In this document: piece after piece, positions 1-64,000 of the stretch
How the letters are laid out: each line of letters opens with the position of its first letter
Position numbering within the stretch: position 1 is the first letter of the stretch
NCBI GenBank assembly: GCA_964016885.1
Contig: OZ024741.1
Coordinates: 208,196,001-208,260,000, forward strand
DNA: 64,000 nucleotides
Reading direction: 5' to 3'
DNA from: Eledone cirrhosa
Lineage: Eukaryota
The notes under the pieces: model-generated
Seen by the model: the letters and a program-made list of their open reading frames with translations, nothing else
The model's database searches: none
Told to the model about the DNA's origin: nothing
Made by a program: the position numbers and the translations under genes

Positions 1-2717
1 GTTGTGGTGGTGGTAGATGTGTTGTGGTAGACGTGTTGTGGTGTGTTGTTGTGGTAGATGTGTTGTGTTGTGTTGTTTTACTGGTAGATGTGTTGTGGTG
101 TGTCGTAGTGGTAGACGTCTTATGGTGTGTTGTGGTGGTAGATATGTTCTGGTGTGTTTTGTGGTGGTAGATGTGTTCTGGTGTGTTTTTGTAGTGGTAG
201 ATGTGTTGTTGTGTGTTGTGGTGGTAGATGTGTTGGTGTGTTGTTGTGTGTTGTTGTAGTGGTTGATGTGTTATGGTGTGTTGTTGTGGTAGATGTGTTG
301 TGGTGTGTTTTTTGGTGGTAGATGTGTTATGGTGTGTTGTTTTGGTAGTCGCTGTGTTGTAGTGTGTTGTTATGGTAGATTTTTGTGGTGTATTGTGGTG
401 GTAGATGTGTTTTGGTGTGTTGTGGTAATAGATGTGTAGTGGTGTGTTGCTTTGGTGGTAGATTTGTTGTTGTGTGTTGTTTTGGTGGTAGGTGTGTTGT
501 GGTGTGTTTTAGTGGTAGATGTGTTGTGGTGTCTTTTGGTGGTACATGTGTTGTGGTGTGTTCTGGTGGTGGTAGATGTGTCGTGGTGTATTCTGGTGGT
601 GGTAGATGTGTCGTGGTGTGTTGTTATAGTGGTAGATTTGTTGTGGTGTGTTGTTATGGTAGATGTGTTGTGGTGTGTTGTTGTGGTGGTAGATGTGTTG
701 TGGTGTGTTCTAGTGGTAGATGTGTTGTGGGGTGTTGTGATACTAGATGTGTTGTGGTGTATTGTGGTGGTGGAAGATGTTGTGGTGTGCTGTAGTGGTA
801 GATGTGTGGTGGTGTGTTGTAGTGGTGGTAGATGTGTCGTTGTGTATTGTAGTGGTAGGTGTGTTGTGGTAATGATAGGTCTGTTGTGGTGTATTGCGGT
901 AGTGGTAGATGTGGTGTGGTGTGTTGTTGTAGTGGTAGATGTGTTGTGGTGTTTTGTAGTGGTAGATGTGGTGCGGTGTGGTGTAATGGTAGATGTGTTT
1001 TAGTGTGTTGTGGTGGTAGATGTGTTGTGGTGTGGTGTGGTGGTAGATGTGTTCTGGTGTGTTGTAGTAGTGGTAGATGTGTTGTAGTGTGTTCTGGTGG
1101 TGGTAGATATGTTGTGGTGTGATGTGGTGATAGATGTGTTGTCGTGTGTTGTTGTAGTGGTAGATGTTTTGTGGTGTGTTGTTGTGGTAGATGTGGTGTC
1201 GTGTGTTTTTGTGGTGGTAGATGTGTTGTGGGCTGTTGTGGTGGTGGTAGATGTGCTGCGGTGTGTTGTTGTTGTGGTAGATGTGTTGTGGTGTGTTGTG
1301 GTGGTGGTATATATTTTGTGGTGTGTTGTTGTGGTGGTAGATGGATTGTGGTGTGTTGTAGTGGTAGATGTTTCGTGGTGTGTTATAGTGGTACATGTGT
1401 TGTGGTGTGTTGGTATAGTAGATGTGTTGTGGTGTGTTTTTGTGATAGATGTGTTGTGTAGTTTTGTTTTACTGGTAGATATGTTGTGGTGTGTCGTAGT
1501 GGTAGACGTGTTATGGTGTGTTTTGGTGGTAGATATGTTCTGCTGTGTTTTTGTAGAGGTAGATGTGTTGCTGTGTGTTGTGGTGGTAGATGTGTTGGTG
1601 TGTTGTTGTTGTGTGTTGTTGTAGTGGTAGATATGTTGTGGTGTGTTGTTTTGGTAGATGTGTTGTGGTGTGTTGTGGTGGTATATGTGTTGTGGTGTGT
1701 TGTTGTAGTGGTAGATGTGTTGTGGTGTGTTGTAGTGGTATATGTGTTGTGGTGTGTTGTGGTGGTAGATGTGTTGTGGTGTGTTGTTGTGGTGTGTTGT
1801 GGTGTGTTGTAGTGGTAGATGTGGTGTGCTGTAGTGGTAGATGTGTTGTGGCGTGCTGTGGTGGTAGATGTGCTGTGGTGTGTTGTAATGGTAGATGTGT
1901 TGTAGTGTGTTTTTGTAGTTGTAGATGTGTTGTGGTGTGTTGTGGTGGTAGATGTGTTGTGGTGTGTTATTGTGGTGTATTGTATGGTAGATGTGTTGTG
2001 GTGTGCTGTAGTGGTAGATGTGTCGTTGTGTGTTGTGGTGGTAGATGTGTTGTGGTGTGTTGTGGTGGTAGATGTGTTGTGGTGTGTTGTTTTGGTGTGT
2101 TGTGGTGTGTTGTAGTGGTAGATGTGGTGTGCTGTAGTGGTAGATGTGTTGTGGCGTGCTGTGGTGGTAGATGTGCTGTGGTGTGTTGTAATGGTAGATG
2201 TGTTGTAGTGTGTTTTTGTAGTTGTAGATGTGTTGTGGTGTGTTGTGGTGGTAGATGTGTTGTGGTGTGTTGTTGTGGTATATTGTAGTCGTAGATGTGT
2301 TGTGGTGTGCTGTAGTGGTAGATGTGTTGTTGTGTGTTGTGGTGTGTTGTGGTGGTAGATGTGTTGTGGTGTGTTGTTGTGGTGTGTTGTGGTGTGTTGT
2401 AGTGGTAGATGTGGTGTGCTGTAGTGGTAGATGTGTTGTGGCGTGCTGTGGTGGTAGATGTGCTGTGGTGTGTTGTAATTGTAGATGTGTTGTAGTGTGT
2501 TTTTGTAGTTGTAGATGTGTCGTGGTGTGTTGTGGTGGTAGATGTGTTGTGGTGTGTTGTTGTGGTGTATTGTAGTGGTAGATGTGTTGTGGTGGTAGAT
2601 GTGTTTTGGCGTGTTGTGGTGGTAGTTGTGCTGTGGTGTGTTGTAATGGTAGATGTGTTGTGGTGTGTTGTTGTAGTGGTAGATGTGTTGTCGTGTGTTG
2701 TTGTGGTAGATGTGTTG
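1..2717. repeat. Degenerate G/T-rich minisatellite, unit ~27-30 bp (GTGTTGTGGTGTGTTGTGGTGGTAGAT), with a ~290-300 bp higher-order repeat in the distal part
   Basis: GGTAGATGTG recurs every 27-30 bp. The same variant block (gtggtgtgctgtagtggtagatgtgttgtggcgtgctg...) starts near 1821, 2124 and 2411. The array runs off the window start. Confidence 0.95.
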
Positions 2718-3064
2718 TCAATCATCATAAATGTTTCTTTTTGTTTTAATGTTTTTAAAAAATAAAATAACTACTTGTCGCTTAAGGTCCTCTCCCGTCT
2801 GTCTGTCTTCCAGGGAGTTACGGCGCGCGCGTATATGTGTGTGTATATGTTTGTGTTTGTGTGTGTGTGTATGTGTGTGTGTGTGTAGGAGTGAGGAGGA
2901 GGACTAGGTGACGGGGTTAGACTGACATGTTGATTGTAGAAGTAGTGGGGAGTATGGTGATAGTGGGGGGCGTTTGTTGTGGTGGGTGTCTGGGTAGAGG
3001 TGATGTAGTCTTTGTGGTCGTTATCGTTTTTTTGGGGGGAAGGAGTATATATATATATATATCC

Positions 3065-3125
<61 letters not shown>

Positions 3126-3659
3126 TATATATATATACACACATACATATATATATTCATATATACATATATATAGTGGTGTAGTGGTGGTTGTGGTATA
3201 GTGGTGGTGGTAGCATTGGAGGTGTAGTAGTGGTAGTGTAGCGTTGGTGGTGTCATTGTAGTGGTGGTGGTGGTGGTAGTAGTAGATGGTGGTGGTGGTG
3301 GTAGTGGTGGTGGTGGTTGGTGGCGGCGGTGTGTTCGGGAATTTTTTTGTTATTTGTTTTTCTTTCCTTTTTTCTTTTCTATTTCTTTCTCCAATATAAA
3401 ATTACTCCATTACTACATACCCCACTCCACTAATCCACAACACCATTACCACATCATACAACCCTGTATCACCCAGACTAACGGCCATTTTCAGTCCCAT
3501 AAAATCACTTCAAAGAAGACATTCCAGAACTCAGCTCAGATAATACAAGTGGTTGTATAAAGAAAAACAAAAACAAAAACATAACAAATATATATATAAA
3601 TGTATACATACATGCATATATATATATATGTATATATGTATATATATATATATATATAT

Positions 3660-3736
<77 letters not shown>

Positions 3737-4080
3737 TAAATGGATCATCAACTACTAATAAAGATGATTATGGTGATGATGATAAGAGGGAGGAGTGAAA
3801 AGAGGAGGTGTGTGGGAGGGATAATTTATAATCAATAAATATAAAATCTGTGAAGGAATGTGCCCTAATAATACTGAGTCAAGACATGCTGCAACAGATT
3901 TGTCTATCTACTACTGCCTGACCCTTCCTATGCCACATCACTAACAATATCTAAAAGAACGTGCAAAAGACCGAGTTTCCATGCAGCCTTTCAACCTGCT
4001 AGAAACTGTAGCCAAGTATTACTCAGAACACATCCTAGGGTGCTAAAACAGGGAAGGCCAGATTGGGGATTAACAACGGA

Positions 4081-4285
4081 ATAATAGCAGAACTAATGCA
4101 GCCAGCAATTTGTCGATTAAATTAACACCAGTGCGTTACTGGTACCTTACTTTATCGACCCCGTAAGGATGAAAGACAGAGCTAACTTCACTCGGAGAGA
4201 TTTGATCTCAGATCATAAAGGGTCATAACTATATGCCTCAAAGCATATTATCCAACGCTGCACCGATATTGCCAATCCATCGCCC
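4081..4285 (-). mobile_element. SINE copy of the window's main family (probably tRNA-derived), diverged
   Basis: The reverse complement reads ggcgatggattggcaatatcggt...ctttcatccttacggggtcgataaagtaaggtaccagtaacgcactgg, matching the copies at 28319 and 33712. Confidence 0.85.
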
Positions 4286-4304
4286 TAATAATAATAATAA
4301 TAAT

Positions 4305-5660
4305 TATGCCCTACGCGCATCATAGACAGGCACGGCTGACGGCGTTTCGATGCTTGTAGAGTTTATTTCGAACAGGCAGAACTCCTCAGCAGCATTTCCA
4401 CGCCAGGGATTTCTGGAGGTTGTCCATGGGCCCCGGTTCGGAAGTCCCATGGAAAAGAGTGGTTAGTGGATTTTTCATAGCCCCGCACCCAGAGTATCTT
4501 CAAAAACGTCGTCATTTTCACCCACCACTAAACCTCTATAGAAAGCTGTGGAGATTCAACTAATCGCACTGCCCGATAGGCTGAGGTCTGTGAGCGCTTG
4601 AAGACATTCCAGTTCCTAAGCGCTCCCTCTTGGCGTTTCCTTGACCTAGGACTGCAGCTCTATCAAGGAGACGAGCTGTGGAAAACTGCGACTAAGAAAC
4701 AATGACTACATCTCTTCACCGTAGAAGTAAAGCTGAAGATGACGTAGCCTGGGTGATTGTTTGTGCATCATCAGCCACAGCATGCCATTCTTCCCCATAG
4801 CGGGTGTTGTCATCAAATGGACCATTTAACCATTGGCACGTGTCCCTTCCACGAAAAGTGGAAAAGCAAACGATCTAGTGCGGTCAGACGTGGACCAGGA
4901 AAAGGCATGATGGTCAGTCGGTAGTAGATGACAGATGCGATCTACGTGCTTGCCACTTCTGCCCAACCTTTCAGGAATAGCTTCGGCCTCTGGTTTCCTG
5001 CTTTTTTCCGACAAGAAGCTCTGAAATGGCTTGTAGATCTACACAAATGCTGTGTTGGTTTTTTGCCTTCTATATTTATTCGGAGGTTAACTCCATTGGG
5101 CAACTATATTTAGTCTCAGATTTTTTCTATTTGGTCTGGCTTCACCTGGAGCAAAATTCAGGTTTAACCCAGACCAATTTTCTCTTTCGTTACGGAGTCC
5201 CAACGAAAACGCCTGCCAAAATTCACCAGATGTTTATGCCTAGCGGAATATTTGGTATTCTCAATCTGAAAAATAGGTTGGATAGAGTACAAACTCCTCA
5301 CTCCAACGGGAGTTCACTGAATGTTTTCGTGCAGAAGCTCGACGCTGGTGAACTTTCTTGCTTTAAATGTGGACCACATAGATCATTGCTTCTTTCAGGG
5401 CCTTTTCTGCTTGTGGCCGGTTCAGTTCGCCGAGTCTGTAGGTACACAGTTCGGTAGAAGACCGTTTTTATTTTTGCCTTTTCTACTCCTATTTCAAATG
5501 GCTCCATTACTACTGCCTCCCCTTCTTCGTTTCCTTTTATTTCTTTGGCCTCGGCCAATTCAATATATTTTGTTTTTCAGTGTTGATATAAACATTTCTT
5601 TTTTATTTGCGTTTGCGATTTTCGAGAACGTTTTTGTTGTTGGTTTGTTGTTAGTGTAAT
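4305..5660 (-). mobile_element. Degenerate, internally deleted Tx1/L1-like LINE (ORF1 remnant joined to the post-RT part of ORF2)
   Basis: Antisense ORF 4928 (MTDAIYVLATSAQPF) parallels antisense ORF 48890 (MTDAMYALATSARPF). The minus strand near 5030-5100 reads NGVNLRINIEGKKP, like ORF1 NGTQLPISVEGKRP. (AAT)n lies on both sides. Confidence 0.8.
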
Positions 5661-6372
5661 TAATCTTTTAATAATAATAATCACTACCACCATCACTATC
5701 ATCACCACCATCACCACCATCACCATCATCCTTAACAATCACCACCATGACTCTCACCGTCACTTTCTTAGCATCATCACCATCCATGACAATCACATCC
5801 TCTCTATTAGCCGCTCTATCATCATCACTCTCCTAAACAATCACAGTCGCCCTCTCTAGTCATCACCGACAAACCCTCCATTATTCCCCCTCCCTTAATA
5901 ATAATGCTTCCTTAATATTCTGGTGACCGTCACCCTGTAATGTTATAGATTGGTGAGGGGTGGTATATAACAGACTTGTAACTTGGGGGAGGGGTCAAAT
6001 AGAGTAATTGAGGTTAGTGGAGAGAGAGGGTGGGGATGGTGAAAAGAGAGAAGGATAAAGGAGAGAGGTGGGATGAAGAGAGAGATAGAGGGGAGAGGGG
6101 TGATAGAAAGAAAGAAAGGAAGAAAGAAAGAAGGGGAAAATGAAATTTAAAAGGATCAAAGCGAGACAGACATGACAAAGAGATGAAATATGTGGACTAC
6201 AGAGTTTGGTGACGTCATGGCGGTGATGACGGTCATATCTGATCACGTATCTGGTCGTCTATAACATTCCCTCACCAATCAACCGTGACGGATTATCTTT
6301 TGTCATAGCAGCCATATTGCTTGTTACATTCATTCCTGCTCTCTCACTCTCGCTCTATTGCCCCGCTCTTTC

Positions 6373-6449
<77 letters not shown>

Positions 6450-6895
6450 ATGTCTGTCTGTCTGTCTGTATGTATGTCTGTCTGTCTATCTGTCTGTTTA
6501 TATATCTATCTATCTCTCGCTTTCTTTCTTCTCCCACTTCCCTCTCTCTCATCAACCAACCGTGTATATGTGTATATGTGTGTGCATGTATGTTTATTAC
6601 TACACACTCATACTGCTAAGATATGTGTTAACACCCCACACCTAATGACTGTCATAGTAACACCGTCACGTGTTGCACGTCTTTTCAACAAGTGATATAT
6701 TTGTCGGGGAATAGAGATTTGGAAAGATATTTTGCTGTATCACATTTGCTTTAATTATCATTTTGTTTCGTTTGTTGTGTTTCCATTACGGTCTGTACCT
6801 ACCTCTACATATTTATAATTTGTATACATACATACATACATACATACATACATACATACATACATACATACATACATACATACATACATACATAC

Positions 6896-7093
6896 ACATG
6901 CACACATACAACTCAAAACATCCACATCCACACATACAATAACATCCATATCTACACATGCATGCATGCAGACATATCTTCCTAGTTCATGTGTAAATTC
7001 CAATGACAGAGTCTTGTGTCTATGTTTGAAACCGAATCTCTCTCTATTGGCAAAACATTGTGAAATTATAAAACCAGAAAAACATACATACAT
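6896..7093. repeat. Unclassified dispersed repeat; other copies at ~31175-31390 and (partial) ~7615-7730
   Basis: Shared blocks aactcaaaacat...caataacatccata...cctag...aaattccaatga..gagtc...gaaaccg...tctctattgg...ccagaa..catacatac. Confidence 0.7.
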
Positions 7094-7429
7094 GGCTTCA
7101 AGTCGATTTCGAGTAATGGCATGGCTTGATACTTAAGCATGAGCATCATTGACGTGAGTTTTTAGTCCTGCCAGGGACTTGCCTATGGCCAGCTATGCCA
7201 TGCATCGCAAAAAAAAAAATGTCACATATCAGCGATGCCCGTGCTTGATCTTTTTTAAGTGAGCAAAGGCTTTGCACGGGGCCAATCCCACTCCCTGAAT
7301 ATCAAATGCATTTACCCAAAATGAAGAACTGGTCTATATCATTGGGTGAAAACTAAGTCACAGGTTTTATATCAGAGTGACCTTCTCCTAGAGAGATATT
7401 TTAAAAGGGAAAATTTATATTGAATGACC

Positions 7430-7613
7430 GTTGACTCTCCTGAGCTCCTCCGTCTCTTGGTGGGTCTTGTTTTTCATCCCACAGGGTGTCCAAAATCCCC
7501 CTCGTCACCAAACAAGCTTGGTGGAGTTGCCGGTTTTGTCGCCGACGACCTGACCAAGCACAGTTTGTACTGGGTTAAATGTTACCAGTAGCGCTGAAGA
7601 GCGACCTGGCATA
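7430..7613 (-). repeat. Dispersed repeat, inverted copy of 12676-12840
   Basis: The reverse complement tatgccaggtc...tactggtaacat.taacccagt...ggtcgtcggcgac.aaaccggcaac.ccacc matches 12676 onward. Confidence 0.8.
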
Positions 7614-9104
7614 ACATACATAGATACATATGTATTTACCTAGGTGATGTTTGCATTCCAATGAAAGAGTCCTGTATCTATGTATAAAAACCGACTCAAT
7701 GATGTTATTATCCACCAAGATTGGCAAAAGACAGTTCAGAGTTAAATCCAATTTTTTTTATTTCCACGCGGTAAGTAAATAAATATCTTTTTCTATTATC
7801 TAATGATTCTGACGATGTCTATACAACTGAATTAAATGCCACATTCTTCTGTATTTGAATATCCAGGTTCGAAAAGCAGGCTGGCCGCTTAGGCGTGGGA
7901 AAATTTGTCAAGAATAGAAAAAAACAAACACAGAGATACAACAACACAAAGTCATTAGTTTCACGGCTAGGAAGAAATAAGTGACGGTTTCGGCGTATCA
8001 GACATAAGTCCTACTTCGGGAAATGGGGAGTTCGAAGAGAGAAAATGTTGGGGAGAGAGAAGGAAAACATTTTGAGAAGAAAATTTGGGGAGTAGGGTCG
8101 CGGAAATGAGTGAAGTGCACGATCTTTTCACAGACCCAGCAATGAACGCCCTTAGTAATACGGGTCGTGAGTGAAGTGTATCATGTGTGTGTATGTGTGC
8201 GTGCGTATGTGTATGTGGTTGGTGTTTAGAAGGACATCTTGTTGTAAACCATGCCAAAAACCACCGAGATTTTGTTCTCCGACCAATATAGGAGTGCACT
8301 AACTCCAAATAAAACTGACATGGACCATAAGCACTCTTGCAAACCATGCCACAGGATCAAGAAGACATAAATTAATAATATTTATCAGGTATATATCAGG
8401 TATCTATCAGATATTTTGGTATATTTTGTATATCACGTCTTACACTGCCTAAAGTGCTATCATTTTAAAGATAATGTGATTTGAAAGAAAACTGTGTTAT
8501 ATAACACCATGATTTGTTTCCCCGGTTCTTACTATTCTATTCCTTTTTTTTCTTCACGGCTTTTCCATGATGAAGGTTTACTGTCCGAAACGTTGAGCAC
8601 TCTCACTTTCGATTTTTTTTTCCTTACAATTGAAAACGTATGAGCAAATACTTTGTATTCTTGTTCAGTTTTTCATTTTGTTTTGTTCCTCACACAGTAG
8701 ACGAGTGGTTCTCAAACGCCGCGAAAGAGCAAGATCCGATTTCAAAATGTGAAAAATACAAATTGTAATTCATAATAAAATTCATATATAATTATCAAAG
8801 TGTAAAAAATAAATAAACTAAGAATGAAATAATTGCCAAAAAAACACCAAGTGTATGTTTCTCGTTGATAACTTCGTTCTATTTATTGACTAAAGAAATA
8901 CAAATATTAATTATCTATATTTCTGCTTTATGCTATACAAATATATATGACTACCTCTTTGAATACATTTTCGAATTAACCTATAAACTGAGCCAAAATA
9001 TGTTTACTTGTTCTAAAGTGCGTTGTGAGGAAAAAAAACCCCAACCATTGCAATATATTTAACTCCATGTAAAAAGTGAATAATATTAATTATAGAAGTA
9101 TAGA

Positions 9105-9312
9105 ATTGGCAGTATCGTTAGAACGTCGAACAACATGCTTTGAGGCATAGAATTGCGGTCTTTTAAGTTCTGAGATCAAATCCCGCTAAGTTAGCTTTGC
9201 CTTTCATCCTTATGTGTTCGATAGAGTAAAGTACCAGTAACTGGGGTCGATTTAATCGACTTTACCCTCTCCCAAAATTGACCGTTTGCCTAAATTAGAA
9301 ACCAAAATTAAT
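9105..9312 (+). mobile_element. SINE copy (diverged)
   Basis: attggcagtatcgttagaacgtcg...ctgagatcaaatcccgc...ctttgcctttcatccttatgtgttcgatagagtaaagtaccagtaactggggtcg. Confidence 0.85.
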
Positions 9313-9727
9313 TATAGAATTAGAAAAGTAATTACCCCCCATCAATGGAAAAATATTAGCACAGTTATTAACTAGTTTCAAAATATCACAATAAGGTTTC
9401 ACTTCCAATTCACCATTGTCAACATTGTCAACAGAACCTTGGTTTATTGGACGTTAGCAACGAGTCATTTGACAGGGCAGTGATATGTGGTCTTGGATAT
9501 GGAAATCCTAAACATGATCATATATCTATCTATAATATCATAAAGCTGAGTGTCGTGTGTATGTATTATGTATGTATGTATCCTACACACCTCCCTATAG
9601 TTTCTTAGCTTTACTCTCTCCGTCGCTCTTCCCTCTCTCTATAATATATCATTCTCCCTCTCTATAATTTAACTCCGTTACTCTCTCTGTCGCTCTTCAC
9701 TCTCTAATATTATAAAGCTGAGCGTCG

Positions 9728-9759
<32 letters not shown>

Positions 9760-9865
9760 TTTCACCCTCTTTATAATTTAACTGCTTTATTCTCTGTCCC
9801 TCTTCACTCTCTATATGACAACACTCTTTTACTTTCCGTATCTACCTTCAATATATCAATATATA

Positions 9866-10150
9866 CCCAGGTTCTGCTGCTCGTCGGGCTGAGGGGGCCA
9901 AACTTCTCAAATATCGGTCGCTCTCCGACAGGTTTGCGGTCGTACCCCTGACAGTGGAGACTTCTGGTGTTCTCGGCCCCAGGGCTACCTCCTTACTCAC
10001 CACCATAGGCGCTGAGCTGGCCAGCCGCAGGTGTGAGCCCCGCGAGTTGGAGTGGCTTTTTCAGCACGTCTGCCTTGCCGTCCTCCCGGGAAACGCCTTC
10101 TCCATTCTGTCCGCCGGCGCTGTGGGTGGGCCACATCGCGCACTGTTGTA
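9866..10150 (+). mobile_element. 3' fragment of a CRE-like non-LTR retrotransposon (restriction-like endonuclease C-terminus)
   Basis: Translates AARRAEGAKLLKYRSLSDRFAVVPLTVETSGVLGPRA...WLFQHVCLAVLPGNAFSIL. A second copy is at 26140-26590. Confidence 0.7.
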
Positions 10151-10387
10151 GTTTTTGTATACAGATATTAACTCATCAAACCCATTATTTATATCATATA
10201 TCAACATAGAGATGAGCGTCGTATGTATGTTTAGTTCAAAGGGATAACCTCCTTCAAATTCGGTCAACGCACAAGCAGGTAATACATATATCAAAAGGCA
10301 ACCCTCTTAGAGAGACAGAGAGTCAAAGAGACAGATTAGGAAAACTACACACACACATCTAAAGAGAGAGAGGGGAGAGAGGGGAGA

Positions 10388-10786
<399 letters not shown>

Positions 10787-11415
10787 AATACACGTACTTT
10801 CACATCTGATTTCGCCAATTGCCGGATAACAACAAAACAAAACACACAGACACACAAATGCACATACACACATACACAAACACACATACACATACCCAAA
10901 CACACACACACATATCTATATGTGTGCGTGTGTTTGTGTATATGTATGTATGTATGTGTGTATATGTATGCATGTATGTAAGATCATTGCCCCTTTCTAT
11001 AATTTAACTGCTTTACTCTCTCTCTGTCGCTCTTCAATCTCTATATGACAACGCTGTTTTAGTTTCCGTATCTCCCTTCAATATATACCCATAGAGAGAG
11101 AGAAAGAGAGAGATTTAGAGAAAGATTAAGAAAACTACACACACACATCTACAGAGAGAGACAAAAACAGAGGGAGGGGAAAGGAGAGAGATAGGCTGTT
11201 AGACAGAGAGAGATAAATTAAAGTGTCAGTTATTCAGAGAGAGAGAGAAAGAGAGAGAGAGAGTCGGAAGGACAATGTGACACGTGAGGGTGTGTGATAT
11301 CTTTGCAGTGGATGGTGGGGGCAGGTATACCTAGCCGGACGCCAGCCGGACAGGCCAGCTAGTATATATATATAAATAGCAGTTCTTATATGTGTGGGAT
11401 ATGTATATATATATA

Positions 11416-11580
11416 TCCCAAGGCTCTGATACCATCAACACTATAAACACAGAGCTGGCATATCTAAGAACTGACTAACTGCCTGATGAGGTCATAGCCA
11501 TTCAATGGCTATCATCGAAATATATATAGCAGTAAATAAACGATTATGAGTTCATGCAATTGACTTATGTTTCGTCACTA
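11416..11580 (+). mobile_element. 165-bp hammerhead-bearing element (Penelope pLTR-like) in (TA)n; inverted copy at 25112-25276
   Basis: Near-identical to the reverse complement of 25112-25276. Both copies are flanked by TA runs. Confidence 0.8.
11478..11533 (+). ncRNA. Type I hammerhead ribozyme motif
   Basis: ACTGC-CTGATGA-[ggtcatagcca ttcaa tggctatcatc]-GAAA-TATATA-TA-GCAGT, followed by AATAAA at 11535-11540. Confidence 0.8.
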
Positions 11581-11600
11581 TATATATATATATATGCTGG

Positions 11601-11739
<139 letters not shown>

Positions 11740-11742
11740 TGG

Positions 11743-11784
<42 letters not shown>

Positions 11785-12172
11785 TGATCGAGTATCGAAA
11801 AATCGGCGCACGAGTTCACGATAAACAAAATTCGAAATGAGCGGCAGAGGGCTCAATAATTCAGATGAATCAGAGCTATAACTATCGTTAAAATACCGTC
11901 ACACATAGAACAAGTCTAAAATCAACCATACGATAAAAAATCGATAATAGAAGATTCGGGACAATCAGATAAAAAATATCAATAAATCAATACATCAATA
12001 ATTTAAATGAATGTAAAATCATACCCGGACCCACTAGAAAGGTGTTAAATCTAGCTTCTTGGGTTTCTGTAAATCCTTAGACTGTACTCTATCAGCTCAC
12101 ATATAAATATATAAGACTTCTAGAGCAAGCGGACTGGAAGTTTACTTCTTCAACGAGCTTCTATATATATAC

Positions 12173-12220
<48 letters not shown>

Positions 12221-12221
12221 T

Positions 12222-12314
<93 letters not shown>

Positions 12315-12315
12315 T

Positions 12316-12380
<65 letters not shown>

Positions 12381-12675
12381 GTATGTATATGTATGTATCC
12401 CACACATATCAGAACTGCTATTTGAGAATTTCGGACATAATATGCTTACTGGTCGGCAAAGGGAATAACACGCATGACACGTGTGGATATTTACATCGTG
12501 ATATGATAGCCTGAGTTCTTCAGACAGCAAAACTTATAAAACAATGAAAGTTCATAAAAAACTTTTAAGTTTGGAAAAATCCAATAATTTCTTCGAGAAA
12601 GGTATTCTTCACTTGATACAGAGGGCCAGACGTGTGATGTTGATTCTTCGGCGGCCAGCCTCTGTATGTATATAT

Positions 12676-12840
12676 ATGCCAGGTCTCCCTCGAGTGCTAC
12701 TGGTAACATGTAACCCAGTGCAACCTGTCTCATGGTCGGGTCGTCGGCGACTAAACCGGCAACCCCACCATATCTGGACATGCTGAGGGATGAAATACAA
12801 GACCCGGCAAAGGGCGGCTGAACTCAGCAGAGTCAACTGC
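12676..12840 (+). repeat. Dispersed repeat with hairpins (copy of 7430-7613)
   Basis: The actgg...ccagt and gtcg-tcgg-cgac hairpins are present in both copies. Confidence 0.75.
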
Positions 12841-13310
12841 CATCCAAATAGTATTTTTTTTTTTTGCCTGGGAGTGAAAGCCCCACTACCCCCCCCCCCC
12901 CCCCAAGACACACACACACATTTGTCACAACACCTTTCTAAGAACAGGATACTCTGAAAAAAAACCTGCTGCTTCGGAAGCATCCGATGATGTTGACCAG
13001 TTCTCAGAAAGTGGGATTTGTCGAGTGCAAAGCCTTTCCCCACTTAAAAAACCTTCAAAGCACAGGCATTGCTTGTTCAGGTTATGTTACAGGTTCGTGT
13101 GGCTGGACGTAGCCTAAACGTGCACCATTTTCTGTAATCTGACAAGTAATTGCAATACTCTTAGCAGGGTTTGCAGCCATCATATATATATTTGTGTGTG
13201 AGTGTGTGTGTATGTGTGCGTGTGTGTATGTGTGCGTGTTTGTGTGATAAGATCACAGTTTAAAATATTCATAACGAGACTTATATATGTTTATTTTAAG
13301 TACACATGTT

Positions 13311-13397
13311 AGGGCGATGGATTGGCAGTATCGGTAAAGATTCGACAACCTGCTTTGTGGTATATAGTTACGTCCCTTTACGTTCTGCGCCCAAATC
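13311..13397 (+). mobile_element. SINE 5' fragment
   Basis: agggcgatggattggcagtatcggtaaagattcgacaacc...tagttacgtccctttacgttctg. Confidence 0.7.
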
Positions 13398-14196
13398 AGA
13401 AACAATTATATGTACACATGTCGTATATGCCTTCCTATACACCTCTATTATTCTAATGTTTATATAAGAGGGACATTTTAATATATGCGTAGATTTATAC
13501 AAACCGGCACAATTCTATCTCCTTCTTGAAGCAACGGAAAGCCTGTTTTATGTTCATTTGACTTGTTAGAAATAAGAGGTATATATCCCTGAAATCAAAT
13601 CCAGCCACCTTAAAAATGGAGATCAAATTTAGATAAAATAGTCATAGATAAAATATATCGAAAAATAAGAAGATATGGACATCACTAGAATGTCTTCTGC
13701 TTTATCTGTTTTCTTCTTCTTCTTCTTCTTCTTCTTCTTCTTCTTCTTCTTCTTCTTCTTCTTCTTCTTCTTCCAGCAAAGCCTTATCATTCATTAAAAT
13801 GTCTTAGAAAAGATAGAATCACCATAACGACTGTCACTTTGAAAAACTGGTAATGTTTACAGAATTGATTATCTGCAGACGACAGTTTTATTTGTCGTTA
13901 TTTCTTCCGTTTCCAGTTATACAACAAATAGATGTAAAGAAAAGAAAGAAAGACGTTTTTGACCATTTAGGTTTCCATAATGTTTACTGAGTAATGACGT
14001 CATCAATCTAACAGACGATTTCCGGTGTTACCGTCAAATACTTCCAACTTGTCAATCTTTCATCCTATCATATCACTTTTTCTTTCAAATCACTTTCTCT
14101 CTTACACGCACTCTGACTCTCCTTTTCCCCTTTTTTTTCATTCTGCCTCTAACTCGCTTCCTCTCTCTTATCCTCTTCATACATGCACCCGCACGC

Positions 14197-14242
<46 letters not shown>

Positions 14243-14250
14243 TATATATT

Positions 14251-14329
<79 letters not shown>

Positions 14330-14578
14330 TAAACGGAAAAGAAAATGCTGACAAATTGTTCACAGTGAAAAATAGTTTAATTAGGAATAAGTGAGAATTA
14401 GTAATAGTATTGGTTAGTATTCAGTTTTGGTTTTAAGTATTACCGGTTGCGCATTTCTAATGCTTTTCAAAAATAATTTTGAGATAGAGCGTCCGTGATG
14501 TTTGCTCTAATCTGATTAGTTTTGGAAATTCTACCTGTTTTTATGTGAAAACAGTGGCTGCAGCGGTATTAAAATAAG

Positions 14579-14700
14579 TTTCGCGCCAATTCGTGTTGCA
14601 AAAATTTTCTTGTGGTCAAAACAATTTTGATTGGTCGGTAGAGGTCATGTGAATGTTAAAAATTGATTTTGCGCCAAATGTAGGTTTGTGTCGGCTGATT
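14579..14700. promoter_or_regulatory. Candidate promoter-like motif cluster (two E2F-type sites, CCAAT boxes, E-box)
   Basis: TTTCGCGCCAAT at 14579-14590, ATTGG at 14630-14634, GTCATGTGA near 14644 and TTTTGCGCCAAA at 14667-14678, in non-repetitive-looking DNA. No transcript evidence. Confidence 0.3.
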
Positions 14701-14736
14701 GAGAAGTCACTGAAAAATAAGTCTTTCAAAACAAAT

Positions 14737-14786
<50 letters not shown>

Positions 14787-14881
14787 TAGTAGTAAAGAGG
14801 TTCGTTGTTGTGATAATGGTCAGTATATATATATTATGCGTGCGTGTGCATGTATAAAGAGGAAAAGAGAGAGGAAGCGAG

Positions 14882-14918
<37 letters not shown>

Positions 14919-15015
14919 TATATAGATATATAATATATATATATTAATATGTTTATTATATATATATATATATACATATATAAATATGTATATAATATAT
15001 ATATATAGAGAGAGA

Positions 15016-15525
15016 GAGAAAATTGAGGTTGGTAATGGCACATGGAATATATAAGAGACAGAATACTTTTTTGTGAAAAAACATAATTTTATAAGGTAAG
15101 GAAATAATAAAGGGTATAAAAAAAATGACCGGTTTCGATGGGTCTGCAAAAGCCATCTTTTCAAATGTTGATTAATATTAAGAAAAATTAATAATACGAA
15201 GAGTCAAAATTTGAGACTTGAAAATTCAAGTATAAAATTCATTGTGGGATTTCATAGCAGTTTTCATCTAGGTAGCAACAACAGGTTGACTGCTGTGTCC
15301 CTTTCTGGTAGTGAATGAGAAGTTATTTGGGGTGTGGGTTATTTTATAAAGGTCAGATTTAGCAATCACCAACTGGCCAGCTGCTGGTCAGTGAGGGGGT
15401 GGAAGCAATATACATACACATATCTTCCTGTGATGGGTAGGAGAGTGGAGCGTGATAGAAAGGGATTTAGTGCACTTACACCTATATATACACACATACC
15501 TTCATCCACACATACATACATATAC

Positions 15526-15564
<39 letters not shown>

Positions 15565-15629
15565 CACACATACATACACACACACATACATATACATACA
15601 CACATACACACACACACATATATACACAT

Positions 15630-15686
<57 letters not shown>

Positions 15687-15725
15687 TATATATACATACA
15701 CATACATCCAGATACACACATACAT

Positions 15726-15803
<78 letters not shown>

Positions 15804-16176
15804 CCACATATATATATACATACACACATACAAACATACACACACACACATATATATACACACATACACACACATATATATACACACACACACACACACG
15901 CATATATATATATATATACACATACGCATACATCCAGATACCCACATACATACACACACACACGCACACACAATACATACATCCACATGCACATACATAC
16001 ACACACACACACATATATACACATACATACACCCACACACAGAGAAATGGCCTTCAAATATATATATATATATATATACATACAGACACATATATTTTTT
16101 CCATAATATAAGAAGTTGGGGCAGTGAAATTAAAATACAAGTCATTCTGATCACATTGAGTTCTTCATGTAGATTG
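15016..16176 (-). repeat. Inverted pseudo-LTR arm of the Penelope-like element (inverted copy of 18058-19139)
   Basis: Unique parts match the reverse complement of 18058-19139 with only a few substitutions. Internal (CA/TA) tracts differ in length. Confidence 0.95.
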
Positions 16177-16191
16177 AGTTTAACTATATAA

Positions 16192-17856
16192 GCCACTTCA
16201 AATGCAATACAAGCTCTTCACAAATGTAAACCCATAAACGATGCATGTGACACCTCAACCAACAATTACATTGAACCAACACCACCAGAAGACCTAAAAC
16301 TCAGGCCAATTATAGCAGGCCCTACATGTGAAACCCACAGACTTAGCAACTTTCTGGACATCCTACTGAAACCCTTTCTACAACATATACAGAGCTACAT
16401 ACGAGATGACCTTGACATGCTGAAACACCTCCCTAAAACAGTAAGTGCAAATACAATTCTTGTCTCCTTTGACGTAATAAACCTCTACACAAACATACCT
16501 CACAACTATGGAATAACAGCAGTCCAATACTGGCTTAACACACACCCATCAGAAATACCGACACGCATCAACACAGATTTTATCACTGACGGACTCCGCT
16601 TTATCCTACAAAATAACTACTTCACATTCAATGGTTCAACATACAGACAAGTATCAGGTACGGCAATGGGCACGAAAGTAGCACCCACATATGCCAACCT
16701 AGTCATGGGATTCCATGAACAACAAATATACAGTCAGTCCCTTCTCTTATTTGGAGACTCTTTCCACACACACCTCAAAGCCAATTGGAAAAGATATCTA
16801 GACGACTGCTTTATCCTATGGCAAGAAGACATGAACTCACTTACTACGTTTAAAAACATGATAAACAACATAGATAATAACATACAATTCACAATGGAAT
16901 CCAATCCTAAGGAATTAGCCTTCTTGGATATTCTCATCTCTGTAATAGACGGGAAATTAGATACAGATATATTCTATAAACCCACAGATTCCAAGCAATA
17001 CCTCTTTTTCACATCAAGTCACCCAAAACATACAAAACTTAACATTCCTTACAATTTGGCCAAACGTATATGTACCATAGTATCAGATCCACCTAAACGG
17101 GAGCAAAGACTAAAGGAACTAAAAGACACCCTTATCTTAAGAGCCTTTCCACTTGAAATAATCAACAATGGAATAGACAGGGCAAAACACCTAAATCCCC
17201 ATCAACTTAACAATCCAAAACAGAAAACCACACTCAACACCCTGCCATATGTATCCACTTTCAACCCCAGAAATACCGAAATGTTTGATCACCTACACAA
17301 AAACCTCCCCATCCTACTTAAAGATGTAAAAATGAAGTCTATTCTTGAAACACACAAGATCCTTAAAAGTAAAAGACAACCCAAATCACTTAAACGCATT
17401 CTCACTGGACCAAATATACCCAAACCAATCCTCAACCCTACAGTTACCAAATGTGGTAGAACAAACTGTGGAACGTGCCTCTACCTCACTGAAGGACAAA
17501 CATTTACATTCAAAGATGGCCAAACATTTACAGTAAAAAACAATTTCACCTGCAACTCGGAGAACTTGATTTACGCAATAACTTGCGGTGGGTGCAAACA
17601 CAACTACATAGGACAGACGGGCACCTCATTACGCAAAAGAATTACCATCCACCGCCAACAAATCCGGGACGCTAACACAAGAAAAATCCCCTTGAGCAGC
17701 CATATTGCGAACTGCGCAGGAATGACACTACCCAACTTTAAAATCTTCCCCTTCTACAAGTGCTCAGATTCGTTCACACAGCAACAAAGAATAAACAAAG
17801 AAAATCTATTCCTTAACAAATTTAAACCAAAACTAAACGGGTTATCACCCCAATAG
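16192..17856 (+). CDS. Penelope-like reverse transcriptase + GIY-YIG endonuclease, N-terminally truncated; frame open from 16192, first ATG at 16417
   Basis: Motifs LHK...LKLRPIIAGP, SFDVINLYTNIP, GTAMGTKVAPTYANL, RYLDD and FLDI; linker CGRTNCGTC; endonuclease LIYAITC...YIGQT...R..IH. No internal stops. Confidence 0.9.
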   Translation, partial: ATSNAIQALHKCKPINDACDTSTNNYIEPTPPEDLKLRPIIAGPTCETHRLSNFLDILLKPFLQHIQSYIRDDLDMLKHLPKTVSANTILVSFDVINLYTNIPHNYGITAVQYWLNTHPSEIPTRINTDFITDGLRFILQNNYFTFNGSTYRQVSGTAMGTKVAPTYANLVMGFHEQQIYSQSLLLFGDSFHTHLKANWKRYLDDCFILWQEDMNSLTTFKNMINNIDNNIQFTMESNPKELAFLDILISVIDGKLDTDIFYKPTDSKQYLFFTSSHPKHTKLNIPYNLAKRICTIVSDPPKREQRLKELKDTLILRAFPLEIINNGIDRAKHLNPHQLNNPKQKTTLNTLPYVSTFNPRNTEMFDHLHKNLPILLKDVKMKSILETHKILKSKRQPKSLKRILTGPNIPKPILNPTVTKCGRTNCGTCLYLTEGQTFTFKDGQTFTVKNNFTCNSENLIYAITCGGCKHNYIGQTGTSLRKRITIHRQQIRDANTRKIPLSSHIANCAGMTLPNFKIFPFYKCSDSFTQQQRINKENLFLNKFKPKLNGLSPQ

Positions 17857-18057
17857 AATTGTCATAAAATATAAACACACATACGCACGGAATCACTACT
17901 ATTAAAGACCAGAGACCAATTCTGTAGAATCAGGTTTATTCATTGACAGACCATGCCTTTGTGTGACCAACACATCCATGTTAAACCCTGCACGTGCACA
18001 CACATATATCTATATATATATGCGCACACAGAATTCACCACTGTCGGTTGCGGGGCC

Positions 18058-18151
18058 CAATCTACATGAAGAACTCAATGTGATCAGAATGACTTGTATT
18101 TTAATTTCACTGCCCCAACTTCTTATATTATGGAAAAAATGTATGTGTCTG

Positions 18152-18193
<42 letters not shown>

Positions 18194-18477
18194 AAGGCCA
18201 TTTCTCTGTGTGTGGGTGTATGTATGTGTATATGTGTGTGTGTGTGTATGTATGTGCATGTGGATGTATGTATTGTGTGTGCGTGTGTGTGTGTGTGTAT
18301 ATATATGTGTGTGTATGTGTGTATATATGTGTGTGTGTGTGTGTGTATGTTTGTATGTGTGTATGTATATATATATGTGGGTGTGTGTGTGTGTGTGTAT
18401 ATATATGTGTGTATATATATATATGTGTGTGTGTGTGTATGTATGTGTGTATCTGGATGTATGTGTATGTATATATA

Positions 18478-18532
<55 letters not shown>

Positions 18533-18593
18533 ATGTGTATATATGTGTGTGTATGTGTGTATGTATATGTATGTGTGTGTGTATGTATGTGTG

Positions 18594-18630
<37 letters not shown>

Positions 18631-19139
18631 GTATATGTATGTATGTGTGGATGAAGGTATGTGTGTATATATAGGTATAAGTGCACTAAATCCCTTTCTA
18701 TCACGCTCCACTCTCCTACCAATCACAGGAAGATATGTGTATGTATATTGCTTCCACCCCCTCACTGACCAGCAGCTGGCCAGTTGGTGATTGCTAAATC
18801 TGACCTTTATAAAATAACCCACACCCCAAATAACTTCTCATTCACTACCAGAAAGGGACACAGCAGTCAACCTGTTGTTGCAACCTAGATGAAAACTGCT
18901 ATGAAATCCCACAATGAATTTTATACTTGAATTTTCAAGTCTCAAATTTTAACTCTTCGTATTATTAATTTTTCTTAATATTAATCAACATTTGAAAAGA
19001 TGGCTTTTGCAGACCCATCGAAACCGGTCATTTTTTATACCCTTTATTATTTCCTTACCTTATAAAATTATGTTTTTTCACAAAAAAGTATTCTGTCTCT
19101 TATATATTCCATGTGCCATTACCAACCTCAATTTTCTCT
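18058..19139 (+). repeat. 3' pseudo-LTR of the Penelope-like element, with a degenerate hammerhead near 18990-19030
   Basis: Lies downstream of the ORF stop and contains ttgaaaa-gatgg-cttttgcagac-ccatc-GAAA-CCGG-TC. Confidence 0.85.
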
Positions 19140-19230
19140 ATAACCTTCGTTTTGTGTAGAAAATTACACTTTTCATATATATATATATATATACATATAT
19201 ATATACATATATATATAATATACATATTAA

Positions 19231-19323
<93 letters not shown>

Positions 19324-19334
19324 GTATATATATA

Positions 19335-19897
19335 TATATGAATAAAGTTGGTCCTTCATCAGTGATCTTCCAACCATCATTGGTATTTCATCGCTTTAAA
19401 GACCATATACCTCCTGTTGGTGCGAGCAACGGCTAAAAAAAGTCGTTGGGACACGTAAATAAAGGGGACACGAGAGTGTAAACAAACAAAGATGGTGAAG
19501 CAACGAAAAATGAGGAAGAAGGAGTCAAGTCCCAAATTTCCATGAATATAAGTTCGGTGAAATCGTGAACGAGATAGAATAAAGACCATCAAACCTGGTT
19601 GGAATGTGAGCAAGGAAGGAATTCCGTACAGGTCTAACGGGAGGAAGAAGGGATCTAGTCTGTGAATTCGGTGAACGTAAGCTCTGTGAAATCGTAGACG
19701 AGAGAGAGAAAAACAAGCGACCTGCCTGACCAAGCGTGCGAAAGAAAAGAATTACGCACAGGTCAAACGGGAAGAAGGAGGAACCCAACGACTTTTTTAG
19801 CCGTTGCTCGCACCAACCGGAGGTATATGGTCTTTAAAGCGATGAAATATCAATGATGGTTGGAAGATCACTGATGAAGGACCAACTTTATTCATAT
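19335..19897. mobile_element. MITE/foldback-like element with ~115 bp terminal inverted repeats and an internal ~125 bp imperfect direct repeat
   Basis: 19335-19450 is the reverse complement of 19785-19897 (atatgaataaagttggtccttcatcagtgatc...agtcgttggg). The internal gaagaagg...gtgaaatcgt...acaggtc.aacggga block is repeated. Confidence 0.75.
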
Positions 19898-19934
19898 GTA
19901 ACCCATTAGCAACCATGCACCACGTTTATTCTCA

Positions 19935-19995
<61 letters not shown>

Positions 19996-20081
19996 ATATA
20001 TATATTAATATATATATATTATATTGTATATATATTAAATAGTATACACATACATATATGTAAATATATATATATATATAT

Positions 20082-21006
20082 ACCTTGTAGAAATCTTATA
20101 ATGAAACGATCATATGGAAAGTGAGATTTATTTAATTATGTCTCACATAAAATAATACAGCCGACTTCCACACAATACAATATAGTTAGCACCCCAAACG
20201 TATAATTGGGAATATACTTAGGTATTTCCTAATGTTTGTTGAGTGAGATGGAAGTTGGTCGGAGTATCGCTAATAGCTTTCTCTGTTTATGTAATAAGTA
20301 TTATACTCTTGGATGACCGGACATGAAGTTTCCAGATATTTAGGTATGACTATCTTTATTTATTCTTTATATGAAATACTGATTGTTTCTTCCTGTATCT
20401 CATGTGTATTATTTGTCCTGAGAAAATATCTCTATGTATACATAAATAATACGTACATATATTTATTTTTTTATATCCAGTTGAGTTCTTTATACGTGCT
20501 TTGGACTCCTAACAGGGTTCAATGACCTGCGTGTATATTATTTTATATTTTACGATAACCTTCCCTTCCCATTTGGGGACAGTGTGAGATTTTTTTTTAA
20601 GGACTGCTGGACTTTCAAACTTAGCGGTTCTTCTAGCACTGACGTTGACTATCGGTAAATATTAATATCGATGTAATTTTTTATATTGATATTGCCTGGG
20701 CATTCAACTGAAGAGTTATTAGAGCCCACTTGCACAGAAATCTGTTGATCATATGCAAGCTTCTACATAACTTGGACATTATTCACCCACCTTGTAGAAA
20801 TCTTATAATGAAACGATCGTATAGAAAGTGAGATTTATTTAATTATATCTTATAAAATAATACAGCCGACTTCCACATAATACAATATAGTTAGCACCCC
20901 AAACGTATAATTTGGAATATACTTAGGTATTTCCTAATGTTTGTTGAGTGAGATGGAAGTTGGTCGGAATATCGCTAAAAGCTTTCCCTGTTAATGTATT
21001 AAGTAT
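20082..21006 (+). mobile_element. Non-coding element with ~220 bp direct terminal repeats (20082-20300 and 20789-21006) overlapping a hammerhead motif
   Basis: accttgtagaaatcttataatgaaacgatc...ggaagttggtcgga.tatcgctaa is repeated at a 707 bp offset. Confidence 0.75.
20703..20826 (+). ncRNA. Type I hammerhead motif with a long stem II insert
   Basis: TTCAA-CTGAAGA-gttat...(~95 nt)...ataat-GAAA-CGATCG-TA-TAGAA. Palindromic stem III; one stem I mismatch. Confidence 0.6.
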
Positions 21007-21209
21007 ATATCCGATCCTTGTACTTAACGAACTCCAAATTGTTGAGCTAATAAATTCGAATGGTTGGGCTGCTCTCTCTAGCATTTTCCCCAATCCATGA
21101 GAACCGTTATTTGATGCAAATGACACGTGATTTCGCCCTACTCTGGACAGCGTGTATATTAGCTTTCTCTCTATCCATGAGGCTAGATATGTAGTAAACA
21201 GAATCCACA

Positions 21210-21284
21210 TTTGCTGACTGATGAACCTGTGGCTGTTAAACTGCACATTTCTGTGGCGAAACGAACTTAATTCGTATCAGCAAA
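21210..21284 (+). ncRNA. Type I hammerhead motif with a self-contained stem III
   Basis: TTTGCTGA-CTGATGA-[acc...ggc]-GAAA-CGAA-cttaa-TTCG-TA-TCAGCAAA. 8 bp stem I; cleavage triplet GUA. Confidence 0.75.
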
Positions 21285-21542
21285 CTTATAGTTATAAGGT
21301 TAGTAATTTAACTCTACTTCAGTGATTTGATTCTGAGTTAGGTTTTTTTCTATGTAATTGCTAAACCTATAGATATTGTTTTCTATACAGTAACGGTAAA
21401 AATCACTTGTAATAATCCTTTACACACACTTACATTTGTGTAATATATTTGTATACGAGCTCACAAGAAAATTCTCTATTCTTCTTTGAGCTAATATTAT
21501 TATTATTACTGTGAACTGCGGAATACTCTTAATTCCGATCCT

Positions 21543-21631
<89 letters not shown>

Positions 21632-21678
21632 GTATATATATTAAATATTATACACATATATATAAATATATATATATA

Positions 21679-21755
<77 letters not shown>

Positions 21756-21837
21756 CTCTTTTACCTGTTTCAGCATCCGGCTGAGGCCATGCTGCGGCAC
21801 ATATATATATATATATACAAGGATCGGAATTAAGAGT

Positions 21838-22288
21838 ATTCCGCAGTTCACATCATGTTCTGTGGAGGCGATATAGCTACCCACGAATTTGAAGTCAACT
21901 TGATTATATCGCCGTTTAGACTTCGCATACCAACTGAGCAGTCTTGGTTCAAGCAAATATATTCTGTTTTGTCTGCGTTGATATAGAGTCCGATTTCCTT
22001 TGCAACTGAATCGATGCTTTGAAGTAGTGATGTTGCATCCTTAAGGTCAATACGTGGACAGAGACTCAGATTTGCTAGCCACTGTCGGCGCAGCAAGGAA
22101 TAAATAGCAGGTGATGTATCTCATCTCATGGAGCAAGAAACGCTGATCGTCTCAAGAAGATATACGTCAAGCAACTTGAGGACAATACTGGATGCACTGC
22201 GGAAGAACTGGCAAACGCTATGAGAGACAGAGATGGATGGAGGAAACGTGTAGTAGAAAGCCGAGCAAGCTCGACCTGATGGTGATGA

Positions 22289-22290
<2 letters not shown>
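21838..22290 (+). mobile_element. RTE-clade LINE remnant with a 5' inversion: RT fragment on minus (21838-22046), 3' end on plus (22047-22290)
   Basis: Minus: LLQSIDSVAKEIGLYINADKTEY...[16 protein letters not shown]. Plus: RLRFASHCRRSKE...QLEDNTGCTAEELANAMRDRDGWRKRV, then a (tga)n tail. Confidence 0.8.
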
Positions 22291-22363
<73 letters not shown>

Positions 22364-22668
22364 ATATATGGTACACCTCTATTCTTTTAAATATATATAT
22401 ATATGGCTATTTCTAATAGCCATCTTTTCACCCCTTGGTAATTTGTGTGTGAGACACGTTGGCTGAGGCTTCTGATAGGAACTAATAGATTGATTCTTTT
22501 TAGCTTCCCGTCCCCACGTAAAATTTGTAAATCAGTGGCTAGTTGACAGATAGAGTCCTATCGGTTGCCAAGTTAATCGCTTTACCGTGTCGGTTGTCAC
22601 AAACAGTCATGACCGGCACGGGCTGGTGTTTGGATTATGTCGATCGATTGGTTATTGATTAGGCGATA

Positions 22669-22777
22669 CCCGCTGATGAAGCCGCAAAGCCGATTGTGCA
22701 TTGTTACATAATATATGCAGACAGATGGTGCAGTGCACCTTACTGCTGCATTAGTGCTGCAGAAACTCGAGTCCGGG
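22669..22777 (+). ncRNA. Type I hammerhead motif with an extended stem II
   Basis: CCCG-CTGATGA-(~82 nt)-GAAA-CTCGAG-TC-CGGG. Palindromic stem III; GUC triplet. Confidence 0.7.
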
Positions 22778-22940
22778 AACCTTATAGGCACCCGTTTTAC
22801 GTGTGTTGTGTTGAGGCAAATAACTATGTGTATACTCTGGTAATGTATCTTACATTGCCCATTGAGTGCGCTGAGAGACAACCGGTACTGGCATTGATAA
22901 ATATGCTGGGTCCGTCAACCCTTATTATATATATATAAAT

Positions 22941-22976
<36 letters not shown>

Positions 22977-23163
22977 GTAAAAGTTCTATATAAATTGTTG
23001 GGATACAACAAGCAAATATTTTATAACTGATATAAAGCACTCAACAAATAATTGGAGTAAAAATACGATATTAATAAATGGAAACTATCCGGGAGCTTCC
23101 AACAGTAATGGTTGCATTCTTTAAGTGTATGTCAATATTTATTTATAAAACTGGTCTATATTA

Positions 23164-23228
23164 TATTTTATCTGATGAAAGCACACCATAATTTAACTTG
23201 TTGTCCTTGAAATATGTATAATGAAATA
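23164..23228 (+). ncRNA. Type I hammerhead motif
   Basis: TATTTTAT-CTGATGA-aag...ctt-GAAA-TATGTA-TA-ATGAAATA, with AATAAA at 23225-23230. Confidence 0.7.
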
Positions 23229-23267
23229 AATATGGTTTTATAAATATAGTTTCCATTTATTAATATC

Positions 23268-23307
<40 letters not shown>

Positions 23308-23569
23308 TATATATATATATATATATATGTTTGTGTGTGTATATATACACCTCTCTGGGTGTCTTTCATCTTCGTCGTGCCACTCTCAACACACGTGCAC
23401 CACAGTTTGTCTGTCTAACTAATGTGACACCCAGTTAAAGATGTCTCGTTAATACCGTTATTGAGGCCATTGAACCGGAAATATGCAAATATTTCAATGA
23501 AGTGTACACATGGATTCATTCCTTAAATAAACTAATAATAAATTGTCTTTCTCGTTCCCCACCTCTCTC

Positions 23570-23634
<65 letters not shown>

Positions 23635-23820
23635 CCCCACTATCTCTCTTTCTCTCTCCCTATCTATCTATCTATCTATCTGTCACTGTTTATCTTTATA
23701 TCTCCTCCCACTCTCTCTCTCCCACTCCTTTCGTCTATGAATTTATAAATCTGACCTTTTCTGCGTCTTTCTCTCTCTTTCTTAACCATCTACTATGTCA
23801 GGGTATGTCATGCATCACCT

Positions 23821-23887
23821 TATTTTATCTGATGAGGACGTACTGTTGAAGTTAACTCAGTACCTCTGAAATATGTATAATAAAATA
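23821..23887 (+). ncRNA. Type I hammerhead motif
   Basis: TATTTTAT-CTGATGA-ggacgtactg...cagtacctct-GAAA-TATGTA-TA-ATAAAATA. Confidence 0.8.
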
Positions 23888-23933
23888 TACTTGATCACAA
23901 GAATATCTATTTTGTTAATATTTTGAATTTATA

Positions 23934-23971
<38 letters not shown>

Positions 23972-24305
23972 ATGTGTGTGTATATGTGTGTGTGTGAGTT
24001 TGTATGTGTGTTTGTGTGTGTGTGTTTGTGTTTGTGTGTGTGTGTATGAGTGTGTTATATGTGTGTATGTGTATTTATGTGTGTGTGTGTATGTGTGCGT
24101 GTATGTGTGTATGTGTGTGTTTATATGTGTGTGTGTGTATATGTGTGTGTGTGTTTGTATGTGTGTATGGGTGTGTGTATGTGTGTAGTTCAATCAGGAC
24201 TGAATACCGCCATAAAGTAGAATAATATTTCTACTCAGGATTTTCCATAACTTGTTGTTGGGTGATTAAATAACATTAGTAAGGAAACGGTTTATCTAAA
24301 CGTCT

Positions 24306-24649
24306 AGAAGTAGTTGGTCACGGTTGGTAGACTGGGTGAATGGCTGTAGAGTGGTGTAGAGAGAAGTAGTTGGTCACGGTTGGTAGACTGGGTGAATGGT
24401 TGTAGAGTGGTGTAGAGAGAAGTAGTTGGTCACGGTTGGTAGACTGGGTGAATGGCTGTAGAGTGGTGTAGAGAGAAGTAGTTGGTCACGGTTGGTAGAC
24501 TGGGTGAATGGCTGTAGAGTGGTGTAGAGAGAAGTAGTTGGTCACGGTTGGTAGACTGGGTGAATGGCTGTAGAGTGGTGTAGAGAGAAGTAGTTGGTCA
24601 CGGTTGGTAGACTGGGTGAATGGCTGTAGAGTGGTGTAGAGAGAAGTAG
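24306..24649. repeat. 56-bp tandem repeat, 6 near-identical copies
   Basis: agaagtagttggtcacggttggtagactgggtgaatggctgtagagtggtgtagag starts at 24306, 24362, 24418, 24474, 24530 and 24586. Confidence 0.95.
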
Positions 24650-24654
24650 GGATA

Positions 24655-24899
24655 GAAGAAGAAGAAGAAGAAGAAGAAGAAGAAGAAGAAGAAGAAGAAG
24701 AAGAAGAAGAAGAAGAAGAAGAAGAAGAAGAAGAAGAAGAAGAAGAATGAGGGGGGAGGATGATGATGATGAGGAGGAGGAGGAGGGGGTGGGGTGGAGG
24801 AGGAGAAGAAGAAGAAGAAGAAGAAGAAGAAGAAGAAGAAGAAGAAGAAGAAGAAGAAGAAGAAGAAGAAGAAGAAGAAGAAGAAGAAGAAGAAGAAGA
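24655..24899. repeat. (GAA)n microsatellites
   Basis: Two pure GAA tracts, ~24655-24746 and ~24805-24899. Confidence 0.95.
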
Positions 24900-25111
24900 T
24901 CATCTGCAACAAGAAACACCGAGTATCGGATAATGAAAATACACAAACACACATGCACACACACGCGCGCGCGCATACAGTCACACACACGCATATACAT
25001 ACCACTTGCTTACACACTTGAAGTGAATTGCATACACAATTGAAGTGAATATATATATTAATAACAGATTAAAATAAAAATAATTTCCATCATATTATAT
25101 ATATATGTATA

Positions 25112-25276
25112 TAGTGACGAAACATAAGTCAATTGCATGAACTCATAATCCTTTATTTACTGCTATATATATTTCGATGATATCCATTGAATGGCTATGA
25201 CCTCATCAGGCAATTAGTCAGTTCTTAGATATGCCAGCTCTGTGTTTTTGGTGTTGATGGTATCAGAGCCTTGGGA
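25112..25276 (-). mobile_element. Second copy of the 165-bp hammerhead-bearing element (hammerhead at 25159-25214, minus)
   Basis: Reverse complement of 11416-11580. The core CTGATGA...GAAA-TATATA-TA-GCAGT is intact. Confidence 0.8.
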
Positions 25277-25451
25277 CATATATATTTATCCAATATCTCT
25301 GAAGAAGTGACAACTGATTATACATTTGCTATCGAATACTTGCTAACATTATACGATTACGCAAGCAGCGATACATAAGTATTCTGTCTGTTACAGAAAC
25401 ATATGTCAATACATAATAAATTCCTTTATGAAAGCACTTTCATCTTATATT

Positions 25452-25520
<69 letters not shown>

Positions 25521-25623
25521 TATATATATATAAATATATATATATATAAATATATATAAATATATAGAGAGAGAATGAGAAAATGTGAATTAGTTTCAGA
25601 TGTTAAAGTCCTTTATTGGTAAT

Positions 25624-25688
25624 GCTGTGATACATATTTCAATGACGACAGTGGCCACATGATTCTGTGCGTGACATCATCAGACAGC
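25624..25688 (-). ncRNA. Type I hammerhead motif
   Basis: Minus: GCTGT-CTGATGA-tgtcac...gtcatt-GAAA-TATGTA-TC-ACAGC, then AATAAA (tttatt at 25612-25617). Confidence 0.75.
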
Positions 25689-26139
25689 TTCTTATATAAT
25701 AAGGTTACGTTCTCAAGGCAATCCAAACAGAAACGACAAGGGAACGGACAAGGAGTTTGTTCTTGAATCGCCTGCTCGCTCCCCTGTGGTCAACAATTCA
25801 CCTCCGCAAGTCTGCGCAGGCGCAAACGGAAGCTGACTATCCACTACTACACGAAACTCACCAAAAACTAGCCTACGCAGGTCCCCTCTCCCCTACCTCC
25901 AACCAAATTACCACCTCGTCCAGGTTGGTAATATGACACTGTTAAAGTATACTGCGATCTGCCTTGCCAGTGGCAGCTAACCGAAATCTAGTGGTGGTGG
26001 CAGAGTATGAGTTTCAATAGGCCTGGACAATATGAGAATATAAACTTATTTGTAGATATTTTTATTTTTTATTTAGTACATAATGTATTAAATTTTTAAA
26101 ATGTTATTCAAAAGATTTTCTTAATTATAGCAATGGTAC

Positions 26140-26590
26140 GTGATGGGGCCCATCCACAGCCCCAGCGGACAGAATGGAGGAGGCGTTTCCCCGGAGGTCG
26201 GCAAGGAAGAAGCGCTGGAAAAGTCACTCCAACTCGCGGGGCTCACACCTGCGGCTGGCCAGCTCAGCGCCTATGGTGGTGAGTAAGGAGGTAGCCCTGG
26301 GGCCGAGGACACCAGAACTCTCCACTTCCAGGGGTACGACCGCAAACCTGTCGGAAAGCGACCGGTATTTGAGGAGTTTGGCCCCATCAGCCCGACGTGC
26401 AGTAGAACCTCGGTCAGTCGCAGACTGCACCAGGTTGCGGCTGCAGAAAGTGTCGGCTGCAGAAAGTGTCGATGGGTTTGCCACCGCGGAACGGGAAGAT
26501 GGTCATGCCATCTGGCCCTTTGCCGTCCCCTCGATCCAGCCCCACCGGCTCGAGCTGGGAAGGGAAGCCTGCAGCGTCCAAGCCATGATA
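26140..26590 (-). mobile_element. 3' fragment of a CRE-like non-LTR retrotransposon (RLE domain)
   Basis: Minus: DGKGPDGMTIFPF...DTFCSRNL...AKLLKYRSLSDRFAVVPLEVESSGVLGP. Homologous to 9866-10150. Confidence 0.7.
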
Positions 26591-27006
26591 TTATGGTTTC
26601 ACAGTGGAAATTAAAAATTAAACGTTAAAAACGTGATTGAAGTGAATAAAAATATATATATAAAGAGTAAATAGGGAGATGTTTATAATAAAGTAAGAAG
26701 TTTAGAAAAGGGGGTCAATATTGGATATTTAAGATATATTATCAATATATTATTAATATTAGTACCGTATAGTCGAACAGAAAATAAATTAAGGTATGAA
26801 ACGTAGTAATTAGGTAAACAATTAGTTAATATCTTCTTCTACCATATGAATCAAAACAAAACCAAAAGAAAAGGTACATAGATGCAAATGAGAGAGGAAA
26901 CATGTATGAGAAAAAATATGAGAAAAAAAAAAAATATATATATATATATATATAACAAATAAAATAACAGGAGGCTGGACTGGTATAAATCCTTGAAAAG
27001 TTTATT

Positions 27007-27064
27007 ATACTATGATCATTTCAATGACCGGGTTCCGTATGAATCCGGTGATATCATCAGGTAT
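27007..27064 (-). ncRNA. Type I hammerhead motif
   Basis: Minus: ATAC-CTGATGA-tatcaccggattc atacg gaacccggtcatt-GAAA-TGATCA-TA-GTAT, then AATAAA (27001-27006). Confidence 0.75.
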
Positions 27065-28318
27065 TCGAAATATTACAAAGGAATATATAAAAACCATGGG
27101 TCCGAAAATCAGAGAGGACGACTGACCAGCTAGCTGCTTACACCCCGGTCAGTCGCCTTCAAGTGATGGCAATTCGGTCTACTAATGACCATCTGGTGAG
27201 GGGGCGAAGGCTTATAATGTTCTGCCACCTCTCCGGCAGAGAATAAAAAAAGAAAGAAAGAAAGAAGAAAAGTCAGCGTAAGGGTCACACTACAGTCATG
27301 CTAGAGGACGCCGCGAAAAATGTTATTCCAAAGAACCCATATTTTAACAAATGCATATATAAGGGTGCCTGTATGGTCTAATGTGTGAACAGAAAATTGG
27401 AACGTTAACTTATGCTAAGAGTTATAGGATGAAATTAAATTATTAGAAAATTAATAGAAAATTAATGGTTTGTGTTGCTAGATTTATTTAATGAAATTAC
27501 AGTGAGAGTCTTATATGAAAAAGTTTAAGTGTATTATAGGGAATCTCGATAAGTTATCAAGGGGAGATATAGAGTAAAGATAAAAGCCTTCGATTGTAAA
27601 TCCCAGCCAGCACCTCCTTCTAGCGAAATAAATGGAAATTTATTTTTCCGAGTACTCTAGGAACGTAGCTGCGATAGGCTCCGGGTGTGCTAGCGGGAAG
27701 TCAACCAGCTTCTACAGGCCATCGTCTATACCAAACGAATACTATTAATTCACACAGGAGGGGTTTATTTACGTGCCAGCAGAGGAAGGCATGATACAGC
27801 TAACAGTTATGCCTAAGCCTAGAGTTGGCAGTATCGGGAGAGGGTCGGACGCTATGAGTATAATGTGGCGGTCAAAACTGGTGGTGCAGCGGGCACCGGG
27901 GCAAATCGATCCGCTCCGAGTAGTTTCGTTTACCGAAAGAGGGGAAATTTATTTTTCCAAGCACTCAAGGAAGGCTGAACAATCAAGCATCCTATACATA
28001 GGAAGCCTGACTTAAATTACCTGATTGCAGTTTGATTCAGTTTCTGAACTGAATAGATGATATGGCCATCATTACCAGAAGAGTTCGTCATCAGAAGGGA
28101 TTCTGTAAGGTATAAGAAGAATATAAATACTCGTTGACGGAAAATTTGTCATCAATAATCGATCCAACAAGGTGCAATAAAAAAAATAAAAATAGTGCAC
28201 GCATGCGTAAATATTTGTACCTACGGACAAAAAGAGAGGCCTAAAATTCACTAGAAATAGCAATCAATCGGGCTGTCAATCAGTTCACCATATTTTAGGA
28301 CCAGTATTTATTAATATA

Positions 28319-28510
28319 GGGCGGTTGATTGGCAGTATCGGGAGAGGGTCGGACGCTATGTTTGCAGCAACGAGTTACGGCCCTTTATGGTCTGAGTTCA
28401 AATCCCGCCGAGGTTAACTTTGCCTTTCATCCATACGGGGTCGATAAAATAAAGTACCAGTAATATACTGGGATAATTGCTGGCCTTGTGCCTAAAGTAG
28501 AAACAATTAA
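28319..28510 (+). mobile_element. Full-length SINE copy
   Basis: ggcggttgattggcagtatcgg...ctgagttcaaatccc (B-box-like)...gcctttcatccatacggggtcgataaaataaagtaccag...ccttgtgcctaaagtagaaacaatt. Confidence 0.9.
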
Positions 28511-28599
28511 TATACATAATTAAATTTGTCACGAATATACATAACATCTCTTATTATTGCTTTCTAGCAGTCAGGCCGATCATCGACACAAACCGACCC

Positions 28600-31228
28600 T
28601 TGAAACAGCCATGTCCGTTAGGCCTGCTATGGTAATTTACTTGTCATGTTGAACCTCAGCATCAAAATACTGTCCATGATAATATGTCTGTCATTAGCTG
28701 AGAAAATCAAGAGTATAAACAATTGAAATATACCGTCAACGAAACTTACCAGAGAGAAATTAATTCATATATAAATATTTATCTCGCAGAACGACATAAA
28801 ACAACGATATTAAACGAGAAACCAAATAATGAAGTTTCTGTGTGCTCTTGACGAAATTGGAGGTGAGTATTTATGACAAATTGAATCTCCTAAATTTTGG
28901 TCAATCAACGTCTGCCTATATGCCCTGGCAAACGACAGGGAAAACATTATCTTGGTGATAATATAGATGTTAACAGAAACAAGGCACCACAAAAAATTCT
29001 GGCCTACAGAAAACTATGGGATATATGACTGTTTTCCACATGCAAACAAAAGCAAAACATAACTTCAGTCCTTACCAACAAAGAGTGAAAAGTAAAATAA
29101 GAATGATGTTTGGAGACAGTAGAACCAGAACTCAAAAGAGAATTCAGAGCTGTCATCGAGAAACTTCGACATTAGAAGATGGTAGATGAAAGAAAAACAA
29201 ATAATTAAAGATTCAACCGAAATCAAACATTTGGATCCAAGCGCAGAAGCCCATCTATTGAACAAGTCTGTTTACAAGAGACATAACATCATGAGAATTA
29301 GGACAGAGTTCCTTGAGAAATACTCCCTGCATGAAAACCAAAAATTCACACAAATCAATATCACTGAGGACCCATCCCAGAAGGACATAGATCTCTTTTG
29401 AAGAAAAATATGAGATGCAGGAAAGAAATTCAACCAAGATGCAGTGTCGCCGAAAGATATCCAAACGAACTACTGCAAAAACAAAACTATACTACAACAA
29501 AAACATACAACATCAATAATGATACCCTTGAGACTGTGATTGGAAAACTCCAAGATAAGAAAACATCAAGAAAAGGCTTGATGGTTAGCTACGGGTACAA
29601 AAAACTGATATTCTATCGGATTTATATTATCCACCTCTGCCAGCAAGCTCTTAAGGGAGATGCACTTATACTAGGGTGGTTGACATTAGCAAAATATTGG
29701 GTTCCACGAACAAAAACACCCAATTGGCAATAAACTACTGACCCATTGCATGCCAGAACCTAATGTATAAAATGTATACAGCCTAACCACCATGACATAG
29801 GTGAAACATGTCTACAGTCTGTCTGGACTACAGGAGAGCATTCGATTCTGTTCCCCACTCTTGGATGATTAATTTCTAGAGACCATTATCAGAGCCATAG
29901 AGACGTAATCTTCTTGGGCTTCTATCATAAAGATAAATACAGAGGAGGACTCTGTTTTCACTGATCAAATAAAATATCGAATGGGTATATTTCTCTGTGA
30001 TACTATTTATACTGTTATTAAACTCCTTGTCCTTTCTGCTCAAGAAATAAAAAGGATACATAATTGGTTAAAAGGGGAACAGGAAAACAAACCTACCCCA
30101 TAACTTGGGGCGGGGGGACATGAAATTCTATGCCAAGAATATAAAAGGGATGAAGAAAAACTTTGACATAGTTACAACGTTTTCGGAAGATATAGGAATG
30201 GACTTTGGTTAGGATAAATGTTCATATATGATTGTAAAGCATGGAAAACTACAAGCCAGTCTAGCAACATTTCTATCAATAGTTTAACTGTTTCACCGAT
30301 ACCTGACGATGACTGCTACATGCACTTAGGGATTGATGAAAATGTATCCGATGATGGTATTTGTATCACCGAATGCGTAACAAGAGAATAAAACACCCGA
30401 ATAAGAAAAATATGGTCATCGGAACTCTCTGCGTACAATAAATCGGAGGTTCATAATGTATTTCCTGTACCTGTCCTGACACCAATATTTTGAATACGCG
30501 ATTGGACGATAGACGAAACCCGAGCAATTGATGTTAAAACTCGAAAAATTCTAAAAAACACCGTAAACTTCTACATCAACAGTGACATAGACCGCCTCTA
30601 CTTGAAACGTAAGCTTGGAGACAGAAGCCTAACATCAGTCCTGACAGCATTTGAGTGTCGCATCATATCCTTCCGACAGCATCCAAGCAAAGGAGACCTT
30701 CTATTAAACAAGTCTGTCTACAAGAGACATATAACATCATGAGAGTTGGGATGGAGTTCCTTGAGAAATACTCCCTGCATGAAAACCAAACATTCACACC
30801 CATGGAAATTGCACAACAATACCGTAATGAATCGGATGAAAACCTACATGCTTATCAGCAAAACAAAGTTAGGAAGTTGCAAGTACAGTCTATTAATGTG
30901 AGGGGGGTTAAACCAACATCTGTTGATTCTTAAAGGAGCATAAATTACTTATGGTGCCTTTCTCGCACCCTATCACATAAATAAAATTTTACGCTAATTA
31001 AATTTTGTATATTCAAATGAAGTTCAGATATAAAAAAAATAAGCTTCAAAATAATTTATTATATCAAATAAATAAAAATAAAATATAGACGTTTGAAAAA
31101 GTGGTGGTGGTGTGTGTGTGTGGGGTGGGGGGTGTCCCCTGGTACCCCCTGAAAAAAGTTCCTTGTACACGTGCATGCATATAACTCAAAACATGCAGAT
31201 CCAAACACAATAACATCCATAACTGCAT

Positions 31229-31268
<40 letters not shown>

Positions 31269-32150
31269 ATTTTCCTAGGTTATGTTGTCTAAATTCCAAT
31301 GAAGGAGTCTTTGTTAGAAACCGGGTCTCTATTGGGGAAATTTATAAAATGATAAATCCAGAACATACATACATTTATACATACATACATACAAGTTTAT
31401 GACATCACACCTTGAGGGATATCTCTATGCAATGCAGGAACAAGAACTCCCTACCAAATATTTGCTGCACAAAAGGGGAGGGCCATCAGCTGACAATAAA
31501 TGTAGGCTATGTAAAACAAAGATCGAGGATGTAAGCCACATTGGTGCCAGCTGCGAAAGAATGTCATCTCGCTACTACCTCCCCATTAGACACGATGGGA
31601 TAGCTAGAACCATCTGGAAAGCACTTCGGAAAACAAAATTAACAACAAACGAGGAAGAATATATTGAGACAGATGGCACTAAGGAATATTGGTGGAACCT
31701 GAAAATAAAAACTGCCACCAAATTAAAGCACAACCGGCCTGATATTGTTGTTTGGGACCACACATTGAAAACGTGTTCTGATGTGGAGATCAGCTGCCCA
31801 CTTGATGTAAACGTTGTCAGAAAAATACAGGAGAAGGAGGACATCTACGGACCATTGATGAGGAGTTTACAATTCCAGTATCCAAGATACACCTTTAGCT
31901 TCATACCCATCATTATTGGAGCTACGTGTTATATACCAACCCGTTTGGACCAAAGTATAACTGAACTTGGATTTGCGGACAAAGAGCGCAGCTCCCTAAT
32001 TCATAGTCTACAAATGGTTGCGATAGCTGGCACCTTCAAAATTTGCAAAACATTCTTGCGATTCAAGGGATGACAATTTCTTTTCTTTTACAACCTTGCC
32101 ACCAGGAAGGTGGCCGATCAAAAAAATATACTCGAAATTAAGAGAAAGAG
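28600..32150 (+). mobile_element. Old R4/Dong-like RLE non-LTR retrotransposon (family C), heavily disrupted and interrupted at ~30870-31390
   Basis: Fragments FWSINVCLYALA, GMDFG*DKC and SDIDRLYLKR. ORF 31399-32073 has EGYLYAMQEQ, CRLC..ED..H....C and NRPDIVV...VEISCP. The 5' boundary is approximate. Confidence 0.8.
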
Positions 32151-33432
32151 ATAACATACAGCTATATATACATACATACAAGTTCGTGTGTGTTCACACA
32201 TGAACCTCAAAGTCGCACCTTAAATGTTTAAAACAATAAATTTTGTATGGAAACTTTTACATCTGTAGTTGTTTGTCAGCATGCGTGTTTGTGTGTGCGT
32301 CTCTCTCTCTCTCTCTCTCTCTCGTGTGTACATGCCTTTCTTTCTTTTCTTTCTATCTATATATGTGAAATACAACAATAAAATGTGTGTGAAACGCTGG
32401 AGATTTCGGTAAAATTGCCAGTCATTGTTGTTAGAATCGTTTATAAATCGGTAAAACGAAGACGAATCAGAAAGGGTCATTGAACTTAATCTGTCCAAGA
32501 CATAAGTGTTGTTGTTCCTTCTTTCTTTTATTTCTATGTTGTTTTGTTTTTTTCTCAAGTTAGAAGACATACACAGGACCGCCATTGACAACCGTATCTT
32601 GTGCTGTCTAACGAATGCTGTTAATGGGAAGGATAAGTGAAGTTGTCTTGTGATTCCCCCTTCTTTTCTACGATTATGGGGCTTTTAGTAATGTTTTAGA
32701 GCTAAATGGATCGTTTGATAAAAATAAATGGGGTGAGACAGAGAGAGTGGGGTTATCAAATGGAAACAATCGAGTTTTTCCAGAAGATTCTAGGAGCAGT
32801 TGTTGTTGATGTTATTGTTTATATTTTAATGTTCAGAACTCAACTCTTTGTTTATTCATTGTATGAACTCTGTACTTAGATGAGAGATATAAGCAAACAC
32901 ACACATACACTCACACACTCACACACACAAGTACAAAAACAATCACACACACTCACATGCACACACACACATACACACACACACACATAAACACACAAAC
33001 ACACACGCATATATATATATATGGGCGTGGGTGAGTGAGCGTGTGTGTTTAGGGTTAACTCTTTGATCAAAAGTACGATTATCATGATTACCGCTATTTT
33101 TTTCTTTCATTAAAATATAGTTCTTATGCCTAAACATATATATACAAATATTTGACCACAGACGCCATGGTTTAGCCGAGTTTTTGTGCAGTAAATTTTT
33201 TATTGATATGTTAATTGCTTATTCAATCAATTCTATTCTGATGTTCATTAGGCATAAAGACCTCTATAGAAGTTTTGTTAAACTCAATATTAAACATGTT
33301 TACATCTTTTTTATGTTTTTCTGTGTTGTTGTTGTTGTTGGCGTTATTTTCTCCTCCTCTTCCTCGCCCTCCGCCTCCTCCTCATCATCATCGTCGTCGT
33401 CATCATCATCATCATCATTATTATTATTATTA

Positions 33433-34050
33433 TTGGTGGATTGGCAGTATCGGTAGAGGGTCGGACGCCATGCTTTCCAGCATAGTTACGTCCCTTTACG
33501 ATCTGAGTTCAAATCCCACCTAGGTTGACTTTGCCTTTCATCCTTACGCGGTCGATAAAATAAAGTACCAGTAATGCACTGAGTTTTTGCTGGCATTGAG
33601 TCTAAAGTAGAAAAAATTATTATTATTTAAAGTACCAGTAATGTACTGGATAATTGCTGGCCTTGTGCCAAAAGTAGAAACAATTATTATTATTATTATT
33701 GTTCTTTGTAATGGCGGTGGATTGGCAGTATCGGTAGAGAGTCGGACGCCATGCTTTCCAGCATAGTTACGTCCCCTTACGATCTGAGTTCAAATCCCGC
33801 CGAGGTTGACTTTGCCTTTCATCCTTACGGGGTCGATAAAATAAAGTACCAGTAATGCACTGGGTAATTGCTGGCCTTGTGCCTAAAGTAGAAACAATTA
33901 TTATTATTGTTCTTTGAGTCTCAGTCATTGATGTTATTCAAATCCCGCCGAGGTTGACTTTGCCTTTCATCCTTACGGGGTCAATAAACTTAAGTACCAG
34001 TAATGCACTGGGTAATTGCTGTACTTGTGACTAAAGTAGAAACAGTTATT
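33433..34050 (+). mobile_element. Stack of four SINE copies/fragments (33433-33616, ~33627-33683, 33712-33897, 33939-34044) with (ATT)n tails
   Basis: The unit attggcagtatcggtagag.gtcggacgcc...gcctttcatccttacg.ggtcgataaa...aaagtagaaa.aattatt is repeated. Confidence 0.9.
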
Positions 34051-37000
34051 TAATTGGAAAGTTTATTGAAATGAATATCAAGCCGCTACCTGCAGCCTCA
34101 GACATTCAGAACGTATCGGAGGGTTCTTGCTGTTCCCAGCAAGCATGCCTTTTGAGGTGTTCTAAACAGCGGGGCTGGACTAATCTTCTTTAACCATCCT
34201 TGGAAACTCTGTGAGATAGTACGTAATGCTCCTATGACAATCGAGACGACTCTGACTTCATGGCAGTTCCAAATCCTTTTTAACTCCCACTTTAAGTCCT
34301 GATATCGGTTAATTTTCTCCCTCTCCATCTCTTGCACTCTCGTGTCAAATGGGCAGGATACATCTACAATCAGGCACGATCTTTTTTCCTTGTATAAAAC
34401 CACCAGGTCAGGCCTATTGTGTTCTAACTTCTTGTCCATCTGTATCCTAAAATCCCATAGCACCTTCACCTGATCGTTGTCTATCACCGACTCTGGCTTA
34501 TGCTCATACCACTTCTCAGAATGTGGTAAATTGTTTAATTTGCATAGATGCCAGTAGATCACCTTGCCTATCAGATCATGTCTCCAACCTTTATAGTGAG
34601 TCTGGGCTAGGTGTTTACACTCGGATACAATGTGAGCCACAATCTCCTCTCTCTCCCAACAGATCCTACACAGTGAGCTAGCCTCCTCCTTGTCAATATG
34701 GTGTTTCACCCACCTCCTTCTGAGGGCTTGCTCTTGCGCAGCCATTAACATTCCTTCTGTAGCTTTTTTAAGGTCTCCTCTTTTTAACTAGTTCCATGGC
34801 TTTGGATCTCTAAATTCCGTTTTTCTAATGAAGGTGCTATGAAGGGATTTTCATGAAGGTTGCTCTTTCTCCTTGCGGTTATTTCCTCCCTGGACATCCC
34901 TTGGTCTATTGTCCTCTCCTTCAGTACAATTCTGAGCATTGGCTCCCTACTATCAGTCACGTATTTGTGTAGGTTTTTTTTCTCCATCTGAACACCGTCC
35001 TCTATGCTGATAAGACCTCTTGCACATTCAGATCTCTTTAAGTAGAGTCTATCGACATCACTCCTCTTGTGGAACATGTTGTAGATAGTCATTAGCTTCC
35101 TAGTCTTCCTATCTATTTCTTTTTGTTCAGCAACATTCCATTTCAGAATTCCCGCACTGTACCTCATAATAGACACAGCTCGGGAATTTACTGCACTTAT
35201 GACATTCCTACTATTTAGATGTGATTTTAATACGTTCCTTACTCTCCTTATTTATTCAGATCTCATCATTTCCTTCAGTTTTTTTGTTCTTGATGTCATC
35301 AGCCTCCAGAACACCTAAATATTTGTATCCCTCTTCAGTGTCAATTTCGTTTATCATCTCCCCTGTTGGTACCTGGATTCCGTTGCTTCTATTCAATTTA
35401 CCCCTCTTCATCACTAAGACTCCACACTTATTATTATATATATCATTGCTGAAAATACGGACAGTGTCAACAACTACATCCAACTCCTTCTCACTCTTCC
35501 CAAAGAGTTTAAGATCGTCCATGAAGAGGAGGTGGTTTGATGGTAAGCTCTACTCTTCCCAACTTTTATCCTGCTCTCACTTTTCGCAATATAACGGACA
35601 GGGGTATCAGGGCAAGGACAAACAGGAGAGGGAACAAACTATCTCCCTGGAAGATACTCTCTTGATCTTCATGCCTCCCAAGGATTCTCCACCTGATGTT
35701 AACTCTGTTTCCTAGGACTTCATACTTTTGCTCAACAACTGTTTGATGTTATCTGCCACTTTGAAGATCTCTAGGCTTTTGGTTATCCAAGAATCAGGTA
35801 CCATGTCGAATGCCTTTTTGTAGTCTCTCCATCCCATGGCAACACCTGTGTGCCTCCTCTTGCAATTCCTCACTACCATCTTATCAATAAGTAACTGATC
35901 TTTTGTACCACGGGACTTCTTTCGGCATCCTTTCTGTTCGTCCGGTAACAAGTTGTTTGTGTGGAGGTGATGGTAGATTTCCTCAGACACAATGCTTGTC
36001 AACAGTTTTCACATTACGGACAGACATGTGATATGTCTATAGTTGGTAACATCATTACCCTTGATTCGGTCTTTCATTACCAGAACTGTGGTACCTTTTG
36101 TCAACCACTCTGGTACTTCACCCGACATCAGGCAGTCATTGAACATGGTTGTCAGTTTCAGGTGGAGGGATGTTATATGTTTAATACAATACCCCTGCAC
36201 ACCATCTGGGCCTGGTGATTTCCAGTTGGTTTGTTTTTTGGCCTGCCCTTTAAGCGTTTCAACTGTGATACTCAAATCAGGTTGTTGGTGTGCTTGTTCA
36301 CTAATCTCCTTTTGAACTGTCTCAATCCACACTGCCTGACTATTATGTTCAACATCCTGCTCCCATCTTCCTCTCCAGAATGTCTTAGTCTGTTCCACCT
36401 CAGGGATCACGTCGTTGCCTCTTTCTTTCCTTTCAAGCTGTCCAAACAACATCTTCTGGCTGTTGTCAAACATGCGGTTATGTCTATACTGACTAACTCT
36501 TTTCTCATACCGCCTAATCTTTGCACTTTTTGCCACAATGCGTTGCTTCAGTTCCTCTAGTTTTGTATTTTATTTTCAATCTATCTTTAGTATCTATGTT
36601 TTGTAATGTCCCATTCAGTAAGACTCAAGCTTTCCAATGTCTTTTCTCATTTCCTTGATTTGACCATTCAGTCGTTTCTTCCACCAAGGTACTGATCTTT
36701 CTTGTTTGTTGTTTCCTCTCATTCTTATGCCAAGTAATTTACTCACCGCATTTGCGGTTGCTTTGAGGATATTATTGCATTGGTGAAGGTTCCTCGCCTT
36801 AAGGTATGGGATGACTTTGTTTACCTTAGCTGTTGTTTCTTTTAACTTTTTCCTGTCTACAAGTTTTAGGTTCACAGATTTTCCGCTATCATTGTTCATT
36901 TCATCTACCACTAAGTTCAGGATATCAACCAAATCTTGCCCTAGCCCGTCAGCATTCATTTTTTCAATGGCCATATCTTTGTTCCAGATGTTATATATTT

Positions 37001-37550
37001 CAGCATTCAGATCATTGTCGGCTTCGGATGCTTCCTCAAGTCTTCACCTTCATTTCCCCCTGACTCGTTAGCCTGATATACTCCACTCTCCATTTCCGAC
37101 TTAATCTCTCTGCTCAGTTTCTCCAGTTCCAACTCGCTTATCCATCCATTAGTTCTTATTACCCGAGCCTGTCCGGCCAATTTTTGTTCATCTAATTTAA
37201 ATAGACCAATCTCGTTCCAGATGTTATGCATCCGTTTCCTATAGCCTTTTTCCTTGGGGTTACTCTTCAGGTTACATTCCATGACAGTTCTATTCAATTC
37301 TTTCGTCCAGTTGGTTCTTGTCCCATTCCTTCTTCTCCCTCCAGCACCAACAGTATTTGGATGACAGCCAGGTCCCTGCTGCTGGGCCAGGGAGCACTTG
37401 CTGGGTGAGAGTCTTTCACATGACGTTCCAGTCTCCTTTTCACCGTTATTCGAACTGTTTAGGTTCGACATTTAAACACTCATATCGAGGATTGGTGAAT
37501 GTATGGTTACATAACCACCGATTTTAGCGTGGCACCATCACGTTATAGAC
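33909..37550 (-). mobile_element. Near full-length R4/Dong-like retrotransposon, family A, frameshifted (ORF from 37471 to 34098)
   Basis: Collinear pieces [57 protein letters not shown]...H....C and NRPDLVV...VDVSCPFD. 3' UTR followed by a sense (AAT)n tail. Confidence 0.9.
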
Positions 37551-37835
37551 GAAAATAAATAAATAAATAAATAATAAAAACATAAAAATATATACATAAG
37601 TTTCATTGTAATGTTTAAATATTTTTTTTCCCTTTTGTTTTTCAAAGCCAGTAACATCGGTTCCTAGTGTTGTTGTTGCTGCTGCTGTTTTTGATTTTAG
37701 CTACGCTAAGCTCGTACTCATAGCAACGAGGGAGGTAGGGGGTGTTGCGTTCAAAACTTTTGAAATTTGTTTTTCTTTTGATGTTGCGTTTGTTTTTGTC
37801 TGTGTTCTGTTCTGTAATTTTTCGACTTGTTGCTT

Positions 37836-38022
37836 ATTGGCAGTATTGGTAGAGAGTCAGATGCCATGCTTTGACGCATAGAGTTATGGCCATTGCCATT
37901 CGGAGTTCAAATCCAGCCGAGGTTAACTTTGCCTTTCATCCTTACGGGGTCGATAAAATAAAGTACCAGTAATACACTGGGATAATTGCTGGCCTTGTGT
38001 CAAAAGTAGAAACAATTATTAT
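37836..38022 (+). mobile_element. SINE copy
   Basis: attggcagtattggtagagagtcag...gcctttcatccttacggggtcgataaa...ccttgtgtcaaaagtagaaacaattattatt. Confidence 0.9.
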
Positions 38023-38029
38023 TTGACAT

Positions 38030-38550
38030 CGTTTAAACTAAACATTTTGAGAGAGTTTAGAGATACAACGACAATAATTATTATTATGGTGTTGTTGTTG
38101 GCTATGTTTGACCGGGTCACTAAATCAGTCTATTTATATCTTTTGGTAGCTATCTCCTTTCTAGGCACTACTACTACCTTCCCCCTCCAGGAGGTAGTGA
38201 GGGAATAGTGGTGGTAGCGATAATGGAGTGGTGACGGTGGTGATGAGGTAGTAGTACTGTAGTGATTGTGTTGTTGCTGCTGTTTGTTTGTCTCTAGCTA
38301 AATTTTGTGGTAGTGGTGGTGGCGGTGTTGGAGGTGAAATTATTTGGCTGTTGTTTTCTTCCATTTGTCACCATTTGTAACCATTTTTTTTTTGGACTAT
38401 AAAATTTCTGATACAAAATTAAATATTTGAGCCATATGCCAGAGTCTTATGTGGTGTCATTTCTTGAGAGCGAAGACTGATGGCTTATATACCATTTGTA
38501 ATAAGAATTATTCTATCACAATTGTTTTAGATGTGTAAAATATCAAAAAT
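38030..38550. repeat. Diverged duplicated block, homologous to ~63080-63760
   Basis: Shared ggtcactaa.tca.tctatttatat, gggaatagtggtggtagc, tacaaaatt.aatatttgagc and catttgta.taagaatt...cacaattg. Confidence 0.75.
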
Positions 38551-38590
38551 TATTATTATTATTATTATCATCATTATTATTATTATTATT

Positions 38591-39281
38591 GTTCTTTGAG
38601 TCTCAGTCATTGATGTTATTTAACTGGAAAGTTTGTTGAAATGAATATCAAGCCGCTACCTGCAGCCTCAGATATTCAGGACGTATCGGAGGGTTCTTGC
38701 TGTTCCAGCAAGCATGCCTTTTGAAGTGTTCCAAAAAATGGTGCTGGACTAATCTGCTTTAACTATCCTTGGAAACTCTTTGAGATAGTACCTAGTGCGC
38801 CTATGACAATCGGGACGACCTTGATCTCATGGCAGTTCCAAATCATTTTTAACTCCCACTTTAAGTCCTGGTATCGGTTAATTTTCTCCCTCTCCTTTTC
38901 TTGCACTCTCGTGTCAAATGGGCAGGCTACATCTACAATCAGGCGCGATCTTTTTTTCCTTTTACAAAACCACCAGGTCAGGCCTATTGTGTTCTAATTT
39001 CTTGTCCGTCTGTATCCTAAAATCCCATAGCACCTTCACCTGATCATTTTCTATCACCGACTCTGGCTTATGCTTATACCACTTCTCAGAATGTGGTAAA
39101 TTGTTTACTTTGCATAGATGCCAGTAGATCGCCCTGCCAATCACATCATGTCTCCAGCCTTTATAGTGCGTCTGGGCTAAGTGTTTACACTCAGATACAA
39201 TGTGAGCCACAGTCTCCTCTCTCCATAGATCCTACACAGTGAGCTAGCCTCCTCATTGTAAATATGGTGTTTCACCCACTT
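38591..39281 (-). mobile_element. 5'-truncated R4/Dong-like copy, family A (CCHC + RLE + 3' UTR)
   Basis: AHIVSECKHLAQTHYKGWRHD...NRPDLVV. Bounded by (ATT)n on both sides. Confidence 0.9.
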
Positions 39282-39323
39282 TATTATTATTATTATTAGG
39301 TTTATTATTATTATTATTATTAT

Positions 39324-40448
39324 TTGCATTTATCTTGCTTTATGTTTATACGAGTTATCACCAAGTCACAACCAGTGACCTCAAGAGACAACAAGGTCCG
39401 CCATGTTCAAGAAAGAACACACATATTCACACATGCATCCTTAGTGTTTAGACTTGTGATGTACTTATATTGACAGGATCTTCCTTAGTATATGGGCAGT
39501 TCCCATTAGTACTATCTTTTGTATTTCTCCTATACGCGGGTTTCCTGGGATTTGCGATAAGTAGTCGTTAGACCCCTTAGGTATCATTCCCAGAGTGCCT
39601 ACAACCACTGGTATTGTTTTAGTTCTCAATTTCCACATTTTTCCAATTTCTATCTCCAGGTCCTTATATTTGCTCAATTTTTCAAATGTTTTTATAGATA
39701 CATTCTTGTCTATTGGAACAGACATATCAATTAGCAGGCATACCCTCCTTTGAAAGTCCTTCAATATTATATCAGGTCTATTTGCATCTATTTTTCGGTC
39801 TGTTTGGATGCTAAAGTTCCACAAGATTGAGATGTGATCTTTTTCAAGTATGGGAGGTGGTTGATGCTCCCACCAATTCTTTTGATGGGGCAGGTCAAAA
39901 TGCTTACACATTATCCAATGTATGTATTGTGCAGCTCTGTCATGCCTGTTTAGGTATTCGGTTGGAGCTATAGGACTGCACATTGAAATTATATGGTCAA
40001 TGGTCTCTGGTTGTTTTTTGCATACACGGCATAATGGGCTGCACCCATTTTTTATTATGTTGGCTTGGTAATTTTTTGTTGGCAGACACTGATCTTGTGC
40101 GGATATAATCAGTCTTTCAGTCTCCGATTTCAGTCCAGAGGATGCCAACCACTGATGGGTTAAAGTTTTGTCAACATCAGGATTGTTAGCTCGCTCTGGG
40201 TATTTTCCATACAGAGGCTTTTCTTGCCATTTCTTAGCCAGTTTCTGTAGCAGTTCTTTCTTTGCAGTTACTTTTACCTGCTTTGCTTTTTCTGTGTTTT
40301 CCATTTCAGCAGTAAATGGGACTTCTGAAATTTGTAGTCCATTACTGTATCTTTGTGCATCTTTTGTAATGGAATATGATCTTTTGGTGCTTTCGTGTTT
40401 CAAAACGAGTTTGATCATCCAATCATGTGATTCCCTTAGATATGTGGA

Positions 40449-40450
<2 letters not shown>
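39324..40450 (-). mobile_element. 5'-truncated R4/Dong-like copy, family B
   Basis: SAQDQCLPT, CRVC...ETIDHIISMC and NRPDIILKD...LIDMSVP. Same 3' UTR as 58905-59048. (ATT)n on both sides. Confidence 0.9.
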
Positions 40451-40494
<44 letters not shown>

Positions 40495-40500
40495 GTTGTT

Positions 40501-42355
40501 GTTATTCCTTGAATCTCAGTCATTGATGTTGGTTAACTGAAAATTCCGTTGGATTGAATATCAAGCCACTACCTGCAGCCTCAGATATTCAGGACGTATC
40601 GGAGGGTTCTTGCTGTTCCAAGCAAGCATGCCTTTTGAAGCGTTCCAAAAAGCGTGAAGGGGCCGATTTTCTTTAACCATCCCTGGAAACTTTTGGAGGT
40701 AGTCCCCATTGCGCCTATGACAATCGGGATCACTTTGACTTCATGGCAGTTCCAAATCCTTTTCACCTCCCACTTTAGGTCCTGGTATCGGTTAATTTTC
40801 TCCCTCTCCTTCTCTTGCACTCTCGTGTCGAAAGGGCAGGCCACATCCACAATCAGACACGATCTTTTTTCTTTGTCCACAACCACCAGGTCAGGTCTAT
40901 TGTGTTCCAGTTTTTTGTCCGTCTGTATCCTAAAATCCCACAGCACCTTCACCTGATTGTTCTCCATCACCGCCTCTGGTCTATGCTCATACCATTTCTC
41001 AGAATGTGGTAAATTGTTTACTTTGCACAGGTGCCAGTGGATCACCCTGCCCATCACATCGTGTCTCCAGCCCTTATAGTGGGTCTGGGCTAGGTGTTTA
41101 CACTCGGACACAATGTGAGCCACAGTCTCCTCTCTATCTCCACAGATCCTGCACAGTGGGCTAGCCTCCTCCTTGTAAATATGGTGCTTCAACCACTTCG
41201 TTTTGAGGGCCTGCTCCTGCGCAGCCATTAGCATTCCTTCTGTAGCCTTTTTGAGGTCTCCTCTTCTCAACCAGTTCCATGTCTGTGGATCTCTAAATTC
41301 AGTTTTCTCAAAGAAGGTACTATGAAGGGATTTTCCCTTAAGGCTGCTCTTCCTCCTTGATGTTATTTCCTCCTTGGACATCCCCTGGCCTACTGTCCCC
41401 TCCTTCAGTACAGTTCTGAGCATTGGCTCCTTACTATAGGTCACGTATTTGTATAGGTTGTTTTTCTCCATCTGAACACAGTCCTCTATGCTGATAAGAC
41501 CTCTTCCACCCTCAGATCTCCTTAGGTAGAGTCTATCGACATCACTCCTCTTGTGGAACATGTTGTAGATAGTCAATAGCTTCCTAGTCTTCCTATCCAT
41601 TTCTTTTTGTTCAGCAACATTCCATCTCAGAATTGCCGCACTGTACCTAATAATAGACACAGCTCGGGAATTTACTGCGCTTATGGCATTTCTGCTGTTC
41701 AGATGTGACTTCAATACGCTCCTTACTCTCCGAATGTATTCAGTTCTTAACAATTCCTTCATTTTTTTGTTCTTTATGCCATCTGCCTCCAGAGCGCCCA
41801 AATACTTGTATCCTTCCTCAGAGTCAATTTCCTTTATCATCTCACCTGTTGGTATCTGGATCCCGTTACTTCTGCTCAACCTACCCCTCCTCATCACAAT
41901 GACTCCACATTTACTAATACCAAACTGCATACATATATCACTGCTGAAAATACGGACAGTGTCAACAAGCACATCCAACTCCTTCTCACTTTTCCCGAAG
42001 AGCTTAAGATCGTCCATGAAGAGGAGGTGATTGATGGTAAGCTCTCCCTTTCCCAACTTGTATCCTGCTCTCACTTTTCGCAGCATAATGGTCAAGGGCA
42101 TCAGGGCAAGGACAAACAACAGAGGGGACAGGCTATCTCCCTGGAAGATACCTCTCTTGATCTTCACGCTTCCCAAGGATACTCCAGTTGATGTCAACTC
42201 TGTCTCCCAGGACCCCATACTCCTGCCCAGCAACTGTCTGATGTTATCTGCCACCCTGAAGATCTCCAGGCTTTTGGTGATCCAAGAATGAGGCACCATG
42301 TCAAATGCCTTTCTGTAGTCTATCCATCCCATGGCAAGATCAGTGTGTCTCCTCC

Positions 42356-42356
<1 letters not shown>
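40501..42356 (-). mobile_element. 5'-truncated young R4/Dong-like copy (subfamily A'), uninterrupted ORF 42332-40581
   Basis: WIDYRKAFD, GIFQGDSLSPLLF, LFMDDLKLF, CCHC and RPD..D motifs. Near-identical to 50152-52010. Confidence 0.95.
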
Positions 42357-42386
<30 letters not shown>

Positions 42387-42387
42387 G

Positions 42388-44197
42388 TTGTTGTTTGAGT
42401 CTCAGACATTGATGTTATTTAACTGGAAAGTTTGTTGAAATGAATATCAAGCCAGTACCTGCAGCCTCAGATATTCAGGACGTATCGGAGTGTTCTTGCT
42501 GTTCCCAGCAAGCATGCCTTTTGAAATGTTCCAAAAAGCGAGGCTGGACTAATTTTCTTTAACCATCCTTGGAAACTCTTTGAGATAGTACCTAGTGCGC
42601 CTATGATAATCGGGACCACTTTGACTTAATGGCAGTTCCAAATCCTTTTTACCTCCCACTTTAAGTCCTGCTATCGTTTAATGTTCTCCCTTTCCTTCTC
42701 TTGCACTCTCGTGTCGAATGGGCAGGCTACATCTACAATCAGGCACGAACTTTTTTCCTTGTATAAAACCACCAGGTCAGGCCTATTGTGTTCCAGTTTC
42801 TTGTCCGTTTGTATCCTAAAATCCCACAGCACCTTCACCTAATCGTTTTCTATCACCGACTCTGGCTTATGCTCATACCACTTCTCAGAATGTGGTAAAT
42901 TGTTTACTTTGCATAGATGCCAGTGGATCACCCTGCCCATCAGATCATGTCTCCAGCCTTTATAGTGAGTCTGGGCTAGGTGTTTACACTCGGATACAAT
43001 GTGAGCCACAGTCTCCTCTCTCTCTCCACAGATCGTACACAGTGGGCTAGCCACCTCCTTGTAAATATGGTGTTTCACCCACTTCGTTTTGAGGGCCTGC
43101 TCTTGCGCAAACATTAGCATTCCTTCTGTAGCCTTTTTAAGGTCTCCTCTTTTCAACCAGTTCCATGTCTGTGGATTTGTATATTCAGTTTTCTCAAAGA
43201 AGGTACTATGAAGGGATTTTCATGAAGGTTGCTCTTTCTCCTTGTTGTTATTTCCTCCTTCGATATCCCCTGGTCTATTGTCCTCTCCTCAGTACAATTC
43301 TTAACATTGGCTCCCTACTATCAGTCACGTATTTGTGTAGGTTGTTTTCCCCATCTGAACACAGTCCTCTATGCTGATAAGACCTCTTCCACCTTCAGAT
43401 CTCCTTAAATAGAGTATATCGACATCACTCCTCTTGTGGAACATGTAGATAATCAATAGCTTCCTAGTCTTCCTATCCATTTCTTTTTGTTCAGCAACAT
43501 TCCATCTCAGAATTGCCGCACTGTACCTAATAATAGACACAGCTCGGGAATTTACTGCACTTATGGCATTCCTACTGTTCAGATGTGATTTTAATACGCT
43601 CCTTACTCTCGAATGTATTCAGATCTTATCAATTCCTTCATTTTTTTTGTTCTTGATGTCATCTGCCTCCAGAACACTTAAATATTTGTATCCTTCTTCA
43701 GTGTCCTTTGTCACCTCACCTGTTGGTACCTGGATTCCGTTGCTTCTGCTCTATTTACCCATCTTCATCGCTAGGACTCTACACTTACTAATACCAAATT
43801 GCATACATATATCATTGCTGAAAATACGGACAGTGTCAACAAGCACATCCAACACCTTCTCACTCTTCTCGAAGAGCTTAAGATCGTCCATGAAGAGGAG
43901 GTGATTGATGGTAAGCTCTCCTCTTCCCAACTTGTATCCTGCTCTCACGTTTCACAGTATAATGGTCAGAGGTATCAGGGCAAGGACAAACAATAGAGGG
44001 GACAAACTATCTCCCTGGAATATACCTCTCTTGATCTTCACGCCTCCCAAGGATTCTCCACACGATGTTAACTCTTCATACTTTTGCCCAACAACTGTCT
44101 GATATTATCTGCCCCCTTGACGATCTCTAGGCTTTTGGTTATCCAAGAATGAGGTACCATGTCGAATGCCTTTTTGTAGTCTATCCATCCCATGGCA
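42388..44197 (-). mobile_element. 5'-truncated, frameshifted R4/Dong-like copy, family A
   Basis: Same RT-CCHC-RLE order with several frameshifts. (ATT)n on both sides. Confidence 0.9.
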
Positions 44198-44427
44198 TTA
44201 TTATTATTATTATTGAATGCCATGTTGACGGAGGCTCGGCTCTGTAAGGTATGGTAAATTTTGACCGCTATAACAATTGTAAATTGATTAATACTTTAAC
44301 CAAATTGTAGACAAAAGCACCCTCCTCCTCGTGAGAGGGGTCTTTCTGCCCGTTATCTGGCCCTTCGGGGTTGAATAGTCGCTTATTGGGGTTTTGTGCC
44401 CAATATTTATTTTAAACAAAAAAAAAC

Positions 44428-45882
44428 ATGGCTACGAAAAAGAATTTTCATAGGTCACTCCCACTCATTCCGTCTTCTTCTTCCTCAATCGTCACTACAG
44501 CAGAGAGAAGATTGTCTCTCTCCCTCCCTTCTCTTTCGCAAGCGACGCCAGTAAAGAAAAATCATGTGCAAAGCATGGAAGATTTCTCCACGACGACGAC
44601 AACGACGAAAAAGGTGTGCGGGAAATACGAAAACCCATTTCATTCGTCTGACGTCATGAATAATAGCAATAGCAGCCGTAATAACAGCAGCAGCAGCAAC
44701 AGTGACAAGGAAAACAACAGTAGCAGCCGCAACAGCATCAGCAGCAGTATAAACAACAACAGCATTAGCAGCAACAGCAACAACAACAGCAGCAGCAGCA
44801 ACAACAACAACAACCACAGCAACAGCGGCGGCGGCAGTAGTCGTAGTACTTGCAGCAACAACAAAAGTAACAGCAGCTCTGACGACGACAACAACAACAA
44901 CAACAACAACAGCAGCAAAGAAAAACCAATCTCGTTTGCAGGTATCGCAAAGAACCTGGAAAACATACTCATACCAAATGAGGAATTACAGGAAGCGAAG
45001 AAGATGGTGACGAATACAGGACACCGAGCAATCTGCAAGGCAGCGGAAAAATCTATCGAAACCCAACAGCACTGTACGGTCACGTACAGTACAGTAAGCA
45101 CAAAATCCCGTAGGGTTGAAAGGGCCACAGAGGCTCAAATACAAAAAGCCTTAGGGTCTGTGTGGCAGCGTAAAACGCATATCACCCGAGGCAAGAAATA
45201 TGCCACCGCAGACGTGCTTTTTGCCACACCCCAGGAGGCAAAGGCTCAATCCTTAGTGACCCTAAGGGGCGAGAAAACGGAGTTGGTGCCCTCCTACTGC
45301 GGGCAAAAAATTGTGAGGGTCAAACTGACCCCCCCCCCCCCCGGGATGGCCCCTTCTTGGCTGGCCGCATTTGTCCTCGTCGGAATCGAGGACAAAACAA
45401 CTGTACTGCAAGTACAGAAAAGAGTAAGAGAAGATTGGGTCGGCACCTCCATTGAGATGTGCATCGAAGCTATCCCGGATGTGATAGACTTCGATAACGG
45501 CACTCAACTGCCCATAAGTGTTGAGGGCAAACGCCCGAATTGCTTTCGCTGTGGATCGAAGACTCACCTCAGGGCCTTCTGCAACGAGAAGACCCTGAGA
45601 AAGGAGACCCCCCCCCTCCTTCTGAATCCGGCTCCACTGCTACCAGCAACAGGACAAGCGGCAACTAGGAACGATAGGTCTGTGGCACCCATACCCACGC
45701 CACGGAAATCAAAAACAGCAGCAGCAGTGGAAATATTAACAACAACAACAGTAATACCAAATGCAGCTGCAACAGAGACTCCACTGCAAACATCACCAAC
45801 AACAACAAGTGAAAGAGTGGAGCTGGTACCACTCCCCGACCTTACGGAATCAGACATGGAGTGTGAGGTGGGAGAGGGATGA
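44428..45882 (+). CDS. Tx1-like ORF1 (Ser/Asn low-complexity N-terminus, CCHC zinc knuckle); probably continues by frameshift to ~46524
   Basis: SFAGIAK and EGKRPNCFRCGSKTHLRAFC. Homologous to the ORF1 pieces at 52913-54462. Confidence 0.75.
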   Translation: MATKKNFHRSLPLIPSSSSSIVTTAERRLSLSLPSLSQATPVKKNHVQSMEDFSTTTTTTKKVCGKYENPFHSSDVMNNSNSSRNNSSSSNSDKENNSSSRNSISSSINNNSISSNSNNNSSSSNNNNNHSNSGGGSSRSTCSNNKSNSSSDDDNNNNNNNSSKEKPISFAGIAKNLENILIPNEELQEAKKMVTNTGHRAICKAAEKSIETQQHCTVTYSTVSTKSRRVERATEAQIQKALGSVWQRKTHITRGKKYATADVLFATPQEAKAQSLVTLRGEKTELVPSYCGQKIVRVKLTPPPPGMAPSWLAAFVLVGIEDKTTVLQVQKRVREDWVGTSIEMCIEAIPDVIDFDNGTQLPISVEGKRPNCFRCGSKTHLRAFCNEKTLRKETPPLLLNPAPLLPATGQAATRNDRSVAPIPTPRKSKTAAAVEILTTTTVIPNAAATETPLQTSPTTTSERVELVPLPDLTESDMECEVGEG

Positions 45883-46558
45883 CAAAAGGTCGCAAGAAGG
45901 CACAAACGCAGAAGCAGCGCATCGTCGCCTTCGAAAAGGGAGGAAAGAAATGAAAAAAGGGTAAAGGCTACTGCAAAGAGACTCACAGCAGCAACACCAC
46001 CAACACCATCACCACCCACACTAACACCACCATCACCACCGGCGACAACCCCAACGCCAACAACAACAGCACATTCAACACCACCACCTCAAGCACCAAC
46101 ATCGCAAACACAACAAAACACACACACCCAGCAACAATGACAAGAAAATAGCAGAACCCCACCCCACCTGCAGAAAAACAAATGTACGACAATAAATACA
46201 CACAACAAGAAACTAATGACTTACATAATTGAACACACAGACATTTCACAACGCGACTACATAATACCAGCACCAATCAAAACGCCAACTAACATAAGAC
46301 TGCTAAAAATAGCACAGAAACAATACACAAACATTAAAACGAAATTCCCCAACGCAGTTAGTGATTTCAGAGACCTAGGAGGGACTCTCAACCGGAGAGT
46401 ATATTCGGACATACTCATAGAAGAGCCGACGACCAGCCGAAGGGACGATTCAACGGTCCCTTCACCAGACGATCAAGTGAAAAGGGATGGAGAAACCATA
46501 CTTCCTCTACGAAAAGTACGGTAAGTGGTCATTCCCATCTTTTCCACTCCATTTCAAC

Positions 46559-49500
46559 ATGACCTTACTCAGAATAGGCAGCATAATTGCGCGTGGCTTG
46601 GGGTCGTGATGCAAGCAGGGCCACCTGCTCAACGACCTCTAAACGACCACTAAACATAGATGTAGTGACCATCAGCGAGACCAAAATCTCCGAAGCACGG
46701 GCCTTCGCACCAATCTTTGGTCGGCTACGATGTGTACGCATCTCCCAGGCGTCCTGGATCGGGGGGAAGAGTTGATGTGCTTTTTCGGAGAGGTTTGGAT
46801 CTCGCCATACGGGCCATCTTCCTGGACCCAAAGGGTAAGTTGGTGGTGCTGGACGTGACCAGCGGAGACGGGCAAGCTTTCAGGCTAATGGCCGTCTATG
46901 CCCCGACAGGAGCAGGGCGGCCTGATTTCTTACGGCGTCTGGAGATCTTTCTTGGAACGTCCCGCTCTTTAGTGTTAGTGGGCGACTGGAACGGGATCTT
47001 AGATGCACGCTGGGACTGTGTGGGATTAGCGGATAGAAGAGGAGGGTGTAAGAGCCTCACCAACCTGCTCAGGTGTTTCGAACTGTCTGACAGGTACCGA
47101 TTGGATTTCCCGAATGTGCCATTGTGGACTTGGACAAATCGCATAGGGTCATCCAGATCATATCTAGATAGAGTATTTTGTAGGGAAATAGATAGGTCTA
47201 GCATAGGCTGTCCACAATTCAAGATAGTCAGCTACATGGACCACAAATTCGTGATCTGTGAGCTTGACTTAGATAGGCTTCATAGACGAAGACCCGGCTA
47301 TTGAAGCTAAACGCATCCTTACCAGCGCGCAAGGCCTACAGAGACCGGATTAGCGAACTAGTTAAGCGGGCGTTGACGGGGGCCATCGTCAACAACAAGT
47401 GGTGGTTTGCTCTGAAAAGAGCGATTAGAATAAGGCCCATTAGGTTTAGTAAGGCTTTAGCAATAGAGAAAAACAGAGCAGAGGGAGAACTAGTTAGAAA
47501 ATTAGACGAGGCGCTTAGCAAAGGCATCGCGACCGACGTGCTTGCGGCGAAATTGGCACTTGACCAATTCTTCAATGCAAAGCACGAAGGCTGCGTTGTC
47601 AGATCTAGGGTGCGTGCTCTCAGACACGAGGGGACAAAAGCCGTTCAATGGGCCCGAGTGGCGGAGGCGCGTCGTGGCAACAAAGCCACGATCCGGTCTT
47701 TGGTGGACCACGACGGGCTCATGCTACTCGATCCCGGGAAAATGTGTGAAGCTTTTCAGCGACACTTCACTCAACTGTTCGGGGGCAGCGGTGGGCCGGG
47801 TCGAGGGATGGACTTTAGTGTCTGTCTCGACGGACTGCCGCGGCTCTCGGCCACTGAGGCGGAGTGTTGCCAAAAGCCGAAAACAGCCGCTGAAGTACGG
47901 GAGGCAATGACTGGCAGCACAAGGGGTAAATCGCCTGGTTTGGATGATCTGTCCTATGAACTTTACGTACAGATGCCAGACATGTTCGGAGGCCTCTTGG
48001 AGGACGTATACTACAATTGACAACAGAACGGGAGAATTCCTAGCTCTGTGAGCCGAGGAGCCGTTACACTGCTGAGTAAGGATCCGAACAAGGGGGATAA
48101 CATAGATAATTTCAGGCCCATAACTCTGCTAAACAAGAGTTCAAGATTTTGGCCAAGGTGCTAGCAAAGAGGTTGGCGCTTGTCGACAGATCTATCCACG
48201 ACAACCTCCACCTCATGCGATACATCGTAGAGAGGGTAGCTAGGGAACCTGGCACGGGTGGGTCTTTGATCAATTTAGATCAGTCGAAAGCTTTTGATAA
48301 GGTCGACCTCGTTACCTAGCGGCAGTCCTGAGGGCGGCTGGCTTTGGGCCCGTCTTCACAGGCTGGACTGCTGCCATGCACAGCGAAATCTGCTCTGTGG
48401 TGAGAGTGAACGGTCACCTTTCGGAACCGTTCAACATCATGCGCTCGGTCCGCCAAGGATGTCCCCTCTCGTCCCTCTTGTACGTATTGACTCTCGAGCC
48501 ATTACTGCACAAACTGGAGACGTTGAGGGGCGTCCCACGCGAACTAGGATGCAGAAGATCCGTGTCTGCATATGCAGACGATGTCACCGTAGTGGTGTCG
48601 AACGCCAAACACATCGAGGCGATCGGTACTACACTAAGAGAACACGAAGCGGTGACAGGAGCAATGATCAACCAGGAAAAGTCAGTGGGCCTGCAGCTCG
48701 GCACTTGGAGAGGCTGGACGGACGGACCGTTTAAATTGCTAGGGGTCTGGTTCGGTCCGGACCTCCAGACGGACAAAAACTGGGAGGAGGTGACGAGCAG
48801 TTTGGCTTCTCTCACCCAGAAATGGGCGGAGAGGAAGCTATCCCTGAAAGGTCGAGCGGAGGTGGCTAACGCGTACATCGCGTCTGTCATCTGCTACCGC
48901 CTGACCGTCGTACCTTGTCCTAAGCCCCGCCTGACTGCGCTGGAGCGTTTGCTCTTTCGCTTTTTGTGGAAGGGCCGCGCTCCGATGGTCAGGCGGTCCA
49001 TCTGCTGTCAACACCCGCTACGTGGAGGGCTGGGAATGCCGTGGCTGATGATGCGCAGACACGCGCTCAGGCTACATCTCCACCTCTTCCTCGACGGTGA
49101 TCAGGTGTGGTCGCAGTTTGCTAGACACGTATTTCCCCAGCTCGTTTCCTTGACGGAGCTGCAGTCCTGGGTCAAGCGAAGACCGAGAGGGATCGCCTGG
49201 AGATTGGAATGTCTTCAGGCGCTCACAGCCCTCGACTAATCGGGCAATGTGATCGGTGGAAACTCCACCTCGGCGTTCTATAGAGGATTAGTGGAGGGGA
49301 AGAGCGACGACGTACTTGGGGAAACTCTAGACGTCGACGAAAATCAACTAGCCAATCTCTTCGGAATAACTTTCGGGCCAGGGCCTATGGACAACTTCCA
49401 GAAATCTCTGGCCTAGCAGTGCTACCGAGAAGCCTTGCCAGTTCGGGATAAACTCTACAGGCATGGAGGTGCCGTCAGCCGGGCATATCCGAGATGCGCA

Positions 49501-49890
49501 CAGGGCGACGAAACGGTCCTACACGCACTCGTCCAGTGTCGGAAAATTACTGACTTGTGGGTTTATGTCGAACACCTGCTGTCGCGTGTAGGACATCTGA
49601 GTCCATCGTGAGGATTGCCCCGCCCTCCTCCTTTAGCCGGGAAGGGCAGGCAGTTTTTATCTGTCTGGTGGCCATGGCGAAAGAGATAGTATGGTGGACA
49701 CGTTTGAAAGGGCTGAAGACGAGCACTTACCTCTTCGGTGATGCCCTGATTGAGTTTTCAAATTTCATTTGAAAAGGAAAATCAGAGTAGAGAGGGAAGT
49801 GCTCTCTTCCCAGCATTTTGTTGAAAGATGGGTGAGAGAAGCAAGAATGGCCCGAGTGAATACTCTGAGTATATATCTGTAAATTAAAGG
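46559..49890 (+). pseudogene. Tx1-like ORF2 (AP endonuclease + RT + C-terminal Cys region) with stops and frameshifts
   Basis: MTLLRIGS..ARGL, SET, VYAP, GDWN, SRSYLDR, DH, KSPGLD, LDQSKAFD, RQGCPLS and AYADD. Confidence 0.9.
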
Positions 49891-50151
49891 TGGAAAACTG
49901 GGAGAGGGCACTTGCCTTGGTGGTCAGGGTCACTGTGGCCTTTTACTGGGCTTTCTCCACAAATGTCCCTCTGAAGTCTCCCCCCTATTAGGGAATTTTT
50001 CATTGTTATTTTTTTGTTACATCCTCTGTTTTTGTTTTTTACACGCAGAAATGCCCATTTGTACCGTACTGTATTGTTCTGCACTGTCCTTAATGTCTAC
50101 TTTATGTAAACCCTTGTGGTTAATAAAGAAATCATTATTATTATTATTATT

Positions 50152-52912
50152 GTTATTCCTTGAATCTCAGTCATTGATGTTGGTTAACTGGAAAGTCCGT
50201 TGGATTGAATATCAAGCCACTACCTGCAGCCTCAGATATTCAGGACGTATCGGAGGGTTCTTGCTGTTCCAAGCAAGCATGCCTTTTGAAGCGTTCCAAA
50301 AAGCGTGAAGGGGCCGATTTTCTTTAACCATCCCTGGAAACCTTTGGAGATAGTCCCCAGTGCGCCTATGACAATCAGGATCACTTTGACTTCATGGCAG
50401 TTCCAAATCCTTTTCACCTCCCACTTTAGGTCCTGGTATCGGTTAATTTTCTCCCTCTCCTTCTCTTGCACTCTCGTGTCGAACGGGCAGGCCACATCCA
50501 CAATCAGGCACGATCTTTTTTCTTTGTCCACAACCACCAGGTCAGGTCTATTGTGTTCCAGTTTTTTGTCCGTCTGTATCCTAAAATCCCACAGCACCTT
50601 CACCTGACTGTTCTCCATCACCGCCTCTGGCCTATGCTCATACCATTTCTCAGAATGTGGTAGATTGTTTACTTTGCACAGGTGCCAGTGGATCACCCTG
50701 CCCATCACATCGTGTCTCCAGCCCTTATAGTGGGTCTGGGCTAGGTGTTTACACTCGGACACAATGTGAGCCACAGTCTCCTCTCTCTCTCCACAGATCC
50801 TGCACAGTGGGCTAGCCTCCTCCTTGTAGATATGGTGCTTCAACCACTTCGTTTTGAGGGCCTGCTCCTGCGCAGCCATTAGCATTCCTTCTGTAGCCTT
50901 TTTGAGGTCTCCTCTTCTCAACCAGTTCCATGTCTGTGGATCTCTAAATTCAGTTTTCTCAAAGAAGGTACTATGAAGGGATTTTCCCTTAAGGCTGCTC
51001 TTCCTCCTTGATGTTATTTCCTCCTTGGACATCCCCTGGCCTACTGTCCCCTCCTTCAGTACAGTTCTGAGCATTGGCTCCTTACTATAGGTCACGTATT
51101 TGTATAGGTTGTTTTTCTCCATCTGAACACAGTCCTCTATGCTGATAAGACCTCTTCCACCCTCAGATCTCCTTAGGTAGAGTCTATCGACATCACTCCT
51201 CTTGTGGAACATGTTGTAGATAGTCAATAGCTTCCTAGTCTTCCTATCCATTTCTTTTTGTTCAGCAACATTCCATCTCAGAATTCCCGCACTGTACCTA
51301 ATAATAGACACAGCTCGGGAATTTACTGCGCTTATGGCATTTCTGCTGTTCAGATGTGACTTCAATACGCTCCTTACTCTCCGAATGTATTCAGTTCTTA
51401 ACAATTCCTTCATTTTTTTGTTCTTTATGCCATCAGCCTCCAGAACGCCCAAATACTTGTATCCTTCCTCAGAGTCAATTTCCTTTATCATCTCACCTGT
51501 TGGTATCTGGATCCCGTTACTTCTGCTCAACCTACCCCTCTTCATCACAATGACTCCACATTTACCAATACCAAACTGCATACATATATCACTGCTGAAA
51601 ATACGGACAGTGTCAACAAGCACATCCAACTCCTTCTCACTTTTCCCGAAGAGCTTAAGATCGTCCATGAAGAGGAGGTGATTGATGGTAAGCTCTCCCC
51701 TTCCCAACTTGTATCCTGCTCTCACTTTTCGCAGCATAATGGTCAAGGGCATCAGGGCAAGGACAAACAACAGAGGGGACAGGCTATCTCCCTGGAAGAT
51801 ACCTCTCTTGATCTTCACGCTTCCCAAGGATACTCCAGTTGATGTCAACTCTGTCTCCCAGCACCCCATACTCCTGCCCAGCAACTGTCTGATGTTATCT
51901 GCCACCCTGAAGACCTCCAGGCTTTTGGTGATCCAGGAATGAGGCACCATGTCAAATGCCTTTCTGTAGTCTATCCATCCCATGGCAAGATCAGTGTGTC
52001 TCCTCCTGCAATTCCCCATTACCATCTTATCAATAAGCAACTGGTCCTTTGTACCACGTGACTTCTTTCGGCATCCTTTCTGTTCGTCCGGTAACAAGTT
52101 GTTTGTGTGGAGGTGATGGTAGATTTCCTCAGACACAATGCTCGTCAACAGTTTCCACATTACGGGCAGACATGTGATAGGTCTATAGTTGGTAACATCA
52201 TTACCCTTGAGTCGGTCTTTCATTATCAGAACTGTGGTACCTTTTGTCAACCACTCTGGCACCTCAACCGACACCAAGCAGTCATTGAACATGGCCGTCA
52301 GCTTCGGGTGGAGGGATGTTAAATGTTTAATCCAATACCCCTGCACACCATCTGGGCCTGGTGATTTCCAGTTGGTTAGTTTTTTGGCTTGCCCCTTAAG
52401 AGTTTCAACTGTGATACTCAAATCAGTCTGTTGTTGTGCCTTCTCACCGATCTCCCTCTGTACTGTCTCAATCCACCCTGCCTGGGCATTGTGTCTAACA
52501 TCCTGCTCCCATATTCCTCTCCAGAATGTTTTAGCTTGTTCCGCCCCAGGGATCAAGTCGTTGCCTCTTTCTTTCCCCTCAAGCTGTCCAAACAGCATCT
52601 TCTGGTTGTTGTCGAACATGCGGTTCTGTTTATACTGACTGACTCTGTTCTCGTATCGCCTGATTTTGGCACTCTTTGCTACAATGCGTTGCTTCAATTC
52701 CTCTATGATAATATTTAGCTTTTTACTCCTAGTTTTGTATTTTATTTCCAGTCTATTTTTAGTGCCTATGTTTTTTAGTGTCCCATTCAGTAGTGACTCA
52801 AGCTTTCCTATGTCATTTCTCATTTCCCCGATTTGCCCACTCAGTCGCTTCTTCCACCACGGCTCTGCTCTTTCTTGTCTGTTGTTTCCTCTCGCTTTTA
52901 TACCAAGTAGTT
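50152..52912 (-). mobile_element. 5'-truncated young R4/Dong-like copy (subfamily A')
   Basis: Contains the uninterrupted 863 aa ORF. Its 3' tail abuts the Tx1 (ATT)n tail. Confidence 0.95.
50232..52823 (-). CDS. R4/Dong-like RT + CCHC + restriction-like endonuclease (N-terminally truncated, otherwise intact)
   Basis: NYRPITCL, EQKGC, DYRKAFD, QGDSLSP, MDD, CRICGEREETVAHIVSEC and RPDLVV...DVACPFD...EKINRY. Confidence 0.9.
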   Translation of the reverse strand: MRNDIGKLESLLNGTLKNIGTKNRLEIKYKTRSKKLNIIIEELKQRIVAKSAKIRRYENRVSQYKQNRMFDNNQKMLFGQLEGKERGNDLIPGAEQAKTFWRGIWEQDVRHNAQAGWIETVQREIGEKAQQQTDLSITVETLKGQAKKLTNWKSPGPDGVQGYWIKHLTSLHPKLTAMFNDCLVSVEVPEWLTKGTTVLIMKDRLKGNDVTNYRPITCLPVMWKLLTSIVSEEIYHHLHTNNLLPDEQKGCRKKSRGTKDQLLIDKMVMGNCRRRHTDLAMGWIDYRKAFDMVPHSWITKSLEVFRVADNIRQLLGRSMGCWETELTSTGVSLGSVKIKRGIFQGDSLSPLLFVLALMPLTIMLRKVRAGYKLGRGELTINHLLFMDDLKLFGKSEKELDVLVDTVRIFSSDICMQFGIGKCGVIVMKRGRLSRSNGIQIPTGEMIKEIDSEEGYKYLGVLEADGIKNKKMKELLRTEYIRRVRSVLKSHLNSRNAISAVNSRAVSIIRYSAGILRWNVAEQKEMDRKTRKLLTIYNMFHKRSDVDRLYLRRSEGGRGLISIEDCVQMEKNNLYKYVTYSKEPMLRTVLKEGTVGQGMSKEEITSRRKSSLKGKSLHSTFFEKTEFRDPQTWNWLRRGDLKKATEGMLMAAQEQALKTKWLKHHIYKEEASPLCRICGEREETVAHIVSECKHLAQTHYKGWRHDVMGRVIHWHLCKVNNLPHSEKWYEHRPEAVMENSQVKVLWDFRIQTDKKLEHNRPDLVVVDKEKRSCLIVDVACPFDTRVQEKEREKINRYQDLKWEVKRIWNCHEVKVILIVIGALGTISKGFQGWLKKIGPFTLFGTLQKACLLGTARTLRYVLNI

Positions 52913-55900
52913 ATACCAGCAAAAAAGAGCCCATGCTTCAACATGGACCTCTCAATGAAAAGTTGGCCCAGGCCTGGAAGCTCATCAAGCAAGAGCAAAC
53001 CTGGGCCAACTTAACTGTCCCGGTAGAAGCTATTGAGGCAGTGGAGCGCAGAACGGTGCATTATAGATGCATCTCAGCACAAACCAAAAGGGCAGCTTTA
53101 ATCCCACAAGAAGATATCGAAGTCGCGTGGAGGTGCATCAGAGAAGACACTGAATACTTAGAGAGGGGCAGACAGTACGGCACCATTTCGGTGTTGTTCA
53201 AGTCAGAAGCCCTCGCTATGAAACACGCTATGACTACTTGCAAAACCAGCAAGGTCATAATGTACCCCTCCCACATGGGAAAAAGAACGGCCCGGCTCCG
53301 CATTCCCAGAATCCCACCAGAACTTGACATGTGGTGGCTTCTGGGATGTGTGATTGTGGAGGAGGCGAATACCGTCCCTATAGGAGTGACCAGAATGGCC
53401 AGAGAGGACTGGTCCGGGGTTGACCTGGAGATCCTTCTCCAGATCATCCGGAGAATGTGAAGACAATCCCGGACCACATCCGCCTTCAGAATGGGACGGT
53501 CATTCACATTATGACCGAAGGCAAAAGGCCGCAGTGTTTTGTTTGTGGGGAAAAAACCCATTTGCGAGCCTTCTGCCCTCAACTGCTGAAAGAGGCAAGG
53601 GGTCGAAAGGCTCCACTGCTGCCGACGCCGGGGCGAGGACCACAACCAGCACCAGCACCGGCAAAACCATCAACAACAACACCAATAGAAATACCACCAC
53701 CAACATTGACCACCCAGGGGGGAAACGAGGAAAGCTGTCAAATTACCCCTCCCCTCCAAAATACACACATCAATAAAATCATAAACATACATACAGACAC
53801 ACTTACAGACACAGACCGCTCATCTGCCAGTAGTGGAGATGAGGGAAAACCAAAATACAAAAAAGGAAACACAAAAAGAAAAAAAAACTCAACAAAGCAC
53901 AAAATCACCCACAATAAAAAACGCAGACACCACCCACGCAAACATCTCTCCAATAACACCAACATCAACACGGCCATCACCATCACCAGAATCCCCCAAA
54001 CGCAAACGCAAACAACCTAAACCGACGCAAGAACAAATATAGACACAAACATCTGAAACCACAGACACTGCACTCAGAACAAACACAGACACAACCGAAA
54101 CAACACCACCAAAACCATCACCACCACAGCCACGCAAACAGATAAAATCACACCAACAAAACATACAAAACTTCGTGCTCGTCAGGAGGGCCAACAAGGA
54201 ACTGATGTTCCTCGTAGCACGAAGTGAAAATATACAAAAAGAGGGGGTAATTTTTAAATCGAGCACATTTCGCGTGCCGGAAGATTTGGTTCTGGTGCGA
54301 ATGTCGATCGATTTATACAAAAAAAATACGAGACAGCTTTCCTCAGGACGTGGGAGCCCCGAACGTAAAACCCACTTCAAGGCTTTTAAAGTGGTTCCCA
54401 AAAGAAACCCCACCAACTATGTAGTCCGAACAACCCGACCTTCACAAGAGCCCGGAAGGTAAGTAAACCTTTCCTTTCTCTCTTTTTAACCTGCCAACAT
54501 GGCCGTATTAAGAGTAGGATGTTTAAATGTTCGAGGCCTGGGATCGTCCTGGAAGCAGGGTCACCTGCTCAATGACTTCAGGTCTCTAGAAATGGATGTA
54601 ATTGCCGTCAGCGAGACCAGGATTTCCGACACGCGCGCACTAGCCCCCATTTTCGACGACTATCAAATCTTTGCATCTGTTAGCCGGCCGGGAATGGGAG
54701 GCGGGTGGCAATGCTGTTTAGGAAAGGCCAGGATCTCGAGGTACGGTCGATCTTCCGGGACGGGAGGTTGGTGGTCCTGGACGTGAACAATAACGAAGGT
54801 GGTGCCTTTAGACTGGTGGCCGTCTATTCTCCTACTGGGGCAGGACGGCCGGACTTCTTTAGACGCCTGGAAGCCTTTCTGGGCACGTCTCACCCTTTAC
54901 TGTTAGCGGGGGACTGGAACGGAATCTTAGACGCACGCTGGGACTGTGTGGGAGTATCCGATAGGAGCGGGGGGTGCAAAAGCCTCAAGAACCTGATCAG
55001 CCAGTTCCAACTGTCTGACAGGTACCGACTAGATTTCCCTAATGCGCCAGTGTGGACCTGGGCTAACCGCATAGGGTCATCTAGATCGTATATAGACAGG
55101 ATATTCATTAGGAAAAAAGACAGAAATAGTGTAAGCTGTCCACGTTTTGAAACGGTCGCCTATTCAGATCACAAGTTTGTGATCTGTATGGTCGATCTAG
55201 ATAAGACGCGTAGGTTAGGACCTGGTTACTGGAAGCTAAACATGTCATTTCCGGCACGTAAGGCTTACAGGGACCAGGTCAACAATTTAGTTAAGAAAAG
55301 GTTGACAGGAGGAGTTGTCAACAATAGATGGTGGGGGTCTCTCAAAAGAGAGATTAGAGTAATGTCGATAAAGTTTAGCAAAGAAGTAGCGTTAGAGAAA
55401 AATAGAAAGGAGGGGGAGTTGGTAGACAAGTTAGACGAGGCTATTGGTAGTGGCATTGCAACTAACGTGCTAGCGGCGAGAATGGCATTAGACCATTTCT
55501 TCAATGCGAAACACGAAGGTTGCATTGTCAGAGCTAAGGCGCGTGCTCTGAGAAACGAGGGAACCAAAGCTGTTCGATGGGCCCGCGTGGCAGAGGCGCA
55601 GCATGGTAATAAAACCACGATTCGGTCTTTGACAGACCGAGACGGACACGAGCTGAGCGATTCCAAGAGGATGTGTAAGGCCTTTCGCCAACATTTTGCT
55701 CGGTTGTTCGGGGGAAGTGGCGGGTCAGAGATGATGGCGGACTTCAGTCCCTACTTCGATGGCTTGCCGCAACTCTCGACGGCTGACGCTGGGCGCTGCG
55801 AAAGGCCAATTATTTCAGCCGAGATTCAGGATGCCCTTGTCGGCTGTATGAGGCGCAAGTCACCCGGTTTGGATGGTCTGCCCTACGAGCTTTACGTAAA

Positions 55901-58129
55901 TATGCCAGACTTGTTCTCCAATCTCCTCGAAGCCCTCTACTGCAACTGGCAGCAAAATGGGAGTATTCCCAGTTCTGTGAGTCGGGGCGTAGTAACGCTG
56001 ATAAGGAAAGACGAGAACAAGAGGGACACATTAGACAATTTCAGGCCCATAACTCTGCTCACTCAACACAGAGTTTAAGATTTTGGCCAGGGTGTTGGCG
56101 AAGAGGTTGGCGCTTGCCGTCGGGGATTTGGTTGGGGAGGCGCAAACTTGCGCAATCCCAACCAGGTCCATACACGACAACCTCCACCTAATGCGATACA
56201 TCATAGAGAGGGTAGGGTGTAAACCTGGCTTCGGTGGGGCTCTGATCAATTTAGATCAATCGAAAGCATTCGATAGGGTCGACCATCGGTACCTGGAAGC
56301 TGTCCTCAAGGCGGCTCGCTTCGGCCCCGTCTTCAGAAGCTGGATCGCTGCAATGCACAGCGGCACCTGCTCGATGGTCAAAATTAATGGCCACCTCTCG
56401 GAACCGTTTCAGGTCTCCCGATCGGTCCGTCAAGGGTGCCCTCTCTCCTCCCTTCTGTACGTATTGACTCTCGAGCCTTTACTGCGGAAGCTGGAGCTGT
56501 TGCAGGGCATCCCGCTCGAACCGGGACGCGGAAAGGCTGTGTCGGCTTATGCGGACGACATCACCGTGATGGTGTCGGACACCTCAGAAATCGAGGTGGT
56601 CGGCAACTTATTGGAGGAATATGAAAGGTTGACAGGAGCAAAACTTAACCCGGAAAAGTCGGTGGGCTTGCAACTCGGCACCTGGAGAGGCAAGGCCATG
56701 CCGTCCAACAGCGTCATTAGGCGCTGGACCGACGGACCGGTAAAGTTGCTTGGGGTTTGGTTCGGGCCAGACCTCCAGGTGGATAAGAATTGGGACGAGG
56801 TGTCGGGCAGGGTAGCCAGTCTCACCCAGAAATGGGCTGGGATGAACCTATCACTGAAAGGTCGGGCGGAGGTGGCGAACGCGTACATCGCGTCCGTCAT
56901 CTACTACCGTGTGACCGTCGTCCCTTGCCCCGTTCGCGCCTCGCCATCTTGGAGAGGCTCCTCTTCAAATTCTTGTGGAGAGGTCAGGTTCCGCTGGTGA
57001 GGCAGTCCACCTGCTGCCAGCATCCTCTACGTGGAGGGCTGGGCATGCCGTGGCATCTCCAGATATTCTGCCTAAACGGTGAACAGATGTGGTCGCCGTT
57101 TGTCAGACGGGCCTTTCCGCAGCTCGTTTCTTTGACTGAGCTGCAGTCCTATGTCAAGAAGAGACCGAGACTGGGTGACTGGCATCTGGAATGTTGCCAA
57201 GCACTCACTGCCCTCTACCAGGCGGGCAATGCGGTCAGTGGAACTTCCACTCTCGAGTTCTATAGAGGATTAGTGGTGGGCAAGTGCGACGGTCACTCGA
57301 AGAGGCTCTGGGAGTCAACGAGGTCGAACTAACCAGTCTGTACTGGAGGACTTTCGAGCCGAGGACGATGGATAATTTCCAAAAATCCCTCGCTTGGCAG
57401 TGCTACCGGGGGGCACTGCCGGTTCGATATAAACTCTAGAGGCACGGAAGTGCTGTCAGACGGACCTGCCCGAGATGCGCGTAGAGCAACGAAACCGTTC
57501 TGCACGCACTCGTCCAGTGTCCGTGCATTACTGACTTGTGGGGTTATGTTGAACAGCTGTTGTCGCGTGTAGAACGGATCCGGATATCGGCCGAGTCCAT
57601 AGTGAAGATCGACCCGCCGCCTTCTTTTGGCCAGGAAGGGCAGGCAATTTTCCTCTGTCTGGTGGCAGTAGCGAAAGAGGTTGTATGGTGGACGAGGTTG
57701 AAAGGACTGAAGACAATCACTTTTCCCTTCGGCCACTCCCTCAGCAACTTTTTCAAGTTTCACTTGGAAAGGAAGATGAGGGTGGAGAGAGAAGTGCTGT
57801 CCTCCAGTACATTTGCTGAAAGGTGGGTGAATGTGGCGAGAATGGCCCGTGTGAGTGGGCCTACTCTGGTCATGCGGCTGTAGGTAGGTAAATTTGAGGA
57901 GGAGAGGGGTGCCATTCCAGGGTGCTCTCGAAGCGTCGGGTCGTTCAGGATTGGTGGGGTACCTGAGTGAACCCTGGGTGCCCCCCTATTGGGGAATTTT
58001 TTTCTTGTAATTTTATTGTTACTTTGTTATTGGTTCATATTGTTTACTCGATTTTTCTGTAAAACCCCACTGTCTCAGTCTTTTGTATTGTCACCTATAT
58101 GTCGGTCCTTGTGGCCAATAAATGAAATC
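52913..58129 (+). mobile_element. 5'-truncated Tx1/L1-clade LINE, second family (T2): ORF1 remnant to ~54462, ORF2 54499-57883 frameshifted
   Basis: EGKRPQCFVCGEKTHLRAFC; MAVLRVGCLNVRGL, GDWN, KSPGLDGLPYE, LDQSKAFDRVDH and AYADD. Ends ccttgtggccaataaatgaaatc. Confidence 0.9.
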
Positions 58130-58532
58130 ACTCTTCGGTGATGCCCTGATTAACTTTTTCAAATTTCATTTTAAAAGGAAAATCAGGGTAGAGAGGGAAG
58201 TGCTCTCTTCCCAGCATTTTGTTGAAAGATAGGTGAGAGAAGCAAGTATGGCCCGTGTGAATGGGCCTACTCTGAGTATCTGTCTGTAAATTAAAGGTGG
58301 AAAACTGGGAGAGGGCACTTGCCCTGGTGATCGGGGTCACTGTAGCCTTTTAATGGGCTTTCTCCACAAATGTCCCTCGGAAGTCTCCCCCCTATTGGGG
58401 AATTTTTTTGTTATTTTTATTATTACATCCTCTGTTTTTTACACGCTGAAATGCCCATTTGTACCGCCCTGTATTGTCCTGTACTGTCCTTAATGTCTAC
58501 TTTATGTAAACCCTTGTGGTTAATAAAGAAAG

Positions 58533-58572
<40 letters not shown>

Positions 58573-58876
58573 GAGAAGCAAGAATGGCCCAAGTGAATGG
58601 GCCTTCTCTGAGTACGTATCTGTAAATTAAAGATGGAAAACTGGGAGAGGGCACTTGCCCTGGTGATCAGGGTCACTGTGGCCTTTTAATGGGCTTTCTC
58701 CACAAATGTCCCTCCGAAGTCTCCCCTCTATTGGGGAATTTTTCATTGTTATTTTTTTGTTACATCCTCTGTTTTTGTTTTTTACGCGCAGAAATGCCCA
58801 TTTGTACCGTCCTGCATTGTCCTGCACTGTCCTTAATGTCTACTTTATGTAAACCCTTGTGGTTAATAAAGAAATC
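58130..58876 (+). mobile_element. Two tandem 3' fragments of Tx1 family T1 (58130-58533 and 58572-58876), each ending in (ATT)n
   Basis: They match 49729-50133 and ~49835-50133. Confidence 0.9.
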
Positions 58877-58904
58877 ATTATTATTATTATTATTATTATT
58901 ATTA

Positions 58905-61900
58905 CAGCTGCATTTATCTTGCTTTATGTTCATACGAGTTATCACCAAGTCACAACCAGTGACCTCAAGAGACAACAAGGTCCGCCATGATCAAGAAAGA
59001 ACATACATACTCACACATGCATCTTTAGGTGTTTAGAATGTGATGTACTCATATTGACAGAATCTTCCTTAGTATATGGGCAGTTCCCATTAGTACTATC
59101 TTTTGTATTTCTCCTATACGCGGGTTTCCTGGGATTTGCGATAAGTAAACATTAGACCCCCTAGGTATCATTCCTAGAGCGCCTACAACCACTGGTATTG
59201 TTTTAGTTCTCAATTGCCCCATTTTTCTAATTTCTATCTCCAGGTCCTTATACTTGCTCAATTTTTCAAATGTTTTTATAGATACATTCTTGTCTATTGG
59301 AACGGACATATCAATTAGCAGGCATACCCTCTTTTTAAAGTCCTTCAATATTATATCAGGTCTATTTGCATCTATTTTTCGGTCTGTTTGGATGCTAAAG
59401 TTCCACAAGATTGAGATGTGATCTTTTTCAAGTATGGGAGGTGGTTGATGCTCCCACCAATTCTTTTGATGGGGCAGGTCAAAATGCTTACACATTATCC
59501 AATGTATGTATTGTGAAGCTCTGTCATGTCTGTTTAGGTATTCGGTTGGAGCTATAGGACTGCACATTGAAATTATATAGTCAATGGTCTCTGGTTGTTT
59601 TTTACATACACGGCATAATGGGCTGCATCCATTTTTTATTATGTTGGCTTGGTAACTTTTTGTGGTAACTGATCTTGTGCTGATATAATCAGTCCTTCAG
59701 TCTCCGATTTCAGTCCAGAGGATGCCAACCACTGATGGGTTAAAGTTTTGTCAACATCAGGATTGTTAGCTCGTTCTGGGTATTTTCCATACAGAGGCTA
59801 TTCTTGCTATTTCTTAGCCAGTTTCTGTAGCAGTTCTTTCTTTGCAGTTACTTTTACCTGCTTTGCTTTTTCTGTGTTTTCCATTTCAGCAGTAAGTGGG
59901 ACTTCTGAAATTTGTAGTCCATTACTGTATCTTTGTGCATCTTTTGTAATGGAATATGATCTTTTGATGCTTTCGTGTTTCAAAACGTGTTTGATCATCC
60001 AATCATGTGATTCCCTTAGATATGTAGATAATCCAATTGTTGCAGTTTTCAACGCAATGTCTAACTGGATTAACCCACGTCCTCCTTCTTTCCTAGGGAG
60101 TTATATTCTATCTGTATCTGCCTTAGGGTGATGCATTCTGTAGATGGTTAAGAATTTTCGAATTTTTGTATCGAGCCTACGGATCTCTGTGCTTGACTGT
60201 AGGTTACTACTGGTATGGCAAGCGTGTTTATGGCATCGATCCTATTCCTTGCATTCAATTCCGTTCTTAAGATTGCTCTTACTCTGCGGTAACATTCCTT
60301 CCTTATCCTTTCCCTCATTGTCGAGTGCTTGATTCCGTCTCCTTCACAAACACCTAGATATTTGTAAGTTTCCTCTTGATCAAGTTCTCTTATCACATTC
60401 CCCCGATCAAGATTAATGTCTGAACTTTTCAGTAGCTTTCCTCTGGTGAACGTTGCTTTGGCGCATTTATCTAGTCCAAACACCATTTTAATGTCATCAC
60501 TGAACTGCTCCACATGGATAATAGCCCTTGCAATTGTTCATCATTTTTTGCAAATAGTTTCAGGTCATACATGTACAACAAGTGATTAATGGTTTTGTCA
60601 TAGACTTTATATCCATGTTTTGTTTCATTGAGCATTTTACTTAATGGTATATGTGCGATGCAGAATAAAAGCGGTGATAAAGAGTCACCCTGAAAAATTC
60701 CACAATTAATATTAACTTCTCCAGCTTCCAGTGATTTTGTTTCACTATTCAAAAGGAGTGTCGTTTTCCATGTCTTCTTACTGAATGACAAAAACCTCCT
60801 GACAACGGGGGATATTTTGAAAATCTCTAAACATTTTTCAATCCAACTGTGTGGCAAACTATCGAATGCTTTTTTATAATCTATCCAAGAAATCGATAGA
60901 TTTTTGTGTCTATTATGACAATCTTCCAGTATCATTTTGTTAACCAGAAGCTGATCCTTACAGCCATATGAGCCTCGTTTACACCCTTTCTTCTCAATGG
61001 GAAATAGGTCATTTGTTATCAGGTGGTCATATGTGTATTCAGGTAGGACTGATGTTAAAATTTTATACATTGTGGTCAAGCAAGTTATCGGTCTGTAATT
61101 TTTGGGATTGTTTGTCTCATCATTCTTCCGAAGCAGGAATGTAATGCCGTTAACTAGCCATGATGGTATCTTTTCTGGCTCCTTAACTATTTCATTGGGC
61201 CAACAGCTCATGAGACTCTGTGAAGGCATTTATCCAAAAGTTTTGTATTTTGTCTTTTCCTGGGGATTTCCATTTGCTGGTTTTACTTAGAGCCAAGCGC
61301 AACTGTTCAAATGTTATATTTTCCCATATTTGTTCCTCAAGGTGAGCTGTATCTTTCATTTGTCTGTCTATCCATGGGGCATGTATGTTATGAACTTTTT
61401 CTTCGGCCCAGATCTTTTCCCAGAATTCTTGCACTTCCTCCTTGGGTGGTATTGATTTAGCAGTTATTGTTGACTTACCAATTTTTCTGTAGAAGTTTCT
61501 TTGGTTGTTTTTGAACATATTATTGTCTTTATAGAATCTAGATCGTTTTTCAAAGCGCCTTATACGAGCAGCTTTGGCCGACACTTTTTGCTTGATTATT
61601 TCTATCAGCATGTCTATGTCACTTGTTGATTTTATACTGTACTTTTTTTTCAATTTTCTAAGTTTAGTTTGTTTAACATGTTCACCTACTTTATAGTTTG
61701 TTAAAATGTCTATGTCAGATCGGAGAAGGTTTATTTGGCGATTGATATTCTCTTGCCAAGTAGATTTCTTGTGGGAATTCCTTTGTTTTTCATCTTCACT
61801 CCACATAAGTGAGTGGTGACTTTAGCCGATGCATAATAAAGATGATTTAAATCAGTAATGTTTAGTTTGTTTGTGATGATAATGTTTTTGAGAATTATGT

Positions 61901-62830
61901 TAGTCTTGTGTATTATCTTTTGGTTCTGTTTGGAGTTCTGGATCTTAGGGAGGGTGTCTCGTTACCCCATGTCAGATTCTTTCATTTTCATCCATTCGAT
62001 CATAATTTCATCCTTCAAGTTGGCAAGTTCATTCTCATTCATTTCTTTATCATTTACGATCTCATTATTTTCATTTGGAGTTTCATCTTGAGCATGCATT
62101 ACCTCCACTTTTTCGATCCTTTCTTTAATTTGTTGTTGCCAGTGATTCCGCCCCAACCCTGGGATTCGAAGTGTTACAATTTACCTCGTTTTCACTGACA
62201 CATGTTTCATTTTCCCTTCGCTGACTTTGTGCTAATAGCTTGATCTGATCAATTTCTATATCAGTTAGTAACTTTTTTCTTACAATATTTCTTCGTATAT
62301 TGGCTAGTTTGTTACTGTCAATATAGCCTCTGTTTTCGGGATGTTTCTTTTTCCAGTTGATATATGTCTGTTCTGTATTCGATGTATTTGATGGGTAGTA
62401 CATGGCAGTGTAGAAAGCCTCAAGGACTTCTTTATTATCTTCCCTTGACCATTTTCTCTCTTTTTCTTTGGATTTCTTGGTGGTGAGCATGGGGGGCCAA
62501 CAGTAGGAGTATTCCGGTTATGGGAGGTCTCCAGCTCCGAAGTGATGAGAAGGTTTGAACCATTAGCTGATTTTTCGGCCCCAGTCTGGTTCCTCTCTGA
62601 GGGACGCGGCCCTTTTTTACCCGGGTGACGGCCGATCCGGTATGAGATTTTATCATTAGACATTTACTTTATTTTGTCGCGTTTTATCCTTATCCGCCAA
62701 GGGGTAATCATTTCGTGTTACCACTTCTAGAACGAGTGTCAACCAAGACTAGAGGGGTCGTTCTCCCCTAGAGACACGGCTATTCCCCGCCGGCCGCCAT
62801 CCCGGTATTTCTTGGTCACGGGGTTTTCTT
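58905..62830 (-). mobile_element. Full-length R4/Dong-like retrotransposon, family B, frameshifted (ORF from 62663 to 59049)
   Basis: GRHPG, WSREDNKEVL, WKSPGKDKIQNFW, KGCKRGSYGCKDQLL, GIFQGDSLSPLLF, YMYDLKL and NRPDII. Structured 5' UTR. Confidence 0.9.
62714..62817 (-). ncRNA. Candidate HDV-like pseudoknot at the retrotransposon 5' end (non-canonical core)
   Basis: P1 GACCAAG/CTTGGTT opens with G.U; P2 CGTGT/ACACG; P4 CACT/AGTG. All are in HDV order, but the catalytic C is not seen. Confidence 0.4.
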
Positions 62831-62904
62831 TTTGTTGGTTTTTTAAATTGTTATTATAATGACTGGTTCCTTAATGTGAGCATTGCGTGGCTTAAGAATG
62901 AAAT

Positions 62905-62960
62905 TATTAATAATTGTCTCCACTCCAGGCACAAGGCCAGCAATCACCCAGTGCATTACA
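62905..62960 (-). mobile_element. SINE 3' fragment
   Basis: Minus: gtaatgcactgggtgattgctggccttgtgcctggagtggagacaattatt. Confidence 0.7.
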
Positions 62961-63807
62961 ATAATATAATATACTTTTTGCTGAAGTTGCCTGTTATTGT
63001 TGTTGGCTATGTCGGTGGTGGTGCTGGGGCATTTTATATTGTTGGTGAGGAAGGGGTGAGCCAGCAGTGCCATAGTTGTTGATGTTGACGTTTGGCCGGT
63101 GGCCAGGTCACTAAGTCAATCTATTTATATATTTTGCTAGCCTCTCCCTTGTCTAGTGATACCGCCACCTCCCCTTTCTCTCTCAAGTTAACAGGGGAAT
63201 AGTGGTGGTAGCACTGAAGGAGTGGTAGCGGCGGTGATGGGATAGTGGTAGCAAAGATGGATGGAGTGGTGGCGGCGGTGGCGTTGTCGTTACTGAGTTT
63301 TGTGATATGTAGTATCTATGAGTTTGTGTCGCGTTGTTTAATATATATTGTGTTGACATATTCCCGTAAAATTGGAATTAAACATTTTGTTAAAACTTGA
63401 GACAATAATAATAGTAATTATTATTATGATGCTGGGATTGGTGGTGGTGGTGGTGAAATTGCCGTTTTCTGGCTGTTATATTTAGTGTGATGGGGTAGGT
63501 GGTGTATCAAGTTGCTGGTGTTGGTGAAATTGCTGTTATTTGGCTGTTCTATATAGTGTAGACAGAGGGTGTTTTCTTCCATTTATAACCATTTTCTTTT
63601 TTGAATACAAAATATATAATACAAAATTGAATATTTGAGCGATATAACAATATAATATGGATCCGAAATTTTATGGGACTTGATTCGGTGGTTTATGCAA
63701 CATTTGTACTAAGAATTGTTATTTCACAATTGATTTAAATATGTTAAAAATCAAAAACTTACGGGAGCGATTTCATGACCTTCTACCACCACGTGCCTCT
63801 TCTTCCC

Positions 63808-63839
<32 letters not shown>

Positions 63840-64000
63840 GAATGCTATGGTTGACGGAGGCTCGGCTCTGTAAGGTATTGTAAATTTTGAATGCTATAAC
63901 AATTGTAAATTGTTTAAAACTTTAACGAACTTGTAGATAAAAACACCCTCCTCCCCGTGAGAGGGGTCTTTCTGCCCGTTATTTGGCACTTCGTGGTTAA
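63840..64000 (+). mobile_element. 5' end of another Tx1 family T1 element after (ATT)n; runs off the window
   Basis: Aligns with 44215-44375 from the first base (gaatgc...ttgacggaggctcggctctgtaagg). Confidence 0.9.

What the first reader, a model, noticed from the sequence alone, without database searches (positions are those of the whole stretch)
33420..64000. 30-kb multi-family retrotransposon stack built on (ATT)n with a strict orientation rule
Seen: 7 R4/Dong-like copies (families A/A' and B) are all on minus with sense (AAT)n tails. 5 Tx1-like copies or fragments and 5 SINE copies are all on plus, mostly with sense (ATT)n tails; the one exception is a minus SINE tail fragment at 62905. 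Nearly every junction is an (ATT)n tract, and the LINE ORFs are not interrupted by one another. Known: Dong (R4 clade) targets TAA repeats, and some Tx1-clade families target other microsatellites such as (TC)n and (TTC)n. Inference: RLE and APE endonuclease lineages converge on one trinucleotide target from opposite strands. Each insertion regenerates target, giving a self-extending landing pad. An (ATT)n-specific Tx1 family may be undescribed.
Basis: partly seen in the sequence, partly recalled or inferred. Interest (0 to 1): 0.75.

Follow-up and report, generated by a model that had tools for sequence, protein, structure and literature searches.

The report
Two retrotransposon classes stacked in one ATT repeat
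One ATT microsatellite in what is probably an octopus-like genome has grown into a 36-kb pile of jumping genes, because two unrelated retrotransposon classes and a SINE land in ATT repeats genome-wide, likely by cutting opposite DNA strands; this is a tidy but fairly ordinary case of site-specific insertion.

Summary
Window 33417-64000 holds 7 copies of two restriction-like-endonuclease (RLE) LINE families (A, B), all on minus. It also holds 5 copies or fragments of two APE-type LINE families (T1, T2) and 5 SINE copies, all on plus. They are separated by 15 (ATT)n tracts and no (AAT)n tract. The stack runs past the window to about 69719, 36.3 kb in all.

Genome-wide sampling shows that this is targeting and not only 3' tails:
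- T1 5' ends follow (ATT)>=4 in 26 of 30 loci.
- T2 5' ends follow (ATT)n in 21 of 23 loci.
- B 5' ends follow (AAT)n in 29 of 30 loci.
- A tails are (AAT)n in 28 of 30 loci.
- Neighbouring elements keep the orientation rule in 211 of 216 cases around four LINE seed sets. It is weaker around A 3' seeds (36 of 48) and dispersed SINE seeds (19 of 32).

The two "unknown" plus-strand pieces are the 5'UTRs of A and B. A carries an internal (AAT)k that is a SINE hot spot. Young SINE copies use short ATTAT(T) sites with target-site duplications, so the APE side likely has a hexamer nick preference.

(TAA)n targeting by Dong is known. An (ATT)n-preferring L1/Tx1-group family was not found in the papers searched. 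Clade placement by phylogeny could not be tested. Verdict: real, a new member of a known kind, moderate interest.

The parts
33382..33418 (.). (TCA)n run forming the left edge of the stack
33417..33434 (+). (ATT)6, first tract
33435..33615 (+). SINE copy followed by an (ATT)4 tail
33628..33682 (+). SINE 3' fragment followed by (ATT)6
33716..33896 (+). SINE copy with a 20-nt target-site duplication (33689-33708 and 33897-33916). The duplication spans the (ATT)n / A 3'-end boundary, so this SINE inserted after A.
33909..38548 (-). Family A RLE LINE, near full length. 3' tip 33909-33936; body 34045-37835; 5'UTR 38031-38548, about 50 nt short of the family's 5' end. It carries two nested plus-strand SINEs: 33937-34044, and 37836-38014 with its short ATT tail to 38023. 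The ORF is broken into several frames.
38549..38590 (+). (ATT)6 ATCATC (ATT)6 tract
38591..39281 (-). Family A 3' fragment, 5'-truncated
39283..39324 (+). (ATT)5 AGGTTT (ATT)7 tract
39325..40449 (-). Family B 3' fragment, 96% identical to the B copy at 58904
40450..40494 (+). (ATT)15 tract
40495..42356 (-). Family A 3' part, 98.7% identical to 50131-52007
42357..42386 (+). (ATT)10 tract
42387..44196 (-). Family A 3' part, 5'-truncated
44197..44214 (+). (ATT)6 tract directly 5' of T1
44215..50133 (+). Family T1 APE-type LINE, full length at 5.9 kb. ORF1 is an open frame of 488 aa at 44416-45879 with a CCHC knuckle. ORF2 (APE, RT) is broken into several frames.
50134..50151 (+). (ATT)6 tract shared by the T1 tail and the A tail
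50152..52912 (-). Family A, 5'-truncated. It has an 892-aa open frame (RT, CCHC, RLE motifs) at 50235-52910.
52917..58130 (+). Family T2 APE-type LINE, 5'-truncated, 72% identical to T1. It joins the A 5' break through 4 unassigned bases and no ATT tract.
58131..58533 (+). T1 3' fragment placed directly behind the T2 3' end
58534..58569 (+). (ATT)12 tract
58572..58876 (+). T1 3' fragment
58877..58903 (+). (ATT)9 tract shared by the T1 fragment tail and the B tail
58904..63809 (-). Family B RLE LINE, full length. Body 58904-62900; 5'UTR 62901-63809, which holds the minus-strand SINE-tail-like piece at 62915-62959. The ORF is broken into several frames.
63810..63839 (+). (ATT)10 tract between the B 5' end and the T1 5' end
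63840..64000 (+). 5' start of a further T1 copy. It runs on beyond the window to about 69659 and ends in (ATT)20.

Best explanation
A single (ATT)n microsatellite has been invaded again and again by two kinds of target-primed retrotransposons that likely nick opposite strands of the same repeat, and this gives a 36-kb stack in which every element keeps a fixed polarity.

Shown:
- Families A and B have RT, a CCHC motif and a PD-(D/E)xK-type nuclease motif, have no APE, and have (AAT)n sense tails. They lie with (AAT)n on both sides here and across the genome.
- Families T1 and T2 have an APE endonuclease, RT, a C-terminal CCHC motif and (ATT)n sense tails. They lie with (ATT)n on both sides.
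- The SINE shares that polarity.
- Young SINE copies carry target-site duplications that begin ATTAT.

Inferred:
- The RLE elements nick the ATT strand and prime on its 3' end with an (AAU)n RNA tail.
- The APE elements nick the complementary strand after AATAAT and prime with an (AUU)n tail. This works much as L1 uses TTTT/AA sites and poly(A). Long tracts are favoured because they are arrays of nick sites and give a longer primer-tail pairing.
- Each insertion splits one tract into two and adds a templated tail. SINE and T tails seed new tracts at short ATTATT sites, so the target supply grows.
- The SINE is likely mobilised by T1/T2-type proteins.
For: Lineages. For A, the best solved relatives are R2 proteins at E 3.5e-29, against L1 ORF2p at 1e-12. 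The CCHC, RHD and PD..D..K motifs can be read in the translation. A 1158-aa homolog shows RT, zf-RVT and a weak PD-(D/E)xK-fold hit, HSDR_N_2 at E 0.0036. For T1, L1 ORF2p scores 1.7e-34 against R2 at 2e-14. APE and RT were found by Pfam, and 1150-aa homologs carry APE + RT + zf-RVT.

Flanks genome-wide:
- T1 full-length 5' ends: (ATT)n lies directly upstream in 30 of 30 loci by eye. By a strict count, >=4 perfect units lie within 3 nt in 26 of 30, with a median of 11 units.
- T2 5' ends: 21 of 23 by eye and 16 of 20 by the strict count.
- T1 3' ends: (ATT)>=2 in 28 of 30.
- B 5' ends: (AAT)>=2 in 29 of 30, 7 of these with an (AAG)n run in between.
- A 3' tails: (AAT)>=3 in 28 of 30.
- 5'-truncated A copies: long (AAT)n on the 5' side in about 8 of 12.
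- 5'-truncated T1 copies: (ATT)>=3 on the 5' side in 3 of 7, and 2 more with duplications that start ATT.

SINE. Exact duplications of 10-22 nt occur in 15 of 30 loci, all starting ATTA. The first six bases after the SINE end are ATTATT in 18, ATTAAT in 4, ATTATA in 4, GTTATT in 2 and something else in 2.

Orientation concordance of neighbours within 1.5 kb of LINE seeds: 40 of 40, 117 of 119, 25 of 27 and 29 of 30, which sums to 211 of 216.

Shared tracts. At least 10 of 30 T1 tails run straight into an A, B, SINE or T1 end. 12 of 30 A tails end at an antisense SINE or T tail.

SINE partner. The SINE, T1 and T2 3' ends share an invariant CCTTGTG block followed by an A-rich end.
Against: - No nicking, priming or transposition was observed. 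The strand assignment is inference from tail polarity.
- Around dispersed SINE seeds only 19 of 32 neighbours are concordant, and around A 3' seeds 36 of 48.
- Only 3 of 30 young SINE copies lie in (ATT)>=3, and 2 of 7 truncated T1 copies have no ATT at the 5' side. The APE side is therefore a preference and not an absolute requirement.
- One T1 tail is (TTC)n.
- About 11 of 30 family A 5'UTR starts lack (AAT)n directly upstream.
- Some sampled loci are local duplicates and so not independent: four T1 loci on one contig share a flank, and there are pairs among the A and B loci.
- Only the best 40 of 347-1943 candidates were scored in each search, so the samples are not random.
- None of 16 full-length T1 copies fetched has an intact ORF2.
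- The window's A, B and T1 full-length copies have broken ORFs.
Confidence: 0.85

Rival explanations
1. Tails only. The elements would insert anywhere and merely bring their own (ATT)n or (AAT)n 3' tails, and the cluster would be a passive transposon graveyard.
For: Some copies lack a repeat on the 5' side: 2 of 7 truncated T1 copies, 2 of 12 truncated A copies, and most young SINE copies.
Against: 5' flanks are repeat tracts in 26-30 of 30 (T1), 21 of 23 (T2) and 29 of 30 (B) loci. Outside the stack a tract occurs only about once per 11 kb. Within the stack no LINE body is interrupted by another LINE.
Confidence: 0.03
2. Assembly artefact. The array would be a mis-join or a collapse/expansion of dispersed repeat copies.
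For: The region is almost entirely high-copy repeats. Public runs gave only short contigs that stop at repeat borders, so continuity could not be checked.
Against: - The window has no N.
- Every copy has its own truncation point and its own divergence, 72-98.7% between copies.
- A 20-nt target-site duplication spans one junction.
- The same kinds of junction recur at many other loci.
Confidence: 0.05
3. The T1/T2 proteins would recognise the long microsatellite as such, through dedicated repeat recognition as proposed for Kibi and Koshi, and not merely a hexamer nick site. The SINE would then be moved by a different, less specific LINE.
For: Full-length T1 and T2 copies are almost always in tracts of many units, with a median of 11, whereas the young SINE copies mostly are not. 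SINE and T 3' ends share only a short motif.
Against: Truncated T1 copies show duplications that run from ATT repeats into unique DNA, for example a 13-nt one, and one copy sits at a non-microsatellite ATT-like site. The SINE has the same polarity, the same ATTAT start of the duplication and the same stack membership.
Confidence: 0.25
4. Hybrid twin priming. At one double-strand break in the tract, the two exposed 3' ends would prime an RLE-element RNA and an APE-element RNA at once, giving head-to-head junctions with no repeat between them.
For: The junction at 52912/52917 joins a 5'-truncated A to a 5'-truncated T2 through only 4 unassigned bases.
Against: The many apparent A|SINE head-to-head junctions turned out to be SINE insertions into an internal (AAT)k of family A, with the A 5'UTR lying beyond them. 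True head-to-head 5' ends keep a tract between them: B|(ATT)10|T1 in the window, and further cases. Only one zero-spacer case was seen, and a later deletion explains it equally well.
Confidence: 0.07

Closest known systems
Dong (Bombyx mori) and Dong-like R4-clade elements (DongAg, DongBg of the snail Biomphalaria)
   Same: Families A and B share the RT plus C-terminal CCHC and restriction-like endonuclease, the lack of an APE domain, and insertion into (TAA)n/(AAT)n with a sense (AAT)n tail. Intact homologs are about 1130-1160 aa, which suggests one long ORF, but the window's own A and B reading frames are broken. (TAA)n is reported as the Dong target in insects, molluscs and cnidarians (passages of PMC7998251 and PMC3812793). 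Dong-R4 is the class with the most recently active LINE insertions annotated in Octopus vulgaris (PMC13282606, Table 1 passage).
   Different: Clade placement was not tested by phylogeny. The N-terminal Myb/SANT-like domain reported for R4/Dong was not detected by Pfam here. A and B have a long 5'UTR of about 0.9 kb, and family A's holds an internal (AAT)k that is itself a hot spot for SINE insertion.
Kibi, Koshi and crocodilian microsatellite-specific Tx1 families
   Same: APE-type LINEs of the L1/Tx1 group that insert preferentially into one microsatellite in a fixed orientation: (TC)n, (TTC)n and (TTCC)n/(TTTC)n (PMC4494074, passages and section 15; PMC3812793, passages).
   Different: The repeat unit here is ATT, which is not in the lists I read. 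The host is a mollusc-like genome and not a vertebrate. Short ATTAT(T) sites with duplications are also used. Membership of the Tx1 branch, as against L1 proper, is untested.
Human L1/Alu: TTTT/AA nick preference and insertion into poly(A) tails
   Same: The logic is likely the same: a nick-site preference that matches the element's own 3' tail, target-site duplications that begin with the tail motif, a SINE riding on the LINE, and tails of earlier copies serving as new targets. The L1 details are recalled knowledge.
   Different: The motif is a strand-asymmetric trinucleotide repeat and not a homopolymer, and it is shared with an RLE lineage of opposite polarity.
LINEs and SINEs with (ATT)n or (TAA)n 3' repeats in other clades (Chlamydomonas RandI/SINEX, Drosophila I element)
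   Same: 3' tails made of ATT or TAA units (PMC3747384, passages and table 2-3 text).
   Different: These belong to other LINE clades. No shared-target stacking with an RLE lineage is described in the passages I read.

Membership tests
R4/Dong clade (families A, B) | RT followed by a CCHC motif and a PD-(D/E)xK restriction-like endonuclease, with no APE domain | tested here: met
   The motifs CRIC..H..C, RHD and PD..D..K can be read. Pfam finds RVT_1 and zf-RVT and no Exo_endo_phos. There is a weak HSDR_N_2 hit at E 0.0036 in a full-length homolog. R2 proteins are the best solved relatives.
R4/Dong clade (families A, B) | Dong-type target: insertion into (TAA)n with the repeat on both flanks | tested here: met
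   B 5' flank: 29 of 30 loci. A 3' tail: 28 of 30. Truncated A 5' side: about 8 of 12.
R4/Dong clade (families A, B) | RT phylogeny groups with R4, Dong and Rex6 and not with R2, NeSL, CRE or HERO | not testable with these tools
   No named reference sequences could be obtained. The homolog lists carry no names. HERO also has microsatellite-specific families (PMC4640811 passage), so this remains open.
R4/Dong clade (families A, B) | Divergent N-terminal Myb/SANT-like domain (reported in PMC7998251) | tested here: inconclusive
   Pfam hmmscan at E<=1 found nothing in the N-terminal ~480 aa of three full-length homologs. The paper needed profile-profile search to see it.
Tx1 clade of the L1 group (families T1, T2) | APE endonuclease, RT and a C-terminal CCHC motif in ORF2, and a separate ORF1 | tested here: met
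   Pfam finds Exo_endo_phos and RVT_1. The CPRC..H..C motif is in the translation. Homologs carry APE + RT + zf-RVT. ORF1 has a CCHC knuckle. L1 ORF2p is the best solved relative and is colinear.
Tx1 clade of the L1 group (families T1, T2) | Target-specific insertion: the same sequence type in more than 20% of flanks (the criterion of PMC4494074) | tested here: met
   T1 5' flank: 26-30 of 30. T2: 21 of 23. T1 3' flank: 28 of 30.
Tx1 clade of the L1 group (families T1, T2) | RT or EN phylogeny groups with Tx1L, Keno, Kibi and Koshi and not with L1 proper | not testable with these tools
   No reference sequences were on hand. The best named homologs are only 'hypothetical protein' of Argonauta hians. 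The Atlas gave no clade names.
tRNA-derived SINE | Head recognisable as a tRNA | tested here: not met
   Rfam at E<=0.1 and ARAGORN found nothing in the SINE copies. The head type stays unknown.

The most novel reading that the evidence does not exclude
T1 and T2 are a so far undescribed (ATT)n-preferring branch of the L1/Tx1 group. Its endonuclease cuts after AATAAT. Together with its SINE it seeds the very (ATT)n tracts that Dong-like RLE elements then colonise from the other strand. This makes a self-feeding two-lineage system that builds most long ATT microsatellites and tens-of-kb landing pads in this genome. Family A even carries an internal copy of the shared target in its 5'UTR.
Probability: 0.35. 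Interest if true: 0.55.

Novelty: new member of a known kind. Interest (0 to 1): 0.4.

Why it matters
It gives a clean natural example of two unrelated endonuclease lineages (RLE and APE) sharing one strand-asymmetric microsatellite with opposite polarity. It also shows how tails and split tracts can turn one repeat into a growing landing pad.

It offers testable substrates for endonuclease specificity: (ATT)n duplex, with different strand and position predictions for the two enzymes.

It bears on genome annotation too. Many long ATT tracts in this genome flank retrotransposon ends, and repeat libraries may split A and B from their 5'UTRs because the internal (AAT)k is usually filled with SINEs.

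It does not change current understanding of site-specific LINEs.

Tried and rejected
1. Twin priming by two RNAs as the cause of the recurrent A|SINE head-to-head junctions. Rejected after one search showed the A 5'UTR beyond the SINEs, with truncated UTR pieces keeping the body-proximal end.
2. Reading 38031-38548 and 62901-63809 as independent plus-strand elements. Rejected.
3. Assembly check with public runs. Only short Logan contigs were available, so no piece spans a junction usefully. No RNA holder was listed.
4. Names for clade assignment. The homolog searches, cluster look-up and Atlas gave no clade names.
5. Rfam found no ribozyme or tRNA. Its one hit, a bacterial sRNA model at 23 bits against a gathering score of 95, is noise. 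ARAGORN found nothing.
6. A genome search with the last 179 nt of family A returned nothing, not even itself, probably because its words are too common. I repeated the search with a stretch further inside the element.
7. The supplement of PMC4494074, which holds the Tx1 target figures, could not be read. It may list further repeat units.
8. Paper searches for an ATT/TAA-specific Tx1 found none. Kojima and Fujiwara 2004 itself was not readable here and is cited only through other papers.
9. Earlier-scan look-ups by place and by sequence were empty.

Full report
**What is there**

The window has 16 perfect (ATT)>=4 tracts and 2 (AAT)>=4 tracts. Fifteen of the ATT tracts lie in 33417-63839, and no AAT tract does (TRF agrees). 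Self-BLAST and BLAST against the longest copies resolve the DNA between the tracts into five repeat families.

On the minus strand lie seven copies of families A and B.
- Their frames carry RVT_1 and a zf-RVT-like CCHC motif and no APE domain.
- The translations show CRICGEREETVAHIVSEC, then RHD, then NRPDLVVVD...D...K. These are the motifs of a restriction-like endonuclease.

On the plus strand lie five copies or fragments of families T1 and T2.
- They carry Exo_endo_phos followed by RVT_1.
- T1 and T2 are 72% identical over 3.4 kb.

Also on the plus strand are five copies of a roughly 180-nt SINE.

Read directly, every A/B copy appears on the + strand as (ATT)n followed by its 3' end, which is a sense (AAT)n tail. 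T1 and T2 end ...AATAAAGAAATC(ATT)n. Two full-length T1 5' ends, at 44215 and 63840, abut (ATT)n.

**Corrections to the map**

Two plus-strand 'unknown' pieces, 38031-38548 and 62901-63809, are 73% alike. They are the 5'UTRs of A and B on the minus strand.
- In 30 genomic loci seeded with the 5' end of the A body, the body is joined through an internal (AAT)0-4 + GAT to this piece.
- Short versions of the piece always keep the body-proximal end, as 5' truncation of a single element predicts.
- The real 5' terminus is (AAT)n|AAGGGAAGAA(G/T)ACGCAC.

The internal (AAT)k is filled with one to five SINEs, or with T1 fragments of the opposite polarity, in most of these 30 loci. That explains the SINE at 37836-38014.

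A second SINE (33937-34044) sits in the 3' tip of A at a GTTATT site. The SINE at 33716-33896 has a 20-nt target-site duplication that spans the (ATT)n / A 3'-end boundary, so it arrived after A.

The stack continues beyond the window. The T1 copy that starts at 63840 ends near 69659, followed by (ATT)20 and then unrelated DNA. The left edge is a (TCA)n run. The total is about 36.3 kb.

**Is it targeting or only tails?**

The window's genome is held: about 3.0 Gb in 1796 contigs. I sampled 30 loci per query. These are the best-scoring of 347 to 1943 first-look candidates, so they are not random samples.

| Query | Result |
|---|---|
| T1 full-length 5' ends | (ATT)n directly upstream in 30 of 30 by eye |
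| T1 5' ends, strict count | >=4 perfect units within 3 nt in 26 of 30; >=2 units in 28 of 30; median 11 units |
| T2 5' ends | 21 of 23 by eye; 16 of 20 strict |
| T1 3' ends | (ATT)>=2 in 28 of 30; one copy has a (TTC)n tail |
| B 5' ends | (AAT)>=2 in 29 of 30, 7 with an (AAG)n run between |
| A 5'UTR starts | about 19 of 30 with (AAT)n |
| A 3' tails | (AAT)>=3 in 28 of 30 |
| 5'-truncated A copies | long (AAT)n on the 5' side in about 8 of 12 |

- Four of the T1 loci are copies of one local duplication.
- Of 7 short T1 copies, 3 have (ATT)>=3 on the 5' side, 2 have duplications that begin with ATT and run into unique DNA, and 2 have none.

Since tracts occur about once per 11 kb outside the stack, these frequencies are far above chance.

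**The APE side is a nick-site preference**

The 30 best SINE matches are 98-100% identical to the window copy and are dispersed.
- Fifteen of the 30 have exact target-site duplications of 10-22 nt, all beginning ATTA.
- The six bases after the SINE end are ATTATT in 18, ATTAAT in 4, ATTATA in 4, GTTATT in 2 and something else in 2.
- Only 3 of the 30 lie in (ATT)>=3.

I infer that the priming nick falls on the complementary strand just after AATAAT, and that an (AUU)n RNA tail anneals there. This is the L1 TTTT/AA and poly(A) logic with another motif. A long tract is then an array of nick sites.

The SINE, T1 and T2 3' ends share an invariant CCTTGTG block and an A-rich end. This is modest support for T1/T2-type proteins moving the SINE.

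**Orientation**

I annotated all neighbours of at least 60 bp within 1.5 kb of each seed. The window's own locus was dropped from each set, and pieces contiguous with the seed were also dropped.

| Seed set | Neighbours with the polarity the shared tract predicts |
|---|---|
| T1 5' | 40 of 40 |
| A body 5' | 117 of 119 |
| T1 3' | 25 of 27 |
| T2 5' | 29 of 30 |
| A 3' | 36 of 48 |
| Dispersed SINE | 19 of 32 |

The rule is thus general near LINE ends. It is simply the consequence of two fixed polarities on an asymmetric repeat.

Stacking is also common:
- At least 10 of 30 T1 tails run directly into an A, B, SINE or T1 end.
- 12 of 30 A tails end at an antisense SINE or T tail.

**Lineages**

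For A, the best solved relatives are R2 proteins (E 3.5e-29), ahead of L1 ORF2p (1e-12). For T1 the order is reversed: L1 ORF2p at 1.7e-34, colinear, against R2 at 2e-14.
- A has many homologs of 1130-1160 aa on contigs of about 3.6-4 kb.
- T1's best named homologs are hypothetical proteins of Argonauta hians at 69% identity, so the host is probably an octopod cephalopod.
- No tool gave named R4, Dong, Tx1 or L1 reference sequences, so clade membership by phylogeny is untested.
- The Myb-like N-terminal domain reported for R4/Dong was not seen by Pfam.

**State of the copies**

No autonomous copy in the window is intact.
- A at 50235-52910 keeps an 892-aa open frame but is 5'-truncated.
- The full-length A, B and T1 copies have their long ORFs split into several frames.
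- None of 16 full-length T1 copies fetched has an intact ORF2.
- B 5' ends elsewhere are 98-99% identical to the window copy, which suggests recent activity.

**Literature** (only passages found with the find function, unless stated otherwise)
- (TAA)n is the Dong target in insects, molluscs and cnidarians (PMC7998251).
- A 2013 review lists Waldo (ACAY), Mino (AC), Kibi (TC), Koshi (TTC) and Dong (TAA) as the microsatellite-specific LINEs (PMC3812793).
- Crocodilian Tx1 families prefer (TTCC)n/(TTTC)n (PMC4494074; section 15 read whole; its supplement was not readable).
- Some HERO and NeSL-related families also target microsatellites (PMC4640811).
- Dong-R4 (5 families, 1129 recent insertions) and L1-Tx1 (13 families, 421) are annotated in Octopus vulgaris. 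The passages I read there give no target analysis (PMC13282606).
- R4-Dong was found almost only in cephalopods among the molluscs surveyed (PMC10294476).
- (ATT)n tails occur in algal RandI/SINEX and TAA tails in the I element (PMC3747384).
- Searches for an ATT/TAA-specific Tx1 found none. Repbase could not be searched.
A similar pile-up has therefore been seen by this scan before, on other DNA.

**Left unexplained**

At 52912/52917 a 5'-truncated A meets a 5'-truncated T2 with only four unassigned bases and no repeat between them. A later deletion or a double-priming event would both fit, and there is only this one case.

**Verdict**

The elements are best filed as Dong-like RLE LINEs plus a new ATT-preferring member of the microsatellite-targeting L1/Tx1-group LINEs with a SINE partner. 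The interest is moderate.

Noticed in passing
window 37823-38030 and loci L047-L076: Family A carries an internal (AAT)0-4+GAT between its 5'UTR and body. In most of 30 sampled copies this short site holds 1-5 nested SINEs or T1 fragments. Automated repeat libraries would probably split the element there.
   Followed up: yes
loci L201, L205, L213, L220, L224, L228 (family B 5' junctions): An (AAG)n run lies between the upstream (AAT)n and the B 5' end AAGGGAAGAAG in 7 of 30 loci by the strict count. It may be slippage on the element's own first bases.
   Followed up: partly
window 52913-52916: Four unassigned bases join a 5'-truncated A (minus) to a 5'-truncated T2 (plus), with no ATT tract between them.
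   Followed up: partly
window 4128-4984: A small stack of the opposite polarity: SINE on minus, (AAT)6 at 4287-4304, then a T1/T2-like fragment on minus. It obeys the same orientation rule.
   Followed up: partly
window 20-2718: A 2.7-kb GT-rich minisatellite with periods of 27 and 57, about 75% matches.
   Followed up: no
window 24306-24899: Six copies of a 56-bp unit at 99% identity, directly followed by about 81 units of (AGA)n.
   Followed up: no
window 14884-16176 and 18058-19289: A 1.3-kb inverted repeat at 88% identity, rich in AT/ATAC microsatellites.
   Followed up: no
window 43500-59500, runs X4, X5, X7: Contigs of public runs labelled as other organisms match families A, T1 and T2 at >=97% identity. 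These families may therefore be shared among closely related species.
   Followed up: no
locus L084: One T1 copy ends in (TTC)n instead of (ATT)n.
   Followed up: no
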